Virus record (IMG/VR): IMGVR_UViG_3300013233_000235
Location: 140,042-204,041 of that record
Strand: one strand, 5' to 3'
DNA: 64,000 nucleotides
Shown here: one piece after another, positions 1-64,000 of the stretch
Layout: each line of letters starts with the position of its first letter
Position numbering within the stretch: the stretch's first letter is position 1
Translations under genes and position numbers: made by a program
The notes under the pieces: generated by a model
Seen by the model: only the letters and a program-made list of their open reading frames with translations
Databases searched by the model: none
Told to the model about the DNA's origin: nothing

Positions 1-1
1 A

Positions 2-1744
2 TATAAGGCCATAGCTAGTGAGTTCCCTGAGTAACTCCACCAACCGCTTGTTACCGACTTTTATACCGTCAGAGGTTATCTCCAGACCGGTGAACACCTT
101 GAGGGCCTTCAACGCAATACCACCTAGGTCCCTGACGGGGGTGTCGGCCAGAGACACATTCAGCTTAGCAGCCCAATCCACATATGTTGTACCACTGGGA
201 ACCATGTCAATACTAACCGGGGGGTATACAGCGTCGTGGGTGGCCATGATGCGACTACGCTGGTATGCGTTCGCGCTACCCGCTACAAGCGTGTGCATCT
301 TGTAACCGGATAGCCGCCACGCCTGCGTTACGCGGGTAAGGTCTGCCGGTGAACTAACAACCCCCATCACCACCTGTAAACTTGCTATATGTTCAGCCAG
401 TGGTAATCCCACAAGGTGGGCATTTATATCGGCCCCATTCAAAAAACGAGCAGATGGGGCAGTCGGCAGGATTAGCGGGGGTACCACCGTATTAACATCC
501 CCGCCGGATACCAGTAGTGATATATACATCATCAAAACAAATCCGTCTGCCGTGGTTAGCATTAGGTCTTCGCGTTGCGGTAACTGTACTGGGTATGCCC
601 CCGGGTATAGGCCGGCGCCGGCGTGCGCCCCCCACGACATCATGATGGCCGAATCCTCGGACATGTAACCATCCAGCGGGCTGTACTCGGCTGTGACGTC
701 GATAATACCCGTTGGCACGCTATCGCCCGTGGTCGCCACAAGGTTGCGCTGGATCTTATTTAGATCTTCGTCCACATATGGTGCGTTGCTAGGATACGTG
801 GATATCAAATCCTGGTACAACTTAACTAGGGGGACTATGGTTTTTTCACCCCCTCTCATAGGCTGCTTAACAACCACCGGTGTGGTTTTTCTACTACCCA
901 TCAGTGCGGACTCATCCTGACTAAGATCATATCGGGACAAAGTTAAGCCAGACGGCCCCACTATATGCTTAACTAATAGATCTAGGGTCGAAGCTTTGCC
1001 AACATTATACCTAATGTATCGGATGTTACGGTATAAAAACAATAGCTGGTCGTTTGACAAATAGGGCATGTATTTATCAAGACCGGCTTCGCTGGCTAAC
1101 CGCGCCGCCATGTGCCAAGTGGATACCTCTAGGGTACCCATGGTTTCCACCCTGCGGGCGGCGATAATATTTGGCAAATGTATGTAAAGAATACCATACA
1201 TCGAGGCCAGATATAGTGGATCGGTAACCATGTATGCGGGCACGTTCCAGCGCACAGAATAACCCTTTAACCACCTGTTAAGATATCTTATTAGACCTGA
1301 CTCGGAGGCACCTATGTACGCTGGATCATGGTAGAGTATCGTAAAATCGTCAGCGGCAATCGCCACATCCACATCCACTGGCCAAAACGCCCTAACCAGC
1401 ACACCCCTATTGGCAGGGTTGGCTGTAATGAGCTCCCGGTGATATATACCACCGGGGCCGTACTCAGCTCTAGTGATCGGGTGGTCGGCAAGAGTAGCCG
1501 CATCCAAACGCATGAGGCTTTTGGTATCAGAAGAGATAATTGTAACCGGGGTATCAGTCGGATGATACATGCCAGATAAATTCAAGTAGTACTTCCAATC
1601 ACGTGGGTCAGTTGATATGACGTAACCCATGGACTCTAGATAATCGTTTTGCTGCTCTATAATGTGCTCTGATTTTATAACCAGGCTTCTGGCTAGTGCA
1701 ATGCAAGAACCCATATATGTTCGGTAATTGGTATCCACACGCAT
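2..1744 (-). CDS. phiKZ-like virion structural protein divergent from the portal; 3' end outside window; missing from ORF track
   Basis: Manual translation is open from ATG 1744 (or GTG 1738, SD AGGAG) to the window edge. Contains DPRDWKYYLNLSGMYHPTD and LFLYRNIRYIRYNVGK, motifs I recognise from phiKZ-like virion proteins. Confidence 0.8.
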   Translation of the reverse strand, partial: MRVDTNYRTYMGSCIALARSLVIKSEHIIEQQNDYLESMGYVISTDPRDWKYYLNLSGMYHPTDTPVTIISSDTKSLMRLDAATLADHPITRAEYGPGGIYHRELITANPANRGVLVRAFWPVDVDVAIAADDFTILYHDPAYIGASESGLIRYLNRWLKGYSVRWNVPAYMVTDPLYLASMYGILYIHLPNIIAARRVETMGTLEVSTWHMAARLASEAGLDKYMPYLSNDQLLFLYRNIRYIRYNVGKASTLDLLVKHIVGPSGLTLSRYDLSQDESALMGSRKTTPVVVKQPMRGGEKTIVPLVKLYQDLISTYPSNAPYVDEDLNKIQRNLVATTGDSVPTGIIDVTAEYSPLDGYMSEDSAIMMSWGAHAGAGLYPGAYPVQLPQREDLMLTTADGFVLMMYISLLVSGGDVNTVVPPLILPTAPSARFLNGADINAHLVGLPLAEHIASLQVVMGVVSSPADLTRVTQAWRLSGYKMHTLVAGSANAYQRSRIMATHDAVYPPVSIDMVPSGTTYVDWAAKLNVSLADTPVRDLGGIALKALKVFTGLEITSDGIKVGNKRLVELLRELTSYGLI

Positions 1745-1805
1745 ACTCCTGTATGGGTTAATGGTATCATAATATTCTTAACTAACCCAACCACGGTGAC
1801 CTTAT

Positions 1806-4247
1806 ATGAAATCCAAACGGGATCGGAATAAACACGTCAAGACGGCGGTCAAGGCAAAGGGGCTTATACAAAGCATCGCTATCCCCGCTGACATTTATAG
1901 TGATAGGGCTATAGCGGCCAGCAGGCATAAAACTAAACCCTCGCGGGGTGGGCCATCTAATCTAGATAAGCTTTTAAAAAGGGCATCTGAAAGGGTGGGT
2001 GATAATGCAGCCTTAATGGATTTACTACCCGATATGGAGTTGCTGCAAGAAATTATTGTATCTGGCATAATGTCCCCTAAAGACATGATGACCAATGCGA
2101 TGAACCTATCACTTACCCCGCTGCGGAGTACAGATGTGCGATATTCCACAGACTTGGAGGGTAAGCTGCGGGAGTTTTTCACCACGGATGGCGGGTACAA
2201 CATTAAAGCCAAGGTGCAGATCATCTTAGAGGAGGCACTGTTTAGATACGGCAGTTATACGCTTGTATGTTTGCCAGTAAATCAGCTTGCCAAAATGGCC
2301 GCTGAAGAGAATGCCCGCGATGCCGACCGTAAAAAGATGTATGGCGCCACCGAGAAAGTAACCCACGGGTATCAGGGCATCATGGGTACCGCCCCGAGAC
2401 TGATCACCGGCGATACCATCGATTTCGGTATAACTGTGACGGAGGATGCCACATACCTAGGGTCTAGCAATGTTGATACAGCCACGGCTGACCGCTTTGT
2501 GGACGTCCCCGGCTTCCAAGCCATGTTCGATAAGTCCGTATTAACACTCATGCCCAATGGGGCCGATGCGGTCGACGGCGATACACACCCCATGGTGATA
2601 AAGATACCGGCGGATGCACTTCTGCCAGTCGTCAATCCATATGAGGTGGATGAACCGGTCGGATACTGGGTACCCATATCCCCAAAAACATCGATGCCCA
2701 TAACCCGCACCCGCAAAGACCGTAGCAATAAATTGCTAGATGCCGCGAAGAAGGCCGGTAAAGATGGTCCACTGGGCGATATGTTTAAGGTTTCAGGACT
2801 GGCTACTAATAAATCTAAGCTTGAGGATGTTGATAACGAGGAGTTGTTTATCAACTTTGAGCGATACCTAGATACACAACTAGCCAGGCAATTGAACGAG
2901 AAGGGTGCCGTTGGAGAAGAGCTTGAGGTCGGTAGTAGCAACGACGTATATCGGAGTGTATTCCGGAGAACACTCAAGTCCATGGAGACGCGGTTCCTGT
3001 ACCTTCCCGCCGAGTTAGTTACATGTGTGGCTGTTAAGTACACAGCCGATGGAATGGGTAAGTCGTTACTGGAGGCCGGCAAGACATATGGTATCCTTAG
3101 AGCGGTCTTATTGTTTTCCCGTGTAATGGCCAGCGTGAAGAATTCTGTTGGCCGCACCCGACTGGAAATAACCCTGGAAGAAGACGAGGAGAATCCCTCC
3201 GAGACAATCGAGGCCATACTACAAAACTACGCAGGATATCAGAGTGATATGTTGCCAATGGGTAGCATGAGTATGCCTGACATTGCCCAATCATTAAGAC
3301 GTGCTGGGGTTGAGGTGGCTGTCGATGGGGGGGATAACTGGCCAAACACCAAGACTGATATTGTCGAAGCGGCAAGATCCGGGTACGTACCCGATGAATC
3401 CATTTTGGAAGAACTGACCGCCTTGCAGTACAAGTCATTTGCACTAGACCCGAATATACTGGAGGATGTCATATCCGGTGATACCGCCACACGGGTGTTG
3501 ATTAAGAATAACCTGTTAACCAAGATCCTGGTGGGCTTATCCACTAAGGTGTCAGCCCACCTGACCCGACATGTGCGACAGTATACCAGAGCTTCAGGGG
3601 TGCTTACCAAAATCGTGCGTGATAGTTTGGAGGGCAGTGCCACTAGCGCAGATGTGCTGAGTGTTATAAATAGCATCACTGTCACTCTACCGGAGCCGGA
3701 TGGCGCCCGAATAGAAAGTCATACCGAGGTCTATGAAAAGTACAGCTCGATGATAGACGATGTTGTTGAGGCGCACATCACCGAGGATATGATGTCTGAG
3801 TTGATGGATGGCGATATAGACTCAGGCGTGATAGAGTCACTGCAAATCTCGGTGGCTGCCCATCTTAAACGGGAGTGGATGCGTAAACAGAATGTGATGA
3901 ACGATGTTACGGAGCTACTGTCCGATACCAAGGGTCTAGCCTCGGCCATATCCTCTCACAACAACGATATATTCAGCATGCTCAAGCCGGTGTTGCTTAG
4001 AGCTATGAAGGGTAATAGCAAACTTGATAAAGCCGCCGCCAAGTTGGAGGATAAACTTAGCAACGAGGAAGAGGATAACGAAGATACAGAATCGAGCGGG
4101 AATGAATCCACAGATGAAACGGGTGGTGGAGAGCCAGATGACACCAACCCACCGGATGAAACGGGTGGTGGAGAGCCAGATGACACCAACCCACCGGATG
4201 AAACGGGTGGTGACGGCATGAGCGGCGATGGCCCACCGGACTTATAG
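1806..4247 (+). CDS. Portal protein, phiKZ gp129-like
   Basis: 813 aa with LLPDMELLQEIIVSGIMSPKDM and GMGKSLLE motifs and an acidic C-terminal tail; head-to-head with a conserved virion gene. Confidence 0.7.
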   Translation: MKSKRDRNKHVKTAVKAKGLIQSIAIPADIYSDRAIAASRHKTKPSRGGPSNLDKLLKRASERVGDNAALMDLLPDMELLQEIIVSGIMSPKDMMTNAMNLSLTPLRSTDVRYSTDLEGKLREFFTTDGGYNIKAKVQIILEEALFRYGSYTLVCLPVNQLAKMAAEENARDADRKKMYGATEKVTHGYQGIMGTAPRLITGDTIDFGITVTEDATYLGSSNVDTATADRFVDVPGFQAMFDKSVLTLMPNGADAVDGDTHPMVIKIPADALLPVVNPYEVDEPVGYWVPISPKTSMPITRTRKDRSNKLLDAAKKAGKDGPLGDMFKVSGLATNKSKLEDVDNEELFINFERYLDTQLARQLNEKGAVGEELEVGSSNDVYRSVFRRTLKSMETRFLYLPAELVTCVAVKYTADGMGKSLLEAGKTYGILRAVLLFSRVMASVKNSVGRTRLEITLEEDEENPSETIEAILQNYAGYQSDMLPMGSMSMPDIAQSLRRAGVEVAVDGGDNWPNTKTDIVEAARSGYVPDESILEELTALQYKSFALDPNILEDVISGDTATRVLIKNNLLTKILVGLSTKVSAHLTRHVRQYTRASGVLTKIVRDSLEGSATSADVLSVINSITVTLPEPDGARIESHTEVYEKYSSMIDDVVEAHITEDMMSELMDGDIDSGVIESLQISVAAHLKREWMRKQNVMNDVTELLSDTKGLASAISSHNNDIFSMLKPVLLRAMKGNSKLDKAAAKLEDKLSNEEEDNEDTESSGNESTDETGGGEPDDTNPPDETGGGEPDDTNPPDETGGDGMSGDGPPDL
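4113..4212 (+). repeat. Perfect 42-bp tandem repeat (~2.4 copies) encoding DETGGGEPDDTNPP in the portal tail
   Basis: GATGAAACGGGTGGTG starts at 4113, 4155 and 4197. Confidence 0.95.
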
Positions 4248-4250
4248 GGG

Positions 4251-4355
4251 ATGGCAATGGTAATCAGATGTACGGGATTTAACTGGCCCCTCATTACGGT
4301 GCTAATTACGCTGGTCACCAGCGTCATACTGGTCATAGAGTGGGGACGTTGGTAG
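4251..4355 (+). CDS. 34-aa hydrophobic ORF, or frameshifted N-terminus of the 4340 gene
   Basis: MAMVIRCTGFNWPLITVLITLVTSVILVIEWGRW, preceded by GGGG immediately after the portal stop. Confidence 0.3.
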   Translation: MAMVIRCTGFNWPLITVLITLVTSVILVIEWGRW

Positions 4356-4828
4356 CCCCCTCAGGTGATCATATTGCCGCCGTTGACCAGTTTGGTGATA
4401 ATGTGATCCTCTACAATACGGTCAGTCGTACGTACCGCATACTGGCCCCCCGGCTGGGTAATTATACCGTCCTGTGGGAGGGTGACGACCCATCCGAGCC
4501 ACCAGCCCGCGCGGCTGATGGGGTGATCATAAGTTCAACTGGGGATGCCTTCGCAACACTGTATATGTGCGGCCGTGGTATACGCATGGTTAGGGTGGTC
4601 AATATGCACACGGGTGGTGATACATTATCCACCGCCTATCTAACTACGGGTGACCCACCACTGAATCGGATTATTTTATACGGGGATGGGTCAGTAGGGC
4701 TCATTGGGTCTGAGGCCACCTACCCGTATATCGGCACCGGCCCATTGTGCCGGCGATATATGCACAAGTGGTTTTTACCACTTATATCTTTGGGTGTATT
4801 TTTTTATAGGACAGGGTGGACTTTATGA
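4340..4828 (+). CDS. Hypothetical beta-rich protein, weakly related to 5084-5962
   Basis: AAVDQFGDNVILY vs VAVDRLGKHVYMY; start uncertain. Confidence 0.55.
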   Translation: MGTLVAPSGDHIAAVDQFGDNVILYNTVSRTYRILAPRLGNYTVLWEGDDPSEPPARAADGVIISSTGDAFATLYMCGRGIRMVRVVNMHTGGDTLSTAYLTTGDPPLNRIILYGDGSVGLIGSEATYPYIGTGPLCRRYMHKWFLPLISLGVFFYRTGWTL

Positions 4829-5010
4829 GTAAATATGGTAAAAAGGTTGGTGGCATGGCCACCACCGTGGTTGTTACTATCGCAAAGCACAAGAAGAAAA
4901 CCATGGCGGCCGTTTTGGCTGTAATCGTGATCATCTTATCAGCCACTGGTGTGGTTGAGTTAAACCCAAGTGATATGCTACAATTACTATCAACCGCTAG
5001 CGACGGTTAA
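4825..5010 (+). CDS. Small membrane protein (holin-like architecture possible)
   Basis: Basic KHKKK followed by the hydrophobic segment MAAVLAVIVIILSATGVV. Confidence 0.55.
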   Translation: MSKYGKKVGGMATTVVVTIAKHKKKTMAAVLAVIVIILSATGVVELNPSDMLQLLSTASDG

Positions 5011-5083
5011 CACCTAGCGCACTCTGTCAATGCAGGGTGCGCCTTATGCTGATCTTGGCAGACACCTATAGTTGGAATTCAAT

Positions 5084-5962
5084 ATGCATACACAAGAACA
5101 TACAAAAGCCGCGTTAGCGGTACATTTCGGTAAACACCCAGTGGTGGTATTATTAACAGATGCTGGGGATCTGACCATAGCCGTTACTGGCAAGGTGGTT
5201 TTTCATATAACTGGTGTCAGCGCATATCCAACTGTGGCCGTGGACCGGCTCGGTAAGCATGTGTACATGTATGGGATATTCGATGGATTATCCACCCCCA
5301 CGCTGGTGGTTGTGGGATTGGACCCTGTGGCCGTTGTGATTAAAGCCTACGTGGATGTGGACCCACTCCTTGAAGTACACATCGTACCAATCGCCGGACT
5401 CGATGTATATTTGCGTGGCTACCACCCCCGCACTGGTGAGATGGTGGAGTGGGTATTTGGGGATGACCAAGAGTCCGTTGATGAGCAGATGGGTGTCCCA
5501 GCCGATATGGATCTGTGTGATATAAACGTGTACGCAACCCAGCGGCTATACCACGGTAATGGGCAGCTCGCCACAACTTCCAACAACATGCCACCATCCG
5601 CCCCACTGTGCATTCCTGGAATTATGGCCGCTGGGTTTATTTCGGCAACGCAGCTCCACAGCATATCGAATGTGAATGGTGCGTGGTATGCTAATACCAT
5701 CCGCGTGGATCCAATGGCCGTGGATGGACAGCACTTACAGATAACCGGCACAATGCGACTGCCAAATATACCAGACGGGGAACAATACGTCCTGGCGGGC
5801 TGTGGCACAATAGCATACTTACCCGATGGTGTGATAAGTCCGGCTATAACTGTGCACACACATTGCGACCAAGGTCTGTGGTATAGTAACCCACTTGGGT
5901 ACGCCACCAGCGGGAATAAGATACCCAGCCTACTAAATCACACAACAGCCGTGGTAAATTAA
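5084..5962 (+). CDS. Hypothetical beta-strand-rich protein
   Basis: Long ORF in a co-oriented operon. Confidence 0.7.
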   Translation: MHTQEHTKAALAVHFGKHPVVVLLTDAGDLTIAVTGKVVFHITGVSAYPTVAVDRLGKHVYMYGIFDGLSTPTLVVVGLDPVAVVIKAYVDVDPLLEVHIVPIAGLDVYLRGYHPRTGEMVEWVFGDDQESVDEQMGVPADMDLCDINVYATQRLYHGNGQLATTSNNMPPSAPLCIPGIMAAGFISATQLHSISNVNGAWYANTIRVDPMAVDGQHLQITGTMRLPNIPDGEQYVLAGCGTIAYLPDGVISPAITVHTHCDQGLWYSNPLGYATSGNKIPSLLNHTTAVVN

Positions 5963-5980
5963 CACAAAGTTGGGGGTCAT

Positions 5981-6559
5981 ATGCTACAGAAGACCTCTGC
6001 GCTAGAAGTACTTAACCCCAAAGGTCGGTCCAACTCTTCATACCTCACTAAAGATGGTACCATGTTCATCTCACCCAAGGTGGGTATATCTGGGCCGGGT
6101 TTAGTAAGGGTTTTTACGAACGATGGTGACGGGTTTAAGGAAGGCAAGGCTTTGTCACCAGATCTAGCTATCCGTTACATCACATTTGGGGAGACCACAT
6201 ATGCCGACGCTGGCAGAAGACTTATAGTGGTGTCATCCGTTGTTAGAAACAGCGGTGGTGTATCCGCTATGGTGGAGTTGTATGAACCCATCGCCGGCAT
6301 GGGCAGCCGTTGGGGCAAACGCGGCGGCGGTTATATACCGCATGAACTTAACGACTACATGTGTCTATCCATTATTGTGGATGATACAACAAATGTATGC
6401 CACATTGCATATAAACTGAGAGGTAAAGATGGACACATCAGGTATGACTTTAAAAAATCCGGTGGAGGAGATTGGTACTGCGATGGAAAAGCTACAGTGC
6501 GCCCACGTGGACTACCGGCAATCCGTGCTGCGATTAAAAGCCCTGTTACCAGGGGCTGA
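5981..6559 (+). CDS. Hypothetical protein with degenerate FG-GAP/propeller-like blades
   Basis: FISPK..GLVRVF..LSP..FGET pattern; SD GGGGG. Confidence 0.6.
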   Translation: MLQKTSALEVLNPKGRSNSSYLTKDGTMFISPKVGISGPGLVRVFTNDGDGFKEGKALSPDLAIRYITFGETTYADAGRRLIVVSSVVRNSGGVSAMVELYEPIAGMGSRWGKRGGGYIPHELNDYMCLSIIVDDTTNVCHIAYKLRGKDGHIRYDFKKSGGGDWYCDGKATVRPRGLPAIRAAIKSPVTRG

Positions 6560-7334
6560 CATCCTAATTGGCACAAGACTTACTACTGACCAGTCGGAGC
6601 TGTACGCCGTACTATCAACCGATGATGGGCTAGTCAGCTACATATACAGTTGCGACGATGGTACTCTTCGAGAGGGCGCGTTCATTAAACACGTCCGCCC
6701 TAAACTGATCCATGATGATCCCGATCATCTGTACAAGGCTATGGCCGTCACTGGTGGGTGTGTGATCACCCCGGTAGAGAAGGGCATCCTGATTACAGAC
6801 TTGTCAAATGGCAGGAACGTGGATGTACTCGTAACACCGTCCCCACCGGATGAGATACAGTTGGCCGGGCCAGGGTACCGCGATATCATTTATACCGGGT
6901 CTAGTGGCGAGACTATGGTGTTCGACACTATTGGCCGCACCACCACATCCGTATTCCCCTCACTGATTGCGCACGCTTTACTCACCGCCGAGGGTGGCTT
7001 CCTAGTGGTAGATAAACACGCCGAGGGTGTGTATGACTACATCCCGGCATTCTACGCTGATGGTCAACTTATCACTGTACACAGTGCGCTACGTATCCCC
7101 GGCGGTGTGTGGGGGCTAAGTGCTGTGACTACCATCGAGTGCGCACATGGCACCACGTTGGTAATCTACCAGATGTCATCCGTATTCCCGGTAACCCCCT
7201 CTATTGTTGTCACCATACCCATTAGTGGTGAAGCCACTATGGAACTCATAATCGATAGCAATGGGTGCTTTAATAACCTTGTACACGCCGATTCTGGCAA
7301 AGACGTTGTAGTAGTTAATGGAGAACCCGTATGA
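6429..7334 (+). CDS. Hypothetical beta-rich protein
   Basis: 301-aa ORF with ATGA coupling to the next gene; start uncertain. Confidence 0.65.
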   Translation: MDTSGMTLKNPVEEIGTAMEKLQCAHVDYRQSVLRLKALLPGADILIGTRLTTDQSELYAVLSTDDGLVSYIYSCDDGTLREGAFIKHVRPKLIHDDPDHLYKAMAVTGGCVITPVEKGILITDLSNGRNVDVLVTPSPPDEIQLAGPGYRDIIYTGSSGETMVFDTIGRTTTSVFPSLIAHALLTAEGGFLVVDKHAEGVYDYIPAFYADGQLITVHSALRIPGGVWGLSAVTTIECAHGTTLVIYQMSSVFPVTPSIVVTIPISGEATMELIIDSNGCFNNLVHADSGKDVVVVNGEPV

Positions 7335-8509
7335 GTGAAAACACGTGTATTGAGAAACTAGAAATACCTGTTAAGGATGATACCGAGTTATCAGCCGCCA
7401 TGAACCGGCGCGGTGAATGCATGATCGGTACAGAAGACGGTAATATGCGCACCATTTGTGTACTCCCATACGACGACGATGAAAACGTGGAACTGTGGAG
7501 TATCAAAACCGGTGACCCAGTGGTCCGCAGACGGGTGCTGTTCAAGATGGCCGCATTCCTATCGGATGGGCAAACACTTGTAGACACCCTTATTTACGGG
7601 CGATTCTTTGTGGCCATGTCAAAGAACCGTATAACCATCCAGGATGTGCTGCGTCGGGCGTCCATCTTTGAAGCCGAGCAGGCCGGTGAGAACGTGGCAT
7701 TAAGGTTGGTTGATGACGACATCGTGGTCTTCACCAGCATCGAGGGGCGCATCGGGGCCACACGGATTAATACCACCACTGGTAGCGATTACGCAGTGTA
7801 CCTACCGAAGCACATCCGTAAACGTCCAAAGGTTTCGCGATGGGTGAGGTGGGTCAAGTCTAAAGAAGGTATGGCTGAGTTCAAACGCAACTACGCTAAA
7901 GGGCCAGACCCTCTTAAAGGGGTGTACACTTTTGACGGAGTAGATGGTAGTGGTAAAACCACACTAATCAATTCGTTAAAGGATCATTATACCGACCTTG
8001 GTGTCGAGGTTATTGTCTTTAACTGGAAGGACTATTTGAACGAATGGTTGGGTGATACAACCACCGAGACCTTAGGGGCTTGTTGGGAAGAGGTAGCCCG
8101 CTTGGTGATTGCTTCCCCAGCGGATGCGCTGGTTCTAGTTGATCGATACGCCATGACGACAGCCGTTTATCAAGGGGATGACTTTAACACGGGGGTTAGT
8201 GACTCTGATGGGGCGTATCAAGTCTACCATGATGCTTACCAACGCATGAACCCCTCTACCTCTTTCATCATGGTGGGTGACGTTACAAAGTTTATCGCCC
8301 GTAGTACCACCGTTGAAGGGGATGCTAACGGGAATAAGGGGTTAGATTTCTACCAGCGCGCACAAACAAGTTACATCATGCTCGGTAGTAAAGCGTGGCA
8401 TAACACCTGCCATATCAATGCCGACAAGCCGGCAGATGAGATCGCAGCGGAGGTACGTAAAACCATCGATGCATGGTTACAAACCAAAACGGAAAAGGAA
8501 GATGTATGA
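7331..8509 (+). CDS. tmk: Thymidylate kinase-like domain fused to an unknown ~190-aa N-terminal domain
   Basis: P-loop FDGVDGSGKTT and LVDRYAMTTAVYQG. Confidence 0.8.
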   Translation: MSENTCIEKLEIPVKDDTELSAAMNRRGECMIGTEDGNMRTICVLPYDDDENVELWSIKTGDPVVRRRVLFKMAAFLSDGQTLVDTLIYGRFFVAMSKNRITIQDVLRRASIFEAEQAGENVALRLVDDDIVVFTSIEGRIGATRINTTTGSDYAVYLPKHIRKRPKVSRWVRWVKSKEGMAEFKRNYAKGPDPLKGVYTFDGVDGSGKTTLINSLKDHYTDLGVEVIVFNWKDYLNEWLGDTTTETLGACWEEVARLVIASPADALVLVDRYAMTTAVYQGDDFNTGVSDSDGAYQVYHDAYQRMNPSTSFIMVGDVTKFIARSTTVEGDANGNKGLDFYQRAQTSYIMLGSKAWHNTCHINADKPADEIAAEVRKTIDAWLQTKTEKEDV

Positions 8510-9027
8510 GTAAGTCATTAGCGTTTAGCATGAAAGAGTTACTACCATTTAAAATGGGCGAGCTTAAACTTAACCGATTGAACCGGTTGACCATGGACGG
8601 CCACCGTATGCCGGGATGTGAGTCGGGGTTCTTTGGTAAAGGTAGCATCAGTTGGGTAGACGGGTCTAATCGCCGAATCATCAGCTATACCAACCCTCGG
8701 TACGCGGCGTTTAGACTTGATGGGCAGAATATCGTAATGCTACAGGGTGAGTACCAGTACCCCGATGGTCGTATCGCCGCAAGTTTGTATTACAATCTTG
8801 ATGGCAAGTTCAAATCACTGGGGCGTTACCACCGTGGCTGTGTTGGGCCATACCTAGTGTTTAGAGACCGGCTGGTTAACACCACAAGCGGCGAAGTGGC
8901 ATTCCCCGGTCGGACTGTTGTAAAGGTATCCATGCCCGGTGATGCCGGCGTGATAAGGGTTGCATTTGAAAATAACCCTACCAGAGATTTCACTGTAAAC
9001 AGGGCTGGCGAGTTAGTTCCTCAATAG
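8506..9027 (+). CDS. Hypothetical protein, 'DG..P' family member
   Basis: LTMDGHRMPG..ISWVDG..NPRY resembles the 19816/20435/20863 genes; SD AAGGA. Confidence 0.7.
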   Translation: MSKSLAFSMKELLPFKMGELKLNRLNRLTMDGHRMPGCESGFFGKGSISWVDGSNRRIISYTNPRYAAFRLDGQNIVMLQGEYQYPDGRIAASLYYNLDGKFKSLGRYHRGCVGPYLVFRDRLVNTTSGEVAFPGRTVVKVSMPGDAGVIRVAFENNPTRDFTVNRAGELVPQ

Positions 9028-9139
9028 CAGTATAAAGACGGCCCCGAAGGCCACCCATACCCACCGGGCTATTATAAGTCGGGTGTGGCATACAAGGGTG
9101 CCCGATAAACATGGGTACCAACTAAAGGATGTTTGTATT

Positions 9140-9718
9140 ATGAAGTTGTATCACTATTCCGCTAATTCACACGATGTGCTTAAATCTTTATATGCACAGG
9201 CCAAACTTACTGACAAAGAAGCTGAGCGCGCGAATGCCTGGGCAGTAGAAAGTCAGGCAGTCGGGCCCTACCATAAGCATATCGCATTGTTTTTTGAGAA
9301 AGTACCCTTGGACGAGCTTGGGGATATCTACGGCGACTACCATGAGATCTGGTACCACGGTAATGAGATTTACGAACACACCGTGTCTACGGAAGATATG
9401 GCCGATCGACCATACGTGATTACTGAAACCGAAACCCACAGGGCCACCATTGGTGAGTTGTGGGATGATGACTATGCACATCGTGGTAAGTATTACACCA
9501 CCCTAAATAAAAGGCAGCAGGATAATAATGAGCGTGGGCATACCATGTCCGCCATGGTTAAAGCTGCAAAACCTTTTGTCGGTGGCACGCGGGCCGCCTT
9601 CGAGGCCAACCGTGGCAAAGAAGATTTGTTGTACGCAGCCAATGTGCCGCACCTTATGTACTACGCGGGTGCGTTTGAGATACCTGTTCGTAAGATTGAG
9701 AAGGTGACTGTAAAATAG
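9140..9718 (+). CDS. Conserved jumbo-phage hypothetical protein
   Basis: MKLYHYS..YHKHIALFF..YEHTV..YAANVPHLMYY; SD AAGGA. Confidence 0.75.
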   Translation: MKLYHYSANSHDVLKSLYAQAKLTDKEAERANAWAVESQAVGPYHKHIALFFEKVPLDELGDIYGDYHEIWYHGNEIYEHTVSTEDMADRPYVITETETHRATIGELWDDDYAHRGKYYTTLNKRQQDNNERGHTMSAMVKAAKPFVGGTRAAFEANRGKEDLLYAANVPHLMYYAGAFEIPVRKIEKVTVK

Positions 9719-9725
9719 CAGTAAT

Positions 9726-9834
9726 AAGTCAGCCCCTTCGGGGGCTTTCTTTTTTATTTGTTTCCATACATTTTCAGAACCATATAACTACTATGAAGAG
9801 GCATCTTGATCTCTTACATTGGAGTTTAGTTATG
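9726..9834 (+). promoter_or_regulatory. Family-A cassette repeat copy 1 (terminator + early promoter + hairpin + SD)
   Basis: GCCCC-TTCG-GGGGC-TTTCTTTTTT ... CATATAAC-TACT-ATG-AAGAGG-CATCTTGA-TCTCTT ... GGAGTTTAGTT-ATG. Confidence 0.9.
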
Positions 9835-10440
9835 AATGACTTATTAATGCGCTTAGTTGTCACCAGTGGTGTTAAGCTGAGATGTGACCACCGGGTGGTT
9901 GCGGTATCGCCCGATCGAGCCTGTACGTGGGCGGCGATACTAACCATTGGGGCTGAACACCCCATCCTCCCAACCATGGGTGGTTGGGATAATGTCCACG
10001 CCGTCCCACTAGCCACACCCGGTCGGGGGGTGCTAAACGACAACGATGCCACCCGACGGTTTACCCAGGCGATCGTAGATGGGGTCGGGCGTGGGCACGG
10101 GCTTCTATCAGACCGTACACGTGCCATACAGGGCCTCAACATGGGTGTGAGACTGCCGGAGTTGTTTGAGGGATACATGTGGTCAAAACTGGCCACAAGA
10201 CATGGGCTGGGTAACAGCCGGGCACTTTTTTACGCTGCATACGGGCTGTGCGAGCGGCAGGGCGACTGGTGGGAGGTACTGACCCACATGGAAGAGTACC
10301 AGCGTAGCGCACGCCAGCTTGTTGGGTTGGCTGGTGTGCGTACAGGGGGGGATCACGGGCTACTGTATATGAACAGTCGCCCGGAGTTACGAGATGCTGC
10401 ATTGGACACACTCATCGAGTATGTAAGGGGGGTGAAATGA
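9832..10440 (+). CDS. Hypothetical protein, 'CxW..P' family
   Basis: DRACTWAAILTIGAEHPIL; true start follows the repeat's SD. Confidence 0.75.
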   Translation: MNDLLMRLVVTSGVKLRCDHRVVAVSPDRACTWAAILTIGAEHPILPTMGGWDNVHAVPLATPGRGVLNDNDATRRFTQAIVDGVGRGHGLLSDRTRAIQGLNMGVRLPELFEGYMWSKLATRHGLGNSRALFYAAYGLCERQGDWWEVLTHMEEYQRSARQLVGLAGVRTGGDHGLLYMNSRPELRDAALDTLIEYVRGVK

Positions 10441-11366
10441 GTAGGGTGGTTAAAGAGCAGTTCGGCCCACTCCACGAGATGTTGCTCGCATCAATGTCAT
10501 CCCATGGGCGTAACCGGCTGGTAAGTATGACCGGCATGGGTGTGGACGGCACCTGGTGGGATAGGGTGCTCACAAAGGGCCGTCGCATCACACCAACGAA
10601 GTTGTGGTCCTACCTGGATAACGTCTACGATCCCGCAAAGGACCCCTTTACCCCCCGTGAACTTATTGATGCCGCTATTGAGTGGGACTGGGGGGTAGGG
10701 GTAACACCAACCAATGCTGCGGCCACGAGCCCCATCGTTAAGGAGTTCTGGTGGATCAGGGTTAACCACCACATCAGCACTACCCAGCTGTGTAGGTCCA
10801 TACACATGTGCTCAAGCCAAGTGTACAACATGGAGTCCGGCGACCGAGGGTGCTCATTAGAGCACAGCCTGCAACTGGCAGAGGCATTTATAAGCATCGG
10901 TGTAAGCAGAGAGTTGGTAGCCGCCGCCATTCTCAGATCTTTCTGCCCAGATCCTCGCCGTCATGCGCTGATGGGTACCGTGCTGAACATACTGGTTATG
11001 AGCCGGTGTACGTTAGCACCACTGCTGCTGATCATGGGTGGGCCTGATCTAACCAGAGCCCGCTTCCTGACTGGAGAGGGTGTTTCAATAACCACCATTG
11101 CGGCATGGACCCGGCATGCTACAAATAAGTATAGAGAGTTACGATCTATACTGGAGACGGGGGCCGTTGGTAACAGGCAGGTATTGTGGGAGGCACTTAT
11201 GATGAGGGATGTGCCCCAAGGTGGATTGGCAAAACACCTCGGTACAAACCCACGCCTATTTAAATACATGCTAGCCATAGGCCGAGGGGTTGGGGAATTG
11301 GATCTCACTCCGATCCAAAATATGCCATTGCGGGACGATGTTATAACGGGGGTTTACGTATGCTAA
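10437..11366 (+). CDS. XRE-type HTH-containing protein
   Basis: RVNHHISTTQLCRSIHMCSSQVYNMESGDRGCSLEHSLQLAEAF; second degenerate HTH near the C-terminus. Confidence 0.7.
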   Translation: MSRVVKEQFGPLHEMLLASMSSHGRNRLVSMTGMGVDGTWWDRVLTKGRRITPTKLWSYLDNVYDPAKDPFTPRELIDAAIEWDWGVGVTPTNAAATSPIVKEFWWIRVNHHISTTQLCRSIHMCSSQVYNMESGDRGCSLEHSLQLAEAFISIGVSRELVAAAILRSFCPDPRRHALMGTVLNILVMSRCTLAPLLLIMGGPDLTRARFLTGEGVSITTIAAWTRHATNKYRELRSILETGAVGNRQVLWEALMMRDVPQGGLAKHLGTNPRLFKYMLAIGRGVGELDLTPIQNMPLRDDVITGVYVC

Positions 11367-11749
11367 ATACGCTGGTTAAGCAGGGGCCGTTCACGGTCCC
11401 TACCGGTCTATCGGATAGAGCGCTACTGAGGGTAATATCGGCCAATATACCCCACATCCCCACCATGCACCGTGACCCCGCCGCAGTGGTGGTGGCATTG
11501 GCCATGGTGTGGGGAAGCATGTGCACAGAAGATCGACGAGATCTGTATGCCAACTACAGGACTGGATTGGACATTTACTTATGTCCAGACGAATACGCTG
11601 TCAAAATAAATGGGTTGAAATCACCCATAGTCGCAGCCGAATGCGGTATGTGGGTCAGATCACTACCAGCGGATGTCCGCAAACGGCTTACCCACATGGT
11701 GAGTAAAGCCATATCGAAATACCGGGCGGATACCCCGCCACCAACATAG
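11360..11749 (+). CDS. Hypothetical protein
   Basis: Overlapping ORF in the operon; SD GGGGG. Confidence 0.65.
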   Translation: MLNTLVKQGPFTVPTGLSDRALLRVISANIPHIPTMHRDPAAVVVALAMVWGSMCTEDRRDLYANYRTGLDIYLCPDEYAVKINGLKSPIVAAECGMWVRSLPADVRKRLTHMVSKAISKYRADTPPPT

Positions 11750-11778
11750 GGTGCACATTGCGTCCCGAGGAGCTAGTA

Positions 11779-12543
11779 ATGATTAAAACTGTAGAAGAAC
11801 TGAATGAAGTATTGCCCGAGGGCTACCTCGCCGAGATTGGTGAGGGTAGTGGGGATGACACACACCACCAGCTTACCGTGATGAGAGGGGATGCACTGAT
11901 CATTAAGTATCTGTACAATGCCAACAGGTTCCCTAACATCTGGGTAGATGGGGACTACCTCGCCATTGTACAAAGCATAGACCGTAGCTGCATCCGGTTC
12001 TATCGGTTGGACATGGTGGGACAGGGGATGCTCTACAGCCTCATCTTCACCGGGTATGTGTTCGAGGTACCCGTGAGTATGTTAGAGGATGTGGTGGCCA
12101 CTCTACGGGCTTTAGAACTGGCTATAACTGCATACACCCCTGGCTTGGTGGACGTCGAGTACGCATCTTTGGCGCCGGGGGCATCCGCGATGTTTAAACA
12201 CATGGCTGTATCAAGGGGGTTCATACAGAAGAACCGTGGGGCAAGGTTGCACAGCGATTACTACATCCGTGACCCCGAGAATGGTGTGTCGCTGTATGAG
12301 AACACACTTTACCGGGAGGGCCGATGGTTTGGAGAAGGGGAGTACACAACGTTCGACGTGCGTATGGATGCTACCCGCTGGTCTATCTCTAACAGGATTC
12401 GCACAGGCACTGGTAAGAGTATCAGTCAGTGCATCAACGTGTATCGCCCAGAGCTGGCGCCTGGCCAGGCAGCCATGGTGTCGCTCATAAACGAATCACA
12501 CATGGTGGAGTTATTAGCTAACTCCACTGTTGTGGTTGCATAG
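11779..12543 (+). CDS. Hypothetical protein
   Basis: SD GAGGAG before ATG 11779. Confidence 0.7.
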   Translation: MIKTVEELNEVLPEGYLAEIGEGSGDDTHHQLTVMRGDALIIKYLYNANRFPNIWVDGDYLAIVQSIDRSCIRFYRLDMVGQGMLYSLIFTGYVFEVPVSMLEDVVATLRALELAITAYTPGLVDVEYASLAPGASAMFKHMAVSRGFIQKNRGARLHSDYYIRDPENGVSLYENTLYREGRWFGEGEYTTFDVRMDATRWSISNRIRTGTGKSISQCINVYRPELAPGQAAMVSLINESHMVELLANSTVVVA

Positions 12544-12592
12544 TGGGCACGGGGCTTTCTTAACCGTAAGCCCCATAGCTGTGTATGTGATG

Positions 12593-12695
12593 GCCCCCTC
12601 GGGGGCTTTCTTTTTTATTTGTTTCCATACATTTTCAGAACTATATAACTTGTATGAAGAGACATCTTGATCTCTTGTATAGGAGTTTAGTTATG
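12593..12695 (+). promoter_or_regulatory. Family-A cassette repeat copy 2
   Basis: Same architecture; loop CATCTTGA. Confidence 0.9.
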
Positions 12696-13430
12696 AGTAA
12701 AATGGTTAACTCGCTTAAGAAGGTGCCCAATACACCACGCAATTTCATGCACGAGGGGCGCCTTAGAAACCTCTTGGTACATATGCGGGAGTCGGACCCA
12801 TCCGCTATTACGCCAGAGAACATGTTCGTCATGGCGGACATCCCGGTAGATTTTACCCGGCTGGCTTTACCCGAGATCCACGCCAGTGGTGCGACCCAGC
12901 CGATTTCTATCGCCGCCCTGACACGTCTTATCAACGGTGTCCAAATTGGCCGCATACGGTCGACAGATGGGTCGTTTGTGGTGGCTGCCTTTCCTAGATG
13001 GTATGATTCGGGCGCTGGTGCTATTAGCGTCGCCATATGTGTGGAAGGGGCGACAAATTCGGCTCTGGATATTAACATTATACATGGTCGGCGTATACTC
13101 CATGTTGCATGTGGGCATAAGCGGGCGTGGATAATCACGGATCTGGGTGCATGGCTTGTAGGCTGGGATGTCGATAGCCAGGGATCTGTACATATCCAGG
13201 AAGGGGCGGTACCACTCGGCGATGGGGGCCCATTGTACAACACTCGCATCCAGATGATCTATAATGCGGATGTGGATGAAGATAACAATCTTACATACAC
13301 GGCCGTATGCTATAATGGGGGGGAACCAACCGCTGCATACGAGGTCTGCGTATCCCCGATGACAGGTCAACACGATGCACCGTCCGATATGAGTGTGTCC
13401 GAATTGATGGACACACTTAAAACAAACTAA
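12693..13430 (+). CDS. Hypothetical protein, paralog of 62263-63030
   Basis: RLRNLL, AWIITDLGAWL, GGPL..MIYNADV shared with 62263. Confidence 0.8.
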   Translation: MSKMVNSLKKVPNTPRNFMHEGRLRNLLVHMRESDPSAITPENMFVMADIPVDFTRLALPEIHASGATQPISIAALTRLINGVQIGRIRSTDGSFVVAAFPRWYDSGAGAISVAICVEGATNSALDINIIHGRRILHVACGHKRAWIITDLGAWLVGWDVDSQGSVHIQEGAVPLGDGGPLYNTRIQMIYNADVDEDNNLTYTAVCYNGGEPTAAYEVCVSPMTGQHDAPSDMSVSELMDTLKTN

Positions 13431-13440
13431 GGAGTTAGAC

Positions 13441-13845
13441 ATGAACCGAGTAAGCTTAGTGAGAGCGCTAAAAGAGTTTTGTAAGTCCACGGGCACCAAG
13501 CTATCCGATTACGTGGTAGGTGCAGGTGGTGCCATGATGTTGGAGAGTCGCACTTTGCGCTCCGAAACCGATGATGTGGATGTTGCTACTTCACACCGGG
13601 TGTGGGATCTGTTGTACAAGTTACCACACCGGGAAGAGTATTTCGGGGACACTGAGATACGTGCCTTTGGCAAAGTGGATGTACACCTGGTTGATAACCC
13701 GGTGGTTATTGAAACACTGGTATCAAAAGAGGGTGTCATATATTGGGACCCTGAGACCGTGCTACGGTTCAAGCAATACCTCAACAGAGATAAGGATCAG
13801 AAGGATATAACCGCCCTAAAGAAGTACATCGCTAGTAATAAGTAA
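13441..13845 (+). CDS. Pol-beta superfamily nucleotidyltransferase-like protein
   Basis: YVVGAGGAMML..LRSETDDVDV and C-terminal NRDKDQKDI; SD AGGAG. Confidence 0.7.
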   Translation: MNRVSLVRALKEFCKSTGTKLSDYVVGAGGAMMLESRTLRSETDDVDVATSHRVWDLLYKLPHREEYFGDTEIRAFGKVDVHLVDNPVVIETLVSKEGVIYWDPETVLRFKQYLNRDKDQKDITALKKYIASNK

Positions 13846-13846
13846 T

Positions 13847-13957
13847 AAGTCAGCCCCTTCGGGGGCTTTCCTTTTTATTTGTTTCCATCAATTCTTAGAA
13901 CTATATAACTTGTATGAAGAGACACTTTGATCTCTTATTGTGAAGGATGTTGATATG
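13847..13957 (+). promoter_or_regulatory. Family-A cassette repeat copy 3 (divergent 3' end)
   Basis: Terminator, TATATAAC and CACTTTGA-loop hairpin are conserved; SD is AAGGA. Confidence 0.9.
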
Positions 13958-14047
13958 AGTAAAGTATGTAAGAACCCCACAGGCCCAAATGGCCGGGTTA
14001 GTTACGGACTCGCCCACGGTACCACCCTCTCCAACGAGCCACACTAG
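13955..14047 (+). CDS. 30-aa peptide, first ORF of the cassette
   Basis: MSKVCKNPTGPNGRVSYGLAHGTTLSNEPH; SD AAGGA; starts ATGAGTAAAG like other cassette genes. Confidence 0.5.
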   Translation: MSKVCKNPTGPNGRVSYGLAHGTTLSNEPH

Positions 14048-14060
14048 GGATAAAGGCGCA

Positions 14061-14690
14061 ATGACCAACCATAGGGTTAGCCCCAACTACACACCCCCAG
14101 CAACCCCGCTAGGCGATTATCTGCGTGCCGTCATGGCGCACCAGGATATAACCTGGAGGGGACTTTCCAATCGCGTGGGATGTACACCCATCTCATTGGC
14201 CGCCATCGCATCAGGTGAATCCCGCTTTCCGGATGTATCCCAAGAAAACCTTCTGATGTATTGTAAACACGTTTACAAAGATAGGTTTTGTAAGGATGCT
14301 TGGCGCAGAGCTATGTCCGGCATACCAACGGGTAATAAGGAGGTGCACGCAGCAATGGCCACCCCTTTGGGGGACGCTATGCGGGAGTTCCGCCGAGAGC
14401 ATGGGATCACCTATAGCCAGTTCGCCCGCATGTGTGGTATCAATCACACGTACCTGCGGTCAATCGAGCGTGGTAAAGTGAAACTTAGCTTTGCCAACGG
14501 CGTTTATATATCAAAAGGTATACGCGCCAATGGGGACCTAGATGTGGCAGCGACACGCCTACTTGATTTGGTGTCTAGCACCATGGTGCAACCCACTTAC
14601 ACGGATATGGCTATTAGAATATCCGCCCTTAATGAAACCAAACAACGCAGGCTTTCTGACCTGCTACTTAAGTTGGAGACAGAGAAATGA
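14061..14690 (+). CDS. Tandem XRE-type HTH protein
   Basis: Two TPLGD-led HTHs, e.g. FRREHGITYSQFARMCGINHTYLRSIERG. Confidence 0.8.
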   Translation: MTNHRVSPNYTPPATPLGDYLRAVMAHQDITWRGLSNRVGCTPISLAAIASGESRFPDVSQENLLMYCKHVYKDRFCKDAWRRAMSGIPTGNKEVHAAMATPLGDAMREFRREHGITYSQFARMCGINHTYLRSIERGKVKLSFANGVYISKGIRANGDLDVAATRLLDLVSSTMVQPTYTDMAIRISALNETKQRRLSDLLLKLETEK

Positions 14691-14929
14691 ATAATGCCGT
14701 AACAAGATACATCAAACAGTTCGTACCAATGCATCCCGAGCGGATTTCCAAGATGGGTAAGGCCATCGGGTGGGATGGTAATGAGCTATACCACTGGCTG
14801 CGTGGTGAACGCCCAAACCCATCCTTGGCGTACATGGAGCGGATCTCCCGTTACCTGAGCCGGGGTAACCCTGAGTTTGAACCAATCCGGTTCGATCAGC
14901 TAATAGAAGGAGTGAACAAACGTGATTGA
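14687..14929 (+). CDS. Small Cro/XRE-like HTH protein
   Basis: ISKMGKAIGWDGNELYHWLRGERPNPSLAYMERISRYL. Confidence 0.7.
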   Translation: MNNAVTRYIKQFVPMHPERISKMGKAIGWDGNELYHWLRGERPNPSLAYMERISRYLSRGNPEFEPIRFDQLIEGVNKRD

Positions 14930-15440
14930 GAAAACAGATGTAAGAAAGCTGTGGCTCATGGGTCGCATGGCCGGTATGGTTGACACCATCCGTGGTGAGC
15001 GGATGGCTGGTAATATACACATACCCATTGGGGAGCATATGCGGGATGGTGTGTACAAGCACCAGTTTGTGAACGATAAGCTGGTACGGTCCATTGCGCA
15101 GATCCGAGCGGTGATATTGGCGGCCTTAGTCGCCCCACCGGCTGAGTACCTGCCGATACTGGCACTGCTGAGCCCCGAAAACCCCGTCCCATATGGTAAA
15201 GGTTGGCCTGAAGAGTATGCCCCCGTGCATATGGCGGTGCACGGGTGCTACTTACTAAACACCCCCCTGCTATTGACCGAATTGGTGGAGGTGGTTACCT
15301 ACAGCCTCTTCGACATCCCTGATGAAAACATGGATGTGGCCATTGCCGCGATTCGGTCCTACTACGCTATGGGGGCCACCGGGGAGTCGCTAGCATTGTA
15401 CGAGGCATTAGAGGTCTATGACACCATCCCAAAAGGGTAG
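14922..15440 (+). CDS. Hypothetical protein
   Basis: GTG start with SD AAGGAG; overlaps the upstream stop. Confidence 0.7.
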   Translation: MIEKTDVRKLWLMGRMAGMVDTIRGERMAGNIHIPIGEHMRDGVYKHQFVNDKLVRSIAQIRAVILAALVAPPAEYLPILALLSPENPVPYGKGWPEEYAPVHMAVHGCYLLNTPLLLTELVEVVTYSLFDIPDENMDVAIAAIRSYYAMGATGESLALYEALEVYDTIPKG

Positions 15441-15447
15441 ATGCACA

Positions 15448-15687
15448 TTGCCCCCAACCTCACCATGTGGTGCATGGTTGGATAAGCGTGTACGTGAGGG
15501 GGTGATAACTAGGGGCCAGTGGGTGGCTGCACTACCCATCGCGTATGGTACCTGGAGGAAGATCGAACTGGGTCGTATCCCCATTACCGAGGCGACAGCC
15601 ATGCGCCTACAGCGGACTGTTATACGTGTGTTGGGTCACGACCACTTAGATAGTTGGTGGGGTTGTGTTAACACACACCCGCTGTAA
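15448..15687 (+). CDS. Small XRE-like HTH protein
   Basis: TSPCGAWLDKRVREGVITRGQWVAALPIAYGTWRKIELGRIPIT; start uncertain (TTG 15448 or ATG 15418). Confidence 0.6.
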   Translation: MPPTSPCGAWLDKRVREGVITRGQWVAALPIAYGTWRKIELGRIPITEATAMRLQRTVIRVLGHDHLDSWWGCVNTHPL

Positions 15688-15700
15688 ATTGCGGCATAAC

Positions 15701-15811
15701 AAGACTCCCTTAATCGGGAGTCTTTCTTTTTTATTTGTTTCCATACATTCTTAAGACTATATAACTTGTATGAAGAGACGCATTGATCTCTTGTATAGGA
15801 GTTTAGTTATG
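15701..15811 (+). promoter_or_regulatory. Family-A cassette repeat copy 4 (different terminator hairpin)
   Basis: AAGACTCCC-TTAATC-GGGAGTCTT, then the conserved core; loop CGCATTGA. Confidence 0.9.
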
Positions 15812-16351
15812 AACGAAGAATTATCTAAAGCGTGTGCATCCATAGCGGATACCCCGCAGTTGGAATTGACATTTGATGTCAACCGCATTAGCGGTATGCC
15901 CGATGGGACAAGTGCCAATATCTTGTCACGATTGTTGGGTGTTCCGCTATCATTCCTAACTGCGGTTGCCGGGGTGAGTTGCAAGAAAGCCGCTCTGGCG
16001 AATATTTGCACAGCAGTAACACGCCCCGGCCTATCGGTGGTATACGCCGTACGGGGCGGTACACTGCATGTACAATTCTTGGTTGCTGGGGAGTACGAGC
16101 ATCTACGGATAGATGCCCCTGAGGATCCCATTCTAGGCATGGGGGTGTCGGGGTTAACCGCATGGGTGGTTACCACACAGGGTGTCTACAAACACCAGTT
16201 GAATGACTTCGAGCCCCCGCAAGTGTTTACATACCCTATAACGGGTATAACGGGCATGGCGGTAAGTGGTACGGGGATCATCATTGATGTCTTGCTGCCC
16301 GACGGTGTTGAGCGATCAATGCATCTGCGTGTGGAGGCCGATAGTGAATAA
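15809..16351 (+). CDS. Hypothetical protein, distant member of the 12693/62263 family
   Basis: ILGMGVSGLTAWVVTTQGVY vs ILHVACGHKRAWIITDLGAW. Confidence 0.7.
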   Translation: MNEELSKACASIADTPQLELTFDVNRISGMPDGTSANILSRLLGVPLSFLTAVAGVSCKKAALANICTAVTRPGLSVVYAVRGGTLHVQFLVAGEYEHLRIDAPEDPILGMGVSGLTAWVVTTQGVYKHQLNDFEPPQVFTYPITGITGMAVSGTGIIIDVLLPDGVERSMHLRVEADSE

Positions 16352-16967
16352 GTCCATATTAATGGTCTGCGACCCCAAGATCTTTGCTGTGCAGGATCGG
16401 TATCTGGTAACCAGACCTGACAGACCCTGTACGTGGAGAACACTGCATCGGCTGGCCCGCACTTACCCAATCGTTGACAGATACCTAAGTGTTGGGTGCC
16501 TGCTGCCAAATCCTGCCCCACACCGCCGTAGCAAGTTCATAGACGAAGGCACCGCCGAACTGTACGGCATTATCGCAGACTATGTGGCCAGTGGGTACGC
16601 CCACTATAAGTTCGGAGTAGAGGTCGCCAAACACCTGCGCGCCACCACATGTGTGCAGAGCATGAGTGGTACGCTGAACTGGCTGGCTATCTTACCACAC
16701 GTCTATCCGGAGTTACGCCCACTTGTGTTAAAGATACATGGCTTGGATGGGTTAGATAGCGTTATGGTTGCTAAGGCCGTGCGGTTAGCTATAAGCATAT
16801 CTAAGTACAGGCACCGCCGGACCACCTATTCCGAGGTATACGGAATAACGCCAGCAAACGAACGACAGTTGTTCAGCAGAGGATACACCTGCAAACATAA
16901 AGAAAAGATTATATCTAACCTAAAAGAGGGGGGCGAGTTATGGGATACATCATCGGTTCTATGGTAA
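16344..16967 (+). CDS. Hypothetical protein, 'CxW..P' family, HTH-like C-terminus
   Basis: DRPCTWRTLHRLARTYPIV; GTG start with SD GGAGG. Confidence 0.75.
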   Translation: MNKSILMVCDPKIFAVQDRYLVTRPDRPCTWRTLHRLARTYPIVDRYLSVGCLLPNPAPHRRSKFIDEGTAELYGIIADYVASGYAHYKFGVEVAKHLRATTCVQSMSGTLNWLAILPHVYPELRPLVLKIHGLDGLDSVMVAKAVRLAISISKYRHRRTTYSEVYGITPANERQLFSRGYTCKHKEKIISNLKEGGELWDTSSVLW

Positions 16968-17680
16968 AGAGGCTACGGGAAGTACAAGGGCTATCTGTAA
17001 AGGGCATGGCCCTCTTATACGGGGTTGGTCACCAAAGTCTCCGTAATGCCGAACACGGGGTTTACTCGCTAACCCCGGATGCTTTCCAAAGTATCGCAAT
17101 GGCTAGCGAGGAAGTGTATGCTAAAGCGGGGTTTACAAGGGCAGAGATGGCCACTGCCGCTGCTGACATGTACCTGGCTAGACACCGTGAAGTCATGAAA
17201 GACTTCTCATCGAAGAAGGTTGGGCCACGTAAAGAGTATAAGGTGCTGTTACGTAACGCTCGCCTGAATGGACACATATCGTCAACGCTGCTAGCCCAAG
17301 AAATGGGCATAACCCCATACAACTTCGGTCAGTTGGAATGCGCGGGGAGATCTGTTAAGGGCCCCATGTTACACCGATGGTTATTAGCACTTGAACAATA
17401 CCAGTGTGAGCGGCCCGTGCTTATAGAGATAGTGGCTGCCAGATATGGGATCTCTATAAGTATAGCTGGGGAGGTGTTCAACCAGATATACAGTGCTATC
17501 CTGGCCAGCGGTATCACCACCCAACGGTACCTTAAAGAAACGGGTACCCGGTCAACTACGCTACAGGTGCTGAATGTGCACCGCAGGGTGATGTGGAACA
17601 TGTGCATGGCCCACAATCGGTGGGTGGACGATAATGGTTTATTAGGCGATAGTTGTAAAATAAATATGGAGGAGCTATAA
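16940..17680 (+). CDS. Tandem XRE-type HTH protein
   Basis: VKRLREVQGLSVKGMALLYGVGHQSLRNAEHG and ARLNGHISSTLLAQEMGITPYNFGQLECAG. Confidence 0.8.
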   Translation: MGYIIGSMVKRLREVQGLSVKGMALLYGVGHQSLRNAEHGVYSLTPDAFQSIAMASEEVYAKAGFTRAEMATAAADMYLARHREVMKDFSSKKVGPRKEYKVLLRNARLNGHISSTLLAQEMGITPYNFGQLECAGRSVKGPMLHRWLLALEQYQCERPVLIEIVAARYGISISIAGEVFNQIYSAILASGITTQRYLKETGTRSTTLQVLNVHRRVMWNMCMAHNRWVDDNGLLGDSCKINMEEL

Positions 17681-18348
17681 TGAACATTGGTTTACAACGG
17701 GCGCTGGCAGGGTCCATAACGGGTGTGGTCAGCGAGACTGCCCGGCGCGCCATACAGCGGGACGATGCATCTTGCAGTTGGTACACAATGCGTAGACTGG
17801 CCCTACTGCATCCGCAGGTTGGTACAGCACTCAACCTTAACAGGCTGCTACCCACGGTCATTCGCAACACCACCTCGCAGACGGTGTGTGATAACACCGG
17901 GGAGTTCTACAGCGAGATCAGTACACGGCTTAAGATAACACATGCAGACCACCCTGATCTGGAGGCGTGTCTGCGCCACCTGGGTACAGACACGCTGAGA
18001 CCGCACCCTGCCGATGCGATCAACTGGGTAAATATGCGTTACTCACCTGGGCACCTGTGGACCCTATTTGGCAAGATGTACGGACTAGGCGAGTTATCTA
18101 CCCACCATCTGAAGCAAGCTGTGTGGCTGGCTGCCGCCCTGGGCACGTACACGGTTCTGCCCAAAGATTACACGGCAATGTATGGGCTCACCAACCGTGA
18201 GGTCAGTTCGGTATTCTCCATTGGGCGAGGGACTAGAGAAAAGTTGGCGGCCCTGGATAAATGGTCCCAGGTGTCTCCACGGGTCTCAGCCCATGGGGAC
18301 CTGCCCATATTAACGCACTGGCTGATGTTATTGCAACTACACTCGTAA
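17680..18348 (+). CDS. Hypothetical protein, 'CxW..P' family
   Basis: DASCSWYTMRRLALLHPQV; SD GGAGGAG. Confidence 0.75.
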   Translation: MNIGLQRALAGSITGVVSETARRAIQRDDASCSWYTMRRLALLHPQVGTALNLNRLLPTVIRNTTSQTVCDNTGEFYSEISTRLKITHADHPDLEACLRHLGTDTLRPHPADAINWVNMRYSPGHLWTLFGKMYGLGELSTHHLKQAVWLAAALGTYTVLPKDYTAMYGLTNREVSSVFSIGRGTREKLAALDKWSQVSPRVSAHGDLPILTHWLMLLQLHS

Positions 18349-18407
18349 CAAACAAATCTGGGTATACTACCCTAACTAACGCCGCAGATGCGGCAAGGAT
18401 ATTGACT

Positions 18408-19106
18408 ATGGAAAACCAAAGAATAGAAGCAGTTGAAACCAATGCGGCAATTTTAGAGGTCATGTTAAACTGCGGGTATGACCCCACCTACAGTCACGAC
18501 ATGGCCGCAGGCCGGGTGACATTGGCCGACGCGACATTGGCCCGCATACACGCGGAGGACCACCGTATACCCGCCCCCCTCCGCCGTATTGTCGGCGGGA
18601 TTGACGAGCTGGTAGATCAGGAGCTGAATAGATTGGGGCACACGGCGGTCTCAGTGGAAGCCAATCTTGGCAAAGGCCTATGCTATTGGGCCGGATGGAA
18701 ATATAGGTATGTCAAAAGTGGTCAACGTATGTATCACGCACCAGCCCCCGTGGACATGTTGCTAGAGGCACACAGGATGTCTGGGGAGGCTGTGGATACC
18801 GGCTTACTGAAAGCCGTGCTCACAGTGGACGTATACAGCGACCGAGTGCAACGTATGGCTGTGGCGGCCACGATGTTCCGGACGGCCTACACACTGTCTC
18901 ATCCAGAGATGGCTGTGGCTGTAGGGTTGGAAAGGCCCGAGCTAGGGCGCTACCTATGTATGGGTGGGGATGAGTCGGGTGTACTGTTAGATGCGTCCAA
19001 GACGTTTTATCGGTACATGTGGACTCACCGGGTTAAGCTTGGCGAGCTCGTCCCCGACTGGCTCAACCCTGTTGATTTCAACAGCGCTTATGGTGAATCG
19101 ATATGA
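18408..19106 (+). CDS. Hypothetical protein with degenerate C-terminal XRE-HTH
   Basis: FRTAYTLSHPEMAVAVGLERPELGRYL; SD AAGGA. Confidence 0.65.
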   Translation: MENQRIEAVETNAAILEVMLNCGYDPTYSHDMAAGRVTLADATLARIHAEDHRIPAPLRRIVGGIDELVDQELNRLGHTAVSVEANLGKGLCYWAGWKYRYVKSGQRMYHAPAPVDMLLEAHRMSGEAVDTGLLKAVLTVDVYSDRVQRMAVAATMFRTAYTLSHPEMAVAVGLERPELGRYLCMGGDESGVLLDASKTFYRYMWTHRVKLGELVPDWLNPVDFNSAYGESI

Positions 19107-19696
19107 ATGAGTTGCTGACGAAGGTCTTGGGTGACCGCCAGCTAAACTTGACCCCGTCTGAAGAGAGGGCTATTTATACACCCGGCGTCGGTATGAGCTG
19201 GATAAGTCTTGGCAGGATTATCACCAATAACCCCATCCTGATGGGGCAGGGCTATTACGCCCATCTGTCAGCTGTACACTGCGATCCAAAAACATGCGTG
19301 TTAGTGGGTGGGGATGAGATGTCTACGGCTCTGGCTATCTCGATGAAAGAGTTAGCTACCTATGGTGATTCCACGTCATTGGATAACCATAAGTACTTCC
19401 TATCCAGGGGTGCCAAGCCTACTGGCATCATGGCGAGCTTGTGGATATACCACTTAGAGCGACATGGCATAACCAGTGCATCAGCGCTGTACAGAGAGGT
19501 GTATGGCCTAGATAAGCAACAGGCTAAGGCGGCGTGCGAGCTTGTCTGGGTGACCACCATGCGTGGGAGGACGGTCAGCAGGATCGCCAGCTATGCGGGT
19601 TACCGCGCCAAAGAGGTTTCCCAACTATGGGTGGTTGGGGCAAAGTCGTCCAAGAAGGATGAGGTAATCCACCGTTTACGGGAACTCATGGGGTAG
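19103..19696 (+). CDS. Hypothetical protein, 'CxW..P' family
   Basis: GMSWISLGRIITNNPIL; VYGLD..TVSRIASYAGYRAKEVSQLW. Confidence 0.75.
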   Translation: MNELLTKVLGDRQLNLTPSEERAIYTPGVGMSWISLGRIITNNPILMGQGYYAHLSAVHCDPKTCVLVGGDEMSTALAISMKELATYGDSTSLDNHKYFLSRGAKPTGIMASLWIYHLERHGITSASALYREVYGLDKQQAKAACELVWVTTMRGRTVSRIASYAGYRAKEVSQLWVVGAKSSKKDEVIHRLRELMG

Positions 19697-19711
19697 TTAA
19701 CCCCCAGAATA

Positions 19712-19818
19712 AAGTTAGCCCTTCGGGGCTTTCTTTTTTATTTGTTTCCCTATATTCTTAGAACTATATAACTTGTATGAAGAGACACTTTGATCTCTTG
19801 TATAGGAGTTTAGTTATG
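19712..19818 (+). promoter_or_regulatory. Family-A cassette repeat copy 5
   Basis: Conserved architecture; loop CACTTTGA, 3' block GTATAGGAG. Confidence 0.9.
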
Positions 19819-20403
19819 AGCGATTTTCTGACACACAGGTGTCACATGTTAAGTACACGCACCACCACCGGGGGGTCCGAGATGACCACCATCGACGGCC
19901 TTGATCTACCACGGGCGGTTAACGTAGGCGGGCATATTGAGTTGAAGAGAGGGGGTGTTACATATCGCACTGATAAGCATCCGCCTTGGAAGCCCTTTAC
20001 AGTGTTGTCAAGCTCGGGACGCCACGCCAACGGGGTATTGTTGGAAATGCACTGCGGGTGCGATGGCACATACCCGTATGTCCTGTTTATCGATGGTCGG
20101 TGCCACGTACTAGGTAAACATTTTGGTGACATCCCAGAGAATGGTTGCGTGTTTGAACAGGGTCTCTGGATGTACGGCCATGGTCTTCTAGACTACCATG
20201 AGTCTGTGGTTATAGCCATCGGTGAGTACACCGGCACCAAACCTAAGCGGCAGCTCAACTACAAGGTAATTGCAATGGATACCCCCAAACAAGAGTTCGT
20301 AATAGAGATTATACCCAATGCTGAAAATAGCATTGTGTATCAATTGCGGGTAACCCTGCCAGCGTGGGGTCCCCGCGCACAAGTGATACAACGCGTTAAG
20401 TAA
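19816..20403 (+). CDS. Hypothetical protein, 'DG..P' family
   Basis: TIDGLDLP..GGVTYRTDKHPPW..CVFEQGLWMYGHG. Confidence 0.75.
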   Translation: MSDFLTHRCHMLSTRTTTGGSEMTTIDGLDLPRAVNVGGHIELKRGGVTYRTDKHPPWKPFTVLSSSGRHANGVLLEMHCGCDGTYPYVLFIDGRCHVLGKHFGDIPENGCVFEQGLWMYGHGLLDYHESVVIAIGEYTGTKPKRQLNYKVIAMDTPKQEFVIEIIPNAENSIVYQLRVTLPAWGPRAQVIQRVK

Positions 20404-20434
20404 TACACACACGGTATATACCAGGAGCTTAATT

Positions 20435-20866
20435 ATGAAAAACGAACAAGCATTAAAAGACAAATTGCTGTATGTTAAAGCGGAGTCCGTAAAAACGATC
20501 TCCTCCACGTTCGCCAATGGGGATCGTATCAGTCATCTGGAGGTGGACGGCATGCATATCCAGGGGCTGGATGGGTCGTCCGACGGGCGGATCGGGTGGA
20601 GTGACGGCGTCAACACATGGGTGAGCCAGCCATACCCGCTTTACCATAAAGCGGTCGGTGGACCCCAACGCTGCGGTGGGGGGCACAACCACATTGGGGT
20701 TATACTCCGCGTAAGGGATGGTGGTAGACGTCATCGGCTGTGCCTAGTTTACCGTGGCGCTGTGTACTACACTGGCGGGCTGGTTAAGAAAACCGGTGAT
20801 GACATCCTATTCAAGAACCTACTTTGGGTTGGTGGTGTGGGTCCACGGCCAGTGCCCCAGTCGTGA
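20435..20866 (+). CDS. Hypothetical protein, 'DG..P' family
   Basis: LEVDGMHIQG..IGWSDGVNTWVSQPYPLY; SD AGGAG. Confidence 0.75.
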   Translation: MKNEQALKDKLLYVKAESVKTISSTFANGDRISHLEVDGMHIQGLDGSSDGRIGWSDGVNTWVSQPYPLYHKAVGGPQRCGGGHNHIGVILRVRDGGRRHRLCLVYRGAVYYTGGLVKKTGDDILFKNLLWVGGVGPRPVPQS

Positions 20867-21444
20867 GCCAGTCGGAGTGGATGACACCCTACCAATCATT
20901 CCTGATAAGTGTCTCCCCCCAACCCCCCGATGGTGACATTATCTGCATTGATGGGCATCCCCTGCCCAATATAGGGCGTGTCGGCAACGGGTTAACCCTG
21001 GACATATCCGGTGAGCCATGGGTGACGGGTCCCCACCCGCCGTACGTGATGCTCAATGGGGTGCCAGGTGGCATCGCCATCGTATTGGTGTTCCGATGTG
21101 ATGATCTTGGCACGATGGTCATCGTTGATAAAGGCGGCCCGGTTATAATGGGGAGGTTAGTCAGGGAGGTCCCCGCGTGTGGTCCAAATGGCACAATTGT
21201 TTGTGAGCAGCGTGTGTGGTTACACGGCTTGGGGCACACCGACCTACACGGGCAGCTAAAGAAAGCCGTTAAATACACCCGGACGTGGGATGCGATCTGC
21301 ATTAGCACAGCCAACGTCAAGTCTGAGTGGGTTATCACAGCCACCAGGGGTTGGCCCACCAATCCCGACGTAGTGGATAACCCATGGGAGCCAACGTATC
21401 TGTGCCGTTGGGAAGATGCCCACTGGGCATTTGCACGTATGTAA
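20863..21444 (+). CDS. Hypothetical protein, 'DG..P' family
   Basis: CIDGHPLP..GEPWVTGPHPPY..IVCEQRVWLHGLG; start uncertain. Confidence 0.7.
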   Translation: MSQSEWMTPYQSFLISVSPQPPDGDIICIDGHPLPNIGRVGNGLTLDISGEPWVTGPHPPYVMLNGVPGGIAIVLVFRCDDLGTMVIVDKGGPVIMGRLVREVPACGPNGTIVCEQRVWLHGLGHTDLHGQLKKAVKYTRTWDAICISTANVKSEWVITATRGWPTNPDVVDNPWEPTYLCRWEDAHWAFARM

Positions 21445-21446
21445 TT

Positions 21447-21552
21447 AGTTAGCCCTTCGGGGCTTTCTTTTTTATTTGCTTCCCTATATTCTTAAGCCTA
21501 TATAACTTGTATGAAGAGACGCATTGATCTCTTGTATAGGAGTTTAGTTATG
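21447..21552 (+). promoter_or_regulatory. Family-A cassette repeat copy 6
   Basis: Conserved architecture; loop CGCATTGA, 3' block GTATAGGAG. Confidence 0.9.
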
Positions 21553-23481
21553 AGTGAAAGATATATCAGAGATCTGAGCCTTAAGTTACAGAGGTGGACA
21601 GATGCGTATGCAAGTGGCACCCCACTTGTGTCAGATAGTTTATACGATGCCGTCCATAAGGAGTTGGACAAAGCGGTCGGCGGATCGGCTGAGAAGTTCG
21701 TACCGCAGACCCTGACAGTGGCCACCACTGGTAAGCACCGCGTCCCCATGACCACTCTCAAAGATGTTTACACGATTGAGGATATTGGCAGATTCGTGAA
21801 TGGTTTTCCAGAGGGTACCCGCTTTATAGCGGAGCCAAAGATGGATGGGATGGCTATCAGCCTAACATATGAAAACGGCGATCTGGTCAAAGGGTTAACC
21901 CGGGGTGATTATGTTAATGGGGAGCTCTGTACTGAATCCATCAGCTACGTCCCAAGCGTGCCTATAACACTCGGTCTGGATATCGATATGGAGGTTCGGG
22001 GTGAGCTTGTTGTTACCCACGAAAGCTTTACACCAGACATGGGTGTATCGCCACGCAACTTTGCCGCAGGCAGCCTTATGAAGGGGGACCAAGAGCGGAA
22101 CAAGCATCTAACGTTCATCCCATACGCTGTGACAGTGGCGCGCGGTGAATACGGGGAGTTAACAAGTCTGCACGACAAACTCATGTGGCTGGGGACCATC
22201 GGGTTCCAAACCAATCCGGCCAAGATACTGCTGGGCACCCGCGTACAAATCATCGATTGGATGAAGGATATGCATGAAAGTTGTGACCCGCAGGCACGGC
22301 CAGAAGCTTACATGTGCGCGATTGATGGGTTAGTGCTAAAGGTCGATGACTCTGAGCTGTTTGCCGACGCTGGTGGTACCAGCAAGCACCCCCACGGGGC
22401 GATCGCCTTTAAGTACAACTCAGCTAGCGCTGTCACCACGATCGTGGCTGTGGAGGAGTCTATGGGCCGCTTTGGCGAGATAACTCCAGTGGCTATCGTG
22501 GAGCCTGTGACCATCGATGGTAATGTGGTTACCCGTGCCACCCTCCACAACTACGCCAAGGTTCTAAGCAAGGGTGTATTCATTGGTGGGGAATGCGTAC
22601 TGATGCGGGCAGGTGGTGTGATACCGGACCTGGTTGCTATGACGGAGAATGTTGACAAGTTGCCAATCGTATCCCCGCCATCTGTATGCCCAAGCTGTGG
22701 TGCCGCAACAATCGTCACCGCCGACCTTATCAACACCACCTGTAGTAGAGAAGACTGGTCGGAATGTAAGGCGCGTGCGGTGCGTACTGGGGCATACATC
22801 GTGTCTAAGAAGGTGCTAAATATACAGGGGCTTGGTGGAAAGACTATCGAGAAGTTGTATGACCTTGGTGTCAAGTTAACCACCTTGCACCATGTGCTGA
22901 CACTTTCCAAGGATGATCTGGTAAAGGCCGCAGGTAACGCTATGGGGAAAAAGGTATATGACCGCATCCAGTCGGCGGCTGAGATGTCATGCCAAACATT
23001 CATAAAGGCCATGTGCATAAAGGAAATCGGCAACCATGCATCCGTTATATTGTCCGAGCATGTGGGTCACCACCCCCAGGGTTTTCTCGACTTATCGGGG
23101 GAATCTATCGGGCTTATCAATGGTTTAGCCGAAGATGAAGTTGGGCATTTGGTGGAATTCTTTGGCGATACCGCGAGGCAAGCGGCGGCATGGCGTGGTC
23201 ATGATCTGGTGACAGACCCTATGTCGCCTGAAGATGACCCCGCTAATAAAAACGCTGATGAGTTGGTAGCTAGGTTCAGCAACGCTGGATTCGATACGTC
23301 TCACAAGGTGTGTGTAACCGGATCGTTTGAGGGTTGTAACCGCGATGATATTCACAAGGCCCTAAGCAACGCTGGGTTCACACCCACGAAATCAGCCAGT
23401 GCGAATACCGCCCTAATAGCCGGCGATAAACCGTCGGCATCAAAGGTGGATAAATCGGGCGCGATGTTCTGTGCGTTTTAA
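21550..23481 (+). CDS. ligA: NAD-dependent DNA ligase
   Basis: Ia motif AYASGTPLVSDSLYD; EPKMDG; TRGD; EVRGE; PRNFAAGSL; IDGLVLK; AIAFKY; RATLHN; RAGGVIP; C4 Zn finger; HhH; BRCT-like end. Confidence 0.95.
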   Translation: MSERYIRDLSLKLQRWTDAYASGTPLVSDSLYDAVHKELDKAVGGSAEKFVPQTLTVATTGKHRVPMTTLKDVYTIEDIGRFVNGFPEGTRFIAEPKMDGMAISLTYENGDLVKGLTRGDYVNGELCTESISYVPSVPITLGLDIDMEVRGELVVTHESFTPDMGVSPRNFAAGSLMKGDQERNKHLTFIPYAVTVARGEYGELTSLHDKLMWLGTIGFQTNPAKILLGTRVQIIDWMKDMHESCDPQARPEAYMCAIDGLVLKVDDSELFADAGGTSKHPHGAIAFKYNSASAVTTIVAVEESMGRFGEITPVAIVEPVTIDGNVVTRATLHNYAKVLSKGVFIGGECVLMRAGGVIPDLVAMTENVDKLPIVSPPSVCPSCGAATIVTADLINTTCSREDWSECKARAVRTGAYIVSKKVLNIQGLGGKTIEKLYDLGVKLTTLHHVLTLSKDDLVKAAGNAMGKKVYDRIQSAAEMSCQTFIKAMCIKEIGNHASVILSEHVGHHPQGFLDLSGESIGLINGLAEDEVGHLVEFFGDTARQAAAWRGHDLVTDPMSPEDDPANKNADELVARFSNAGFDTSHKVCVTGSFEGCNRDDIHKALSNAGFTPTKSASANTALIAGDKPSASKVDKSGAMFCAF

Positions 23482-23492
23482 ATAGCAGTATA

Positions 23493-23603
23493 AAGTCAGC
23501 CCCGATTAAGGGGCTTTCTTTTTTATTTGTTTCGCCCATATGTCAGAACTATATAACTACTATGAAGAGACACTTTGATCTCTTACTTTGGAGTTTAGTT
23601 ATG
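23493..23603 (+). promoter_or_regulatory. Family-A cassette repeat copy 7
   Basis: Terminator loop GATTAA; loop CACTTTGA, 3' block ACTTTGGAG. Confidence 0.9.
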
Positions 23604-24284
23604 AGTAAAGTAAACGTAGATGTAACCCCCGCGATGGTAGAAACCTCATTAGCGGTATGCCTGTCCCGGAATGGTGGTACCAGTGTGCGGGAGTTTGTCG
23701 AAAAGACCAGCGCCTACTGGAAAGCCATCTTGACTGAAGAGGCTGGGGAGGTGCTGTGCGAATTGGGCATAAAGCCCTGGAAACCTCTTAAGAAGGTGAA
23801 CGCACTGCTGGAATGCGCAGACTTGTATTACACGTTACTGGCTGCCGCACACCAGCCCGGCTCGGGGGTAGGTAACGTGTACGAATCCGTGGCAGATTGG
23901 ATGTCGGCACCACCGCGCGATGACATCCCCGAGGGGTTGGTTGACAAAGGCCTCACGCTGGTACACGTGGCGTCAGATCCGATGAGTACGGTCGCCGACA
24001 AGTTGGGGGAGACCGCCATGATAATGGTGGCGATCCTCAAACAGTTGGGGTACTCCCCCGCCGACATGCTTGGGGCGTTCAAATGGAAGAACGCATTGGT
24101 AGAACGACGGTACGAGTTTACACCGACAACTGATGGGAAGGTCGTTATCTACAACAGCGGGGTGATGTCCGATGATACCGCGCTGGGCCACATCATCCGT
24201 GAGCGGGATCTCGCGATGGATCTCCATAAACCATACATGGAGATGTGCGGGGAGATCCGCAACCGTCTGGCACCTGTAAAATAG
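23601..24284 (+). CDS. MazG-like all-alpha NTP pyrophosphohydrolase
   Basis: ILTEEAGEV ... LLECADLYY (EExxE..ExxD) and KWKNALVERRY. Confidence 0.65.
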   Translation: MSKVNVDVTPAMVETSLAVCLSRNGGTSVREFVEKTSAYWKAILTEEAGEVLCELGIKPWKPLKKVNALLECADLYYTLLAAAHQPGSGVGNVYESVADWMSAPPRDDIPEGLVDKGLTLVHVASDPMSTVADKLGETAMIMVAILKQLGYSPADMLGAFKWKNALVERRYEFTPTTDGKVVIYNSGVMSDDTALGHIIRERDLAMDLHKPYMEMCGEIRNRLAPVK

Positions 24285-24293
24285 CAGCATAAG

Positions 24294-24324
24294 TAGACCC
24301 CCTATTAAGGGGTCTATTCTTTTT
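24294..24324 (+). terminator. Intrinsic terminator
   Basis: TAGACCCC/GGGGTCTA stem followed by TTCTTTTT. Confidence 0.8.
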
Positions 24325-24329
24325 ATGTA

Positions 24330-24435
24330 AATCTGGAATCAACGTATTTTCAATGACATATAACTAAAATGGATATAGGCGTTTTGACTTATATCTATTA
24401 ATGGCTTAACAGCCAGGAGTTTTACTATGACAAAT
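24330..24435 (+). promoter_or_regulatory. Family-B cassette repeat copy 1
   Basis: AATCTGGAATCAA..TCAATGACATATAAC-TAAA-ATG-GATATAGG-CGTTTTGA-CTTATATC..TGGCT-TAAC-AGCCA-GGAG..ATGACAAAT; near-identical to 58211-58314. Confidence 0.9.
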
Positions 24436-24768
24436 CTAAAAGCGTTAGTAGTGTTCACAAATCAGTCATCCACCTATCCAGGTGTAAGCCGGTTGGTACA
24501 CAAGGCGTTAGATGGGTACAATGTTGGAGTTATGAGTATCGGTACCGTGGACCTGGAAAACAATGCGGAGGATAGAGCAATGATGGTACAACTGTTGCAG
24601 AGAAAGCAGCACGAATACAATCGGGTTGTTTACATCGATGGGGGGGATGGGAAGGCTTCTCATACCGTAGCATCCCACGCAGGTGCGTGGGATATGGTAA
24701 TCCACGTGAATGCAGACAAAGTGGTAACAGGTTGCAGTAGATCATGGGGTGAGGATATCACCCTATAA
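24427..24768 (+). CDS. Hypothetical protein
   Basis: SD AGGAG; bounded by a B and an A repeat. Confidence 0.75.
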   Translation: MTNLKALVVFTNQSSTYPGVSRLVHKALDGYNVGVMSIGTVDLENNAEDRAMMVQLLQRKQHEYNRVVYIDGGDGKASHTVASHAGAWDMVIHVNADKVVTGCSRSWGEDITL

Positions 24769-24838
24769 AGTCAGCCCCTTCGGGGGCTTTCTTTTTTATT
24801 TGTTTCCATACATTTTCAGAACTATATAACTTGTATGA
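24768..24838 (+). promoter_or_regulatory. Family-A repeat copy 8, partial (terminator + promoter; hairpin/SD replaced)
   Basis: Matches other copies up to TATATAACTTGTATGA, then diverges abruptly. Confidence 0.88.
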
Positions 24839-24894
24839 TAGAATAACCACATCACCTATTGACCACTATACTCTGGGTAACAAAAGGATGCTGT

Positions 24895-25212
24895 ATGAAC
24901 ACTATACAAGTAGAAGGAAAGATGTACCCAGTGATCGATATGTCAACCCACCCCACAAATGGGCTCATGCTCGTGGCTTTCGCCAAAGGTGTGGCGGTGG
25001 TTAGACAGGACGCACTAGGTACCAATTATGTGGATGTGGTTATACCTTACCAGGTCCCTAACCCTAGGGACATCAGGGTCCATGTAAATGCGGCTTTATC
25101 AAATGGCTATTTTTCGGCCGACTTAACCTATACGCACGTGGGCACCCCATGTACGTTCAACCTAATAATCCCAGCAATGGGGGGAACAGATGATGAAACA
25201 CACATTCGGTAG
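24895..25212 (+). CDS. Hypothetical protein
   Basis: SD AAGGA before ATG 24895. Confidence 0.65.
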   Translation: MNTIQVEGKMYPVIDMSTHPTNGLMLVAFAKGVAVVRQDALGTNYVDVVIPYQVPNPRDIRVHVNAALSNGYFSADLTYTHVGTPCTFNLIIPAMGGTDDETHIR

Positions 25213-26026
25213 TAGATTAACAATGGGCAAAGTTGCCTTTAAGGATGACGATAACTACATCGCCATCGAGGAGGTAGTAGAAGATGGCGCTGCTAAATAC
25301 GTCATGCTGGCATACGCGGGCGGCCAACAGCGGTACCAGATGGTTCGTATGCCGACATCACCAGAGCGGTGGCGTGGGGCTGCGGTATACATGCGAGGGG
25401 GTGCATATGTGGCACACATCTCCAGACACCTGGTTACCGGGGAACACGGTATCCTGATACGACTGTTCCTGGCCACGGGTGGTTATGTGGGCCAGTGTTA
25501 CCAGCAGGATAGTGGTAACACCAGCGCAATAGGCCATAAGGCGTTGGACCACGCCGTCGAGTCCATCATCGCTGGGTCGGCCCCGGTGTTACTGGCCGGG
25601 CATGATGCTTATCCGATGGATCTTAATGAAGGTATGGATTATATTGAGGCCGACAACCCGGGTGTTGACACAGTGCAGGTGGCCGGCGATGGTAGCCTGG
25701 ATATCAGTGCCTACCACGGCGACGTGTTATTCACCGTAGAGCGCACGGGCGACGATGGTAATCTGGTGAGACACAGTGTCCGTAAACACAGCCGTACAGA
25801 TGGGGCGATTAGTGACAATGGTGATTATCTGGTGCTGGTGCAGCGCAAGCTTGTAAAGACATCATTTATCACCCGACTGCTCACTTACAAGACAACACAG
25901 AATGGGTTAATGCCTATCTCCACAGCAACTGTGGGTAAGCACGGGGGGTATTTCTCAAAGGCCGAGTTGTCAGTGCGCCTAGGTAAATTTGTAGATGCCT
26001 CCATGGCATACGTTAACTACAATTAA
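25190..26026 (+). CDS. Hypothetical protein
   Basis: SD GGGGG; ends at a terminator. Confidence 0.7.
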   Translation: MMKHTFGSRLTMGKVAFKDDDNYIAIEEVVEDGAAKYVMLAYAGGQQRYQMVRMPTSPERWRGAAVYMRGGAYVAHISRHLVTGEHGILIRLFLATGGYVGQCYQQDSGNTSAIGHKALDHAVESIIAGSAPVLLAGHDAYPMDLNEGMDYIEADNPGVDTVQVAGDGSLDISAYHGDVLFTVERTGDDGNLVRHSVRKHSRTDGAISDNGDYLVLVQRKLVKTSFITRLLTYKTTQNGLMPISTATVGKHGGYFSKAELSVRLGKFVDASMAYVNYN

Positions 26027-26055
26027 AAAATGGCCCGTTTGGGCCCTTTTTTTTT
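26025..26055 (+). terminator. Intrinsic (possibly bidirectional) terminator
   Basis: A6-T-GGCCC-GTTT-GGGCC-C-T9. Confidence 0.85.
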
Positions 26056-26093
26056 AGTCCGGTATTAAACCTTAATGCATAGGGAAGATGTAA

Positions 26094-26432
26094 ATGAAAG
26101 CCATATTGCGAGTGGATAGTGTGAGTAAAGTGAGCGTGGATCGAATGGGTGCAGGTACGTTGACCACGACTCTTACAGGTGGCCGCACACACCAGGTTAG
26201 TACAGACGGGTTGAGCAATGCTGACATAACGGCTTTGCGTGCTAACAAATACGGGGTGGTTTATAGTGATGGTAGCATCTTGTTGCTGAGCATCAGGGAC
26301 TTGATACACTTAGCTTTGGCTGCACTCGATGACGATATAAATAACAATCTACCATTACTCAGGATGGTTGGCCAATCTGTGGAGCATGGTGGTAGTGCCA
26401 CCGCCGCTATCCTACTAGAGTTGGGGATCTGA
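26094..26432 (+). CDS. Hypothetical protein
   Basis: First ORF of the operon after the terminator. Confidence 0.7.
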   Translation: MKAILRVDSVSKVSVDRMGAGTLTTTLTGGRTHQVSTDGLSNADITALRANKYGVVYSDGSILLLSIRDLIHLALAALDDDINNNLPLLRMVGQSVEHGGSATAAILLELGI

Positions 26433-26434
26433 CT

Positions 26435-27535
26435 GTGGCTAATAGTTACGTAAGCGGGCTATTAAAGCGGAAGGTGTATAAACATATAACCGATGCATCC
26501 GGTGACGGGGTTGTAACAATGGCGTTCACACCCACCGACGGCGGGGGGGCCCTAGCCATCAGGCGTAGAGACGCCGCCGGTGTACGAGTTGTATCACTGG
26601 ATACATCTATAACACATGTGGGTGAGTACTTTACAGGTATGGCGGCCATAAGCGGTGATGGAAACTTGGCGATAATAATCACATCGGTTGGGGATAGTCA
26701 TAAAGTCCGCATGTACCGTTACGATGGTAGCACGTATCGGGATGTTGGTACGCATACGTTGGCAACTGGTGGTGGATTACACACCGGCATCAACTTAAGT
26801 TGGACCGGTGTTACCTACGTACTCCATTCCAACCTAACCCCCTGGGAAGCACCCAGTGCAATCGTAGTAACCAATGTCAACGGCAGCCCAGAGGTAATAG
26901 GGCAGGCGGGCGTGGGCTACGTATCCATATCTGATGATGGTACACAGATGCTAGGGGTGAGTCGCTGTTCTGCCACAGATGTTGGTAAGGCGGTTATCTA
27001 CGACCTATCTGGCGGAACTGTCGCCACCATGGCTAACCTGAGCATGGCTATACCTGGTGGGGCTAAAATACCCCACGCCGCAGGCACTATGTCTGGTAAC
27101 GGTAAGAGTGTGGTTATTCCTATGTACACCATGCCGAGAGCGGGTGGTAGGGATGGTATATCTGCACTAATGCGGTTCACTAAATCCGACGCCACCGGGG
27201 CGTGGGAATACATGGGTGCTGTCAACTTATACAGCGGGTGTATAACCCCCCCATTGCTGGAGAGTACCACATCTATAGTCAGCTGTTACACAGGTGAACA
27301 TATGTGCATAGCTGGGGTGGATGATGGTGGTGAAACCATGATCCGTTTTTATAAATACGCTACCCCTAGGTGGTTAATGGTAGAACACTCCATCGACAAT
27401 GGTTCAGTGCTATCCGCTATGCGTAGGCTACCGCCTATGTACCTGCGCAGTCATGGGGATCAGGCCTTGCTTGTTAGAGCCACCAATTCTGGTGTAATGG
27501 AAGTCACAATGTTTTACGACCAATTCGGGGGATAA
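26435..27535 (+). CDS. Degenerate beta-propeller protein
   Basis: Blade motifs AISGDG, SISDDG, TMSGNG. Confidence 0.7.
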   Translation: MANSYVSGLLKRKVYKHITDASGDGVVTMAFTPTDGGGALAIRRRDAAGVRVVSLDTSITHVGEYFTGMAAISGDGNLAIIITSVGDSHKVRMYRYDGSTYRDVGTHTLATGGGLHTGINLSWTGVTYVLHSNLTPWEAPSAIVVTNVNGSPEVIGQAGVGYVSISDDGTQMLGVSRCSATDVGKAVIYDLSGGTVATMANLSMAIPGGAKIPHAAGTMSGNGKSVVIPMYTMPRAGGRDGISALMRFTKSDATGAWEYMGAVNLYSGCITPPLLESTTSIVSCYTGEHMCIAGVDDGGETMIRFYKYATPRWLMVEHSIDNGSVLSAMRRLPPMYLRSHGDQALLVRATNSGVMEVTMFYDQFGG

Positions 27536-27539
27536 CAAC

Positions 27540-28667
27540 ATGGTAACCATAACTAAAGCAGCCATTCTAGATGGTATAGATATCGGTGTCACAGATATAG
27601 CGGTGTCATTGGATGGGTCCTTAATGCTGGTCGGTGATGCAGCCGTTGGCACGGTACACGTCTACGATTATGGCCCAACTGGATACACCCTCACGGAGAA
27701 GCTGCACCCCCCGGGTATTAGAAACTTCGGATACGCCCTTGGAATAAGCCCTGATAATACCACAATCATTATCGGGTCGTCTGTGGCACTCATCGGCGAC
27801 CAGGTGCTATCCCCTGAGAGGGCCTTCGCAACCATCCTAGAACGGCCTCTAGGGGCTCTATTCTTTATGGAGTCAGCTTTCATCGATGTTGGCCTTAACG
27901 GCCTAACACCGGCATGCTATAGCTTCTCAGCGGATGGTCTCACCTTATCTATTGCGGCAGCCCGACTCCAGGGTGAGGTATTCATGTTCGAGGGGGAAGA
28001 GACCGCTGTTACTGGTGACGACCCCCTATCCGTGCAGATCTACAAGTACGGGCTTGCAGCAGGATGGGCTATTGAGAAAGAATATGTGGTGGGTAATATG
28101 GATAACCTCCGCCAAGCTTATGGTGGGACGGCATGGTTAGACCCCCTGGGCACATCTATCTGGATGACCACCAATTGGGGTTGGGGTGCCGGCTCTGGCA
28201 CACGCTTACATCGGGCAGAAATGGTTAGTGGTTTTTGGGCACCACCGGTGCTGGTGGTGCCGGACATCGGCGATACGATCGTGTACTCCACCACCCCCAC
28301 GACCATGCTGTATAGTGACACTAGCCGCGTACCAGGGTTAGGCTGTGCATACACTCTCCCACTCCCACCGCCAATGGGCGCACTGCCGGCATTACTGCCA
28401 AAGCCCGCAGGCGCTGATCCATTAATGTATGCTAAGAATGTAGCCATCTCACCAGATGGTGCACTTATAGCAACAACATCTAGACGCGAGGATGCGATAA
28501 CTGGCAACATACATATCACCCGTGGCGGGACATACCTTGGGGCGATATGGGTACGCAATGTTAAAGAGACTGATTACGGGGAGATAATCCGACTTGTAAA
28601 CACCCCACTTGGATACAGAGTCATCACGAATGAGGGCGCTAGCGTAAATATATACGAGTGCGTTTAA
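27540..28667 (+). CDS. Degenerate FG-GAP-like beta-propeller protein
   Basis: AVSLDGSLMLVG..GTVHVY; FGYALGISPD; VAISPDG. Confidence 0.75.
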   Translation: MVTITKAAILDGIDIGVTDIAVSLDGSLMLVGDAAVGTVHVYDYGPTGYTLTEKLHPPGIRNFGYALGISPDNTTIIIGSSVALIGDQVLSPERAFATILERPLGALFFMESAFIDVGLNGLTPACYSFSADGLTLSIAAARLQGEVFMFEGEETAVTGDDPLSVQIYKYGLAAGWAIEKEYVVGNMDNLRQAYGGTAWLDPLGTSIWMTTNWGWGAGSGTRLHRAEMVSGFWAPPVLVVPDIGDTIVYSTTPTTMLYSDTSRVPGLGCAYTLPLPPPMGALPALLPKPAGADPLMYAKNVAISPDGALIATTSRREDAITGNIHITRGGTYLGAIWVRNVKETDYGEIIRLVNTPLGYRVITNEGASVNIYECV

Positions 28668-29752
28668 ACATAACACTGGAGAGAGATATGCGTATAGTTG
28701 TAAATGGCCCACCGATGTATGGGAGGCACATGGCGTCTTCCGACGATGGTACGATGCTGGCAATAGGTATGGTTGGGGACGCTAGAATAGAGGGTGTCCC
28801 TGTATGGGTAGTGGACCTATACCACGTTGTTATGGGTAAACCCAAACTTATAGACAGGCTGACCGGGCAGTGCGGTGAAGGCACCCCCAGAATAACAGAT
28901 CTGGTCATGGCTGATTACGGTCAGAGATTAACCATATCCAGTTCAACGGGGGTAACCACTTACCACATATGGCCGCATGGGGCCAAGAAGCGTCCAGATG
29001 TGAGTGAGTCTTACTGCTATGATGCTAAGGTGGCTATTAGCTCTGATGGTGGCACCATTATGGCAAGTCGGACGAGTGCCACGGCGTACGGTGGTATAGC
29101 TAGTAGACTCGGCATCATGAAGCCCCATGAACACCCAGACTTACTACCACGGTATTTTAAATCGGTCAAGGGTAAAGTCAGGGTTATATCCGGTGGCGTT
29201 TCCAACGATGGTACGACTATCGCGGTAGCCACAACGATGTGGTGTGACGGCCGATACCTAGCTAACCAACTAGCCATATGTGGTAATTGTGGGGATATAC
29301 GTAAATACCCTGTTGACACATTCTCCCCGGATACCCCACCGGTGCTGTCCACTGGTGGTGGGACAGTATGGCTATCCCAGGGTGCGGGCGGTAGAAGCAT
29401 AAACATCTATACCAAAGATGGTAAGTCGAGACTGTTTATGTTACTCCCTGATAACCTGACTGTTGTTGGCCGGGTGTGTCTAAGTGTCACACAGCGGTAC
29501 CTATATATCGGCGTGTTCGACGCCAGCATTGGGAGTACCCAGGTGTGGATGGTAAGCACGGCTCGGCGGGAATATACCCCGCTACCGAATAAAATCTTCG
29601 GATTGAACCTACCTTATCCGGGTGTTACAGCTTGGTCCGTTGGGACAAGCGGGTTATACATGCTATCGGGTGACACCAACATGGTGTACCTTGAAAAGAC
29701 TACGGGCATTAGCCCTTTAACACTAAGTTCTCTAAGGAGTTGTGATGAGTAA
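28658..29752 (+). CDS. Degenerate beta-propeller protein
   Basis: YGRHMASSDDGTMLAIG; VAISSDG; VSNDGTTIAV. Confidence 0.7.
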   Translation: MRLNITLERDMRIVVNGPPMYGRHMASSDDGTMLAIGMVGDARIEGVPVWVVDLYHVVMGKPKLIDRLTGQCGEGTPRITDLVMADYGQRLTISSSTGVTTYHIWPHGAKKRPDVSESYCYDAKVAISSDGGTIMASRTSATAYGGIASRLGIMKPHEHPDLLPRYFKSVKGKVRVISGGVSNDGTTIAVATTMWCDGRYLANQLAICGNCGDIRKYPVDTFSPDTPPVLSTGGGTVWLSQGAGGRSINIYTKDGKSRLFMLLPDNLTVVGRVCLSVTQRYLYIGVFDASIGSTQVWMVSTARREYTPLPNKIFGLNLPYPGVTAWSVGTSGLYMLSGDTNMVYLEKTTGISPLTLSSLRSCDE

Positions 29753-30005
29753 CGCCTTCAACGGGTACTTCGATAACACCATCAGTGGTGACCACGGTAG
29801 AAGGCACGCCCTTAAGGGCGATGCTGTTATGGCCACCTTCATACAACTGGACGATACGGGCCTATGGCTGTACAGCGAAGAGGATACAAGATCCGAGCAG
29901 CTGTGGGCACTGCTAGCCCACTACACTTCCACCACCGGTAGCACATCCATACAGAAAATGTACAAGGAACTAATGGGGTGGGCTGAACATAACCTAGAGG
30001 TTTAA
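29745..30005 (+). CDS. Hypothetical protein
   Basis: SD AAGGAG; coupled in the operon. Confidence 0.65.
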   Translation: MSNAFNGYFDNTISGDHGRRHALKGDAVMATFIQLDDTGLWLYSEEDTRSEQLWALLAHYTSTTGSTSIQKMYKELMGWAEHNLEV

Positions 30006-30008
30006 CAC

Positions 30009-30929
30009 ATGAGTATTATATCGATATACTCGTTGGGCACCGTGGCTGAGAACAAGCTTCCGGACACCGATGTGGTAGAGATATACCCCAATGAAACATT
30101 ACCACTAATGGATGGGGAACTTGATGTATCCATATCGCCGGTCGAGTCATCTGGCATCGATCGTGAGGGCCGAGGTTACACAGCATCTGCTAATGTGGCT
30201 AACACCCTGTCGTGCAAATGGTTAAAGAGTACCTTTAGAGACACGTGCCCCGATGTAAGGCGCGGTGAGCGCGTGCTAATCATCAACATCGGCAACAGTA
30301 TGGATTTCTGGTTCATACCGTTGGGGCTGGATGACCACTTGCGGAGGTTGGAGACCGTGCGCTTCTCTATCAGCGCATTCCCAGAAAACGAGGATGAGGA
30401 CCCCAGTGTAGATAACAGATATTTCATTGAGCTAAGTTCTCACAAAAAGACTATAACAGTTAGTACCTCTATGCGGAATGGTGAAGTCGCTAGTTATGTC
30501 ATGCAGTTGAACATGGATATAGGCCATGCGACCCTGGTGGATAACACCGAACAGATCATCCAGATGGACACCGCCAATAAGCACATCTGGGCCCAAAACA
30601 GTGAGAAGGTATTGGCCGAGCTTAATAAGCGTGACCTTAAGTTACAAACACCAGATGGATCAGAGATCCATATGCGTGGGGCTGACATACTTGCGCATAA
30701 CGGCAATGGTGTAAAATTCGAGATGGTGGGGTCAAATACAACATCGACCTCACCCGGTAACCACGTGGTTAATGCCACTAACCATATTGTCAATGCTAAG
30801 ACTTTCCATAACAAACCCGTGATTGGCGGGAAGGCCACATACGGAAAGATCAATGCTGGCAAAGTCAGTGCTGGCCAGATTGGGGTAGGCATCCTCGTAG
30901 CAGGTAAGTTTAACTATCCAAAACCATAA
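30009..30929 (+). CDS. Baseplate central spike/hub-like protein (phiKZ-like)
   Basis: YSLGTVAENK..WL..TCPDVRRGERV OB-like N-terminus followed by a beta-helix-like repetitive C-terminus. Confidence 0.6.
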   Translation: MSIISIYSLGTVAENKLPDTDVVEIYPNETLPLMDGELDVSISPVESSGIDREGRGYTASANVANTLSCKWLKSTFRDTCPDVRRGERVLIINIGNSMDFWFIPLGLDDHLRRLETVRFSISAFPENEDEDPSVDNRYFIELSSHKKTITVSTSMRNGEVASYVMQLNMDIGHATLVDNTEQIIQMDTANKHIWAQNSEKVLAELNKRDLKLQTPDGSEIHMRGADILAHNGNGVKFEMVGSNTTSTSPGNHVVNATNHIVNAKTFHNKPVIGGKATYGKINAGKVSAGQIGVGILVAGKFNYPKP

Positions 30930-30969
30930 ATAACACCCAGAGCCACATCGGCTCTGGGTGTTATTTATG
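30925..30969. terminator. Perfect 20-bp inverted repeat between convergent genes
   Basis: CATAAATAACACCCAGAGCC-ACATC-GGCTCTGGGTGTTATTTATG. Confidence 0.85.
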
Positions 30970-30985
30970 TTTAAAAGGTGTGTTA

Positions 30986-31456
30986 CTAACACATGCGGAT
31001 GATTGGTATACCCATGTAATTGGCCACACCTCTGGCACAGGCCTGTGCCTGATTTTTAGTGCTGTCACTAGGTGCAACCATTAACCCAGCGGACCTCACA
31101 TCCGTGGCCTGAAAGCCCTCGTCCCCAATTACAGACATTACCGTGGCCGATACCGCATTCTGGAAGGCCGTATTAGCAGTTGTTAGTTCTCTAACAATAC
31201 CGTGGGTCTCTAAGAATTTGGCGACCTCTTGCGTTTCATAGCGGGTTGGCGTGAATGTGCCGGGCCTCGCTTTAGCCGTCCATAAGTCGGCCGAACCACC
31301 CTCCTCGACACATATTTGCATTAAGGCATCATTGCCGTCGGGCACCTCGGTTAGCCGGATTTGCCAGCCCTTGGCAATCTGTCCCTTGACAACCGCCCGC
31401 ATGTAATCCATGTTTTTAAGCACATACGCGTTACTACACATTATCGTACAATACAT
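30986..31456 (-). CDS. Hypothetical protein, possibly degenerate SLOG/DprA-like fold
   Basis: DGNDALM..EEGG..LW and C-terminal ARGVANYMGIPII. Confidence 0.45.
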   Translation of the reverse strand: MYCTIMCSNAYVLKNMDYMRAVVKGQIAKGWQIRLTEVPDGNDALMQICVEEGGSADLWTAKARPGTFTPTRYETQEVAKFLETHGIVRELTTANTAFQNAVSATVMSVIGDEGFQATDVRSAGLMVAPSDSTKNQAQACARGVANYMGIPIIRMC

Positions 31457-31469
31457 CTAGGTAAATCTC

Positions 31470-32810
31470 CTATACCGATCCGGCATTAATATCCCCAACA
31501 TATATCTCGTCAGGTGGGTAGACCACAGTTGGTATTGTGTCGCTATCGCGGCAATCGATTATATCACTAGCGCTAATGGTGACTGGGATTACAGCGGTCC
31601 CATCGCCATCATCAGTCTCTAATAACGCCTCGGTGTCGTCACCATAGCCCACATCGGTATCTACCACAACTGTATCATCAGAAGAAGCGACATCATCGGT
31701 GGTGGTACTGGCGTCACCAACACTTGTATCGGCAGACTCGCCGGTGGCATCGGTTGTGGCCGTGGCATCTTCTGCGGATGCACCGCCGGTATCAGAAGAC
31801 CCATCGGTGCTATCAGTGGTGGCGTCATTGGATGTGTCCACACTATCCGTAGATACATCGCCGGCATCGGAGGTGCTGGCGTTATCACCATCGCTTGTAC
31901 CGACATCTGTGGACGTGACATCATCGGCCGGGACCTCTGTTACCACCTCCACCCCATCATCTGAAGACGCAGTTATGGTGGATGACCCATCCTCGTGCAC
32001 TTCCTCGGTAGTAGTGGTGGTGGTAACGGTTTCAGACCCGTTAGCTTCGACCACATGCACTTCCTCGGTAGTGGTGGTTGATGTAACCTGTGTAGTTGGG
32101 TGGTTAGTGATGTGGCTGTTTATGGTCTCCCTTAGGGCGGAGACCTCCACCTTAAGGTTCTCGTTGTCGGATATCAATTGCTGTAAGTGGTAGAAATACA
32201 GGTTAACATCTTCCCGCATTCTGCCAAGTAACTGCAATGTACGACCGTCTTGCTCGCGCAATGCCTGACCCGATGTGGCCAGCGGCCTGGCGTCCACCAT
32301 CGCCTGGGTCATTTTATCGATGGCATCGGTGAGTGGGTTAAGCTTCTCGACATCATCGATGGTGTGTGTATGTGGACCGGGTGGGTACAACCCCGGGAGA
32401 TTACGGATATGGCTAAATACAACCACCCTATCGGCCGCTAATCGGATAGCATCCCTGAGATTACGCAGCAGCTCATCGGATGTACCCTCGTACCCACCCA
32501 CCAATTGGCAGGTCAGTAGCAGTTCCCCATACACCGCAGGATTTATTAACTCGATGGCAGTTGCAGCTTCGTGCCCTGTTGCTGCTACCACTTCAGGCTC
32601 AATGCCTAGAAAGCGGTAGTCCACCCCTAGCACCAATGGGGCGCTATCCAACGGTCTACGTAGATAATGACCCTTGGTGTAAAATATACCCTCATTGCAG
32701 ATGATGATACGGCTTCCATCCTCAGCTGCATTGTGGGGCTCGTCAACAACTAAGTTGGCGGGGTTTTTTGCCGACTCATCGTAATGCCGTTTAAATATAC
32801 CGGTAACCAT
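31470..32810 (-). CDS. phiKZ-like virion (tail-tip/baseplate) protein with Asp/Thr-rich tail
   Basis: NPANLVVDEPH..FY..LGVDY..QLVGG..YPPGPHTH N-domain shared with 43559 and 45251; low-complexity acidic C-terminus. Confidence 0.7.
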   Translation of the reverse strand: MVTGIFKRHYDESAKNPANLVVDEPHNAAEDGSRIIICNEGIFYTKGHYLRRPLDSAPLVLGVDYRFLGIEPEVVAATGHEAATAIELINPAVYGELLLTCQLVGGYEGTSDELLRNLRDAIRLAADRVVVFSHIRNLPGLYPPGPHTHTIDDVEKLNPLTDAIDKMTQAMVDARPLATSGQALREQDGRTLQLLGRMREDVNLYFYHLQQLISDNENLKVEVSALRETINSHITNHPTTQVTSTTTTEEVHVVEANGSETVTTTTTTEEVHEDGSSTITASSDDGVEVVTEVPADDVTSTDVGTSDGDNASTSDAGDVSTDSVDTSNDATTDSTDGSSDTGGASAEDATATTDATGESADTSVGDASTTTDDVASSDDTVVVDTDVGYGDDTEALLETDDGDGTAVIPVTISASDIIDCRDSDTIPTVVYPPDEIYVGDINAGSV

Positions 32811-32820
32811 GTATCACCCC

Positions 32821-33213
32821 CTAGGCTGTGTCGCCGAACCATCTAACCCGTAGATATCCGTAAACAGAAACGGCCATGTACATGGACTTACGACGGATAG
32901 GCTGTATGCCACCGAGCTTCATGGATTCATTAAAAATCCGGTTGGCTTTGGCCCAGCCCCAGCCTTCATCCAATGCATAGTCGTGAAGACATGCCTCAAT
33001 GAAATACCGATCGATGGGCGGGAATAAACCCCACATCACGCGAAGTGTGCTGGCGCCATCCGTGATAAACCCTTTGGGGATAGTGATCCCACTCGCTTGG
33101 TCCTTATATTCTTCAACAAAGAGGTATAGGACCCGGCCACCAATCTTGTTTGGTATGATAGGTTGTACAGGGATCGGCGTATGGTCGGAAATATCGTATT
33201 TACTCTTATACAT
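32821..33213 (-). CDS. DUF1353-family protein
   Basis: ITIPKGFITDGAS..W..FPP..EACLHDY. Confidence 0.8.
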   Translation of the reverse strand: MYKSKYDISDHTPIPVQPIIPNKIGGRVLYLFVEEYKDQASGITIPKGFITDGASTLRVMWGLFPPIDRYFIEACLHDYALDEGWGWAKANRIFNESMKLGGIQPIRRKSMYMAVSVYGYLRVRWFGDTA

Positions 33214-33218
33214 ATTGG

Positions 33219-34937
33219 TTATCCAAGTAAGAAGGCATTGCCGGCATCCGTTAGACCAGTGTCGGACCCTGGGGCCCCCACTATGCCACGTGCACCATCG
33301 CCTGATAAAGATACAGCGGTGCCGAGATAATCAGCGGCTAGAGAGCCTGTGACGCCTAGCTCGACACCGGCCAACCAGGTCCCTGAAACGTCAGCGAATG
33401 TGTACACCAGCCCGGCGTCATTGGCAGAGGAATCCGACATTGGACAACCCACAATAATGGCCAGTCCGTCGCCAGACATCCCCACTGCGTGACCAAACTG
33501 GTCATTTAGAGCAGGGGTGGGTGCTGTAAGAGTGGCCGCTAATGTGGGCACGCCTGTAACCACGTTGAACACATATGCGGCACCGCCACCAGACACAGCG
33601 GAATCATCGCCCTCCGCGCCGATAACCACGCGGTCACCAGCGGCGCTTATGGCCGAACTTATGCCGAACTTATCGTAAGCCGACACACCAGTCGCCGTCA
33701 GGGTGCCAGATGGGCTCCAAGCACCAGATGTGGATGTGTACACAAACCCCGTACCGGAATCAATACCTAAGGTGGCATCAGTGGGTGCTGTTATTACGGC
33801 GGTAACCCCTTGATCGGCTATCGCAACGCTGTAACCAAAGTAACCACCCTGCGACAGCACGGCCGGCACGATGTTGGCGGACTGTACATATGCGCCAGTC
33901 ACATCCGCGGTAAAGACATATACAGTGCCCACGGTTGTCAATAAACCATTACTCTTCGTGGGTGAGCCAATGATGATCTCATTGGTAACCCCTGCGATCG
34001 CAACGCTGTATCCGAACCATCCGATATCCGTGTGGTCTGTGGGTATCAGCTCCTGTGTAACTGCGTAACCTGTGCCAGCATCCGTAATCACGTAAGCTTT
34101 ACCAGCCCCAGCAACTCCGGCCGCATTGACATCGTTACTAGCACCCACCACGATAACACTGCCATCGGCATTGACATCGATAGAGGAGCCAAAATATGCC
34201 GAAGGTGCGGCTGACGGGCTAGTTAACCGGGCAACCTCAACCCATATGTTGGATACGAGTTTTAGTATGAAAACCGCACCACCGCTTGCTGACGTATTGG
34301 AGTCTGTTGGGGCGCCTATTACGGCTACATCACCGCTGTCACTAATAACCACCGCGCTACCATACCCACCCGATGTGGATGCCAAGCTTGGTGGTAGTGT
34401 AGATATAACCCCATTGATTGCCAGTGCATCCACGATGAAGCTGCTAACGGGGCCCCAATTAGAAAGACCCCCCGAAACCGCCTCGTGTTTGATGCGTACG
34501 AAATGTTCGACAGATGGTGCTAGCTGGATACCCGCCACACCCAGATCGTAAACACCGGTATTACCTGCTTGTCTACCACTCGCGTGTACGATGGTGGTAA
34601 AGGCGAGATCTGTGGCGATCTCTATAAACATGGCAGCCATGGTTTCAGACGTAAGATCTGTGGCAATGCCATTGAAAGCGCCACTACGGATAATGGGGCT
34701 CTGGTTTATACTGACGGCGGTGTTGGCCGGGCTAGCTACAACTGGGGCGCCAATGCCGGTAACCACATTACCCTTGATATCATGCCCACCGGCTTTAACG
34801 CCATCATGGATGGTTATCACGGGTGGGTTGCGACCATAGTCAATGATCAACTCATCCCGTATACCGGTTATGTTTGCCATGTTACCGGATATGCACGACT
34901 TCCATAAGAAATCGCCTAATAAAAATCTAGTACTCAT
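33219..34937 (-). CDS. Fibre/adhesin with IHDG..GG N-motif, Fn3-like domain and FG-GAP propeller
   Basis: ITIHDGVKAGGH; seven [FY]GxSVAIS..G..GAP repeats. Confidence 0.8.
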   Translation of the reverse strand: MSTRFLLGDFLWKSCISGNMANITGIRDELIIDYGRNPPVITIHDGVKAGGHDIKGNVVTGIGAPVVASPANTAVSINQSPIIRSGAFNGIATDLTSETMAAMFIEIATDLAFTTIVHASGRQAGNTGVYDLGVAGIQLAPSVEHFVRIKHEAVSGGLSNWGPVSSFIVDALAINGVISTLPPSLASTSGGYGSAVVISDSGDVAVIGAPTDSNTSASGGAVFILKLVSNIWVEVARLTSPSAAPSAYFGSSIDVNADGSVIVVGASNDVNAAGVAGAGKAYVITDAGTGYAVTQELIPTDHTDIGWFGYSVAIAGVTNEIIIGSPTKSNGLLTTVGTVYVFTADVTGAYVQSANIVPAVLSQGGYFGYSVAIADQGVTAVITAPTDATLGIDSGTGFVYTSTSGAWSPSGTLTATGVSAYDKFGISSAISAAGDRVVIGAEGDDSAVSGGGAAYVFNVVTGVPTLAATLTAPTPALNDQFGHAVGMSGDGLAIIVGCPMSDSSANDAGLVYTFADVSGTWLAGVELGVTGSLAADYLGTAVSLSGDGARGIVGAPGSDTGLTDAGNAFLLG

Positions 34938-34942
34938 TATGA

Positions 34943-36598
34943 TTATCCGAGTGCATAAACCGCACCGGCCTCGTTGCCATTTGTACCTTCACCGAAAGCG
35001 CCGACAGCGCCAACTGTACCATCGTTGCCGATAGCCCCGGAGAAGCCATAGTAGTCATAGCTACTGCTATTAGAAGCTGTTAGCTCAGACCCAGACTGTG
35101 CCCATGCGCCACTATCCTTAGTGAACACGTAGGCTGACCCACGGTAACTGGCGCTAGCATAGGACCCAATCAAGATTGTGCTGCCATCCCCACTTATATT
35201 AACGCTGCGTCCAAAGTTATCACCGGCGGCGATCTCACTCGGCACTATTCGGATAGCCGGGCCCCAAGTGTTAGTGGCCAAGTCTTGCTCAAAGATGTAC
35301 GCACCACCAGCATTGCTGCCATTGATGTCTTCCCCATAAGCCCCAACCACGGCAACTGAACCATCCGCTGAGATATCCACCGAGAACCCAAAGTAACCGT
35401 ATAGCTCGGGGTTAGGGGTGCTAAGCGTGGCCACCTCCGGCCAGTTGCTACCCTGGTTCTCGAAGATGGTGACCTCACCACCATCGCCAACTAAGGTGTC
35501 AGACAGATAGGATCCGGCTATGATGAAGTTCGTGTCACCCGATATGCTTACAGACGTGCCAAGATGATCACCAGTGGTATGGTTCCCAGGATTCAACTCC
35601 GTGCCGCTATCCCAATTGCCAACACCGCCTTCGAATACCCATACGTTGCCAGACGATGTACCATTAACATCATCAAGGTCGGCACCGATTACACAGAAGA
35701 TTCCGTCATCGCTCAGTCTGACATCGATGCCAAATTGATCACTATCGTTACCCGTACCGGCGAGCAGGTCCTGTTCGGCCCAGCCACCATTATCCTCGAA
35801 GATTATAACAGCACCATCATCATTACCACCGTCATCAAACAGGGGGGCACCTACTGCACAGATCGTACCATCGAAGTTGAGGGCCACACTGTAGCCAAAG
35901 TGGTCGACTGGGTTGGAGTTCTTAGGATCACTTTCCAGGATATCGTTCCACACCCATTTGCCGGCAACCGACTTGTAAATATCTACAGCCCCTTCATCCG
36001 TTTGGTTATTATCCCCTAGGTAGGAGCCCACGGCCATGGTGCTATTGTCACCCGAGATTGCGATGGAGTGCCCTGACCTATCCCCGCCAGCGGGGTTGGC
36101 TGGGTATACAATTTCGATCTCTTTTGATAACGCGGCAGCGACTGTCGTAAATGACGTGACAGCAGACCAAGCCGAGATGGGGGCTAGATTACTTTCGAAA
36201 CGCACACGGATGTAATATGCCAACCCTTGGGTGAGTACCACCCCGGCCTGTGCCATATCGTGGCTGTTAAGATCGGTCAACCCCACAGTGCTATACACCG
36301 TGGTCGCAAAGGTCGGGTCCAGACTTAGCTCATAGTAACTCAAGATGTGTGCGCCGTCGCCCACCATGGTGCCCGTTGTGACAATTGGCGCAACAACGAT
36401 TCCACTCGACCCATCTAAAGGGGAGGTGATGATAGGGGCCGCAATGGTGAATCCTACGGCCACAATGCCGTTACCACCCACGGTTGACCCATCTTGGATG
36501 TGCATGGGTCCGCGACCTTCCCGAATGGTTAGGCACCCGGTGGGGCCCACGTAAGTGGACTCCGAGGCTGCGGTCATGGTTTTTATTTGTACACGCAT
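34943..36598 (-). CDS. Fibre/adhesin with FG-GAP propeller (acidic loops)
   Basis: MHIQDGSTVGG; FGYSVALNFDGTICAVGAPLFDDGGNDDG repeats. Confidence 0.8.
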   Translation of the reverse strand: MRVQIKTMTAASESTYVGPTGCLTIREGRGPMHIQDGSTVGGNGIVAVGFTIAAPIITSPLDGSSGIVVAPIVTTGTMVGDGAHILSYYELSLDPTFATTVYSTVGLTDLNSHDMAQAGVVLTQGLAYYIRVRFESNLAPISAWSAVTSFTTVAAALSKEIEIVYPANPAGGDRSGHSIAISGDNSTMAVGSYLGDNNQTDEGAVDIYKSVAGKWVWNDILESDPKNSNPVDHFGYSVALNFDGTICAVGAPLFDDGGNDDGAVIIFEDNGGWAEQDLLAGTGNDSDQFGIDVRLSDDGIFCVIGADLDDVNGTSSGNVWVFEGGVGNWDSGTELNPGNHTTGDHLGTSVSISGDTNFIIAGSYLSDTLVGDGGEVTIFENQGSNWPEVATLSTPNPELYGYFGFSVDISADGSVAVVGAYGEDINGSNAGGAYIFEQDLATNTWGPAIRIVPSEIAAGDNFGRSVNISGDGSTILIGSYASASYRGSAYVFTKDSGAWAQSGSELTASNSSSYDYYGFSGAIGNDGTVGAVGAFGEGTNGNEAGAVYALG

Positions 36599-36610
36599 AT
36601 GTTACCCCTA

Positions 36611-37306
36611 CTAAACTGAGGTTGATTGCAGGTTATCGTGCAAGGCCTTAGATATGTTCAGTGCCCGTAGATCTGGCTCCGTCATCCCGTCCAGTAACCG
36701 ATCAATGGAGGCTGCCGCATTAAACACCTTCCCACGATTAATGAGGATGGCTTTGTAAAGAGCCTGTGCAGCAGCCAAGGTATCAATGGTCAAATATCCA
36801 CGCTCGAACGATGGGATCGCCCCGGGTGCGTCATTGCCCACCGACGGCATGATCCCAGAGAATAAGGTAACCTCGCCGAAGCCTTCAGTGTATGCGTAGA
36901 CGACTCCGCTGACATCCGATACAGCTTGGCTGCCAGACTTAATAAGCAGACCATCATACATGAACCGTGCCTTCAATGTGTTGATCCGGGCCTGCTTCAG
37001 TTGCATACGTCTTTTTGCTAACAGTTCCATGACTGTCAAATCCCTAGCTGCTCGCACAACAGTGATTAGTGAGTCTTCAGCAATCCGATCAACTGTCACC
37101 AGTTTCTGCCAATCCTCGCAGGGTGGCGTGGTGGTGGTGATAGGGATGATCTTAAGCACATTCGCTAGTTGTAGCGCCCCGCTTAAGACCCGTGGTACCA
37201 GGTCAGCAGGTACCCCGTATTTACCGCACACTTCTTTAACTGCGTCCATGGTGTATTCCATTGGACCAGCTACCCGTAACGTACCTCTATAGATCTCGCA
37301 ATACAT
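36611..37306 (-). CDS. Tail-fibre assembly-like protein (DUF4376-like)
   Basis: LAKRRMQLKQARINTLKARFMYDG motif; located among fibre genes. Confidence 0.5.
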   Translation of the reverse strand: MYCEIYRGTLRVAGPMEYTMDAVKEVCGKYGVPADLVPRVLSGALQLANVLKIIPITTTTPPCEDWQKLVTVDRIAEDSLITVVRAARDLTVMELLAKRRMQLKQARINTLKARFMYDGLLIKSGSQAVSDVSGVVYAYTEGFGEVTLFSGIMPSVGNDAPGAIPSFERGYLTIDTLAAAQALYKAILINRGKVFNAAASIDRLLDGMTEPDLRALNISKALHDNLQSTSV

Positions 37307-37315
37307 GTCTTATAC

Positions 37316-39001
37316 CTACCCTAAAATTAATGCGCTACCAGCGCTGGCTAACAATGTGCTATCAGATGGCGCGCCGGCTATGACGTAATCACCATCTTTG
37401 GAACACCCAATGCTGCTTCCAAGCAACCCTCCGGCACCCGTGGTGGAACTCACAATGGGTGGTAATGCCGTCCACGCCCCGCTGACCAATTTATAGATGG
37501 CTACGGCGCCGGTGCTTGCCCCTGACACGGCGTTAGTTACATAAGGGGTGCCTACAAACAATAACCCCACATCGTGGGCTACGGCCATTGCATACTGCCC
37601 ACCAGAGACATCCACAGCAGTAAGAGCCGCGATGGTTGCTGTCCACACACCCGGCGCCGATTCAGCGTAGATGTGAATGGTGCGCGTACCTGGCTCCGAT
37701 ACGAATAAGTGGCCCGAACCCTTATCGAACTCCACAGTGTCACCGTAAAAGGCGTCAAGTGTGGGGGTGGCCGAAAATAGTTCGGCTTCTGTCCACAGTG
37801 TTCCGCTCTTTGTGTACACGAATGCCCGGCCATAGATCGATGTCAACGCCCCCTGGTTGGTACCTACAGCGATAGCGGTGCCATCAAAGTTGATACTAAC
37901 CGAATTACCATACCGCTGATAAACAGTGGATGTGGTGGGGGTGAGTTCCGCCGACCATACCCACAGGCCTGTATTGTTTTTAACGTACACCAGTGCGGCA
38001 CCAACCAGGTTATAATCGATGCGCCCTAAGACCATGGTGTTACCATCGCCAGAGATATCGATAGACATACCAAGTAGGCCCGATGGGATCGCTGTTGGTG
38101 ATGTGATGGTCTGTTTAAGTACGAAGAATCCAGAACTGTCTGGGCTGTAAACGTATACCGCCCCAGCATTGGTAATCGTCGCACCGGTGGTGTCATCCAA
38201 GTATGGTGCGCTTACAATCAGATCTCCCGACGGGGTGAATGTAATCGCCGTGCCGTAATAGTCATACGCCACCGGGTTGGGGTCTGTAAGTTTCTGTGTC
38301 TCCACGTACTGCCCGTTTACCATGGCGCTGATGTATACAGACCCTGCATCAGCCAGACCGTTGGCATCTTCTCGACTTGCGCTAACGGCTAACCGTTGTT
38401 TATCCGGGGATATCGCTACGGCCGACCCAAGGCCATCCCCCGCTGCTATATCACTGCTCTTGAATACCTGTAACTCCAAGCTGGGTGTGGAGGCCGCGAC
38501 AGTGAAGCTTATCGGCGTAGACCATTCGCTGACACCACCAGTTTTAGAGGTGTGTTTTACACGGGCGTATATAACACCCACTGGTAGAGTTGCGCCAACT
38601 TCTAGCAGATTGATACTCGTTAGATTGACGCTATCTTCCCCTGAGAAGTACGTACTGGTTAAAAAGGTGCTATCTGTACTGATCTCCCAGATGGCCCCGG
38701 CTTGCGTGTCTGCGCTGCGATCCTCTTTAATGCCATTGAACTGACTGGTCATGAGCAATGGGCTAGGCAGGACGCCTGTAAGGCCGTTCAATGGGGATGT
38801 GATCACAGGGGTGGCCACCCCATTGATACCGAAGGACCCGAGTGGGTATCCACCGGGGGTGCTGCCATCACCGATACGTAGTCTCGGCAATGTGTCTCTC
38901 CAATCGATGAATAGTTCTCGATCAAGCTGGACGCTATTAAACATCAGATTGTCTTGGTAGCTTTTTAAAGGTACCGGTGTTGTAAGTAGTAATGTAGGCA
39001 T
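37316..39001 (-). CDS. Fibre/adhesin with FG-GAP propeller
   Basis: LRIGDGSTPGGY; LGSAVAISPD, YGNSVSINFDG, VIAGAP. Confidence 0.8.
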   Translation of the reverse strand: MPTLLLTTPVPLKSYQDNLMFNSVQLDRELFIDWRDTLPRLRIGDGSTPGGYPLGSFGINGVATPVITSPLNGLTGVLPSPLLMTSQFNGIKEDRSADTQAGAIWEISTDSTFLTSTYFSGEDSVNLTSINLLEVGATLPVGVIYARVKHTSKTGGVSEWSTPISFTVAASTPSLELQVFKSSDIAAGDGLGSAVAISPDKQRLAVSASREDANGLADAGSVYISAMVNGQYVETQKLTDPNPVAYDYYGTAITFTPSGDLIVSAPYLDDTTGATITNAGAVYVYSPDSSGFFVLKQTITSPTAIPSGLLGMSIDISGDGNTMVLGRIDYNLVGAALVYVKNNTGLWVWSAELTPTTSTVYQRYGNSVSINFDGTAIAVGTNQGALTSIYGRAFVYTKSGTLWTEAELFSATPTLDAFYGDTVEFDKGSGHLFVSEPGTRTIHIYAESAPGVWTATIAALTAVDVSGGQYAMAVAHDVGLLFVGTPYVTNAVSGASTGAVAIYKLVSGAWTALPPIVSSTTGAGGLLGSSIGCSKDGDYVIAGAPSDSTLLASAGSALILG

Positions 39002-39006
39002 ATTCC

Positions 39007-39225
39007 CTAACCATCCTCTTTTTCAGGCACTCCAGTGAAGAAGGAGCTTTTATCGTCACCAACGCAGTAAGATACCAACGCAGATAACGCCGTATAGTTC
39101 ATAATAATAGCGTCTGTATTTTCGGCATTGGTCCTACTGCCGGATAATTCGCTATTCTCACGCATGTATTTACCAGCCATATTGTACCAGTTGGTAAAAT
39201 ACTCAATGTCTTTCTCAGTGCGCAT
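39007..39225 (-). CDS. Small hypothetical protein
   Basis: Tightly packed in the operon. Confidence 0.6.
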   Translation of the reverse strand: MRTEKDIEYFTNWYNMAGKYMRENSELSGSRTNAENTDAIIMNYTALSALVSYCVGDDKSSFFTGVPEKEDG

Positions 39226-39436
39226 TATACATCCTTTCTAATTTGGCATAGTAGGCTTGTAAGTACTGAGTGTTCTTAGAGAACCACCTCATCACCTCGG
39301 GGTCATTTATCTCCGCCACCGACAATGCTGCTGACTCCATCTTCAATATGTCCAACACCCGCAGTATCTCACCATAGATGTCTGGCTTTTTTGTGAGGGT
39401 GGACAAGTTGGCAAACATTATATCTTCTCTAGCCAT
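39215..39436 (-). CDS. Small hypothetical protein
   Basis: SD AAGGAG. Confidence 0.65.
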   Translation of the reverse strand: MAREDIMFANLSTLTKKPDIYGEILRVLDILKMESAALSVAEINDPEVMRWFSKNTQYLQAYYAKLERMYNAH

Positions 39437-39462
39437 ATCGGGCTCCTTACCTGTAACGCATA

Positions 39463-39492
39463 TAAAACACGAGGTGGGGAAACCCCACCTCG
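39463..39492 (-). terminator. Intrinsic terminator after 39573-40592
   Basis: GAGGTGGGG/CCCCACCTC stem followed by GTGTTTT on the minus strand. Confidence 0.7.
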
Positions 39493-39572
39493 CGCCCTAG
39501 AATGGCCACTATGGGCTCTTCCCTTTCTAATAACCACGTTACCAAAATAACGTGGGTGTAACTAGCGGAACC

Positions 39573-40592
39573 TTATACCAAGGCATCCATTTCCTGCACA
39601 GACAGGCGAACCTGTGCTGCTTGGAACATGCTCATGCTGAAGGACTTGGTCACTGAATCCAGAGAGGTTAACACCTGGGTGTTAATCCACTTGCTGGTAG
39701 CAGGATCAAGCATCATTGCATTCACATTCAAGAAGTCACCAGAAAGACCATGGATCTCACTGTGGACCGCTTTAGCAGTAATGGAATCGTAGGTGTAAAC
39801 CTTACCATTGATTTTACCCATCAGTGCTGCGGCACCGGCACCGGCTTCGCTTTTCAGCTCGTTGATGGCGGCGGTCAGACTGGAGTGATCAGTTGTGGTA
39901 AGAGTGGTGATGTCACCGGTTACGATACCCTGTGCTGTCTCGTAATCAGTCAATGCTTTGTTAGCATCGACGATTGCTTGATCAACGGTCTGGCGGTAAG
40001 AGGCTAAGTCGCTAGCAGCGCCTTCTGCAACACCGGCCACTTCATTGATAGCACCAACCAGGTCGCTTTTATATGAAGTGGTAAGGTTAGCAACATCGCC
40101 CATATCAGCAACGATGTTGTTGATGGCAGCCTGCACTTCACCAAGAGTATCCATCGCAGCGGTAGCACCACTAACAACAGATTCTTTCATGGTTGCGATT
40201 TTGCTATCCATCAACTGGGTAAGCGTATCCGCGATGTTTTGATCAGCATTGATTGCATTTGAAATCTCAATCAAGGTGTTCAACGCATCAGGTGCGCCAC
40301 CGATCAAAGCTTGGATCTCACTACGGAATGAACCAGCGACGGTCGCATCACCATTGACTTGGTCAACAACCAATTTCAGCGCAGCCAATTCGGATACCGT
40401 GGCGAAGGTCTGTACGACAATGGCACCATTGACATCCAAAGAACTCAAACGCATGACTTTATCAGTGGTATTGTACCAGATACGACCAGCAACAATCGGA
40501 GATGGATCAACTGACAACTGCTCAGCATTCAGATCTTCGATCGCAGAACCTGGTACCAGGCTGATTCCATTAAACTGTTGATACTTTGACAT
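39573..40592 (-). CDS. Tail-fibre-like protein
   Basis: GAPDALNTLIEISNAI, LTTSYKSDLVGAINEV and LTTTDHSSLTAAINEL fibre motifs; SD AAGGA. Confidence 0.75.
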   Translation of the reverse strand: MSKYQQFNGISLVPGSAIEDLNAEQLSVDPSPIVAGRIWYNTTDKVMRLSSLDVNGAIVVQTFATVSELAALKLVVDQVNGDATVAGSFRSEIQALIGGAPDALNTLIEISNAINADQNIADTLTQLMDSKIATMKESVVSGATAAMDTLGEVQAAINNIVADMGDVANLTTSYKSDLVGAINEVAGVAEGAASDLASYRQTVDQAIVDANKALTDYETAQGIVTGDITTLTTTDHSSLTAAINELKSEAGAGAAALMGKINGKVYTYDSITAKAVHSEIHGLSGDFLNVNAMMLDPATSKWINTQVLTSLDSVTKSFSMSMFQAAQVRLSVQEMDALV

Positions 40593-40658
40593 AGGTAAAT
40601 CCTTAAAAGGTATGATTAAGGTCCCATTCCCATTCCCTGCCCGTCACATGCATTCGCA

Positions 40659-40910
40659 CTAACGGGGCTTTTTACCCAGAGCTCTGTCGCGGTATCTACG
40701 TAAAGTCAGAAGAACGCGATCAGTAGACAAACAACACGAGTTTGTGTGCCTTGTATACCACTCATCTTCAGGAACACTACTCTTGTAGACATAGCAATTC
40801 GTATCCAAATCGTAGCGTAACAGCTCGTTACTAGGGTCAGCCCCTATGAAAGCCGCAAAGTGCATGTTCTTTGACGGTACAGAGATTTCGTACGGTTTTT
40901 CCTTGCTCAT
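40659..40910 (-). CDS. Small hypothetical protein
   Basis: SD GGAG. Confidence 0.65.
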   Translation of the reverse strand: MSKEKPYEISVPSKNMHFAAFIGADPSNELLRYDLDTNCYVYKSSVPEDEWYTRHTNSCCLSTDRVLLTLRRYRDRALGKKPR

Positions 40911-40950
40911 TTTAAACTCCGCATATCATTAAAAATAATGCACCACAGTA

Positions 40951-43557
40951 TTAGACTTTTCCAAGGTCAATGGTGTCATTCACAGTGAGCACATCTGCGA
41001 CCTTGATGGCCCCTATATTAACCAATGCGTCGATGGCCGCTTGTACCGATACTGGTACCGCCGTATCAAGCTGGCCAGCAATTAGCAAAGGCGCCTGGTT
41101 AGCCACCTCGCTGTTTACTAATGCTGGTACTTGGCTGGTCACCTCGGCTGGTAACTTAGCAGAAACCTCAGTGGGTAGTCCTGCCGCAACAGCGGTGGTT
41201 ACAGCACCGGGCAGTTTGGAATCCACATCCGTGGTTACAGCGCCGGGGACAACGGCATTGACAGCGGTTGTTATCAGAGCCGGAGCTTGGTTAGCCACCT
41301 CGGCTGGTAGTTTAGCAGCAACCTCGGTGCCCACAGATGTGCCAATCTGGCCAGTCACCTCGGCTGGCAGTTTAGCAGCAACTTCTGTGGTTACAGCGCC
41401 TGGTACTGCCGTATTTACAGCGGTTGTTATCAGGGCTGGTGCCTGTTTAGTCACTTCGGCTGGTAACTTAAGACCAACTTCCGTTGCCACCAGTGGTGTG
41501 GCTTGGTTAGCCACCTCGGCTGGTAACACATTACCCACTTCTGTTGCAACGGAGGTGCCAATCTGCGTACCAACTTCCGCCGGTAGTTTAGCAGCAACTT
41601 CTGTGGTTAATGCTGCTGGTAACTGGGTACCAACTTCCGCCGGTAGTTTAGCAGCAACTTCTGTGGTTACGGCGCCTGGTACCGCCGTATTTACAGCGGT
41701 TGTTATCAGAGCCGGAGCTTGGTTAGCCACCTCGGCTGGTAGTTTAGCAGCAACTTCCGTTGCTACCAAGGGTGTGGCTTGGTTAGCCACCTCGGCTGGT
41801 AACACATTACCCACCTCTGTTGCAACGGAGGTGCCAATCTGGCCAGTCACCTCGGCTGGCAGTTTAGCAGCAACTTCTGTGGTTAATGCTGCTGGTAACT
41901 GGGTACCAACTTCCGCCGGTAACTTAGCAGCAACTTCTGCGGTTACAGCGGTGGGTAGCTGCTTAGTAACCTCAGTACCAACGACTGTGCTAAGTTGTAG
42001 CGCCACGGTGTCGGTGATAATGGGGGTCGCCAGCGTGGCGATCTCAGTGGCTAGGTTAGCCGATAACTGTTTGGTTACCTCGGCCGACACACTGGTTGGC
42101 AACGCCGCTGCTAGGGCTGTGGTAATCTCTGTAGGTAATTTGGTACCTAGCTGGTTGGCGATATCCACGGTGATCTGGTCCGTCAACTGTGTTGTTACCT
42201 CCGCCGTAACAGCGGCCGGTAACAGCTTGCCAATCTCCACAGTGATGCTATTACCGATTTGTGCACCCACCTCAATCGCAACCAGATTAGGGAGGTTTGC
42301 CACCATATACACTGCCACCTCATTAGCGAGGTTTGTACCTAAGGTGTTGGTTATGATGGTGGTGAGATTACCCAGGTCGGTGGCCTGCTGTGCCGTGATG
42401 TTCTGGATGTGCGCCGGTAAGGCTAGTTGTACACCCAGTGTGTCAATAGCCGCCCCTACTGCATTCGCAACCACGGTTGGCAAGGTGTCTGCCACAAACG
42501 CCGTCAATGCGGTACTAACACCGGCATTAACACTATCCGGTATAGTGACGCTCTTTATAGAGTTCATGGATGTGGTGACAGCTGCCGCCACGTTATCCGC
42601 TATAACCGTGGACTGATTAACCAGGTCTGTAACAAGTTGCTGACTTATATCGCTAAAGTAAGCTGGCGGGGAGTATGGTGCTGGTAGCTTCCCAACCTCT
42701 GTGTTAACTGTGGCCTGGATCTGGCCTGGAATATCTTCAATCGTGAGTTTTCTTCCGACCTCCGCTGTGACAGCATCTGCCAATGTTGCACTACCCAGTT
42801 GCTTGGTAACCTCCGCTGATACCCCAGCCGGAAGTGTGTTGGCTAGCAAGGGGTCCCACAACGTTGTTAATGCCGCCGACACCTTACCGGGAATGTCTTG
42901 GGCAGTTAGTGCACCAACCAGCTGCGTGGCTATCTTACCGGGGATGTCTTGGGCTGTAAGGCTAGTTAGTACCTGTGCGGCCACAGCCTCACCAAGCCTG
43001 TTATTGAGGCCCAGTGTGATACCATCCGTGACTGCTTGTGCGATGGTGCCCGGCAGGTTCAGTGTGGTTATCTGGGACGTAACCTCTGTACCGATCTGTA
43101 AAGGCACGTTCATGGCGGTGAAGGCGGTGGTTATCTGGTTGCTGACCTCTGTGGGTATGGTTGTACTCTTTAACAGAGTTACCGCGGTATCAAGCAACAG
43201 CTTGCTGGTAGTGTCAACCACTGTGCGTAACGCCTTAAGATCGGTGACGTCCGCAGCTGTCATCAACTGAATATGCGATGGCAGTATTGTGGTTAGATCG
43301 ATGTTACCAACTGCGGTGGCAGCGGCAGCATCCACGGTGCTGTTAATACCATTTACAGCGGCAACCACATCGGCCGATAGCAACCCCAGATCAATCCACG
43401 GGGAGTTTGCAATACCTGGGCTAAACCATAGTGAGCCATCCACGGTGATAAGGGCTGGCATTGATATAACAGTCGGTGTTGGCGGCACGGCCGCGTATAC
43501 CGGTAGTACGAAGTCTGACTTAAACTCCAACCGGCTTAGTACTTGAATGCTTGGCAT
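40951..43557 (-). CDS. Repetitive Ala/Val/Thr-rich fibrous virion protein
   Basis: EVAAKLPA (8 aa) and EVxxQxPxxxTT (12 aa) units; 276-nt higher-order duplication. Confidence 0.75.
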   Translation of the reverse strand: MPSIQVLSRLEFKSDFVLPVYAAVPPTPTVISMPALITVDGSLWFSPGIANSPWIDLGLLSADVVAAVNGINSTVDAAAATAVGNIDLTTILPSHIQLMTAADVTDLKALRTVVDTTSKLLLDTAVTLLKSTTIPTEVSNQITTAFTAMNVPLQIGTEVTSQITTLNLPGTIAQAVTDGITLGLNNRLGEAVAAQVLTSLTAQDIPGKIATQLVGALTAQDIPGKVSAALTTLWDPLLANTLPAGVSAEVTKQLGSATLADAVTAEVGRKLTIEDIPGQIQATVNTEVGKLPAPYSPPAYFSDISQQLVTDLVNQSTVIADNVAAAVTTSMNSIKSVTIPDSVNAGVSTALTAFVADTLPTVVANAVGAAIDTLGVQLALPAHIQNITAQQATDLGNLTTIITNTLGTNLANEVAVYMVANLPNLVAIEVGAQIGNSITVEIGKLLPAAVTAEVTTQLTDQITVDIANQLGTKLPTEITTALAAALPTSVSAEVTKQLSANLATEIATLATPIITDTVALQLSTVVGTEVTKQLPTAVTAEVAAKLPAEVGTQLPAALTTEVAAKLPAEVTGQIGTSVATEVGNVLPAEVANQATPLVATEVAAKLPAEVANQAPALITTAVNTAVPGAVTTEVAAKLPAEVGTQLPAALTTEVAAKLPAEVGTQIGTSVATEVGNVLPAEVANQATPLVATEVGLKLPAEVTKQAPALITTAVNTAVPGAVTTEVAAKLPAEVTGQIGTSVGTEVAAKLPAEVANQAPALITTAVNAVVPGAVTTDVDSKLPGAVTTAVAAGLPTEVSAKLPAEVTSQVPALVNSEVANQAPLLIAGQLDTAVPVSVQAAIDALVNIGAIKVADVLTVNDTIDLGKV

Positions 43558-43558
43558 G

Positions 43559-45250
43559 TTATCTCCTTATCTTCGCCTTTAAGAACGAGGGGTTGGCTAG
43601 AATGGCGCGGATATTATTTGCATCGACAATCTCCACGCGCATGGCGTCTCTTCTCCACACGTTATCAATATCTAACACGTAGATCTCGACTTCCGGGATG
43701 TCTTCATTAAGCTGGTGGTTAATCAAATGGATAGATTTAGCCACATCAGATGTGTACCGGTATACCCCATCCGTGATTGTTTTAATTGCTAGCTCGGTAC
43801 TGATTAGCCGGCTAGTAACAGTCACCATGGATGCATCAACTTCCGTCATCCGATCCATGAGTAACAGATGCTCATTATGCGCAACTATGTGCTCGTTACC
43901 AATCTCTTCCAAGATGGGTTGTACGACTATCCTGCTATTCACACCGGTGGGTGTTTCAAAGGATATGGTGTTGAGCCCACGCATAGACAAACGCACCATC
44001 TCCATAGCGAACTGGCCATTCGACCCTTCAACCCACAAAGTGGCTGTCACAAAACCGGTATTGAGTCTGTGGTTATAGATGGTCGAGGTACTGGGTGCCG
44101 TGGTGCGACCGATGTACGCGTTCTGCAATGGTGCTTGTATAATGGCGCGTATATTTACGGCCACATCGGTGGTTACCACGATATTCTTACCATCGACCAT
44201 CCGCGTGCTGGCGACAGCCCTACGCCATACACCCTGATCGTTAACCCATAAACACATCGATGGGTACATGGTGTTAAGGTTATGCACCATGGGGTGGTCA
44301 GTTTTAGGGACCAGGGATTCATATATGAAAGAACCTGTCCCCATCAGACGCACGGTTATTCTTACGCGCAATGGCTCGTCAGATGTAATAACCACTACAT
44401 CGGGGTGGGTCATCGCCACATCCGATAGTGGGATACTGAACAGCCCATCCGAGTCCTGCGCCCACACCTGCACATCTAAATCGTAACTATTCAGACCGTG
44501 TACAAACGTGTGAACCAACTCGGCGGTGTCGCTGCTATAGGCCTTACCGCTGGATAATGGTACTTGTGCGAAATACCCGTTCTCGATGGTGTTCTTAATG
44601 GATGCCTGTAACTCCAACAGTGCGTTGAACTCGTTGCGCATTGCTAAGAAATCACCAAGGACCGTTGCCTGCTGCACGTCCAGTGTGGACTGGCGAAGCT
44701 CCAGGTCGGTCACCTGCTTGATACCCACAGTGTCCGCTTGTGGGGCAAGTGGTTTTACAGCCTCTTTTATGGCCTCGATGCCCTGCGTTAATGCGGAGCA
44801 TGCTAAGTCATTGTTAAGAAGTGGATTTGTATGACGCGTGTTATATTCCAGGTTTCCCCGGAATGATAGCCACGTGGCTGGGTCCAGCTTATCGAATGGG
44901 GCACTGTTAATTGAATCCAGCAGACCTTGGTCAACATACCCTGTACCAACCGCCTGGTAACGTACACGGATGTACTTGTAAGCGCCCCTGATTACTAGGT
45001 AGCTATACACCTCCTCCGATGTCACCTCGCTGACAGACAAGAACATGGGAGAGAAGAATACATCACGCTGAGCTATAAGGGGGGTCCAGACAGGTATTGT
45101 TAGGGAATCCCCACCCTCAACTATCAGACCCCTGCGGTAAAAAGCACCGGCTGACAAGATGACACCCACTGACGATGTCAGCGAGTGTATCTCATCGGGT
45201 ATAAGGTTATCCACACTAGCAGCGGTGTGGTCGTACGAATAAGTAGCCAT
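43559..45250 (-). CDS. phiKZ-like virion protein with four HxLN beta-domain repeats
   Basis: DNLIPDEIH N-domain; VHGLNS, VHNLNT, NHRLNT, NHQLNE. Confidence 0.75.
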   Translation of the reverse strand: MATYSYDHTAASVDNLIPDEIHSLTSSVGVILSAGAFYRRGLIVEGGDSLTIPVWTPLIAQRDVFFSPMFLSVSEVTSEEVYSYLVIRGAYKYIRVRYQAVGTGYVDQGLLDSINSAPFDKLDPATWLSFRGNLEYNTRHTNPLLNNDLACSALTQGIEAIKEAVKPLAPQADTVGIKQVTDLELRQSTLDVQQATVLGDFLAMRNEFNALLELQASIKNTIENGYFAQVPLSSGKAYSSDTAELVHTFVHGLNSYDLDVQVWAQDSDGLFSIPLSDVAMTHPDVVVITSDEPLRVRITVRLMGTGSFIYESLVPKTDHPMVHNLNTMYPSMCLWVNDQGVWRRAVASTRMVDGKNIVVTTDVAVNIRAIIQAPLQNAYIGRTTAPSTSTIYNHRLNTGFVTATLWVEGSNGQFAMEMVRLSMRGLNTISFETPTGVNSRIVVQPILEEIGNEHIVAHNEHLLLMDRMTEVDASMVTVTSRLISTELAIKTITDGVYRYTSDVAKSIHLINHQLNEDIPEVEIYVLDIDNVWRRDAMRVEIVDANNIRAILANPSFLKAKIRR

Positions 45251-46234
45251 CTAACCCACCTTCATTATTGATAGACCGCAGGCTATGCCAGGGCCAGCAA
45301 TGACGCATGTCACGGGAACGCCATCGGATGACTGAACCTCCAAACCTATAATCTGATTTGTAGATACTCCAACAACAGACCCGTAAATGGGGGATGTTGT
45401 AACCGGTAGGCCATCTATAACGTAACGGAATATGCCCCTCAGTTTTGTACCATCAACATCCAGAATGGTGGGGTTGCCAGCCATGTTCACCATATAGGTG
45501 CCACTGACACCCGGTTTAATAACTACCCCGGTGGGCACCCACGTATTTTCGCCAATGTTTCCGAGGTCCTTGGAAGCACTACCCGTATTAGCTTGGAAGT
45601 AAATCTGTCTACTGGACTCTGTCGCCTGGACGACGGATTCAGCGAGGGTGCGCATGCTAGACACGATTGGGAAAACCAGTGAATCATTTAGATCCTGGAT
45701 ATCGGACATGCTGATGTTGCGCGACGGATTCTCTAGAGCGACAGCCATGCCGGCCATCGCCTCTAGAATTCTTGGTACACCGTCTATGGATGTGAAGGGT
45801 ACATTGTGCGGAGTGTGTGGGAAGGTTGCTGGTACGTCGGCGATTGCATCCCAGTCGGTCGTGGTCAGTGCGGTCAGTGTGTCCAGACCCTGTTTCACGA
45901 TCTGTGGGACCACATCAGCCAATTCCCCACCGAGCGTCCTATAGACTAATACGTAAGACCCGCTGGTGGTGGGGTCCATGAAACCGAACCCCCCAACCAC
46001 GCGCTTATTCGTATTATCGGTGGCGGTTTCGTACGGATAGGCCATGAATATCTCATTGCCTTCTGTTAGAACTGTTCCTGATTCCTTATCAATCACCACC
46101 AAGCTATCCGCGTAAAACGGGGACACATCTGGTATGACGTAATTCAGTGAAACCCCGTTAGCGGCGGTTATGGTATGAACTTCGTTTGGGATCAAATTCT
46201 CCGGCAACGTCCCCAGTGGATCGAATGGGTACAT
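45251..46234 (-). CDS. phiKZ-like virion (tail-tip/baseplate) protein
   Basis: YPFDPLGTLPENLIPNEVH..PFY..YRTLGG..W..I.DVPATFP. Confidence 0.75.
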   Translation of the reverse strand: MYPFDPLGTLPENLIPNEVHTITAANGVSLNYVIPDVSPFYADSLVVIDKESGTVLTEGNEIFMAYPYETATDNTNKRVVGGFGFMDPTTSGSYVLVYRTLGGELADVVPQIVKQGLDTLTALTTTDWDAIADVPATFPHTPHNVPFTSIDGVPRILEAMAGMAVALENPSRNISMSDIQDLNDSLVFPIVSSMRTLAESVVQATESSRQIYFQANTGSASKDLGNIGENTWVPTGVVIKPGVSGTYMVNMAGNPTILDVDGTKLRGIFRYVIDGLPVTTSPIYGSVVGVSTNQIIGLEVQSSDGVPVTCVIAGPGIACGLSIMKVG

Positions 46235-46293
46235 ATTTCTCTCCTTATATGGGTGGTTCGCATATAATTAAATTGAATGGAACAGTGATTATT

Positions 46294-47514
46294 ATGTTTG
46301 AATTGGTAAAAATATACGTACGTACCGGCCGAAAGTGGGAGACCATATCGGCGGACGGACTGGCGGTTGGTGACCTTTTAGATGGTTATCGGGAGACGCG
46401 GCTTATCATATTAGGCTCGGGGGTCCCCATCACCACTGTTGATCTTAAAACACTTTGTATCGGCATCCCCGCAGAGGAATCCACCATGGGCATCGTGGCC
46501 TGGCTGGGCCTGCTCCAATCCATACCTAGGGACGCTGTTGTAAACCATCGCCGGCTAACCGAACTCGGTAAGATGCGGGTATCCAACGTATCCAACTATG
46601 CGGTATCTGTTGGCATTGGGGATGGCAGCCATGGGGATGGGGGTAGCGTGGCTATCGCCAGTGGGGCTGATATAATCATGCGGAACACTTCTGACGACGA
46701 CGTCACCAGTTACTTGCAGGAGAACTGCTTATTCTGCATTAACGGGTACGTGTTGACAAGCACGCTGGTGGGTGACAATCTGGTTATAGACCTGGGAGCA
46801 CCTTTCGCATGGGCCAACAGCCCTCGCCCATACACCGTAGATATTATCGACCTGAGTGAGCTAGGTTCGTGGGAGTGGGTACCATTTGCCGACTGTGCAT
46901 TGACCAGACAGCCTGATATGGATGCTGATCGCATACTCAACCATAGTCGGGTGCATGTCAACATCCCAAACCTCCATGAGTACACACCCATTGTGATACT
47001 GGATGGGATGCCCCACTTCTTAGATGGTACCTACGATGTGGTCAGTAAAGATACGCTGGAGATAACATTGGACCATACCAGGGTTACGGCCAACGTAATG
47101 AACTACCCCATTAGCCGTAACCTCACTGGCAATAAGACAAGTGGGTTTGTCTCCTATGACTTCGATCCGATTATGTACATGGGCGTACCTCAGAGTGGCA
47201 TGCTACTTATCAAGAATACAGACATCAACCTAGATATAACCCACCTCGGTGGCACGGGTATACCCGGTATGTACACCACTGGCGCACCAACCGACGGGCT
47301 GTTAATTGATACGCGTGGCAGGCCACATAGTTACCAATACGGGTTATCTAACGGTTACATCTGGGGGGTTACATGTAACCTCGGTTACCGTAAGGGGGAT
47401 CTGATGGAGGGGCAGTTTGGTGTGACGTACCGTGGGCACGTCCCCGTTGATGACAAACACCCTCGTTTAGAGGATGCACGGCTGTTGAACCTATACACAC
47501 TGACTTCGGTATAA
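46294..47514 (+). CDS. phiKZ-like virion structural protein
   Basis: ENCLFCINGY and TPIVILDG motifs; typical divergent position. Confidence 0.65.
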   Translation: MFELVKIYVRTGRKWETISADGLAVGDLLDGYRETRLIILGSGVPITTVDLKTLCIGIPAEESTMGIVAWLGLLQSIPRDAVVNHRRLTELGKMRVSNVSNYAVSVGIGDGSHGDGGSVAIASGADIIMRNTSDDDVTSYLQENCLFCINGYVLTSTLVGDNLVIDLGAPFAWANSPRPYTVDIIDLSELGSWEWVPFADCALTRQPDMDADRILNHSRVHVNIPNLHEYTPIVILDGMPHFLDGTYDVVSKDTLEITLDHTRVTANVMNYPISRNLTGNKTSGFVSYDFDPIMYMGVPQSGMLLIKNTDINLDITHLGGTGIPGMYTTGAPTDGLLIDTRGRPHSYQYGLSNGYIWGVTCNLGYRKGDLMEGQFGVTYRGHVPVDDKHPRLEDARLLNLYTLTSV

Positions 47515-47546
47515 AAGAACCCACGCCCGTTTGGGCGTGGGTTCTT
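47515..47546. terminator. Perfect 14-bp inverted repeat between convergent genes
   Basis: AAGAACCCACGCCC-GTTT-GGGCGTGGGTTCTT. Confidence 0.85.
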
Positions 47547-47551
47547 ATGAG

Positions 47552-48154
47552 CTATACCGCGATTTCTATCAATGATGCTTCCAATAATGCCACTTGCCGC
47601 TCTAGTCGTGTGCACCGATCCCGCCAGTGTTTCACTTCGGCATGACTGGAGGTTCTAGCGGCAATGGAGCCAGCCCTAGCCGCCAATAGCTTTGCCATAG
47701 CAGCTGGGCTAATAGCCTTCGAAGTCGGATAACGGTGGGTGGTTACTTTCGGAGCAACCCCTATAAGGTCACTAATGACATCTGATAACTGGGCTTTAAC
47801 CTCACCCAATAACACGTCGTCGGGCAGTAACCCGATATCAATGGAGAGTATGATGTCATTTACCGTGGCTGATATACCCGGTGGTGCCCCGACTATCAGC
47901 GAGCTGGGCATGGCTAGCCTAGCACTGGATATCACGCTGGACAACGTTATAATTTTAACGCCAGCCACCTTGTCAGCATCATACTTGGATTTGGACAAGC
48001 CGTTGGCCAAGTAATACGTGGGGTACACGTCGATACCCCTAGCCACCAGTGATGTAAAATCCTCGATGGCGGTGCACTTGTAAGACCCAGTGGGGTCTAT
48101 GTTAAACGGTGGTTCTAATACATAGACCCCCGATGCATCGATGAGTGGTATCAT
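47552..48154 (-). CDS. Conserved phiKZ-like hypothetical protein
   Basis: GVYVLEPPF..YKCTAI..DVYPTYY..IDIGLLPD. Confidence 0.7.
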   Translation of the reverse strand: MIPLIDASGVYVLEPPFNIDPTGSYKCTAIEDFTSLVARGIDVYPTYYLANGLSKSKYDADKVAGVKIITLSSVISSARLAMPSSLIVGAPPGISATVNDIILSIDIGLLPDDVLLGEVKAQLSDVISDLIGVAPKVTTHRYPTSKAISPAAMAKLLAARAGSIAARTSSHAEVKHWRDRCTRLERQVALLEASLIEIAV

Positions 48155-48156
48155 TA

Positions 48157-49482
48157 TCAGGCTCCGACTGGTAATGCTGCGAGATAACTCTCCCTAAGCA
48201 TGATGCGATGTTTAACGCCGTTGGTGATGTAAGCGATGTAGGCCAGCTCGCCATCCTGCATTAATTCCATACCTTGCGTCAGCGGCATTATGTTACCGAC
48301 CACCCTTACCGTTTCAGCTAACCGTAACCCTTCCTCGATCATGCGTATAGCATCGATGGTGGGGGTTTTTAATTTGGATAGGTTGGAGTCATTTACCCGG
48401 ATGTTAGCATAGTCCGGGTACAGTTCACGGAAGGGCGTATTGGCCCCAGTACCATCGGGAAATGTTAGAAACGCTATGGACTTATACATGGCCACAGTCG
48501 TATCGACGTCCACATCAGGATCTATCACTGCCGGGTATCGGACATTCAGCGCTTTTTCTCTGAAGTTGAACGGATTCACCATTGGCGAATATGCGTATGG
48601 TGTGGGCCCACTTGACCTGATAGCCTCACAGTCCCATGCTGGGATGATGGTTATCGAGTCTTGTATGATGATGTCTGGTATTCGGGATTGCCAGTATGCC
48701 GGTGTCTCGCCGGTGCGCCGTAGGACATATGTCCGGATAGCATCCAGTTGTTTTTGTGGATCGAGTGCCTGCTCTCCGAAACATACTAGCAACCATGTTA
48801 ACATCATGGATCTGCTGGTGTTTGGATCGATCCATTTAAGGTTCATGGTTTTAGCAGCAGTCATCGGGTCATTACCGGCAGTATCCTGCTGGGCATTAAC
48901 CCGATCCTCATAACTAACCTGGCTCGCAATGGTGGAGACCGTTGAATAGGATTGTTTGAGGTCATTGATGTCCGCAATGGGTGGTACCACCCTGATCTCA
49001 TACCCCCCATACTCTGATGAGAAATAACTATCGGCTAACCACACTTTCACATCTGACACGGCACCACCCGCATTATGTGTCCATGCCACCCATGCTGGGT
49101 ACTCAGCCCCATCAGCCACAATCACGGGGCCTGTGGATATGTTTGTTAAGCCGGGGTTTCTAGCTGAGATGATGTTTAGGTAGTTACCACCGCTAGAAGC
49201 ATTGATGATAAAGTCATCGAGTGTGGATAGCATATCCGTACTCGTAACCTCGGGGATGTCGTTCTCGACACCTTCCACGGCACATGAGAATACTGTTACA
49301 CCGATACTATCGTACTGCCGTGATGCCAGCTCTATTTGATGTGTGCTGAATGTCCGTGAGCGTCTAGAAAGCTCCCCGATTGGAGAGGTTTTTCCGGACA
49401 CCCGATCCAGCAATTTGTTGATTGTGCAAAATGCCCTAATTTTATAACCCATAATGTTCACCATAAGTGGATGTGCGTACAT
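48157..49482 (-). CDS. phiKZ-like virion structural protein
   Basis: SPIGELS..SRTFS..KVWLADSYFSSEY..EIRVVPP; start may be 49452. Confidence 0.7.
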   Translation of the reverse strand: MYAHPLMVNIMGYKIRAFCTINKLLDRVSGKTSPIGELSRRSRTFSTHQIELASRQYDSIGVTVFSCAVEGVENDIPEVTSTDMLSTLDDFIINASSGGNYLNIISARNPGLTNISTGPVIVADGAEYPAWVAWTHNAGGAVSDVKVWLADSYFSSEYGGYEIRVVPPIADINDLKQSYSTVSTIASQVSYEDRVNAQQDTAGNDPMTAAKTMNLKWIDPNTSRSMMLTWLLVCFGEQALDPQKQLDAIRTYVLRRTGETPAYWQSRIPDIIIQDSITIIPAWDCEAIRSSGPTPYAYSPMVNPFNFREKALNVRYPAVIDPDVDVDTTVAMYKSIAFLTFPDGTGANTPFRELYPDYANIRVNDSNLSKLKTPTIDAIRMIEEGLRLAETVRVVGNIMPLTQGMELMQDGELAYIAYITNGVKHRIMLRESYLAALPVGA

Positions 49483-49507
49483 AGAAATAACACAAAAAGG
49501 ATTGATT

Positions 49508-49954
49508 ATGAATATGGCTATTGATAGAGGTTACATGTGTTTCATATGGGAGACCACAACTGTGCGCACCAAAGCTATCGTACTTGGTTCAGTATGGGCG
49601 CTAATACTGATTACGCTGGCATCCATATTTTTACCAGCATCGGATGTCACCGCTAACACAATAACCACCATGACGCCTGAAGTAGTTAAGGCTGATATGC
49701 CACCTATCGTGGAAGTTATGACCATGCCCGCCCTGGAAACACCCACGGTGAACAAACAACCCCCAGTGGCACAAGTGCAACCACCCAAGGTAAAGCCGAC
49801 TGTGATCAGCCAGCCTAAGAAGGCACCCGAAGTCACTGTAAAATGTACACCCACCCGGGCACCACCGGCTGTTAGCCCACCCGCTAAGATTAATAATCAC
49901 GCCAATCTTAATAGAATGAACAGACTTAACAAACTACTAAACCAATACAGATAG
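49508..49954 (+). CDS. Membrane-anchored Pro-rich protein (i-spanin-like position)
   Basis: TM segment AIVLGSVWALILITLASIFL; SD AAGGA; precedes a lipoprotein. Confidence 0.5.
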   Translation: MNMAIDRGYMCFIWETTTVRTKAIVLGSVWALILITLASIFLPASDVTANTITTMTPEVVKADMPPIVEVMTMPALETPTVNKQPPVAQVQPPKVKPTVISQPKKAPEVTVKCTPTRAPPAVSPPAKINNHANLNRMNRLNKLLNQYR

Positions 49955-49962
49955 GAACTTTT

Positions 49963-50256
49963 ATGCGACTACCCTTGCTTATCACCGCATCCCTTCTAAG
50001 TGGGTGCATGAACATCACCTATAACCGCCCACCACCTGCGCCAACCCCTGTGCCTGAAAAGAAGTGTGTGGTACAGGAATCCGATTATATTAAACTGGTA
50101 GGTCTTTCAGCCGGCTCTTTACCAGAAGCCCTTGATGATCCTACTGATGCCGCCTATGAGGCTTACGCCACTGCTTTAATAACCGTACTGTTGACGTATC
50201 GTCAATCCGCATCCATCTTGATCAAAGGACTCACCGCCCGTGCCGAATGTAATTGA
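49963..50256 (+). CDS. Lipoprotein (o-spanin-like)
   Basis: Lipobox LLSG-C followed by a Pro-rich linker. Confidence 0.6.
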   Translation: MRLPLLITASLLSGCMNITYNRPPPAPTPVPEKKCVVQESDYIKLVGLSAGSLPEALDDPTDAAYEAYATALITVLLTYRQSASILIKGLTARAECN

Positions 50257-51640
50257 GTCTAACGATGATGGCGTGCCAGGTATACTTGTGGACTTTGATG
50301 TTCCGGCAACTGTGGCTAAGCATGTGGATATATTTACCGATGGCGGGGCAAAGCCTTCCCATGGTTCCGCAGGATGGGGTTTCTGGGCAGAGGACTCAGA
50401 TGGTACAACTTATAGTGCGCACGGGTACTTGGGTAGTATGTCTACCAACAACCGTGCTGAGCTACGTGCATTTAAGCGCGCACTACAGATGACGATACAC
50501 ATGGGATGGAAAAATATTACCATCTTGTCCGACTCAGAGTATGTAATCAAGGGTACTAAATGGGCCAGAGATAAATGGCGTAATAATAAGTGGCTTAAAC
50601 CCAATGGTGATGCGGTGCCTAACAAAGACTATTGGGTGTCCATACTCGATCTAGAGGATATACTCAAGGTTGAGGGCGTCAAGTGCGCTGTTAAGAAGGT
50701 AAAGGGCCACAGTGGTAAAGATGATGGTAATAATAAAGCCGACATGCTGGCCACACTGGGTAGGCTAGATGGCGAAGGTGGTGATTTCACTGAGTCAATG
50801 GTTGTGGCTAAGACCGGCGATGCACCGGTCAAAGTGAAGTCAGCTAAGTTCAATAAGATGTTGTCAGGCAAGAGGTTGTTCTTTATGGTCAACTCACCCG
50901 CACCAGTGGCCCCTGAAGGACGTACGGCGTATTACCAGACATCTTATCAGGATGAGGTAAAAGATGCCCCAGGCGAAGATCTAGGTGTGGACTTCGGTAG
51001 CACCACTTACTCTGTGCTACACTCTGTTGAGCCCATTGCGGAAGTGGAAGCAGTGTTGGAATATCAGCATGCGGTCACTCCAGATGATTTTGTTAGCCCA
51101 GTCATGATGTACCTAAGTAATGTGACCAAACCAAACGTGTGGCATGAGTTGGGTAACTACGGTAACAACCGTCTGAAGCACAAGCGTTTATCCGCTCGCA
51201 TGGTCGATGGCTTACCAATCACACGCTTTCTACGACCCCCGCGTAATGCGTATAGAGCACTAGACAAAATGGCTGACTTAGATCAGATCCTACATACGGT
51301 GTTATCAAGCGAGGATAACAACTACGAGATTACAGATATAACAGAAGAGCTGTACACAACGTCCGCCAAAGGTGTGCGTAAGATCAGTGATCTATTTAAG
51401 GAGCCTAGGCTACCTGTCAGCACCACATATGGCGGTAAGGACATAAAACTCAACCTAGTGGTCGGCATAGACCTACCTCCCAAGAACAACATGAGTGCCA
51501 TAGGTAAAGCCACCGGCGACCTAGAAGTACTACTTGTTAAATACGAGTCATACGACGATGGTTTTAGATACTGCGTTGTCATCAAATCCGAACAAGGCGA
51601 AGCAATATATTCCAGTCCCGCTAACTTAGAGGTGGCATAA
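50240..51640 (+). CDS. rnhA: Ribonuclease HI with phiKZ-type C-terminal extension
   Basis: IFTDGG, TNNRAEL, SDSEYV, VKGHSG, NNKADMLA. Confidence 0.92.
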   Translation: MPNVIESNDDGVPGILVDFDVPATVAKHVDIFTDGGAKPSHGSAGWGFWAEDSDGTTYSAHGYLGSMSTNNRAELRAFKRALQMTIHMGWKNITILSDSEYVIKGTKWARDKWRNNKWLKPNGDAVPNKDYWVSILDLEDILKVEGVKCAVKKVKGHSGKDDGNNKADMLATLGRLDGEGGDFTESMVVAKTGDAPVKVKSAKFNKMLSGKRLFFMVNSPAPVAPEGRTAYYQTSYQDEVKDAPGEDLGVDFGSTTYSVLHSVEPIAEVEAVLEYQHAVTPDDFVSPVMMYLSNVTKPNVWHELGNYGNNRLKHKRLSARMVDGLPITRFLRPPRNAYRALDKMADLDQILHTVLSSEDNNYEITDITEELYTTSAKGVRKISDLFKEPRLPVSTTYGGKDIKLNLVVGIDLPPKNNMSAIGKATGDLEVLLVKYESYDDGFRYCVVIKSEQGEAIYSSPANLEVA

Positions 51641-51647
51641 CGCCACC

Positions 51648-51676
51648 CCCACCCATGGTGCTAGGCCATGGGTGGG
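51648..51676. terminator. 11-bp inverted repeat between convergent genes
   Basis: CCCACCCATGG-N7-CCATGGGTGGG. Confidence 0.75.
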
Positions 51677-51687
51677 AGTTATGCATG

Positions 51688-53277
51688 TTATTTGTAGATT
51701 TCTTTAATTTCCTCTAATGAGGTTTCTAGGGCAGTTTTCATAACCCACTCCCTACCCATGAGCATGTGTTTTTCGGTTATCATGCTTACCACCTCTAGAT
51801 GCTTGGTAAGCTTTGCGAAGAAACTGCTTAGTGTGCGTAAGAGTGCGGTGCGTGCATCCATTGTCCACTGCACAACCGCGATGATTGGCGAGCCAATGGG
51901 GTTGGAATCACCCTTGCGCGATTTCTCTAACCCCTCCATGGTTTTCTCAAGATGTTTTACTATCTTCTCAATCGTGTTGGCGGCCTTTTCTATACGCTTA
52001 TCCATTGAGGCGTAATACGCGATTGCAACCTTGGGGGGTATGGGAAGGTAATCAATTTTGTCGACCTCAATCGCAGCAGCCTCAACACCCGTTTGTGGGG
52101 TTGCGGTAAGGGATTCCTCATCTACACTCAGCCCTATACGCATTGTCCCAGGTAGTGAGTCGTAGTAATACTCTGTTACACCAGGGGTGTTAACAGCGTG
52201 TTCCTTTTTAAACAGTTCTAGTAGTTGTGTATCCACCACCTCCTCACGCCAGCTCACGAGGTCAGCAAACATCTGATTAGCAGCATCCTCATGCCTTGCT
52301 TCCTGATCGGGCGACAACTGTTTGTGGGTTGGTGAGCCTTTCTTAATCCTGCCTGGAATCTTATTGGCGGCCTTATCCTCGATAAATAGTTTAAACCCTT
52401 CCATTGCAGAATCGCCCAGTTTTTCAGCGGACTCGGTTATTTTCACAACGGCATCTAGTAGGGCACCATGATCGGCCAGGGTGTCCTCGAATCCTTGGAA
52501 GTTACCAATCTTACCATGGTCCTCAAGCGTTAGCACCCTACCCATATCCTTAAACAGACCCTTGTGCTTATTCCGGTAATCGACATCCAGTGGGAAGAAT
52601 GTAGCTGACGCAATGATCTTGGCCTTTTCGCTATCTTCGCCATAAGCTTTTATGACTTCCAATTCCATCGCAGCGTGTTTATCCTCGGCATGCTTCAGTG
52701 CGTCGGTTAGCTTCTTTAGCTCGGCTTTGGCTTTGGCTTCCTCGGCTTTACTGGCGTTCTTAACAGCTTCTTCAGCGGCTTTAATGCGCTCTTCCGTTGG
52801 GATGACGGCTGTTAGATCGCCGATGTTATCTTGCACATTAGCTATGTTAGCATTAGCGCGGTCACGCCGGTTAGACCGTTCCCCGGTTTTACCGCCGCTT
52901 GGTGTCTTAGACTTCTCGTATGCACCACCTGAAGCACCAGACTTACCAGACGAACTACCGCCGAACATGAACGTTAATGCTCTGGCGATCCACTTTAGAA
53001 TGCGCCCGATCAGGCTGACAATAGCCCCCCATACGCCTTTAATCATAGAGCCGATACCCTGGCACCCGGCGTGGTATTCACTACTCTTTTTAAGCACCAC
53101 ATCGATGGCAGCATCGTATTGCTCAGGCCCAACATCAATGTCTTCGAATGTCATCGCCTCATCTAGCAGTGCCTGTAGGCCCGCTGCTGATTCCTGCTGG
53201 GCATTGGCTGTTTCGATTTCCAGTTCGTCGGCATAGTCCACCAGCGTGCGTCGGTGTAAGTCTTCAATGTATCCCAT
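51688..53277 (-). CDS. Internal head protein, phiKZ-like paralog family
   Basis: Acidic propeptide followed by GIGSMIKGVWGAIVSLIGRILKWI amphipathic helix. Confidence 0.65.
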   Translation of the reverse strand: MGYIEDLHRRTLVDYADELEIETANAQQESAAGLQALLDEAMTFEDIDVGPEQYDAAIDVVLKKSSEYHAGCQGIGSMIKGVWGAIVSLIGRILKWIARALTFMFGGSSSGKSGASGGAYEKSKTPSGGKTGERSNRRDRANANIANVQDNIGDLTAVIPTEERIKAAEEAVKNASKAEEAKAKAELKKLTDALKHAEDKHAAMELEVIKAYGEDSEKAKIIASATFFPLDVDYRNKHKGLFKDMGRVLTLEDHGKIGNFQGFEDTLADHGALLDAVVKITESAEKLGDSAMEGFKLFIEDKAANKIPGRIKKGSPTHKQLSPDQEARHEDAANQMFADLVSWREEVVDTQLLELFKKEHAVNTPGVTEYYYDSLPGTMRIGLSVDEESLTATPQTGVEAAAIEVDKIDYLPIPPKVAIAYYASMDKRIEKAANTIEKIVKHLEKTMEGLEKSRKGDSNPIGSPIIAVVQWTMDARTALLRTLSSFFAKLTKHLEVVSMITEKHMLMGREWVMKTALETSLEEIKEIYK

Positions 53278-53288
53278 TCTAAATCCCC

Positions 53289-54101
53289 TTAAATGATTTC
53301 TGTGAGTTTGTCCAGACTATCGCTGAATGCACTATTTAGAGCAGTGATGTTATGATGCACCACTGCCAGCATCTCGATCTCTTTTGCGAGTGTTAACATG
53401 GTGGTGGCCAACATGGTGGTGGTGGCCTTGTTTTCGCTCACTATGCGGTCATCCCCTTTAGCGGCGGCAACATATGCCACTACTGCTTTACCAAGGGTGG
53501 CATCGTACTCGGCTAGCTTCTTCACGTTCACCTCGGCCATCACCACATTGATCTCATCAATGACTTTACCGGCTTCGATTAACTCGAACTGGCTATCATA
53601 GATCTCTTCCGCTTTAACGGCCGATTTAGGGCTATTAGCCTTGCGTTTAAAGTAAGGGGCCATATCTTTCCGGATGTCTCTCACATTCGCGTAAGACATA
53701 CCCTTAGGGTCCCATACCCGAAGCTGTTCGGTGGTGGTGGTAACCGCGTGTTTGAAGTATGTGGTAAGGGGCTGGATCAGGCGCTCGTTGACATCACTGA
53801 GTTCTGTTATAGCGCTGAGTAACACCCGGGAATAGTCCAGGATGAAACCGCTGAACGTAACCGGTTTATAGAGAATCGTGCCATTAAACGCCGCAGGGCT
53901 AAACGCCTTAAGGTCACTTTCCATACTACGGCCGATGGACACCACGTCTTGTACATCGTGGGCCATAGAGTCTAGGCCATATCGGGTGCGATTGGCTAGT
54001 ACGCGTATATTCTTTTTTAGGAATCCCTGGATATCTTCTGTCACCCCTTGCATACCTGGGTCACTATCTTCGTTTAAAACGTTTCTGATGGAAATGGTCA
54101 T
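53289..54101 (-). CDS. phiKZ-like virion/head protein divergent from uvsX
   Basis: YKPVTFSGFILDY motif; SD GGAG before ATG 54101; synteny. Confidence 0.65.
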   Translation of the reverse strand: MTISIRNVLNEDSDPGMQGVTEDIQGFLKKNIRVLANRTRYGLDSMAHDVQDVVSIGRSMESDLKAFSPAAFNGTILYKPVTFSGFILDYSRVLLSAITELSDVNERLIQPLTTYFKHAVTTTTEQLRVWDPKGMSYANVRDIRKDMAPYFKRKANSPKSAVKAEEIYDSQFELIEAGKVIDEINVVMAEVNVKKLAEYDATLGKAVVAYVAAAKGDDRIVSENKATTTMLATTMLTLAKEIEMLAVVHHNITALNSAFSDSLDKLTEII

Positions 54102-54193
54102 TATTAGGTCTCCGTCTAATTCCATAAATATCCAGCATTTACCGGATCTAATGTGAGTAATACACTTAACATACAATCAGCAAGGGCGCTAAC

Positions 54194-55609
54194 ATGTTTG
54201 ACAATATACCATCCGCATTACCGTTAATACCATACCCCAACGTGGGCTGTCTTATGGATATACCCACCGCCTACTCCGTACTTGGTTCTAAGGGTGAGTC
54301 TATATTGGTAGGTGGGCAAGTGCCCATCTTCTCCGTCGCAGGCCCTGGGAACGTAGGTAAGTCCGAGTTAACTAATTACCGTGTTTGTACGGTAATTGGT
54401 AGATACAAGAATAGCTTCGGCATGGTCTATGATACGGAGGTGTCTGCGCAATACAGTCGTTATGTGCGCGCACTGAGTAGATTCCCCGAGTTTGACGGTA
54501 TGGATCTAACTATAGACAATCCCCGGTTTAAGTTAGTTGTATCCGGTGACATGTTAGGGGATGCGTGGTTCGAGGGTATACGCACGGTTCTTACCAAATC
54601 CCGTATGTCCGCTAATCGTAAGACCGAGGCGACACCATTTCTGCGTACAGATGGGTCTATCCTAAAGTGGCCCGCACCATGGGTTTTCGATATTGACTCC
54701 CTGTCTATGTTCAAGGGGGCCGCCCAGACAAAGCAGTTAGACGATAACACTATCGGATCATCTGAACAGAACACCGTATTCATGGGCGATGGCAAGACCA
54801 AGACCTTACTCATGACGATCTTGCCAAACCTTGCCCATAAGAGTTCGACCTCCTGGCTGGCGGTTGCACACGTGGGCACCACCATCAAGATGGAGAAATA
54901 CGCACCCGATGCGCCCAAGCTGACGTTTGCAAAATCGGGTATTAAGAAGAAAGGTGTTCCGCCCATCTTCGACAGCATCAACGGTATGTTGATCGAGATA
55001 GCTGGCACCACGGTGTGTACTAACTCCAGCAGTGATAAGTCGGCCAGGTTCCCTCTACGCGAAGAAGATCGTAGTAAGAAGGGTACGGCTATCGATCTAA
55101 ACGTAATGCGTGGTGTGACCACCCGTAACAAGTACGGCAACAGCGGCCAGACTTGGAACTTCGTAACATCCCAGCGTGATGGTCTTAATGTTGAGCTTAC
55201 AGAGTTCCTGTACGTCAAGGATGCTGAGGGGTATGATGTTGGATTTGGCCTTAGCGGATCTAATACTAACTACGTGCTCGATCTAGCACCGGATACCAAG
55301 TTACAGCGCACCAACGTGCGCATCAAATTACAGACTACACCGATGTTGCGTAGGGCATTAACCATTACGGCCGACCTGTTGCAGATCAAGCTATTGTGGG
55401 GTCCTGAGAAAATCGATCCGGACCTATTATGTGACCCAGCGACACTCTACGCCGATCTTAAGGCTATGGGGTATAACTGGGATGAGTTACTTGACACCCG
55501 TGAGTACTGGCTATATGACCAGTACTCAAAGAAGGAAAAGCCATTCCTCTCTACCATAGATCTTCTGCGGATGCGCAAAGGGTTGTACAAACCATATTGG
55601 ATGAAATAA
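54194..55609 (+). CDS. uvsX: UvsX/RecA-like recombinase
   Basis: NVGCLMDIPT, Walker A AGPGNVGKS, YDTE, Walker B DIDSLS, RNKYG; C-terminal YKPYW. Confidence 0.88.
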   Translation: MFDNIPSALPLIPYPNVGCLMDIPTAYSVLGSKGESILVGGQVPIFSVAGPGNVGKSELTNYRVCTVIGRYKNSFGMVYDTEVSAQYSRYVRALSRFPEFDGMDLTIDNPRFKLVVSGDMLGDAWFEGIRTVLTKSRMSANRKTEATPFLRTDGSILKWPAPWVFDIDSLSMFKGAAQTKQLDDNTIGSSEQNTVFMGDGKTKTLLMTILPNLAHKSSTSWLAVAHVGTTIKMEKYAPDAPKLTFAKSGIKKKGVPPIFDSINGMLIEIAGTTVCTNSSSDKSARFPLREEDRSKKGTAIDLNVMRGVTTRNKYGNSGQTWNFVTSQRDGLNVELTEFLYVKDAEGYDVGFGLSGSNTNYVLDLAPDTKLQRTNVRIKLQTTPMLRRALTITADLLQIKLLWGPEKIDPDLLCDPATLYADLKAMGYNWDELLDTREYWLYDQYSKKEKPFLSTIDLLRMRKGLYKPYWMK

Positions 55610-55610
55610 C

Positions 55611-55958
55611 ATGTGTGATATCAATGATAGAATCTACGATGCTCTGGATGAGCATGTGGAGGGCTTAGCGGCCGAGTTATACATTACGGACATTCGCTCT
55701 AACTTGGGTGACCCCGCCATGGTCGGTGAATGGTACTTGGAGAAAGATTTGATCAAGTACAATGCTATTTACTGGGGGTTACAGGTTAGCCGCATCTGTG
55801 GGAACGATGAACGGTTCAGTGCCGACTCCCTCGCCTATACCGATTCGGTCGATGGATTCATGGCGGTATTTAACACCCGTGTACTGCCTTACCTAGTTAG
55901 TGATAGCATGAACTGTTGCGCGGTCATAGCCCCGCCCACGGTGAATGGCAATGTCTAG
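55611..55958 (+). CDS. Hypothetical protein
   Basis: Packed between uvsX and the RNAP subunit gene. Confidence 0.7.
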   Translation: MCDINDRIYDALDEHVEGLAAELYITDIRSNLGDPAMVGEWYLEKDLIKYNAIYWGLQVSRICGNDERFSADSLAYTDSVDGFMAVFNTRVLPYLVSDSMNCCAVIAPPTVNGNV

Positions 55959-56619
55959 GGCCAAGGTTGAGAAGTTCTGGCTTGAGGCCATCCGCGAGTT
56001 GGAGGATGGTGATGTGAACGTGGACATCCATAAAGAATTGCTTAAAGGGCTGTCCAATAAAGAATTTGAACAGCTGATGCAAAACTTTAGAGATAAGGTT
56101 GAGTACCCGTCAATGGTGGTACCCAATGGTGCGGAGTTCACACTCAATACTGCCCGCAGTCGTAAAGTTGGGGAACGGCTTGGAGTCAACTTTTTTCAGC
56201 GCATCGTTTACACAGATCCCGCCACCGGTGAAACAATCGTGACACCTGAGAAGTACATCGTGTCTCACCAAACTGCCCGTCGCCAAAAGGAGCATTTGAT
56301 CAAGAAGCAATCCATACCAGAGGGGGACTCTGTTATCGATGCCGCCACTGGTCAGGTAACTGGGGCTGATAAAGGCTCACGGATGTCTCTCCCAGAACTA
56401 CAGGCACTCGAAGGTAAGCGTATGCACGCTGGCCTAGCTGAGACCACCCATATACGCGGCGGTGATGGGAAGGCATTACAAGCCATGCGTAAATCGATCC
56501 AACAAACTGGTAGGTTTAGCCTAGCCCCTATTCAGGCGGCAGGTACTAAGACTACATCCACACAAACCATGCGTGCAACATTGATAGCAATGTTACTGGA
56601 TACCGAAATTGGAAAGTAA
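55945..56619 (+). CDS. Virion RNA polymerase split beta subunit, C-terminal part (phiKZ gp149-like)
   Basis: RRQKEHLIKKQS..ATGQVTGADKGSRMSLPELQAL..IRGGD resembles the RpoB C-terminus. Confidence 0.8.
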   Translation: MAMSRAKVEKFWLEAIRELEDGDVNVDIHKELLKGLSNKEFEQLMQNFRDKVEYPSMVVPNGAEFTLNTARSRKVGERLGVNFFQRIVYTDPATGETIVTPEKYIVSHQTARRQKEHLIKKQSIPEGDSVIDAATGQVTGADKGSRMSLPELQALEGKRMHAGLAETTHIRGGDGKALQAMRKSIQQTGRFSLAPIQAAGTKTTSTQTMRATLIAMLLDTEIGK

Positions 56620-57055
56620 AACCGTTGTTGTAGACATGCAGTACCTTAATCGGCTTTTGGCTGTCTGTATAAAGCGGTTATACCCCGTGGAGGGCTACGG
56701 GCAATGTACCCGCGAATTGCTGTTCCATTACCGATATATGCCGCACACCGACATCGCAGTTGACGGTGATGCACTCAATGTCTTGGAGAGGGAAGCTGCG
56801 GGCGTATTCCAACCGTATGCGACAAGGCTCCTAGCAGATTACTTAATCGAAATATCCTTCGTCGGACACACACTGGAGACCATATGCGATATACTGGGCA
56901 GTGGCAGTGGCCCATACTTTTCTGCGGATACCCGTGAGGACGGAATAGAGGCTGTGACAACCGCCTTTGCAGATAGACCCACACTACTTGTATCTAGGTT
57001 AGCGAGCATGCTTGGGGAGGCTGATATGGCCTATATGGGTATAACCAATGGGTAA
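56609..57055 (+). CDS. Hypothetical protein
   Basis: Overlapping operon gene. Confidence 0.6.
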   Translation: MESKTVVVDMQYLNRLLAVCIKRLYPVEGYGQCTRELLFHYRYMPHTDIAVDGDALNVLEREAAGVFQPYATRLLADYLIEISFVGHTLETICDILGSGSGPYFSADTREDGIEAVTTAFADRPTLLVSRLASMLGEADMAYMGITNG

Positions 57056-57764
57056 GCTGAAGAGGGTATTAGTAACATTAGACTCCCTACTGGATACGAG
57101 ACTGGGCACAGTGGCGTTACTTAACCCAGACTGGGCAGAAGCACTTCTTAATTCGGGTGGCTATCAGCGGCGGATAGGGAACAAGCTTAGCCGCATATGT
57201 CCGATGATTGATGATGATGCCGTGGATGAGGCTTGGGCTGCGCGCAGTGTGTCGTCCTTATTGCGCTCTGGGCCAACTCCGATCATGGCGGTCTTACGAG
57301 GCTCTGTGGCTGAATTCGCACTGCCTGGAGAACATGGGTCGCCGGGTCACCAGCTTGAGATCGTTGTGAACTACCACCCATACCTGCTTACGGAGGAGGA
57401 GCTGGTAATGCAACGGGATATAATAAAGACCGTTACAGGGTGTCATAAGGTGCGACATGTGTTCGTACCACTTGATGAGTTTTCGCCTGATACATTCGAC
57501 CCATATGAGTCTGTGGTGTACCATGAGCTGGATGACTGGATGACGATGTTCTACAGTCGGTTTGCCGGGCACACGCCACGGGATGTGACCTTCTATTATC
57601 CGGAGATTGTTCTGGCTAAAGAGGATGAGTATAAAAAGATGCCTGATGGTTTTGCCCCAACAATGCTGTTGCCATACATTGCTGAGTTAGGGGTTGTACC
57701 AGTGGCTAGACCTTTATACGAGTACAGCCTACTTACAGAAAGACCGTATAGCGATGATACGTGA
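57048..57764 (+). CDS. Conserved phiKZ-like hypothetical protein
   Basis: LDSLLDTRLGT..VNYHPYLLTEEE. Confidence 0.75.
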   Translation: MGKLKRVLVTLDSLLDTRLGTVALLNPDWAEALLNSGGYQRRIGNKLSRICPMIDDDAVDEAWAARSVSSLLRSGPTPIMAVLRGSVAEFALPGEHGSPGHQLEIVVNYHPYLLTEEELVMQRDIIKTVTGCHKVRHVFVPLDEFSPDTFDPYESVVYHELDDWMTMFYSRFAGHTPRDVTFYYPEIVLAKEDEYKKMPDGFAPTMLLPYIAELGVVPVARPLYEYSLLTERPYSDDT

Positions 57765-57767
57765 CAT

Positions 57768-57797
57768 AGACAGGCGGTAACCCGCCTGTCTTTTTTA
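57768..57797 (+). terminator. Intrinsic terminator
   Basis: AGACAGGCGG-TAAC-CCGCCTGTCT followed by a T tract. Confidence 0.85.
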
Positions 57798-58181
57798 TTT
57801 GTTTATAAGGTCGTCATAGTTAAGCTCAACATCCATCCCCTCCATCTCAGTGGCATCCACTATCTCATTGTTTATACGGTCCAGGCTGGCTACCACTTTA
57901 ACGGTGCGGCCTTCACCATTCTCAATGCGGCGCGGTGGTGGTACGAGCTTAGCTGCTTGTACCAGGGCTGCTGCTAGTGCCGCCACGCTATCATTTGATT
58001 CTTTGTCGATAAGCATGCGCTGCCTGTCTGTGGCCGTCTTAGCCATATCGGTTAATAACCGGCGGTGCTCCTTAGGGTCGTCAATGTTACGTAACAGAGC
58101 ATAACGACGTCTGGTCACATCTTCGATCTGGGCGTGGGGATTAGATATGAGTTCATCAGTGCTGTGCTTATTATCAGTCAT
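57795..58181 (-). CDS. Hypothetical protein
   Basis: SD AGGAG before ATG 58181. Confidence 0.7.
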   Translation of the reverse strand: MTDNKHSTDELISNPHAQIEDVTRRRYALLRNIDDPKEHRRLLTDMAKTATDRQRMLIDKESNDSVAALAAALVQAAKLVPPPRRIENGEGRTVKVVASLDRINNEIVDATEMEGMDVELNYDDLINK

Positions 58182-58210
58182 GTTTTTCTCCTGGGGGTCT
58201 ATACTATCGC

Positions 58211-58314
58211 AATCTGGAATCAAGCATATCTCAATGACATATAACTAAAATGGATATAGGCGTTTTGACTTATATCACTATGGCTTAACAGCCAGGAGTT
58301 TTACTATGACAAAT
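58211..58314 (+). promoter_or_regulatory. Family-B cassette repeat copy 2
   Basis: Near-identical to 24330-24435, including ATGACAAAT. Confidence 0.9.
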
Positions 58315-58611
58315 TCAAATGGTCTTATCGTTACCACATCCCCCACCGCGTTACCACAGGGTGTCGCCGAACAGATCGGGTGCGCAGACGCCCTAACCAT
58401 CAACTTATCCTACCGCAGCCGTGGTAGTGAGCGGATGGATGCGATACTTGATGCACTGATGAGCGGGTTGCATAGCAGCCGTACACTTCTAACCGAATGC
58501 CCCGAGGAGGCGGCCCTGGGCACATGCCACGGCTACCGCATTATGACCCCCCTGCCGGATGGGTCCTATAGCCTGGTATCCCCGGGAGGGTTAGTAGAAA
58601 TCCTCTCGTAA
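58306..58611 (+). CDS. Hypothetical protein
   Basis: SD AGGAG; bounded by a B and an A repeat. Confidence 0.75.
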   Translation: MTNSNGLIVTTSPTALPQGVAEQIGCADALTINLSYRSRGSERMDAILDALMSGLHSSRTLLTECPEEAALGTCHGYRIMTPLPDGSYSLVSPGGLVEILS

Positions 58612-58719
58612 AGTCAGCCCCTTCGGGGGCTTTCTTTTTTATTTGTTTCCCTATATTCTTAAGCCTATATAACTTGTATGAAGAGACGCATTGATCTCTT
58701 ACTTTGGAGTTTAGTTATG
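58611..58719 (+). promoter_or_regulatory. Family-A cassette repeat copy 9
   Basis: Loop CGCATTGA, 3' block ACTTTGGAG. Confidence 0.9.
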
Positions 58720-60207
58720 AGTAAGTATCCAGATGTGCGCAAGGCCGAAGTGGTGTCCAAACTGCTAAGTCATGCTTGTTCCAGCTATTACGCTGGCACC
58801 CCTATTCTATCGGATTATGAGTATGACATGATTCGAAACGACGAGGGCGATTGGCTACGTACAACCGGTGCGGTTGCCGTAATGTACACCTCTATCCCCA
58901 TCCGCACCAAGGTTGACAATCTGGGGTGGTCATATGTGCCGCAACCGGTGGAGTGGTGCCCAGAGCCCGATATGATTAATCGCAACTACCGGTGGTGCGC
59001 TTTGTATGCGCACATACCCATACCTGTGGGTAAGATTGTCATAGCGAGATGGGTGGGTGGCAAGTTGGTGGACATCATCACCCCGCCCATTAACGGCTGG
59101 GTTACCGACCTATCACACCTCATCGGTAAATGCGACCTACCCATGGATGTTACAAAATCCTGGGGTGATGCGGATCTACACGTGTTGGGCACGCTGGCAC
59201 CGAGCGACGCCGTTACGTATAAGTTCCGTCGCATACCAGTGCACATCGGGGACCCCCTATCCGACGTCCCCGAAGTCACCCGGGCCATTGCTGCCACCAT
59301 CGGCTTTGATACGATCCAGACCACGATAATAGATGTGGATGATCGTAAAGATTGGGCGTTATCTGAGGGAGATTTGCTGTATGCCACGCAGCCCGTACCA
59401 TTCGAGGGTAATGGTTTTTTACCGGGGCTGGTGCGTGTGGCGGGGTATTCCGCCACACACTGGGGTAACGCCAAGGTCGTAGACGGTAGTGCGGTGTCAC
59501 AGGTTAATAGTCTGATAAACACACGGGGGCAGTTTATCAAGCCCGTTACCCAAGTTCAGGTGGTGTGCCCGGCATGTGGCGGTGAGGTAAGAAGCGTAGA
59601 CCTAGTCAGCGAGTTTGTCTCGGATGTCACCATAGATGGTGGCATCCTACATCAGTGTTTGCGGGCTGAAAGTGACAGCGAGTGCTGCCCTGGCCAGTTG
59701 GCCGCTGCCATCATGGCGTTACCATTTGCGTATCGCCCTGAGCATCGGGATGAAAATATCCACGGCGTCATATTACGTGGTGACCACAATACTGTGGCGG
59801 GGTATTCTGATGGGGACTTGACGGTGGATTACAATAGTTGGCGACATCTGTTGCAATCACCGCCGCCAAATTTGGTTGCCACTCACCGGGATTTCTGGGC
59901 GTGCTTGGAGCAGATGGTTAAAGAGGGTTTATCTAAGCGGGCCTACGCAGACGCCATGGTCAAAATGTATACCGGTGTAACATTCACACCCCTGGCCGAC
60001 ATGGACATACGCCGCATTGGTTCAGCTACACCCAAGCTGCTAGTGGCTGCGTTTGAAAAGGATCCACTCTTGGCTGAGTTTATGGATGTCAGTGAGGACA
60101 CGTTGTCCGTCGGGGAAGACTACAAAGGCACTGTTGGCATAGACCTCACCACAGCTAGTGGTATACAGGAGTTTCACGCATACGCCATTAAGAACCTATT
60201 GAGTTAA
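58717..60207 (+). CDS. Catalytically dead NAD-ligase-derived protein 1
   Basis: YYAGTPILSDYEYD (Ia); IARWVGGKLV; HVLGT; IGFDT; CPACGG..QC..CCPG; no KxDG. Confidence 0.8.
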   Translation: MSKYPDVRKAEVVSKLLSHACSSYYAGTPILSDYEYDMIRNDEGDWLRTTGAVAVMYTSIPIRTKVDNLGWSYVPQPVEWCPEPDMINRNYRWCALYAHIPIPVGKIVIARWVGGKLVDIITPPINGWVTDLSHLIGKCDLPMDVTKSWGDADLHVLGTLAPSDAVTYKFRRIPVHIGDPLSDVPEVTRAIAATIGFDTIQTTIIDVDDRKDWALSEGDLLYATQPVPFEGNGFLPGLVRVAGYSATHWGNAKVVDGSAVSQVNSLINTRGQFIKPVTQVQVVCPACGGEVRSVDLVSEFVSDVTIDGGILHQCLRAESDSECCPGQLAAAIMALPFAYRPEHRDENIHGVILRGDHNTVAGYSDGDLTVDYNSWRHLLQSPPPNLVATHRDFWACLEQMVKEGLSKRAYADAMVKMYTGVTFTPLADMDIRRIGSATPKLLVAAFEKDPLLAEFMDVSEDTLSVGEDYKGTVGIDLTTASGIQEFHAYAIKNLLS

Positions 60208-60273
60208 ACGCGGCGTGTGTTGCTACACCGCATCCCCATCCTGGGGGTGTGTACTACATAAAGGGTATATTAC

Positions 60274-60726
60274 ATGACTAAAGTTATTGCGGTAATGCTG
60301 TTGTTATTTACATCACAGGTGTTAGCTGAAGAAATTGGTTCGGTTAACACGGCGTTTAAATTGTTTGGCTCTAGTGACCGCATCGTTATCGAAGCCTTTG
60401 ATGACCCCAAAGTGGCTGGTATCAGCTGCCACCTAAGTCGGGCTGTCAAGGGTGGGTTAAGCGGGGCCATTGGGTTTGCCACCGATTCTTCGGATGCGTC
60501 TATAGCCTGTAGACAGGTCGGCCCAATCGTCGTTAAGGGTAAGCTTAAGGACGGTGAGTCGGTATTCTCTAAAAGCACATCCTTTCTATTCAAGAAGATG
60601 CGGGTGGTGCGTTTCTTAGATACCACACGTAACGTATTCATATACCTGACATATAGCGATAAACTGATCGATGGTAGTCCAAAGAATTCCATCTCATCAG
60701 TACCCATCGTTGTATGGAATAAGTGA
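60274..60726 (+). CDS. creA: CreA-family periplasmic protein
   Basis: Signal peptide; EEIGSVNTAFK..IEAFDDP..SDASIACRQVGPI..YSDKLIDGSPKNSIS. Confidence 0.9.
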   Translation: MTKVIAVMLLLFTSQVLAEEIGSVNTAFKLFGSSDRIVIEAFDDPKVAGISCHLSRAVKGGLSGAIGFATDSSDASIACRQVGPIVVKGKLKDGESVFSKSTSFLFKKMRVVRFLDTTRNVFIYLTYSDKLIDGSPKNSISSVPIVVWNK

Positions 60727-60728
60727 TT

Positions 60729-60837
60729 AGTTAGCCCTTCGGGGCTTTCTTTTTTATTTGTTTCGCGCATGTATCAGAACTATATAACTTGTATGAAGAG
60801 ACACTTTGATCTCTTATAGCGAAAGGGTTTAATTATG
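60729..60837 (+). promoter_or_regulatory. Family-A cassette repeat copy 10
   Basis: Loop CACTTTGA; divergent SD AAGGG. Confidence 0.9.
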
Positions 60838-62151
60838 AATGATTCAAATAGTAGCATGTATACCGACGCCTTCATCCGCCGGTCTTTAAAGAAAGCCCAC
60901 CTTGCGCACAGCCATGGTGAGACATCTGAGATGGCCGATGATCAGTATGACCAACTGATGTTTGTGTTGCACCAACGGGTCGGATCATTCCAACCGCTGC
61001 GACAGGCTTACCCAACACACGCCCCTGTAGAGGGTACGCCCGTCGAGCGCATAAAACGGGTGATGGGTATGTACCGGTTCACACTACCGGATGATACCCG
61101 GGTATATGCCCACTGGGGTGAGCAGATTATCGCAGCTGTTTACACGGGGGGTGTGTTAACTGCGGTGGGGGCTGAATCCAAGTGGTCCCAGGACCCCGGT
61201 GAGCTGGCAGAGGTTGGCATCCCCCCGGCTATCCCCCACATCGGCGATGCCGTTGTATACGGGTGGTCCAATAAAGTCACCGGCCGCTTCGAAGCCGTTT
61301 GTTTAAAGGCTGCCCAGTCACCCAGTCTGGAAGCGTTAGGATTCGACACCCCTCCCGCAGTGAATCCATTACTGGTATCATTACCAGCCATCAGTGTGGT
61401 CGGCGACAGGTTCCACACAACCTCCTACCATATAAACGATATCCTGGATTTTCCACCCACGATGGTATTCCCAGATGGTACCCCGGTCGATGCCCATAAC
61501 ACCGAGCTTGATTTCGACGGAACCTTCAAGTCAGATTCCCCGGATACCCACTCATGCCCAGCATGTGGTGGGGATGTTACTAAGCTTGATGGTAATGGTG
61601 TATACCAGTGCATCGTGGCAGCGGCCGGTTTACCGGGTGAGTGCCCCGGTCCGATGACGGCCATGATGAGTCTCGGTTCAGAGCTAGCCAAACTTTGCAG
61701 ATATACCCCAGACATGCCGGTGGGTTATACATTTGGGGATATGGCTCTGGAGTTTGATTTACCATTGATGGCGCTACAAGACTGGTTGCAGCGCATGCTG
61801 TTGATACACGGTACGGAGGATAACCACATCCCATACCGCACATATGCGGAAACTATGGCGGCCATCGCTGACAAAGATATGGTTAGCCGTATCGAGATGT
61901 ATCTGGGTGATATCCGGGTTATAGACATCTCTCCGGATAAGGTTATCCGGTTATCCAGCACCCTCACGCGGGGGGTTCAGCGCCTTGTTAACAACGCACT
62001 GCTGTCGTCAACTGCGTATGACCTGCTAATCCCACATGGGGATGCTGGTCCCGCAAATCTCGATGTGGATGATTTGCGGGACCATCCCGTCATTCTAGCG
62101 TTGCTGGAAGAGGCGCAAGATGCTGAAGCACGCCGCGCTGTTAATCTATAA
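60835..62151 (+). CDS. Catalytically dead NAD-ligase-derived protein 2
   Basis: MADDQYDQL; TRVYAHWGEQIIAAVYTGG; LGFDTP; CPACGG..YQC..ECPG. Confidence 0.8.
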   Translation: MNDSNSSMYTDAFIRRSLKKAHLAHSHGETSEMADDQYDQLMFVLHQRVGSFQPLRQAYPTHAPVEGTPVERIKRVMGMYRFTLPDDTRVYAHWGEQIIAAVYTGGVLTAVGAESKWSQDPGELAEVGIPPAIPHIGDAVVYGWSNKVTGRFEAVCLKAAQSPSLEALGFDTPPAVNPLLVSLPAISVVGDRFHTTSYHINDILDFPPTMVFPDGTPVDAHNTELDFDGTFKSDSPDTHSCPACGGDVTKLDGNGVYQCIVAAAGLPGECPGPMTAMMSLGSELAKLCRYTPDMPVGYTFGDMALEFDLPLMALQDWLQRMLLIHGTEDNHIPYRTYAETMAAIADKDMVSRIEMYLGDIRVIDISPDKVIRLSSTLTRGVQRLVNNALLSSTAYDLLIPHGDAGPANLDVDDLRDHPVILALLEEAQDAEARRAVNL

Positions 62152-62156
62152 GTAAC

Positions 62157-62265
62157 AAGTCAGCCCCTTCGGGGGCTTTCTTTTTTATTTGTTTCCATAC
62201 ATTCTCAAGACTATATAACTTGTATGAAGAGACACTTTGATCTCTTATAGTGGAGTTTAGTTATG
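62157..62265 (+). promoter_or_regulatory. Family-A cassette repeat copy 11
   Basis: Loop CACTTTGA, 3' block ATAGTGGAG. Confidence 0.9.
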
Positions 62266-63030
62266 AGTAAAGATACAGTGTGCAGTCTTACAGGTGATCC
62301 TGCTGACTCGCTGGTTACTTCCGATACCCCGCCTAGCCACTTTGCATCCCGCGATAGGCTGCGTAATTTTGTGTCTGTGCTGTGTGCCACGGGTGTTGTA
62401 AGGTTAAATGTTGGGGCTCTTTATTACCATGCGGATATTCCGTCCGACTTCGTCGAGCTGCTAATGCCGCACACCAGGGCTGGTGGCAAAGTTAAGGTAA
62501 AGCCTGATTTGGTAAATATGTCAACCGATATACGCATGTTAAGGCGCGATTCGGGGTCATCGTCACATGGAGTCATGGTGGCACCCATATCGACCACTGG
62601 TGCAGAGTTGCACGTGGCCGTATGCATGGAGGATGATGCAGGGTCTATTACAACCGAATTGTCTGTCAAAGGGTCCACCCTACTAGAGATAGCCTTTGAT
62701 GTAACATTTGGGGTAGGCCACCTATGGTTGATTACGGATGCTGGGGCGTGGCTGTACAGATGTGGGACCGACAGCGGTGGTAAGTTGCGAGCACCCGTTC
62801 CTTCCGAGCCGCGTGGGGGTGGTGGCCCATTGGGTGGCCGGGTGGTTAACATGGTCTATAGTGCGGATGTGAATACTGCGGGTGTGTTGGTATATTCTGC
62901 GGCCAATATCGGCATCGGGGTACAGGGAAAGACTTATGAGGTGACCATGTCTCCGGAAGGTGATGGCCAGGTCGGCGCCGGCGTGACCATGGGTGAAATG
63001 CTGGCTAATATATCGGGCAGCGAGGGGTGA
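62263..63030 (+). CDS. Hypothetical protein, paralog of 12693-13430
   Basis: RLRNFV, LWLITDAGAWL, GGPLGG..MVYSADV, YEVTMSP. Confidence 0.8.
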   Translation: MSKDTVCSLTGDPADSLVTSDTPPSHFASRDRLRNFVSVLCATGVVRLNVGALYYHADIPSDFVELLMPHTRAGGKVKVKPDLVNMSTDIRMLRRDSGSSSHGVMVAPISTTGAELHVAVCMEDDAGSITTELSVKGSTLLEIAFDVTFGVGHLWLITDAGAWLYRCGTDSGGKLRAPVPSEPRGGGGPLGGRVVNMVYSADVNTAGVLVYSAANIGIGVQGKTYEVTMSPEGDGQVGAGVTMGEMLANISGSEG

Positions 63031-63071
63031 TGCGTCCGCACTTTGCGGTTTAAGGTGCACCCCCTCCTATA

Positions 63072-63179
63072 AAGTTAGCCCCTTCGGGGCTTTCTTTTTT
63101 ATTTGCTTCCATACATTCTTAGAACTATATAACTACTATGAAGAGACACTTTGATCTCTTATATAGGAGTTTAGTTATG
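63072..63179 (+). promoter_or_regulatory. Family-A cassette repeat copy 12
   Basis: Loop CACTTTGA, 3' block ATATAGGAG. Confidence 0.9.
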
Positions 63180-64000
63180 AGTAAAGATACAGCGTGTAAT
63201 CCCGTAGATGATTACGCACGTACCGCCCTGATAAAGGCCCATTACGAGTATGACTGCAACATACCCACCGGTTTATCAGATTGGCAGTACGATCGGATGA
63301 TGGCCAAGTTATATCCACAGGGTACGCCCTTTACACCCGGTATTAGCGTGTACCGTGCCATACAGCATACCCCCAGGAATACCCACGTAGATCGAATACC
63401 ACGGGTATTGGGGGTGCGCGGTAGTATGCACAATACCCCACATACGCGTGTGTATGCCTACAGTGGCGAGACGATTATTGCCTTACAATACATGGGTGGG
63501 GAACTTGTGGGAACGTGTGCGGAGTCCGATTATATCCCTGATTCGGCCATAGATCCGATTGATGCGCCCTCTGATATACCCGCTGTCACCGCAATCGTGG
63601 TGTACGGGTGGGTCGAGGAGAGTGGCGGTGGGTTTAGGGCGATCTGTGTGGCCAATGGTGATACGTGGTCCCTAAAGGAGCTGGGGTTTACCACGCCGGA
63701 TGATGCCACAGACCTATACGAGTCGTACAAGCCCACAATCGCGGTGACGTCGGATGTTTTCAGCACGGCTGTTTGCCACTTACCAGATGATTCCCCACAC
63801 ACGATATGTCGGGAGTTCCTACCTGACGGTACCCCCGTGGATGCCCATAACACCATGCTGGATTTTGACGGTAAGTACACCAGTAATCGTGTGGATGATT
63901 ATGCCTGCCCAGCCTGTGGCGGTAAAGTTGAAAGCACTGAAGAGGATGATGTGTACTACTGTATAAACGCTATGCGGGGCGTTGCTGGGGGTTGCCCCGG
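63177..64000 (+). CDS. Catalytically dead NAD-ligase-derived protein 3 (runs off window; missing from ORF track)
   Basis: Manual translation: MSKDT..LSDWQYDRM..TRVYAYSGETIIALQYMGG..VVYGW..LGFTTP..PDGTPVDAHNTMLDFDG..CPACGG..YYC..GCP. Confidence 0.85.
   Translation, partial: MSKDTACNPVDDYARTALIKAHYEYDCNIPTGLSDWQYDRMMAKLYPQGTPFTPGISVYRAIQHTPRNTHVDRIPRVLGVRGSMHNTPHTRVYAYSGETIIALQYMGGELVGTCAESDYIPDSAIDPIDAPSDIPAVTAIVVYGWVEESGGGFRAICVANGDTWSLKELGFTTPDDATDLYESYKPTIAVTSDVFSTAVCHLPDDSPHTICREFLPDGTPVDAHNTMLDFDGKYTSNRVDDYACPACGGKVESTEEDDVYYCINAMRGVAGGCP

What the first reader, a model, noticed from the sequence alone, without database searches (positions are those of the whole stretch)
9726..63179. Plug-in early-expression cassette system: 14 dispersed terminator-promoter-hairpin-RBS repeats punctuate the accessory genome
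Seen: 12 family-A copies (9726, 12593, 13847, 15701, 19712, 21447, 23493, 24768 partial, 58611, 60729, 62157, 63072) and 2 family-B copies (24330, 58211), all on the + strand and absent from the 26-58 kb core block. A family-A copy joins the terminator of the previous cassette to YATATAAC-N4-ATG, a hairpin, and GGAGTTTAGTT-ATG. Identity often extends into the cargo start (ATGAGTAA in six genes). Established: phiKZ early (virion RNAP) promoters use a similar AT-rich TATATTAC motif, and promoter/stem-loop repeats (PeSL) shuffle modules in T4-type phages. Inference: these repeats act both as early promoters and as homology arms for gaining, losing and duplicating gene modules, giving an integron-like array without an integrase.
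Basis: partly seen in the sequence, partly recalled or inferred. Interest (0 to 1): 0.85.

Follow-up and report, generated by a model that had tools for sequence, protein, structure and literature searches.

The report
Early promoter-terminator units of a jumbo phage
The 14 repeats are real and are most likely the standard boundary between early transcription units of a very divergent, uncultivated phiKZ-like giant phage; this is a known design, and the idea that the repeats also shuffle genes has only indirect support.

Summary
The window holds 12 family-A and 2 family-B copies, all on the + strand, all between + strand genes, far beyond chance. The window is the last 64 kb of a 204-kb IMG/VR contig with phiKZ-type genes (terminase, sheath, PhuZ tubulin, an RNA polymerase beta-like subunit) at about 25-36% identity. 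The contig holds at least 20 A and 5 B copies, all in one orientation.

Each unit is an intrinsic terminator, then a promoter, a 37-56 nt leader and a Shine-Dalgarno site. The promoter aligns without gaps to phiKZ early (virion RNA polymerase) promoters: upstream element WWTCMA at -34..-29, core ATAT(A/T)AC at -13..-7, and a G six bases downstream. Most leaders begin with a small hairpin at +2.

The recombination idea is partly supported. The copies are mosaics (PHI test p=0.0002-0.0008), identity runs 9-17 nt into unrelated gene starts, and a 47%-identical relative carries a 2.4-kb array of such units where this phage has none. "Integron-like" is not supported. The closest analogues are phiKZ early promoters and the PeSL cassettes of T4-like phages. 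No close relative exists, so cassette turnover could not be tested directly.

The parts
9731..9834 (+). Family-A unit 1: terminator, promoter (core 9782-9788, predicted +1 at 9795), +2 hairpin, SD 9821, start codon 9832
12592..12695 (+). Family-A unit 2 (core 12643-12649, predicted +1 at 12656, start codon 12693)
13852..13957 (+). Family-A unit 3 with variant SD region (core 13903-13909, predicted +1 at 13916, start codon 13955 of a 30-aa ORF)
15701..15811 (+). Family-A unit 4. Its terminator stem has a different sequence (AAGACTCCC/GGGAGTCTT) but the same structure (core 15759-15765, predicted +1 at 15772, start codon 15809)
19717..19818 (+). Family-A unit 5 (core 19766-19772, predicted +1 at 19779, start codon 19816)
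21451..21552 (+). Family-A unit 6, upstream of the NAD-dependent DNA ligase (core 21500-21506, predicted +1 at 21513, start codon 21550)
23498..23603 (+). Family-A unit 7 (core 23551-23557, predicted +1 at 23564, start codon 23601)
24292..24429 (+). Family-B unit 1: its own terminator (24292-24318), upstream element TGGAATCAA, core 24358-24364, predicted +1 at 24371, hairpin GATATAGG-N8-CTTATATC, second hairpin GGCT-TAAC-AGCC, SD, start codon 24427
24773..24897 (+). Family-A unit 8, the 'partial' copy: terminator and promoter intact (core 24824-24830, predicted +1 at 24837), with an unrelated 58-nt leader that has no good hairpin. It heads the last early unit (genes 24895-26026)
26032..26054 (.). 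Bidirectional terminator (GGCCCGTTTGGGCC plus T9) that closes the early block. No promoter unit follows it
58211..58308 (+). Family-B unit 2 with no upstream terminator, next to a divergent - strand gene (core 58239-58245, predicted +1 at 58252, start codon 58306)
58616..58719 (+). Family-A unit 9 (core 58667-58673, predicted +1 at 58680, start codon 58717)
60733..60837 (+). Family-A unit 10 with variant SD region (core 60782-60788, predicted +1 at 60795, start codon 60835)
62162..62265 (+). Family-A unit 11, the reference copy: terminator stem 62162-62177, T-run to about 62192, upstream element 62192-62197, core 62213-62219, predicted +1 at 62226, hairpin 62227-62246, SD 62252-62255, start codon 62263
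63077..63179 (+). Family-A unit 12 (core 63127-63133, predicted +1 at 63140, start codon 63177). Identity to unit 11 runs 17 nt into an otherwise unrelated gene
9023..9047 (+). Possible relic of the 5' edge of a unit (AATAGCAGTATAAAG plus a weak GC hairpin), with no T-run and no promoter
   Evidence: (D7)

Best explanation
The repeats are the standard junction between early transcription units of a very divergent phiKZ-like (nucleus-forming, Chimalliviridae-type) jumbo phage. Each unit has four parts. First, a strong intrinsic terminator ends the upstream unit: a GC stem with a UUCG-type loop and the tail TTTCTTTTTTATTTG. Second, about 43 bp downstream lies a promoter for the phage's own injected virion RNA polymerase. 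Third, a 37-40 nt leader (54-58 nt in family B and copy 24776) usually begins at +2 with a small hairpin. This hairpin most likely acts in the RNA, as a 5'-end stabiliser or a protein-binding tag. Fourth, a strong Shine-Dalgarno site and start codon follow. The units head operons of 1-6 genes, mostly ORFans, all on one strand. Their unusual length and uniformity come from functional constraint plus gene conversion or recombination among copies. As a by-product they can serve as PeSL-like portable regulatory cassettes at which early operons are gained, lost or duplicated. What is shown: the repeats, their anatomy, the register match to phiKZ promoters, the phiKZ-type gene set, and the mosaicism. 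What is inferred: the start site, early timing, which polymerase is used, the hairpin's role, and any cassette mobility.
For: The copies are real and strictly oriented. The phage type is established by virion proteins, TerL (36%), sheath, PhuZ and an RNA polymerase beta-like subunit at E=1e-100. An ungapped alignment anchored on the predicted +1 places window A and B units, units from relatives L130 and L133, and five phiKZ TATATTAC promoters in one register. A-AT-AC is invariant at -13..-7, T(-1) and G(+1) are conserved, T(-32) is invariant, and WWTCMA sits at -34..-29. Published rules agree: the start site lies 6 nt after the conserved element in phiKZ, phiR1-37 and AR9 (PMC5312081); a roughly 10-nt AT-rich element is centred near -10 in every such phage (PMC7598289); and phiKZ 5'UTRs are mostly 31-40 nt (PMC8244752). 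phiKZ shows the same terminator-then-promoter layout, with repeats up to 64 nt reaching the SD and sequence-conserved terminators carrying TTAT (PMC10914365). Families A and B share only the promoter core, spacing and upstream element, while their leaders differ. Two A copies that lack a terminator keep homology exactly from the upstream element onward. No sigma-70-like site falls on any unit. For the hairpin, four leader classes in this contig plus classes in L130, L133 and L134 have different stems at +1..+5. Five of 10 classes meet a strict criterion, against 4-13% background. The only stem change in 20 A copies is A-U to G.U, and B also has a G.U pair, both compatible with a sense-strand RNA. 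For recombination, PHI gives p=0.0002-0.0008 on 18 full copies, and identity runs 9-17 nt into unrelated coding sequences. Cargo is ORFan apart from the ligase and HTH proteins.
Against: No transcript data exist, so the start site, timing and polymerase are by analogy only. The RNA polymerase subunit found cannot be assigned to the virion or the non-virion enzyme (one search shows no similarity to phiKZ gp55). The hairpin is weak (about -5 kcal/mol, z about -1). It shows no covariation within family A. It is missing from copy 24776, from a relative (L135) and from most phiKZ early leaders. An invariant stem with a variable centre would equally fit a DNA operator. PHI can be inflated by site-specific constraint in a short regulatory alignment.
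Confidence: 0.75

Rival explanations
1. One reading: the repeats are primarily homology arms of a gene-capture system (an integron-like or PeSL-like array). Recombination between copies excises, inserts and duplicates cassettes, and promoter activity is secondary.
For: The copies are mosaic. The homologous unit extends about 20 nt upstream of the terminator and 9-17 nt into unrelated coding starts (D5/D7, 68). Cargo is almost all ORFan. Relative L130 has five units with small genes, three of them tandem paralogues at a 402-409 nt period, inserted exactly where the window has two adjacent genes. A UvsX-like recombinase is encoded at 54194-55609. PeSLs of about 100 bp do this in T4-type phages (PMC2839356, PMC4122927).
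Against: No close relative exists, so no indel breakpoint could be placed in a repeat. The compared relatives are only 37-47% identical in a core protein, a distance at which gene content differs everywhere. Only two old paralogue pairs (28% and 40% aa identity) sit behind different units, so there is no recent cassette duplication in this genome. Many units head 2-6 gene operons. The integron features are absent: no promoterless cassettes, no attC, no attI, no single Pc. Functional constraint alone explains much of the conservation.
Confidence: 0.3
2. The units are host sigma-70 early promoters, as in T4 PeSLs, read by the bacterial RNA polymerase.
For: TTGTTT-N17-TATATA can be read in family A, and T4-type PeSLs are sigma-70 promoters (PMC2839356).
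Against: The consensus scan finds no sigma-70-like site on any unit. The position equivalent to -7 is A or C, not T. Family B has no matching -35 in that register. What A and B share is the phiKZ-type core plus 6N plus G. phiKZ-type phages transcribe independently of host polymerase (PMC7598289, PMC10914365), and this contig encodes such a polymerase subunit.
Confidence: 0.07
3. The inverted repeat at +2..+21 acts in DNA, as an operator for a phage repressor that shuts early promoters off, rather than as an RNA hairpin.
For: In 20 A copies the half-sites AAGAGA and TCTCTT are essentially invariant while the centre of the 8-bp spacer varies. Several HTH proteins are encoded in the early operons, at 13989-14690 and 16940-17680.
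Against: Families A and B and the leaders in relatives have unrelated half-sites but keep an inverted repeat at the same place. That fits a structural role better than one specific repressor. The observed substitutions give G.U pairs on the sense strand, which would be A/C mismatches on the other strand. A and B share part of the loop sequence, C-R-Y-N-T-T-G-A.
Confidence: 0.15
4. The conserved stretch encodes a shared N-terminal peptide (MKRHFDLLYRSLVM...) beginning at the upstream ATG, or the repeat is a small mobile element.
For: The upstream ATG is in frame with the downstream start in 8 of 11 A copies, so the ORF lister starts there.
Against: The frame is closed by a stop in copies 13855, 60734 and 62165. 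SD-region indels of 2-3 nt shift it, no ribosome-binding site precedes it, and a strong one precedes the second ATG. Against a mobile element: there are no terminal inverted repeats or target duplications, the copies are always intergenic, always in one orientation, and in register with the gene start.
Confidence: 0.02

Closest known systems
Early (virion RNA polymerase) promoters of phiKZ-like jumbo phages (phiKZ TATATTAC; AR9 AAATATATATTAT-(6N)-G; phiR1-37)
   Same: Both have an AT-rich core centred near -10, differing from phiKZ by one base, with a G start six bases downstream and an upstream TTCAA-like element in the same register. Both occur in dozens of copies on one strand ahead of early operons, have leaders of about 37 nt, and often sit just after a sequence-conserved terminator (PMC5312081, PMC7598289, PMC8244752, PMC10914365).
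   Different: Here the conserved unit is about 134 nt at 64-86% identity and includes the terminator stem, the leader and the SD. In phiKZ the repeats are about 37 nt, or 64 nt in three copies. Most leaders here start with a hairpin at +2, which phiKZ early leaders mostly lack. Nothing here has been tested experimentally.
PeSL (promoter-early stem-loop) composite terminator/promoter cassettes of T4-like phages
   Same: Both are conserved composite units of about 100 bp that combine a stem-loop terminator, an early promoter and an SD. [quoted passage not shown] The PeSL authors themselves compared them to integrons (PMC2839356, PMC4122927).
   Different: The PeSL promoter matches the E. coli sigma-70 consensus, and this one does not. 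For PeSLs, recombination was shown by comparing 96%-identical phages and by sequencing mini-circles. Neither test is possible here. No paper in the searched library links PeSLs to jumbo or phiKZ-like phages.
Integron gene cassettes (intI, attI, attC, Pc)
   Same: Both are an array of mostly unknown accessory genes, all in one orientation, separated by a recurring structured repeat.
   Different: No integrase or att sites were found. Every unit has its own promoter, terminator and ribosome-binding site, and many units carry several genes. The repeat is a transcription signal, not a recombination site.
5'-terminal stem-loops that stabilise bacterial mRNAs (e.g. the ompA leader) and protein-binding leader hairpins (e.g. 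lambda nut boxB). This comparison is from my own knowledge and was not tested.
   Same: Both are small hairpins within the first few nucleotides of the transcript, with variable stems and a partly conserved loop.
   Different: This hairpin is only predicted and its energy is weak. No binding partner or effect on decay is known.

Membership tests
phiKZ-like virion-RNA-polymerase early promoter | Highly conserved AT-rich element of about 8-10 nt centred near -10 | tested here: met
   CTATATAAC or CATATAAC is present in all 14 units. It aligns column for column with phiKZ TATATTAC.
phiKZ-like virion-RNA-polymerase early promoter | Transcription starts 6 nt downstream of the element, usually at G | not testable with these tools
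   A G lies exactly 6 nt downstream in every unit, but no RNA data exist for this uncultivated phage.
phiKZ-like virion-RNA-polymerase early promoter | The phage encodes multisubunit phiKZ-type RNA polymerases, one of them packaged in the virion | tested here: inconclusive
   One beta-like subunit was found (phrog_2962, E=1e-100, L010:6317-7693). It is unassigned between virion and non-virion enzymes. Only about 111 of the 204 kb of the contig were readable.
phiKZ-like virion-RNA-polymerase early promoter | Many copies, co-oriented, upstream of early non-structural operons and absent from structural blocks | tested here: met
   All 20 of 20 exact copies in the contig are on the + strand. There are none in the window's structural block at 26-58 kb. 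A core-only copy precedes the PhuZ homologue.
phiKZ-like virion-RNA-polymerase early promoter | Early expression independent of host polymerase and of new protein synthesis | not testable with these tools
   This needs infection experiments.
PeSL composite cassette (T4-like phages) | Conserved unit of about 100 bp joining a stem-loop terminator to an early promoter and SD | tested here: met
PeSL composite cassette (T4-like phages) | The promoter is a strong sigma-70 consensus promoter | tested here: not met
   No sigma-70-like match falls on any unit. The shared core is of the phiKZ type.
PeSL composite cassette (T4-like phages) | Indels and replacements between close relatives end within the units | not testable with these tools
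   No relative closer than 47% aa identity was found in any collection. The distant relative L130 has an array of units and genes at a site that is empty here.
PeSL composite cassette (T4-like phages) | Recombination between units, giving chimeric units and mini-circles | tested here: inconclusive
   Mosaicism is significant (PHI p=0.0002-0.0008). Circles cannot be tested.
Integron | Promoterless cassettes with attC sites, integrated at attI by IntI and expressed from one Pc | tested here: not met
   Each unit has its own promoter, terminator and SD. Operons hold 1-6 genes. No integrase appeared among the proteins scanned, though not every ORF was scanned.

The most novel reading that the evidence does not exclude
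These units may be the chimallivirus counterpart of T4 PeSLs. On this reading they are portable 'terminator, virion-polymerase promoter, leader' cassettes that the phage's own UvsX-type recombination machinery uses to move, duplicate and homogenise early ORFan operons. The +2 hairpin, whose loop is partly shared by families A and B but differs between phages, would be a phage-specific RNA tag read by a phage protein, for stabilisation, antitermination across the many terminators, early shut-off, or handling of mRNAs made inside the early infection compartment.
Probability: 0.2. Interest if true: 0.7.

Novelty: new variant of a known kind. Interest (0 to 1): 0.4.

Why it matters
The units give a ready-made map of early transcription units (promoter, predicted start, leader, terminator) for a deep-branching, uncultivated lineage of phiKZ-like phages. 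The register match shows that the bipartite early-promoter architecture of phiKZ is conserved at about 25% protein identity. If the 5' hairpin and the recombination role hold up, they would extend the PeSL idea, in which regulatory cassettes double as recombination linkers, to phages that use their own polymerase. They would also point to a leader element specific to early mRNAs of this clade. As it stands, most of the finding is an expected feature of this phage family.

Tried and rejected
- **Megablast:** 16 kb of the early region against 50,697 phage records gave no match.
- **Exact-pattern scan of IMG/VR:** only the source contig matched.
- **Metagenome scan:** one chance hit inside a coding region.
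- **Ligase as a probe for relatives:** IMG/VR returned the same contig only, and among 5.8 billion proteins the next best hit was 30% identical.
- **UvsX-like protein as a probe:** it gave relatives at 37-47% identity. L130, L131 and L132 are identical to each other, so no microevolution is visible. L133 and L134 have no long repeats in the 21 kb fetched. In L135-L137 the promoter could not be recognised with confidence.
- **Rfam (gathering thresholds) and tRNA scan:** nothing found.
- **Covariation within family A:** uninformative because the stems are invariant.
- **All-against-all comparison of cargo proteins:** only two old paralogue pairs sit behind different units, so recent cassette duplication in this genome is rejected.
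- **tblastn of two large cargo proteins against phages:** no match.
- **Upstream ATG as a real start codon:** rejected.

Full report
**Observation.** A profile built from the 12 copies finds exactly those 12 in the window, with E from 1e-31 to 1e-43, all on the + strand. It finds nothing else except faint similarity to family B. A pattern covering the core, the 'ATG' and the loop end has 11 matches against 0.00 expected. The alignment shows four parts in order:
- a GC-rich stem with a TTCG loop and the tail TTTCTTTTTTATTTG;
- a spacer, then CTATATAAC-N4-ATG;
- the inverted repeat AAGAGA-N8-TCTCTT;
- GGAGTTTAGTT-ATG.

Family B has the same order of parts with different sequence: CATATAAC-TAAA-ATG, GATATAGG-N8-CTTATATC, a second small hairpin, then AGGAG.

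**Where the window comes from.** The window is the last 64 kb of IMG/VR contig IMGVR_UViG_3300013233_000235, which is 204,041 bp. Its virion proteins match phiKZ-type families, and tblastn places them at 22-30% identity to phiKZ-like phages of Pseudomonas, Erwinia, Vibrio, Xanthomonas and Ralstonia. Other readable parts of the contig encode homologues of phiKZ terminase (36%), tail sheath, gp26, gp27 and the PhuZ tubulin. They also encode a phiKZ-type RNA polymerase beta-like subunit at E=1e-100. The phage is therefore a deep-branching, uncultivated relative of the nucleus-forming jumbo phages. Across the contig there are at least 20 exact-pattern A copies, all on the + strand. There are at least 5 B copies, and single promoters with the same core but other leaders; one of these sits about 100 nt upstream of the PhuZ homologue.

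**What the unit is.** The literature states that every RNA-polymerase-encoding jumbo phage has a conserved AT-rich element of about 10 nt centred near -10 of its early operons (PMC7598289). In phiKZ, phiR1-37 and AR9 the start site lies 6 nt downstream; the AR9 consensus is AAATATATATTAT-(6N)-G+1 (PMC5312081). I aligned 49-nt segments ending at that G from five window units, four units of relative L130, one of L133 and five phiKZ TATATTAC sites. The alignment is gap-free. A-AT-AC is invariant at -13..-7, T(-1) is nearly invariant and G(+1) invariant, and a further shared element WWTCMA lies at -34..-29 with T(-32) invariant. The upstream element was not used to anchor the alignment, so it is independent support.

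Two A copies that lack a terminator keep homology exactly from that upstream element onward, which marks the promoter's upstream edge. The predicted leader is 37 nt (39-40 nt in SD variants, 54-58 nt in family B and copy 24776). phiKZ leaders are mostly 31-40 nt (PMC8244752). phiKZ itself has terminator hairpins directly followed by TATATTAC promoters, with repeats of 37-64 nt reaching the SD. Its terminators are conserved in sequence and carry a TTAT motif (PMC10914365), which is also present here.

A sigma-70 reading fails. The scan finds no such site on any unit, and families A and B share no -35 in a common register. The 'ATG' is not a start codon: its frame hits a stop in three copies, 2-3 nt indels shift it in others, and it has no ribosome-binding site. 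No Rfam family matches.

**The hairpin.** In family A it occupies +2..+21, with 6 bp and an 8-nt loop. In family B it occupies +2..+25, with 8 bp including a G.U pair and an 8-nt loop. The two loops share C-R-Y-N-T-T-G-A, while the stems are unrelated. Two further leaders in this contig and leaders in L130 (ATAACAC-GTCC-GTGTTAT), L133 (GGTATA-CACGT-TATACC) and probably L134 have different hairpins at +1..+5. Under a strict rule (at least 5 bp, starting at or before +4, energy of -4.5 kcal/mol or lower), 5 of 10 independent leader classes qualify. Random or shuffled sequence gives 4-13%.

The evidence has limits. The energy is weak, with z about -1. Within family A the stems never vary except for one A-U to G.U change, so there is no covariation inside the family. 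Copy 24776, relative L135 and most phiKZ early leaders lack a hairpin. I read it as a frequent feature of this clade that acts in RNA, either as a 5' stabiliser or as a protein-binding tag. A DNA operator for an early-encoded HTH repressor remains possible.

**Cargo.** The 14 units in the window head operons of 1-6 genes, about 30 genes in total. Apart from an NAD-dependent DNA ligase and HTH proteins, the proteins tested have no Pfam or PHROG function. The two large proteins tested have no tblastn match in known phages. The early block ends at a terminator at 26032-26054, and structural genes follow.

**Do the repeats recombine?** Four results point that way.
- In 18 full A copies, incompatible site pairs are fewer among neighbouring sites than among distant ones. 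PHI is 0.45-0.52 against 0.63 under permutation, p=0.0002-0.0008, in the gap-free core (first pass). Spacer type, N4 type, loop type and SD type occur in reticulate combinations.
- Homology extends beyond the functional parts. It runs about 20 nt upstream of the terminator across different stop codons (families D5 and D7). It also runs 9-17 nt into the coding starts of proteins that are otherwise unrelated, for example units 62165 and 63079.
- The repeats are 64-86% identical, whereas the only paralogues behind different units are 28% and 40% identical as proteins. The units are therefore maintained or homogenised independently of their cargo.
- In the closest relative found (L130, 47% identity in the UvsX-like protein, with syntenic core genes), a 2.4-kb array lies between two genes that are only 38 nt apart in the window. 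The array holds five units with small genes, three of them tandem 91-aa paralogues. L134 resembles the window at this site.

Against a strong claim: no relative closer than 47% exists in the phage records, IMG/VR, the JGI metagenomes or the 5.8-billion-protein set. No breakpoint can therefore be tied to a unit. PHI on a short, constrained alignment is suggestive, not proof.

**Comparison with known systems.** The promoter is a new member of the phiKZ-type early promoter class. The composite unit works like a PeSL of T4-like phages (PMC2839356, PMC4122927), but it fails the PeSL feature of a sigma-70 promoter. No paper in the library connects PeSLs with jumbo phages. It is not integron-like, because its cassettes are self-expressed, often hold several genes, and lack att sites.

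**Verdict.** The repeats are a real and well-described feature. They are mostly what is expected for this phage family, with two additions worth testing: a 5' leader hairpin, and PeSL-like mosaicism in a phage that uses its own polymerase. Interest 0.4.

Noticed in passing
window 4113-4238: There are three tandem 42-nt repeats, two of them identical, near the C-terminus of the 813-aa virion structural protein (1806-4247). They encode a repeated acidic, proline-rich 14-aa unit (D6).
   Followed up: no
window 40951-43557 (- strand): This 868-aa ORF has no family match. It is built of many diverged 60-nt (20-aa) repeats (D2/D3) and lies next to a tail-fibre-like protein at 39573-40592. It is probably a fibre or decoration protein.
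   Followed up: no
window 33219-39001 (- strand): Three consecutive proteins of 551-572 aa have multiple FG-GAP repeats (Pfam E from 1e-17 to 1e-54) and no PHROG match. This is an unusual paralogous set inside the virion and tail block.
   Followed up: no
window 13955-14690: Behind unit 13855 the ribosome-binding site serves a 30-aa ORF (13955-14047). It overlaps, in another frame, the 233-aa HTH protein that starts at 13989. This could be a frameshift, an assembly error or translational coupling.
   Followed up: partly
window 58717-60207, 60835-62151, 63177-64000 and 21550-23481: Three ORFan cargo proteins share a weak N-terminal motif (..P.LSD.EYD..) with the start of the NAD-dependent ligase, resembling ligase domain Ia. 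The proteins at 60835 and 63177 are 40% identical paralogues.
   Followed up: partly
window 51688-53277 (- strand): A 529-aa gene sits between the RNase H-like gene and the gene upstream of the UvsX-like recombinase. It has no counterpart at the syntenic site in L130, L133 or L134, so it is a lineage-specific insertion that is not associated with an early unit.
   Followed up: partly
window 30925-30969: A perfect 20-bp inverted repeat lies between convergent genes at the end of the + strand baseplate block. It is a very strong bidirectional terminator candidate.
   Followed up: no
L130:2543-4830: The relative phage (Ga0117756_1000008) carries three tandem cassettes, each a 91-aa paralogue with its own terminator, promoter, hairpin and SD unit. 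They are followed by a 96-aa protein with a Cas_VVA1548 Pfam hit.
   Followed up: partly
L001:5245-5351 (contig 62741): The PhuZ tubulin homologue is preceded by the same core (ATATAAC-N6-G) but with a different leader hairpin (GGGT-AACA-ACCC).
   Followed up: partly
window 9023-9047: A 25-nt match to the 5' edge of the unit (AATAGCAGTATAAAG plus a GC hairpin) has no T-run or promoter and lies between genes 8473-9027 and 9083-9718. It may be a scar of a lost unit.
   Followed up: partly

What the first reader, a model, noticed from the sequence alone, without database searches (positions are those of the whole stretch)
9796..63160. Conserved 5'-terminal RNA hairpin with a CRYNUUGA loop carried on two unrelated stems
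Seen: directly after YATATAAC-N4-ATG, family A has AAGAGR-[CACTTTGA / CATCTTGA / CGCATTGA]-TCTCTT and family B has GATATAGG-[CGTTTTGA]-CTTATATC (24372-24395, 58253-58276). The stems share no sequence, but position, pairing and loop consensus are kept. Variants preserve pairing (A-U to G-U in the closing pair and in the CR/UG mini-stem), which fits a 3-nt loop plus bulged A. Inference: this is a structure- and loop-specific protein-binding tag on early mRNAs, for example for antitermination, translational control, stabilisation or export from the early infection compartment. I do not recognise it as a known family.
Basis: partly seen in the sequence, partly recalled or inferred. Interest (0 to 1): 0.85.

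Follow-up and report, generated by a model that had tools for sequence, protein, structure and literature searches.

The report
Hairpin tag starting phage early mRNAs
An uncultured giant (phiKZ-like) phage starts nearly all of its predicted early messages with a small RNA hairpin whose loop letters are the same on two unrelated stems, which suggests an undescribed class-specific handle on early mRNAs; its function is untested and no related phage carries it.

Summary
The window is the last 64 kb of a 204-kb IMG/VR contig from a distant phiKZ-like jumbo phage. It holds 14 copies of YATATAAC-N4-ATG, all on the + strand (0.15 expected). Thirteen are followed at once by a hairpin with loop C-R-Y-N-T-T-G-A: 11 have the stem AAGAGR/TCTCTT and 2 have GATATAGG/CTTATATC. 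The rest of the contig adds 10 + 3 copies. All 26 hairpins sit behind a promoter box and none lies elsewhere.

Each hairpin belongs to a modular cassette: intrinsic terminator, T-rich tract, phiKZ-type early promoter box, hairpin, Shine-Dalgarno, start codon. By the published box-6N-G(+1) geometry, the first ATG is not a start codon. Its G is the predicted transcription start, so the hairpin begins at +2.

Wobble pairs occur only on the sense strand. The loop sits at a different distance from +1 in the two families, and the distance to the ribosome site also differs. These points favour an RNA element anchored at the 5' end over a DNA operator or a ribosome-site operator.

Rfam, the literature, IMG/VR, JGI metagenomes and GTDB genomes gave no relative, so wider covariation cannot be tested. 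The hairpin is weak (about -4 to -5.5 kcal/mol). Protein binding is inferred, and antitermination is disfavoured.

The parts
9781..9815 (+). Cassette core, family A: box CATATAAC 9781-9788, predicted +1 G 9795, hairpin 9796-9815 (AAGAGG / CATCTTGA / TCTCTT); real start codon 9832
12642..12676 (+). Cassette core, family A: box 12642-12649, +1 G 12656, hairpin 12657-12676 (loop CATCTTGA); start codon 12693
13902..13936 (+). Cassette core, family A: box 13902-13909, +1 G 13916, hairpin 13917-13936 (loop CACTTTGA); start codon 13955
15758..15792 (+). Cassette core, family A: box 15758-15765, +1 G 15772, hairpin 15773-15792 (loop CGCATTGA); start codon 15809
19765..19799 (+). Cassette core, family A: box 19765-19772, +1 G 19779, hairpin 19780-19799 (loop CACTTTGA); start codon 19816
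21499..21533 (+). Cassette core, family A, ahead of the NAD-dependent DNA ligase gene: box 21499-21506, +1 G 21513, hairpin 21514-21533 (loop CGCATTGA); start codon 21550
23550..23584 (+). Cassette core, family A: box 23550-23557, +1 G 23564, hairpin 23565-23584 (loop CACTTTGA); start codon 23601
24357..24395 (+). Cassette core, family B: box CATATAAC 24357-24364, +1 G 24371, hairpin 24372-24395 (GATATAGG / CGTTTTGA / CTTATATC; in this copy pairing can extend to 24368-24399)
24402..24429 (+). Family B second leader hairpin TGGCT-TAAC-AGCCA (24402-24415) abutting SD GGAG (24416-24419) and start codon 24427
24823..24837 (+). A-type promoter box and predicted +1 G (24837) with NO CRYNUUGA hairpin downstream; the exception within the window
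58238..58276 (+). Cassette core, family B: box 58238-58245, +1 G 58252, hairpin 58253-58276 (loop CGTTTTGA)
58281..58308 (+). Family B second leader hairpin TGGCT-TAAC-AGCCA (58281-58294), SD GGAG 58295-58298, start codon 58306
58666..58700 (+). Cassette core, family A: box 58666-58673, +1 G 58680, hairpin 58681-58700 (loop CGCATTGA); start codon 58717
60781..60815 (+). Cassette core, family A: box 60781-60788, +1 G 60795, hairpin 60796-60815 (loop CACTTTGA); start codon 60835
62212..62246 (+). Cassette core, family A: box 62212-62219, +1 G 62226, hairpin 62227-62246 (loop CACTTTGA); start codon 62263
63126..63160 (+). Cassette core, family A: box 63126-63133, +1 G 63140, hairpin 63141-63160 (loop CACTTTGA); start codon 63177
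9731..9756 (+). Intrinsic terminator (GC hairpin and T-run) that forms the upstream end of the cassette. Equivalent terminators start at 12592, 13852, 15701, 19717, 21451, 23498, 24292 and 24773. The same sequence is visible upstream of the boxes at 58666, 60781, 62212 and 63126.

Best explanation
The element is a cis-acting RNA stem-loop at the extreme 5' end of the early transcripts of a phiKZ-like jumbo phage (+2 to +21 in family A, +2 to +25 in family B). It belongs to a repeated modular cassette: intrinsic terminator, T-rich tract, early promoter box TATATAAC, six bases, G(+1), hairpin, Shine-Dalgarno, start codon. The cassette heads unrelated, mostly orphan early genes.

Most likely mechanism. 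The phage's own RNA polymerase starts at the G of the 'ATG'. The first 20-24 transcribed bases fold as soon as they leave the polymerase. This leaves at most one unpaired 5' base, which shields the message from 5'-end-dependent decay. The fold also displays an invariant loop, C-R-Y-N-U-U-G-A, which probably forms a C-G / R-U mini-stem, a 3-nt loop and a bulged A. That loop would serve as a class-specific handle for a trans-acting factor, phage or host, that decides the fate of early mRNAs (stability, timing of shut-off, or sorting).

Shown: the sequence anatomy, the strand specificity, the restriction to promoter-proximal sites and the conservation footprint. Inferred: the start site (by homology of promoter geometry), the RNA level of action, the protective role and the existence of a binder.
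For: - Non-random and exclusive. There are 14 boxes against 0.15 expected. All 26 hairpins in about 118 kb of the contig lie right after a box on the sense strand and none lies elsewhere; 0.2 are expected per window.
- Start-site geometry. Early promoters of phiKZ-type phages are an AT-rich box with the start 6 nt downstream, G in AR9 (PMC5312081, PMC7598289). phiKZ's own boxes read TATATTAC-N5-T-G. The nearest relative L121 reads TATATAAC-CTTAGT-G. Here the pattern is TATATAAC-N5-T-G. The resulting leaders of 37-56 nt fit phiKZ's 31-40 nt (PMC8244752).
- The contig is phiKZ-like. It encodes a split RNA polymerase beta subunit (phrog_2962, E 1e-100), and terminase, sheath and PhuZ homologues. 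Sigma-70-like sites are depleted.
- Conservation footprint over 21 family A copies. Positions -15..-6, -3..+6, +8 and +12..+21 are invariant. Positions -30..-16, +9..+11 and +22..+26 vary in up to 11 of 21 copies. Selection therefore acts on both arms and on five loop letters.
- Two stems, one loop. A and B share no arm sequence. Both start at +2 and share the loop letters. The chance that an 8-mer fits the A consensus is about 1/4096. Three pairs change on both sides.
- Sense-strand specificity. Every non-Watson-Crick pair is G-U on the sense strand: the A closing-pair variant, pair 7 of B, and R2-U6. Each would be a C-A mismatch on the other strand.
- The loop lies at +8..+15 in A and +10..+17 in B, so it is not a fixed-distance duplex DNA element. 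The distance to the SD is 5 nt in A and about 16 nt in B, while the distance to +1 is constant. This ties the function to the 5' end.
- Downstream genes are unrelated, so cassette identity is not a by-product of gene duplication.
- 5'-terminal stem-loops are an established way to stabilise bacterial mRNA (Emory, Bouvet and Belasco 1992; Bouvet and Belasco 1992; both cited in PMC3997798).
Against: - There are no transcript data, so +1 is inferred.
- The hairpin is weak: -4.0 (A), -3.4 (AAGAGG variant) and -5.5 kcal/mol (B). Leader z-scores against shuffles are near 0 for A. In 5 of 21 family A contexts the predicted pairing probability is 0.27 or lower.
- Known protective 5' hairpins need no particular loop, so protection alone does not explain the loop.
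- No binder was identified.
- The five family B copies are identical, so 'two stems, one loop' is one independent comparison.
- Two of 30 box-bearing promoters lack the motif (window 24823; L010:11642 has another hairpin), so it is not obligatory.
- No relative carries it. phiKZ and L121 leaders show no uniform hairpin.
Confidence: 0.5

Rival explanations
1. Generic 5' protective hairpin with no specific binder. Only base-pairing of the 5' end matters. The loop letters are kept because they help the loop fold (C-G and R-U stacking), or because the cassettes are homogenised by recombination.
For: The hairpin starts at +2 in both families. Protection by a 5' stem-loop is well established (PMC3997798). 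The cassettes are near-identical over about 110 bp, as expected under gene conversion. A third leader (L010:11642) has a 5'-proximal hairpin with a different loop.
Against: Homogenisation does not explain why loop positions 2-4 vary freely while positions 1 and 5-8 never do in 21 copies. It also does not explain why family B, with wholly different arms, keeps the same loop letters. The predicted stability is low for a purely physical shield.
Confidence: 0.2
2. Translational operator or switch. The pyrimidine 3' arm (CUCUU) can pair with the downstream SD (AGGAG), while the purine 5' arm (AAGAG) competes for it. The hairpin, alone or with a bound protein, would set ribosome access, as hairpin operators next to ribosome sites do in T4 (gp43) or MS2.
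For: In family A an alternative fold pairing AUUGA-U-CUCUU with AGGAG-U-UUAGU is nearly iso-energetic with the 5' hairpin. It is the predicted optimum for the CGCAUUGA copies. The hairpin ends 5 nt before the SD, inside the 30S footprint. L121 leaders also place CUCCU 3-4 nt before AAGGA.
Against: Family B arms are not complementary to its SD. Its hairpin ends about 16 nt upstream of the SD, with a second hairpin in between. UUGA stays invariant when the SD-to-start spacer changes (UUUAGUU, GUUGAU, UUUAAUU), so that pairing does not covary. Complementarity between a pyrimidine tract and any SD is trivial.
Confidence: 0.12
3. DNA-level element. It would be either a palindromic operator at +2..+21 for a repressor that shuts off early promoters, or an initially transcribed or downstream promoter element read by the virion polymerase.
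For: The position matches classic operators centred near +11. phiKZ late promoters are reported to depend on undefined downstream sequence (PMC7598289). In L121 an inverted repeat brackets the promoter box itself.
Against: A dimeric operator predicts conserved half-sites and a free spacer. Here the half-sites differ completely between A and B, while the asymmetric spacer is conserved. The symmetry is imperfect only in the G-T sense, which is strand-specific. The conserved letters are 2 bp further from +1 in B. Two promoters with the same box lack the element.
Confidence: 0.08
4. Antitermination site of the nut/boxB or put kind. The nascent hairpin, with or without a protein, would make the polymerase resistant to terminators.
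For: A small hairpin in nascent RNA just downstream of early promoters, with a sequence-specific loop, is the boxB arrangement.
Against: Strong intrinsic terminators on the + strand lie only at the ends of units. Each is followed within about 35 nt by a new promoter, and none was found inside units. The loop is not a GNRA-like pentaloop. No boxA-like companion is conserved in the +22..+26 region, which varies.
Confidence: 0.04
5. Leaderless coding. Transcription would start at the A of the ATG, and the 'hairpin' would be the first codons of a short peptide, M-K-R-[H/R]-[F/L/I/V]-D-L-L.
For: The family A variants are synonymous or conservative in that frame: AGA/AGG, CAC/CAT, and NTT giving F, L, I or V. 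In the 37-nt class this ATG is in frame with the gene.
Against: The family B loop is read in another frame and gives an unrelated peptide. Some family A copies hit a stop after 8-9 codons (13902, 60781, 62212). Coding does not explain arm complementarity. Every gene has its own strong SD and ATG. Published starts for this promoter type are the G (PMC5312081).
Confidence: 0.02
6. Passenger sequence. The hairpin would have no function of its own and would simply ride inside a mobile or recombining terminator-promoter cassette.
For: The cassettes resemble PeSL-type repeated regulatory modules, which spread by recombination (PMC2839356, PMC4122927).
Against: The sharp footprint shows invariant arms and loop letters next to freely varying neighbours. 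A second arm pair carries the same loop.
Confidence: 0.04

Closest known systems
phiKZ / AR9 / phiR1-37 type early (virion RNA polymerase) promoters
   Same: There is an AT-rich box of about 8-10 nt centred near -10 and a T-rich tract upstream. T-G follows with the G six bases after the box. The promoters sit in front of operons of small orphan genes, in a genome encoding a split multisubunit RNA polymerase (PMC5312081, PMC7598289, PMC8244752).
   Different: The box is TATATAAC rather than TATATTAC. A uniform hairpin with a fixed loop follows the start. phiKZ's seven early leaders that I folded have no common hairpin or loop, and none is reported in the papers read.
PeSL cassettes (promoter-early stem-loop) of T4-like phages
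   Same: Both are short composite terminator-plus-early-promoter modules. They are repeated many times with near identity and flank unrelated orphan genes (PMC4122927, PMC2839356).
   Different: In a PeSL the stem-loop is the terminator upstream of a sigma-70 promoter. Here the promoter is of the phiKZ type. A second, different hairpin lies downstream of the start inside the transcript, followed by a conserved ribosome site. A role in recombination could not be tested because there is no relative.
5'-terminal stabilising stem-loops (ompA, papA leaders; T7 gene 10 leader, the latter from my own knowledge)
   Same: The hairpin begins within one or two bases of the 5' end. In T7 the purine-rich initially transcribed bases pair with a pyrimidine tract, as in family A.
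   Different: Those elements have no required loop sequence and are usually more stable. Here five loop letters are invariant on two different stems.
Lambda boxB / phage operator hairpins (MS2, PP7, T4 gp43 operator)
   Same: Both are small hairpins whose loop, and in some cases a bulged A, is read by a protein. boxB lies in nascent early RNA.
   Different: The loop sequence and geometry do not match any of them. The position is fixed relative to the 5' end, not to a terminator-containing operon or to the ribosome site. No cognate protein is known.
N4 virion RNA polymerase hairpin promoters
   Same: Both involve a short stem, a possible 3-nt loop, and early genes transcribed by an injected polymerase.
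   Different: N4 hairpins are DNA structures upstream of the start and are read by a single-subunit polymerase. Here the hairpin is downstream of the box and start, is wobble-paired only on the sense strand, and the phage is phiKZ-like.

Membership tests
Any Rfam 15 family | Covariance-model score at or above the family's gathering threshold | tested here: not met
   No hit in the whole window at gathering thresholds. At E up to 10 on 23400-25000, six weak hits appeared and none overlaps a hairpin.
phiKZ-type early (vRNAP) promoter | Over-represented AT-rich box of about 8-10 nt upstream of early operons | tested here: met
   TATATAAC occurs 14 times on one strand against 0.15 expected. Positions -15..-6 are invariant in 21 copies.
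phiKZ-type early (vRNAP) promoter | Start site (G) six bases after the box | not testable with these tools
   T-G is invariant at that offset here. It is also present in all 7 phiKZ boxes read and in L121. No transcript ends are available.
phiKZ-type early (vRNAP) promoter | Genome encodes phiKZ-like multisubunit RNA polymerase and core genes | tested here: met
   RNA polymerase beta subunit at L104:6317-7693 (phrog_2962, E 1e-100). Terminase, sheath, gp26/27 and PhuZ homologues. Virion proteins. Whether the subunit found belongs to the virion or the non-virion enzyme was not determined.
PeSL cassette | Composite terminator stem-loop plus early promoter, repeated, flanking variable orphan genes | tested here: met
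PeSL cassette | Sigma-70 early promoter | tested here: not met
   No cassette passes the sigma-70 scan, and such sites are depleted in the region. The box lacks the final T of a -10 hexamer.
PeSL cassette | Mediates indels or shuffling between related genomes | not testable with these tools
   No related genome was found.
5'-terminal protective stem-loop | At most about 1-2 unpaired bases at the RNA 5' end | tested here: inconclusive
   Met if +1 is the G (hairpin from +2). If +1 is the A, three bases are unpaired.
5'-terminal protective stem-loop | Lengthens mRNA half-life against RNase E/RppH-type decay | not testable with these tools
   Needs half-life measurements.
boxB/nut antitermination site | GNRA-like pentaloop on a 5-bp stem with an associated boxA | tested here: not met
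   The loop is 8 nt, C-R-Y-N-U-U-G-A. The flanking +22..+26 region is variable.
boxB/nut antitermination site | Terminators within the operon that must be read through | tested here: not met
   Strong + strand terminators lie only at unit ends, each followed by a new promoter.
N4-type hairpin promoter | DNA hairpin centred about 12 nt upstream of the start | tested here: not met
   The hairpin lies downstream of the box and the inferred start. G-T pairs occur only on the sense strand.
Ribosome-site operator hairpin (T4 gp43, MS2 type) | Hairpin overlaps or abuts the SD or start codon at a fixed distance | tested here: inconclusive
   It lies 5 nt upstream of the SD in A but about 16 nt upstream in B, with another hairpin between.

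The most novel reading that the evidence does not exclude
The loop is the address label of a dedicated sorting system. A phage protein would recognise C-R-Y-N-U-U-G-A at the 5' end of transcripts made by the injected polymerase. It would use that label to move them out of the early infection compartment, to give them priority on ribosomes, or to destroy or silence the whole early class at the switch to middle and late expression. That would be the first cis-acting class tag on mRNAs of a nucleus-forming phage.
Probability: 0.25. Interest if true: 0.8.

Novelty: new variant of a known kind. Interest (0 to 1): 0.55.

Why it matters
Nucleus-forming jumbo phages transcribe early genes with an injected polymerase inside a separate early compartment. 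How early messages are marked, exported, translated and later switched off is unknown. No cis-element on early mRNAs is mentioned in the transcriptome papers or the 2026 review I read (PMC8244752, PMC10914365, PMC11512511, PMC13282480).

A 20-24 nt element that is present on 26 of 30 predicted early leaders, absent elsewhere, and invariant in five loop letters across two unrelated stems is a concrete, mutable candidate for such a mark. It is small enough to test in reporters.

If it only protects the 5' end, it is still a compact module of terminator, promoter, stabiliser and ribosome site, of interest for phage engineering. The limits are that it is known from one uncultured genome and that nothing about its activity has been measured.

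Tried and rejected
Searches for relatives. All failed or returned only chance matches.
- Eight IMG/VR pattern scans were run. One was wasted on a miscounted gap. The others returned only the source contig plus chance hits.
- The JGI metagenome scan gave 58 single hits. None is preceded by the box, and the few with a TATA-like upstream were ordinary start codons.
- The GTDB genome scan gave 0 hits.
- The ligase and the 813-aa virion protein have no homologue above 30% identity among 5.8 billion proteins. A single-protein locus search found only the source contig itself. Megablast against GenBank phages found nothing.
- Xoo-sp14, the nearest named phage, was fetched around the homologous virion gene. 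That region is structural and not syntenic, so it gave no early promoters.

Ideas rejected.
- The conserved UUGA pairs with the SD-to-start spacer. Rejected because the spacer changes and UUGA does not.
- An inverted repeat brackets the box in this phage as it does in L121. Only a non-conserved 4-5 bp match is present.
- The tag is explained by duplicated genes. The downstream proteins are unrelated apart from two pairs.
- Several early proteins share a ligase-like N-terminus. Pfam and PHROGs give no support, and BLAST links only 60781 with 63126.

Other dead ends.
- One local pattern call was mis-specified and returned nothing.
- Supplementary TSS tables for phiKZ were not held.

Full report
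What is there. The pattern YATATAAC-N4-ATG occurs 14 times in the window, always on the + strand, against 0.15 expected. Read with their flanks, the copies are the cores of a repeated intergenic cassette of about 110 bp. Its parts, in order, are:
- a GC-rich hairpin with a T-run (an intrinsic terminator);
- a conserved T-rich tract;
- a variable stretch of about 15 nt;
- the box TATATAAC;
- four bases and then ATG;
- a hairpin;
- about five variable bases;
- GGAG or a similar Shine-Dalgarno;
- a spacer and the real start codon, 37-58 nt after the first ATG.
A mechanical scan for stems of at least 5 bp around the loop C[AG][CT]NTTGA finds 13 hairpins in the window. All are on the + strand, and each begins at the base after the ATG. 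Eleven have arms AAGAGR/TCTCTT (family A) and two have GATATAGG/CTTATATC (family B). Shuffled windows give 0.2. One box (24823) has no such hairpin.

Where it comes from. Pattern scans showed that the window is the last 64 kb of IMGVR_UViG_3300013233_000235, a 204,041-bp contig. The genome is a deep-branching phiKZ-like jumbo phage.
- An 813-aa virion protein is 23-30% identical to proteins of Xanthomonas, Pseudomonas, Ralstonia and Vibrio jumbo phages.
- The contig encodes homologues of phiKZ terminase (36%), tail sheath, gp26/27 and the PhuZ tubulin.
- It encodes a split RNA polymerase beta subunit (phrog_2962, E 1e-100).
- It also encodes an RNase H-like nuclease, a UvsX-like recombinase and baseplate and virion proteins.
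Other fetched parts of the contig add 10 family A and 3 family B cassettes, with three more loop variants. They also add one B-type promoter followed by a different, stronger hairpin with loop AUUC. Across about 118 kb, all 26 hairpins with this loop follow a box and none lies elsewhere.

Where transcription starts. The literature on phiKZ-type phages says that each has an over-represented AT-rich box centred near -10 upstream of early operons. In phiKZ and phiR1-37 the start is 6 nt downstream of the box, and in AR9 the motif ends in -(6N)-G+1 (PMC7598289, PMC5312081). phiKZ leaders are mostly 31-40 nt, and a T-rich motif lies upstream of -19 (PMC8244752). I read phiKZ's first 50 kb. All seven TATATTAC boxes are followed by five bases and then T-G. 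The nearest relative I could find, L121, has TATATAAC-CTTAGT-G. Here the pattern is TATATAAC-N5-T-G. So the G of the 'ATG' is the predicted +1, the ATG is not a codon, and the hairpin occupies +2..+21 (A) or +2..+25 (B). If a sigma-70 enzyme used TATAAC as a -10 element, the start would fall within two bases of the same place. However, the cassettes do not pass a sigma-70 scan, and such sites are depleted in the region. The start site remains an inference.

Is the structure selected? Over 21 family A copies the conservation footprint is sharp. Positions -15..-6, -3..+6, +8 and +12..+21 never vary. Positions -30..-16, -5/-4, +7, +9..+11 and +22..+26 vary in 3 to 11 copies. The changes inside the hairpin are these:
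- A to G at +7, turning the closing A-U into G-U;
- A/G at loop position 2, opposite an invariant U6;
- C/U at position 3;
- any base at position 4.
Family B has arms with no similarity to A. It starts at the same +2 and has the loop CGUUUUGA, which fits the A consensus at all eight positions (about 1 in 4096 for a random 8-mer). On an alignment of the nine distinct hairpins, every cell pairs in the proposed structure. Three pairs change on both sides, and slid controls pair only 42-65%. All three double changes come from B, whose five copies are identical, so this is one independent comparison and not a phylogenetic covariation test.

RNA or DNA, 5' end or ribosome site. Every non-Watson-Crick pair is a G-U on the sense strand and would be a C-A mismatch on the other strand. 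This argues against a duplex palindrome or cruciform and for a single-stranded sense-strand structure, most simply the RNA. A dimeric operator would conserve half-sites and free the spacer, and here the opposite holds. The conserved loop letters are 2 nt further from +1 in B than in A, so they are not a fixed-distance duplex element of the promoter. The distance to +1 is the same in both families. The distance to the Shine-Dalgarno is 5 nt in A and about 16 nt in B, where a second hairpin (TGGCT-TAAC-AGCCA) intervenes. The function therefore looks anchored to the 5' end. The genes behind the cassettes are unrelated orphans, apart from an NAD-dependent ligase and two weak paralogue pairs. The cassette is therefore maintained independently of its cargo.

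Energetics and an alternative fold. The hairpins are weak: -4.0 kcal/mol for A, -3.4 for the AAGAGG variant (for which the mini-stem with a bulged A is the predicted optimum) and -5.5 for B. In leader-plus-27-nt contexts the A hairpin has pairing probability of at least 0.75 in 14 of 21 copies, but 0.27 or lower in five. B is near 1.0 in four of five copies. In family A the 3' arm plus part of the loop can instead pair with the SD and spacer at almost equal energy. This makes a translational toggle conceivable. B lacks that option, however, and UUGA does not covary with the spacer. Marginal stability fits an element that needs a partner or non-canonical loop contacts. It counts against a purely physical shield.

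Other functions weighed. Antitermination is unlikely. Strong + strand terminators lie only at unit ends, each directly followed by the next promoter. A leaderless peptide reading (M-K-R-[H/R]-[F/L/I/V]-D-L-L) fits the family A substitutions surprisingly well. It fails in three ways: B uses another frame, several copies contain stops, and it does not explain the complementarity.

Comparison with what is known.
- Rfam has nothing at gathering thresholds, and nothing overlapping a hairpin at E up to 10.
- Full-text searches found no report of a 5' hairpin on jumbo-phage early mRNAs.
- The phiKZ and 201phi2-1 transcriptome papers describe promoters, terminators and some 5'-UTR-derived small RNAs, but no such element.
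- phiKZ's own early leaders and those of L121 show no uniform hairpin or loop.
- As a whole, the cassette most resembles the PeSL terminator-promoter modules of T4-like phages (PMC4122927, PMC2839356), but with a phiKZ-type promoter and an added transcribed hairpin.
- The hairpin's position resembles the protective 5' stem-loops of ompA and papA (cited in PMC3997798) and, from my own knowledge, of T7 gene 10.
- Its sequence-specific loop resembles protein-read hairpins such as boxB or coat-protein operators, without matching any of them.

Limits. I could not find any related genome carrying the cassette. IMG/VR, JGI metagenomes and GTDB genomes returned only the source contig or chance matches. 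The two proteins tried have no homologue above 30% identity. No expression data exist.

Verdict. The best reading is a 5'-terminal RNA stem-loop that marks the early transcripts of a phiKZ-like phage. It probably combines 5'-end protection with a loop read by an unknown factor. I put about 0.5 on that overall reading, and about 0.25 on a dedicated protein-read sorting or shut-off tag. It is a new variant of known kinds of element (leader hairpins, regulatory cassettes), not a new category. Interest is moderate to fairly high, because the element is clean, testable and bears on an open question in jumbo-phage biology. The score is tempered by single-genome support and by the absence of functional evidence.

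Noticed in passing
L121:12614-12712, 13632-13715, 14937-15076 (Logan SRR14865146 contig, nearest relative by the 813-aa virion protein): In three of five putative early promoters, the box TATATA[AG]CC sits in the 'loop' of a 9-11 bp inverted repeat, GATTCACTA..TAGTGAATC. The right arm of the repeat contains the predicted +1 G. The substitutions give G-T pairs on the top strand. This could be an operator or a DNA-hairpin promoter. It is a different arrangement from the window.
   Followed up: partly
window 43654-43683, - strand: A perfect 11-bp hairpin with loop GATATTGA lies near the 3' end of the 563-aa ORF 43559-45250. Its loop ends in the same TTGA, but it starts with G and is not next to a promoter box.
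   Followed up: no
window 24823-24895: An A-type promoter box with the usual terminator upstream has no CRYNUUGA hairpin. Its 58-nt leader heads a run of + strand genes that reaches a baseplate assembly gene (30009-30929).
   Followed up: partly
L010:11642-11730 (source contig about 44019): A B-type promoter box is followed by a different, much stronger leader: an 11-bp hairpin with loop AUUC at +5..+30, then a second hairpin (-24 kcal/mol overall).
   Followed up: partly
window 13955-14690: The cassette at 13902 leads to only a 30-aa ORF (13955-14047). A 233-aa ORF in another frame (13989-14690) overlaps it. This may be a frameshift, an assembly error or a leader peptide.
   Followed up: no
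window 33219-39001, - strand: Three consecutive large proteins carry FG-GAP repeats (E 1e-17 to 1e-54) inside the structural gene block. They may be fibre or receptor-binding proteins.
   Followed up: no
window 9000-26000: Sigma-70-like promoter matches are depleted (12 found against 21.7 expected). This is consistent with independence from the host polymerase.
   Followed up: partly
window 12693-13430 with 62263-63030, and 60835-62151 with 63177-end: These are the only detectable paralogue pairs among the 28 first genes behind cassettes (28% and 40% identity). Many first genes start M-S-K (ATGAGTAAA).
   Followed up: partly
L104:7693-7760 and L010:12380-12460 (source contig): Two family A cassettes lack the upstream terminator and T-rich tract but keep -20 to the start codon unchanged. 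One of them directly follows the RNA polymerase beta-subunit gene. The functional core therefore starts near -20.
   Followed up: partly

What the first reader, a model, noticed from the sequence alone, without database searches (positions are those of the whole stretch)
19712..58719. Family-A repeat copies are recombinant mosaics (four-gamete pattern)
Seen: all four combinations of loop and 3' block occur: copy 5 (CACTTT, GTATAGG), copy 6 (CGCATT, GTATAGG), copy 7 (CACTTT, ACTTTGG), copy 9 (CGCATT, ACTTTGG). The TACT/TTGT pre-ATG variants also assort with different spacer blocks. Copies 6 and 9, 37 kb apart, share the CCCTATATTCTTAAGCC spacer and loop and both lead ligase-family genes. Inference: ongoing recombination or gene conversion among copies, plausibly by the phage UvsX.
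Basis: seen in the sequence. Interest (0 to 1): 0.65.

Follow-up and report, generated by a model that had tools for sequence, protein, structure and literature searches.

The report
Shuffled early-promoter cassettes in jumbo phage
The repeat is a roughly 110-base terminator, promoter, leader and ribosome-site cassette placed before about 21 early gene units of an unknown phiKZ-like jumbo phage, and its copies are patchworks of one another, which fits exchange by homologous recombination as already described for similar cassettes (PeSLs) in T4-like phages.

Summary
Copies 5, 6, 7 and 9 carry all four loop and 3' block combinations. Copies 6 and 9 share an exact 54-nt tract.

The pattern holds genome-wide. 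In 21 full copies, 284 of 528 informative site pairs are incompatible, and the incompatibility is concentrated between modules. PHI permutation gives p<5e-5. My PHI code is calibrated on simulations without recombination. Hudson-Kaplan Rmin is 8. The genealogies of the left and right halves are essentially uncorrelated.

The repeat is a composite regulatory cassette. Its parts, in order, are:
- a stop codon and an intrinsic terminator;
- a T-rich tract and an invariant AT-rich motif;
- a leader of about 37 nt carrying an inverted repeat;
- a Shine-Dalgarno site and A-rich first codons.

All copies lie on one strand, and the flanking genes are unrelated. The phage encodes split multisubunit RNA polymerases like phiKZ, and the cassette fails a sigma-70 scan. 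The promoter is therefore probably read by the virion polymerase.

The best explanation is non-allelic homologous exchange among cassettes, mostly short conversion patches. This is a PeSL analogue in a new phage lineage. The claim that copy 9 leads a ligase-family gene is not confirmed.

The parts
9724..9834 (+). Family-A cassette copy 1 (stop/terminator, T-run, spacer, ATATAACT core at 9782, leader, SD, ATG 9832)
12585..12695 (+). Family-A cassette copy 2 (core at 12643, ATG 12693)
13845..13957 (+). Family-A cassette copy 3 (core at 13903; alternative SD block GAAGGATGTTGAT; ATG 13955)
15701..15811 (+). Family-A cassette copy 4 (different terminator hairpin; loop CGCATT; core at 15759; ATG 15809)
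19708..19818 (+). Family-A cassette copy 5 (loop CACTTT with GTATA block; core at 19766; ATG 19816)
21442..21552 (+). Family-A cassette copy 6 (loop CGCATT with GTATA block; spacer shared with copy 9; leads the NAD-dependent DNA ligase, true start 21550)
23493..23603 (+). Family-A cassette copy 7 (loop CACTTT with ACTTT block; core at 23551; ATG 23601)
24766..24838 (+). Family-A copy 8, truncated: terminator and promoter core only; homology ends just after TATGA, and a different leader follows
58609..58719 (+). Family-A cassette copy 9. It is painted as copy 5-like (alignment columns 21-35), copy 6-like (37-65) and copy 7-like (76-93). It leads the orphan gene 58717-60207.
60724..60837 (+). 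Family-A cassette copy 10 (third SD block type GAAAGGGTTTAATT; ATG 60835)
62155..62265 (+). Family-A cassette copy 11. It shares an exact 82-nt tract with the copy at genome position 124542, then switches SD block.
63069..63179 (+). Family-A cassette copy 12 (asymmetric terminator stem; -35-like TTGCTT shared with copy 6)
24292..24429 (+). Family-B cassette: its own terminator, the same ATATAACT core, and a different, strongly folded leader
   Evidence: (D8, D12)
58211..58308 (+). Family-B cassette without an upstream terminator
54194..55609 (+). UvsX-like recombinase gene, the candidate enzyme (presence only)
   Evidence: phrog_97, E 4.8e-24

Best explanation
Family A is a complete early-gene expression cassette of a phiKZ-like jumbo phage that encodes its own RNA polymerases.

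Each copy ends the upstream unit, often supplying the stop codon at a fixed position, followed by a GC hairpin and a T-run that act as an intrinsic terminator. It then starts the next unit. A T-rich tract and the invariant motif CTATATAACT are followed 6 nt later by the G of TATG, which I take as the transcription start. The resulting leader is about 37 nt. It begins with the inverted repeat AAGAGA..TCTCTT and ends in GGAG, an 8-9-nt spacer, ATG and A-rich first codons.

The invariant stretches between the variable modules give enough homology for non-allelic pairing during the phage's recombination-dependent replication. Short heteroduplex or conversion patches of tens of bases move module alleles from one locus to another. 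The modules that move are the spacer, the dinucleotide, the loop, the 5-nt linker and the SD block.

This keeps the family homogeneous and makes every copy a mosaic. Occasional crossovers at the same sites would insert, delete or swap the unrelated genes between cassettes, as in PeSLs.

Shown here: the anatomy, strand bias, mosaic statistics, unrelated flanks and phage type. Inferred: promoter class, start site, patch mechanism, enzyme and timing.
For: Anatomy and copy number:
- There are 12 copies in the window. Genome-wide there are 21 with a full promoter and leader (19 of them also with the terminator and T-run), plus partial copies. All lie on the + strand.
- Terminators are called at the cassettes.
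- The upstream stop codon sits exactly 58 nt before the core in 8 of 20 copies.
- The first-codon strings are almost exclusive to cassette-led genes.

Mosaicism:
- PHI p<5e-5, robust to collapsing columns and to dropping the SD block.
- My PHI code gives 3.5% false positives at 0.05 on no-recombination simulations that have even more homoplasy.
- Rmin is 8, and 97 of 231 biallelic site pairs show four gametes.
- Identical tracts are longer than permuted, 1873 against 1321+-75.
- Painting needs 72 segments against 117+-7 permuted.
- The left-half tree fits the right-half data about as badly as shuffled labels do, and the reverse also holds.

Simple co-duplication is unlikely: the downstream and upstream genes are unrelated except for two distant paralogue pairs at 28% and 40% identity.

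Module boundaries are real. Partial copies stop at them, and A/B hybrids exist.

Phage type and promoter class:
- RNAP beta and beta' fragments are present, 32% identical to the PhiPA3 gp065 / phiKZ gp071-like protein.
- The cassettes are not called by the sigma-70 scan.
- Published early promoters of such phages are AT-rich motifs near -10 with T-rich upstream tracts and 31-40-nt leaders. AR9 has motif-(6N)-G (PMC7598289, PMC8244752, PMC5312081, PMC11512511).

The PeSL precedent includes chimeric copies (PMC2839356, PMC4122927).

Copies 6 and 9 are separated by the virion-gene block, so their shared internal tract cannot come from one viable crossover.
Against: - Only one consensus sequence from one metagenome sample exists. 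Neither timing nor direction of exchange can be seen.
- Read-level confirmation was not possible.
- Some homoplasy by point mutation exists: two loop sites 2 nt apart show four gametes.
- At whole-allele level the loop against 3' block conflict is a single cycle.
- The leader inverted repeat is not more stable than shuffled sequence as RNA (z about 0), so its role is open.
- TTGTTT-17-TATATA is a weak sigma-70-like arrangement, so use of the host polymerase is not excluded.
- The nearest relative found (UvsX 37% identical) has only a 12-nt repeated motif and no long cassettes. The long cassette is therefore not a family trait.
Confidence: 0.72

Rival explanations
1. The mosaics are scars of reciprocal crossovers, not conversion patches. 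In this PeSL-type modular shuffling, cassettes of co-infecting relatives, or of excised cassette-plus-gene circles, recombine at non-allelic sites. Each gene insertion or deletion leaves a chimeric cassette at the junction.
For: - Flanking genes are unrelated orphans.
- Partial cassettes and A/B hybrids sit at gene junctions.
- A built-in stop codon and shared first codons would keep reading frames intact after such swaps.
- Chimeric PeSLs and mini-circles were demonstrated experimentally in RB49/phi1 (PMC2839356).
Against: - Many copies need 3 or more segments.
- Copies 6 and 9 share an internal tract flanked by differences on both sides and lie across the virion-gene block. This needs at least two exchanges per copy.
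- No relative is available to show gene gain or loss at cassettes.
- This rival is not exclusive of the main explanation.
Confidence: 0.18
2. There is no recombination. The copies diverged by descent and recurrent point mutation under selection that allows only a few states per position.
For: - The loop and the 5-nt linker are hypervariable (6 and 10 alleles in 21 copies).
- Two loop sites 2 nt apart already show four gametes.
Against: - Recurrent mutation predicts incompatibility that is independent of distance. The observed incompatibility is strongly dependent on distance.
- Simulations without recombination do not reproduce the signal.
- Shared alleles are multi-base blocks, such as 17-nt spacers differing at 6 or more sites and 13-14-nt SD blocks, found in different partnerships.
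Confidence: 0.04
3. The mosaics are an assembly artefact: the metagenome assembler switched paths inside shared tracts and created chimeric cassettes.
For: This is a single short-read metagenome contig from one sample. The reads could not be inspected.
Against: - The longest exact tract shared by any two copies is 82 nt, and the median is 28 nt.
- The whole variable part spans about 75 nt, which is shorter than usual Illumina reads and shorter than the largest k-mers of current assemblers (my own knowledge, not tested here).
- The contig closes with a 239-bp terminal repeat.
- The contig keeps coherent gene blocks.
Confidence: 0.05

Closest known systems
PeSLs (promoter-early stem-loops) of T4-like phages (Arbiol et al. 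2010, PMC2839356; Comeau et al. 2014, PMC4122927)
   Same: - Both are short composite terminator-plus-early-promoter repeats, present in many copies.
- Both sit before orphan genes.
- In both, chimeric copies arise by homologous recombination.
- PeSLs are proposed to drive gene shuffling.
   Different: - The host phage here is phiKZ-like, with its own multisubunit RNA polymerases, not T4-like.
- The promoter fails the sigma-70 consensus scan.
- The conserved unit is longer, about 110 nt, and also includes the whole leader, the SD site and the first codons.
- Mini-circles were not tested.
Early (virion-RNAP) promoters and conserved terminator motifs of phiKZ, 201phi2-1 and AR9 (PMC7598289, PMC8244752, PMC11512511, PMC5312081)
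   Same: - An AT-rich motif of about 10 nt lies near -10, with a T-rich tract upstream.
- There is a G start 6 nt after the motif, as in AR9.
- Predicted leaders are 31-40 nt.
- The elements lie before hypothetical early genes on one strand.
   Different: - The motif sequence is specific to this phage.
- Conservation extends far beyond the promoter.
- None of the parts of these papers that I read mentions mosaic exchange among copies.
Halovirus HF2 intergenic repeats that carry promoters (PMC8707807, abstract only read)
   Same: They are dispersed intergenic repeats of tens of bases that contain AT-rich promoter motifs.
   Different: HF2 is an archaeal virus with different repeat classes. I did not check whether those repeats recombine.

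Membership tests
PeSL (T4-like promoter-early stem-loop) | Resides in a T4-type phage genome | tested here: not met
   The phage has phiKZ-like split RNAP beta and beta' genes and phiKZ-like virion proteins at 25-32% identity. A UvsX-like gene is present.
PeSL (T4-like promoter-early stem-loop) | Sigma-70 consensus early promoter (-35/-10) with an AT-rich upstream region | tested here: not met
   The sigma-70 scan calls none of the cassettes. The best reading, TTGTTT-17-TATATA, matches 3/6 and 4/6 and lacks the final T. Partial and family-B copies keep only the AT-rich core.
PeSL (T4-like promoter-early stem-loop) | Adjacent GC-rich stem-loop acting as a terminator | tested here: met
   A hairpin plus T-run is called at every full window copy. 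Its fold z-score is -2.6. Function was not assayed.
PeSL (T4-like promoter-early stem-loop) | Chimeric copies produced by recombination between copies | tested here: met
   PHI, Rmin, painting and tree incongruence all support this.
PeSL (T4-like promoter-early stem-loop) | Excised cassette-plus-gene mini-circles; gene gain or loss at cassettes between close relatives | not testable with these tools
   No reads and no close relatives.
phiKZ-type early promoter read by virion RNAP | The phage encodes multisubunit RNAP beta/beta'-like subunits | tested here: met
   PF00562 and PF00623 hits lie in separate ORFs. The best phage matches are phiKZ-like RNAP beta fragments.
phiKZ-type early promoter read by virion RNAP | Conserved AT-rich motif of about 10 nt centred near -10, T-rich upstream, before early operons | tested here: inconclusive
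   The motif CTATATAACT occurs 24 times, all on the + strand, with a T-run upstream. Its position relative to the start is inferred by analogy with AR9 (PMC5312081). No transcript data are available.
phiKZ-type early promoter read by virion RNAP | Transcription independent of host RNAP and of new protein synthesis | not testable with these tools
   This needs infection experiments or in vitro transcription.

The most novel reading that the evidence does not exclude
This orphan jumbo phage may have turned its virion-polymerase early promoter into a portable, self-homogenising complete expression cassette. The cassette runs from stop codon and terminator through promoter, 5' leader and ribosome site to the first codons. 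It would double as the recombination site through which early accessory genes are gained, lost and moved. That would be an integrase-free, homology-driven gene-cassette system in the phiKZ-like lineage, where no such system has been described.
Probability: 0.3. Interest if true: 0.65.

Novelty: new variant of a known kind. Interest (0 to 1): 0.45.

Why it matters
Regulatory repeats that double as recombination sites are one proposed answer to how large lytic phages keep a stable core while rapidly changing their accessory early genes. So far the evidence comes from T4-like phages. Finding the same logic in a phage with a different transcription system would suggest convergent evolution of the strategy.

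It would also give:
- a ready-made map of about 25 early transcription units;
- a candidate virion-RNAP promoter for an uncultured lineage;
- a compact, naturally modular expression cassette that could be tested in phage engineering.

Tried and rejected
- **Read-level check.** No reads were laid, and I did not try another route.
- **Close relatives.** None were found.
  - Megablast against phages gave nothing.
  - A cassette pattern search in IMG/VR gave one chance match, L009, with no other similarity.
  - A cassette pattern search in metagenome contigs gave nothing.
  - Protein-seeded scans with the virion protein and the ligase gave nothing.
  - Exact-protein look-ups returned only the source contig.
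  - The word-indexed protein search returned only self. An earlier try with the ligase timed out.
- **Distant relatives.** Loci L017-L019 (UvsX 37% identical) lack the motif. The 239-kb relative has only a 12-nt repeated motif.
- **Rfam.** No family matched in the window.
- **Tubulin/PhuZ.** There was no Pfam hit. I make no claim about a phage nucleus.
- **Upstream-ORF reading of the leader.** The leader ATG is in frame with the gene in GGAG-type copies but runs into stops in others. It also probably lies upstream of the start site. I rejected this reading as the general explanation.
- **RNA hairpin as a stable structure.** Its energy is no better than shuffled sequence. I kept it only as a conserved inverted repeat of open function: a 5'-end cap-like stem or a protein-binding site.
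- **Genome distance.** Cassette similarity does not correlate with separation along the genome (rho -0.06).
- **Copy 9 cargo as a ligase.** It was not confirmed.
Full report
**What is there.**
The window is the last 64 kb of a 204,041-bp viral contig with a 239-bp terminal repeat. It comes from a single metagenome sample. The repeat finder reports 12 copies of a 134-nt family in the window.

Reading them side by side confirms every sequence statement in the finding. Genome-wide, an nhmmer profile and pattern searches find 21 copies with a full promoter and leader. Nineteen of these also carry the terminator and T-run. There are several partial copies and five copies of a second family, B. All are on the + strand.

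**Anatomy.**
Each full copy reads, from 5' to 3':
- a short conserved stretch that often contains the stop codon of the upstream gene; in 8 of 20 copies this lies exactly 58 nt before the core;
- a GC-rich hairpin followed by a T-run, called as an intrinsic terminator at every full window copy (fold z = -2.6);
- ATTTGTTTC, then a 17-nt variable spacer;
- the invariant core CTATATAACT, a variable dinucleotide (TG, AC or AA), then TATGAAGAG;
- an inverted repeat AAGAGA..TCTCTT around a variable 'loop', then a hypervariable 5-nt linker;
- one of four Shine-Dalgarno blocks, then the ATG.

The first three or four codons also belong to the repeat. ATGAACGAAGA occurs four times in the genome, always at a cassette-led start. 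ATGAGTAAAG occurs six times, five of them at such starts.

Partial copies end at module borders:
- two copies lack the terminator and T-run;
- copy 8 (24766-24838) stops right after TATGA;
- two loci keep only the core;
- one gene junction uses only the SD block directly after a stop codon.

Family B shares the ATATAACT core but has a different, strongly folded leader. Hybrids with an A-type terminator or T-run joined to a B promoter exist.

**Which phage, which polymerase.**
No nucleotide relative exists in the phage collection. Protein matches are to phiKZ-like jumbo phages at 25-32% identity. The genome carries separate ORFs with RNAP beta and beta' domains. The beta fragment is most similar to the PhiPA3 gp065 / phiKZ gp071-like protein.

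Reviews and transcript maps of such phages describe early promoters as follows:
- a phage-specific AT-rich motif of about 10 nt near -10 (PMC7598289);
- a T-rich tract upstream, and leaders of 31-40 nt in phiKZ (PMC8244752);
- conservation at -10, -20 and -30, with conserved terminator motifs, in 201phi2-1 (PMC11512511);
- the form motif-(6N)-G(+1) in AR9 (PMC5312081).

The cassette fits this description. The core is followed after 6 nt by the G of TATG, which gives a 37-40-nt leader.

The sigma-70 scan does not call any cassette, and partial and B copies conserve only the core. I therefore favour a virion-RNAP early promoter, at about two to one over a weak sigma-70 promoter. This part is inference; no transcript data exist.

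**Is the mosaic real and non-random?**
I aligned the 21 full copies (97 columns) and masked the non-homologous upstream parts of three copies.
- Of 33 informative sites, 284 of 528 pairs are incompatible. The compatibility matrix is block-structured: sites within a module agree, and sites in different modules conflict.
- The PHI statistic is far below its permutation distribution (p<5e-5 for windows of 3-10 sites).
- The signal survives collapsing identical neighbouring columns and removing the indel-bearing SD block (p about 1e-4).
- It is present in the 11 full window copies alone (p 0.004-0.008).
- As a control, 200 data sets simulated on the ML tree without recombination, with more homoplasy than observed, gave p<=0.05 in 3.5% of cases and never below 0.004.
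- Hudson-Kaplan Rmin is 8, and 97 of 231 biallelic pairs show four gametes.
- Runs of identity between copies are longer than after permuting columns (1873 against 1321+-75).
- Every copy can be rebuilt from 2-9 exact segments of other copies, 72 in all against 117+-7 after permutation. Copy 9 is painted as copy 5-like, then copy 6-like, then copy 7-like.
- The best tree needs 103 steps where 48 is the minimum. The tree of the left half explains the right half hardly better than shuffled labels do (78 against 89+-4.5). The right-half tree explains the left half no better than shuffled labels (88 against 91+-5).

**Limits of the four-gamete argument.**
Two loop positions 2 nt apart also show all four combinations, through two singleton alleles. 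Single-base homoplasy therefore occurs. When whole module alleles are treated as states, the loop against 3' block conflict is one cycle, and the spacer against dinucleotide conflict is three. The case rests on the distance dependence and on multi-base alleles shared in different partnerships. It does not rest on any single site pair.

**Not co-duplication.**
The genes downstream of the cassettes are unrelated, apart from two distant paralogue pairs at 28% and 40% identity. The upstream genes are also unrelated. Cassette similarity does not follow distance along the genome. Positions that clearly tolerate change, such as the spacer, loop and linker, are nevertheless identical between loci tens of kilobases apart. 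This points to transfer between loci rather than to ancient shared descent.

**Mechanism.**
The invariant stretches between modules are the likely pairing and exchange points. Copies 6 and 9 share an internal 54-nt tract flanked by differences on both sides. They are separated by the minus-strand virion-gene block. A single crossover cannot explain this, so short non-reciprocal patches (gene conversion) are the simplest account.

Crossovers at the same sites would explain the partial cassettes, the A/B hybrids and the orphan cargo. This is what was shown experimentally for PeSLs in RB49/phi1, including chimeric PeSLs (PMC2839356, PMC4122927).

A UvsX-like recombinase gene lies at 54194-55609. 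Its involvement is plausible but untested.

**Artefact.**
The longest exact tract shared by two copies is 82 nt, and the median is 28 nt. The variable part spans about 75 nt. Ordinary short reads should therefore span each mosaic, and path switching in assembly is unlikely.

**Relatives.**
None closer than 37% UvsX identity were found in any collection. Those distant relatives lack the motif and lack long cassettes. 'Ongoing' exchange thus remains untested. The long cassette looks like a trait of this lineage only.

**Copy 9 cargo.**
Copy 6 leads a clear NAD-dependent DNA ligase. The copy 9 protein has no family, PDB or homologue match beyond itself. Only weak traces point to LigA:
- a colinear N-terminal motif and a zinc-finger-like CxxC;
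- language-model neighbours scoring below 0.9.

The 'both ligase-family' remark is a lead, not a finding.

**Verdict.**
Recombination among copies is supported, while timing and enzyme remain open. The element is a PeSL-like regulatory cassette in a phiKZ-like phage, which makes it a new variant of a known kind and of moderate interest.

Noticed in passing
window 24292-24429 and 58211-58308; genome positions 47688, 97273, 127788: A second cassette family (B) shares the ATATAACT core but has a different, strongly folded leader (z = -2.5). Its five copies also show all four combinations of spacer variant and SD-tail variant. Two copies are A/B hybrids in the terminator and T-run part.
   Followed up: partly
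window 21511-21552, 58678-58719 and other GGAG-type copies: The ATG inside TATGAAGAG is in frame with the real start codon. ORF callers therefore over-extend these genes by 13 codons. The source record calls the ligase as 656 aa from 21511, whereas the SD-led start is at 21550.
   Followed up: yes
window 58717-60207: The gene led by copy 9 encodes a 496-aa orphan protein. It has no homologue other than itself among 1.8 billion representatives, and it shows only weak, colinear LigA-like traces without an evident KxDG motif.
   Followed up: partly
window 4113-4238, inside ORF 1806-4247: A perfect tandem duplication of a 42-nt unit, plus a degenerate third copy, lies inside an 813-aa ORF with no Pfam match.
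   Followed up: no
window 41100-41970, inside minus-strand ORF 40951-43557: Nested 60-nt and 276-nt periodic repeats (89% matches over 2.1 copies of 276 nt) lie in an 868-aa protein of the virion-gene block. This is probably a repetitive fibre-like protein.
   Followed up: no
genome position 45828 (outside the window): The SD block GGAGTTTAGTTATG is used alone, directly after a stop codon, at an internal gene junction. It has no promoter or terminator parts.
   Followed up: no
window 13989-14690 and the leader inverted repeat of all A copies: A helix-turn-helix protein gene follows copy 3. The conserved 6-8-6 inverted repeat in the leader is not a stable RNA hairpin, so it could instead be an operator for a dimeric DNA-binding protein.
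   Followed up: no
window 50240-51640: An RNase H domain protein of 466 aa lies next to the virion-gene block.
   Followed up: no
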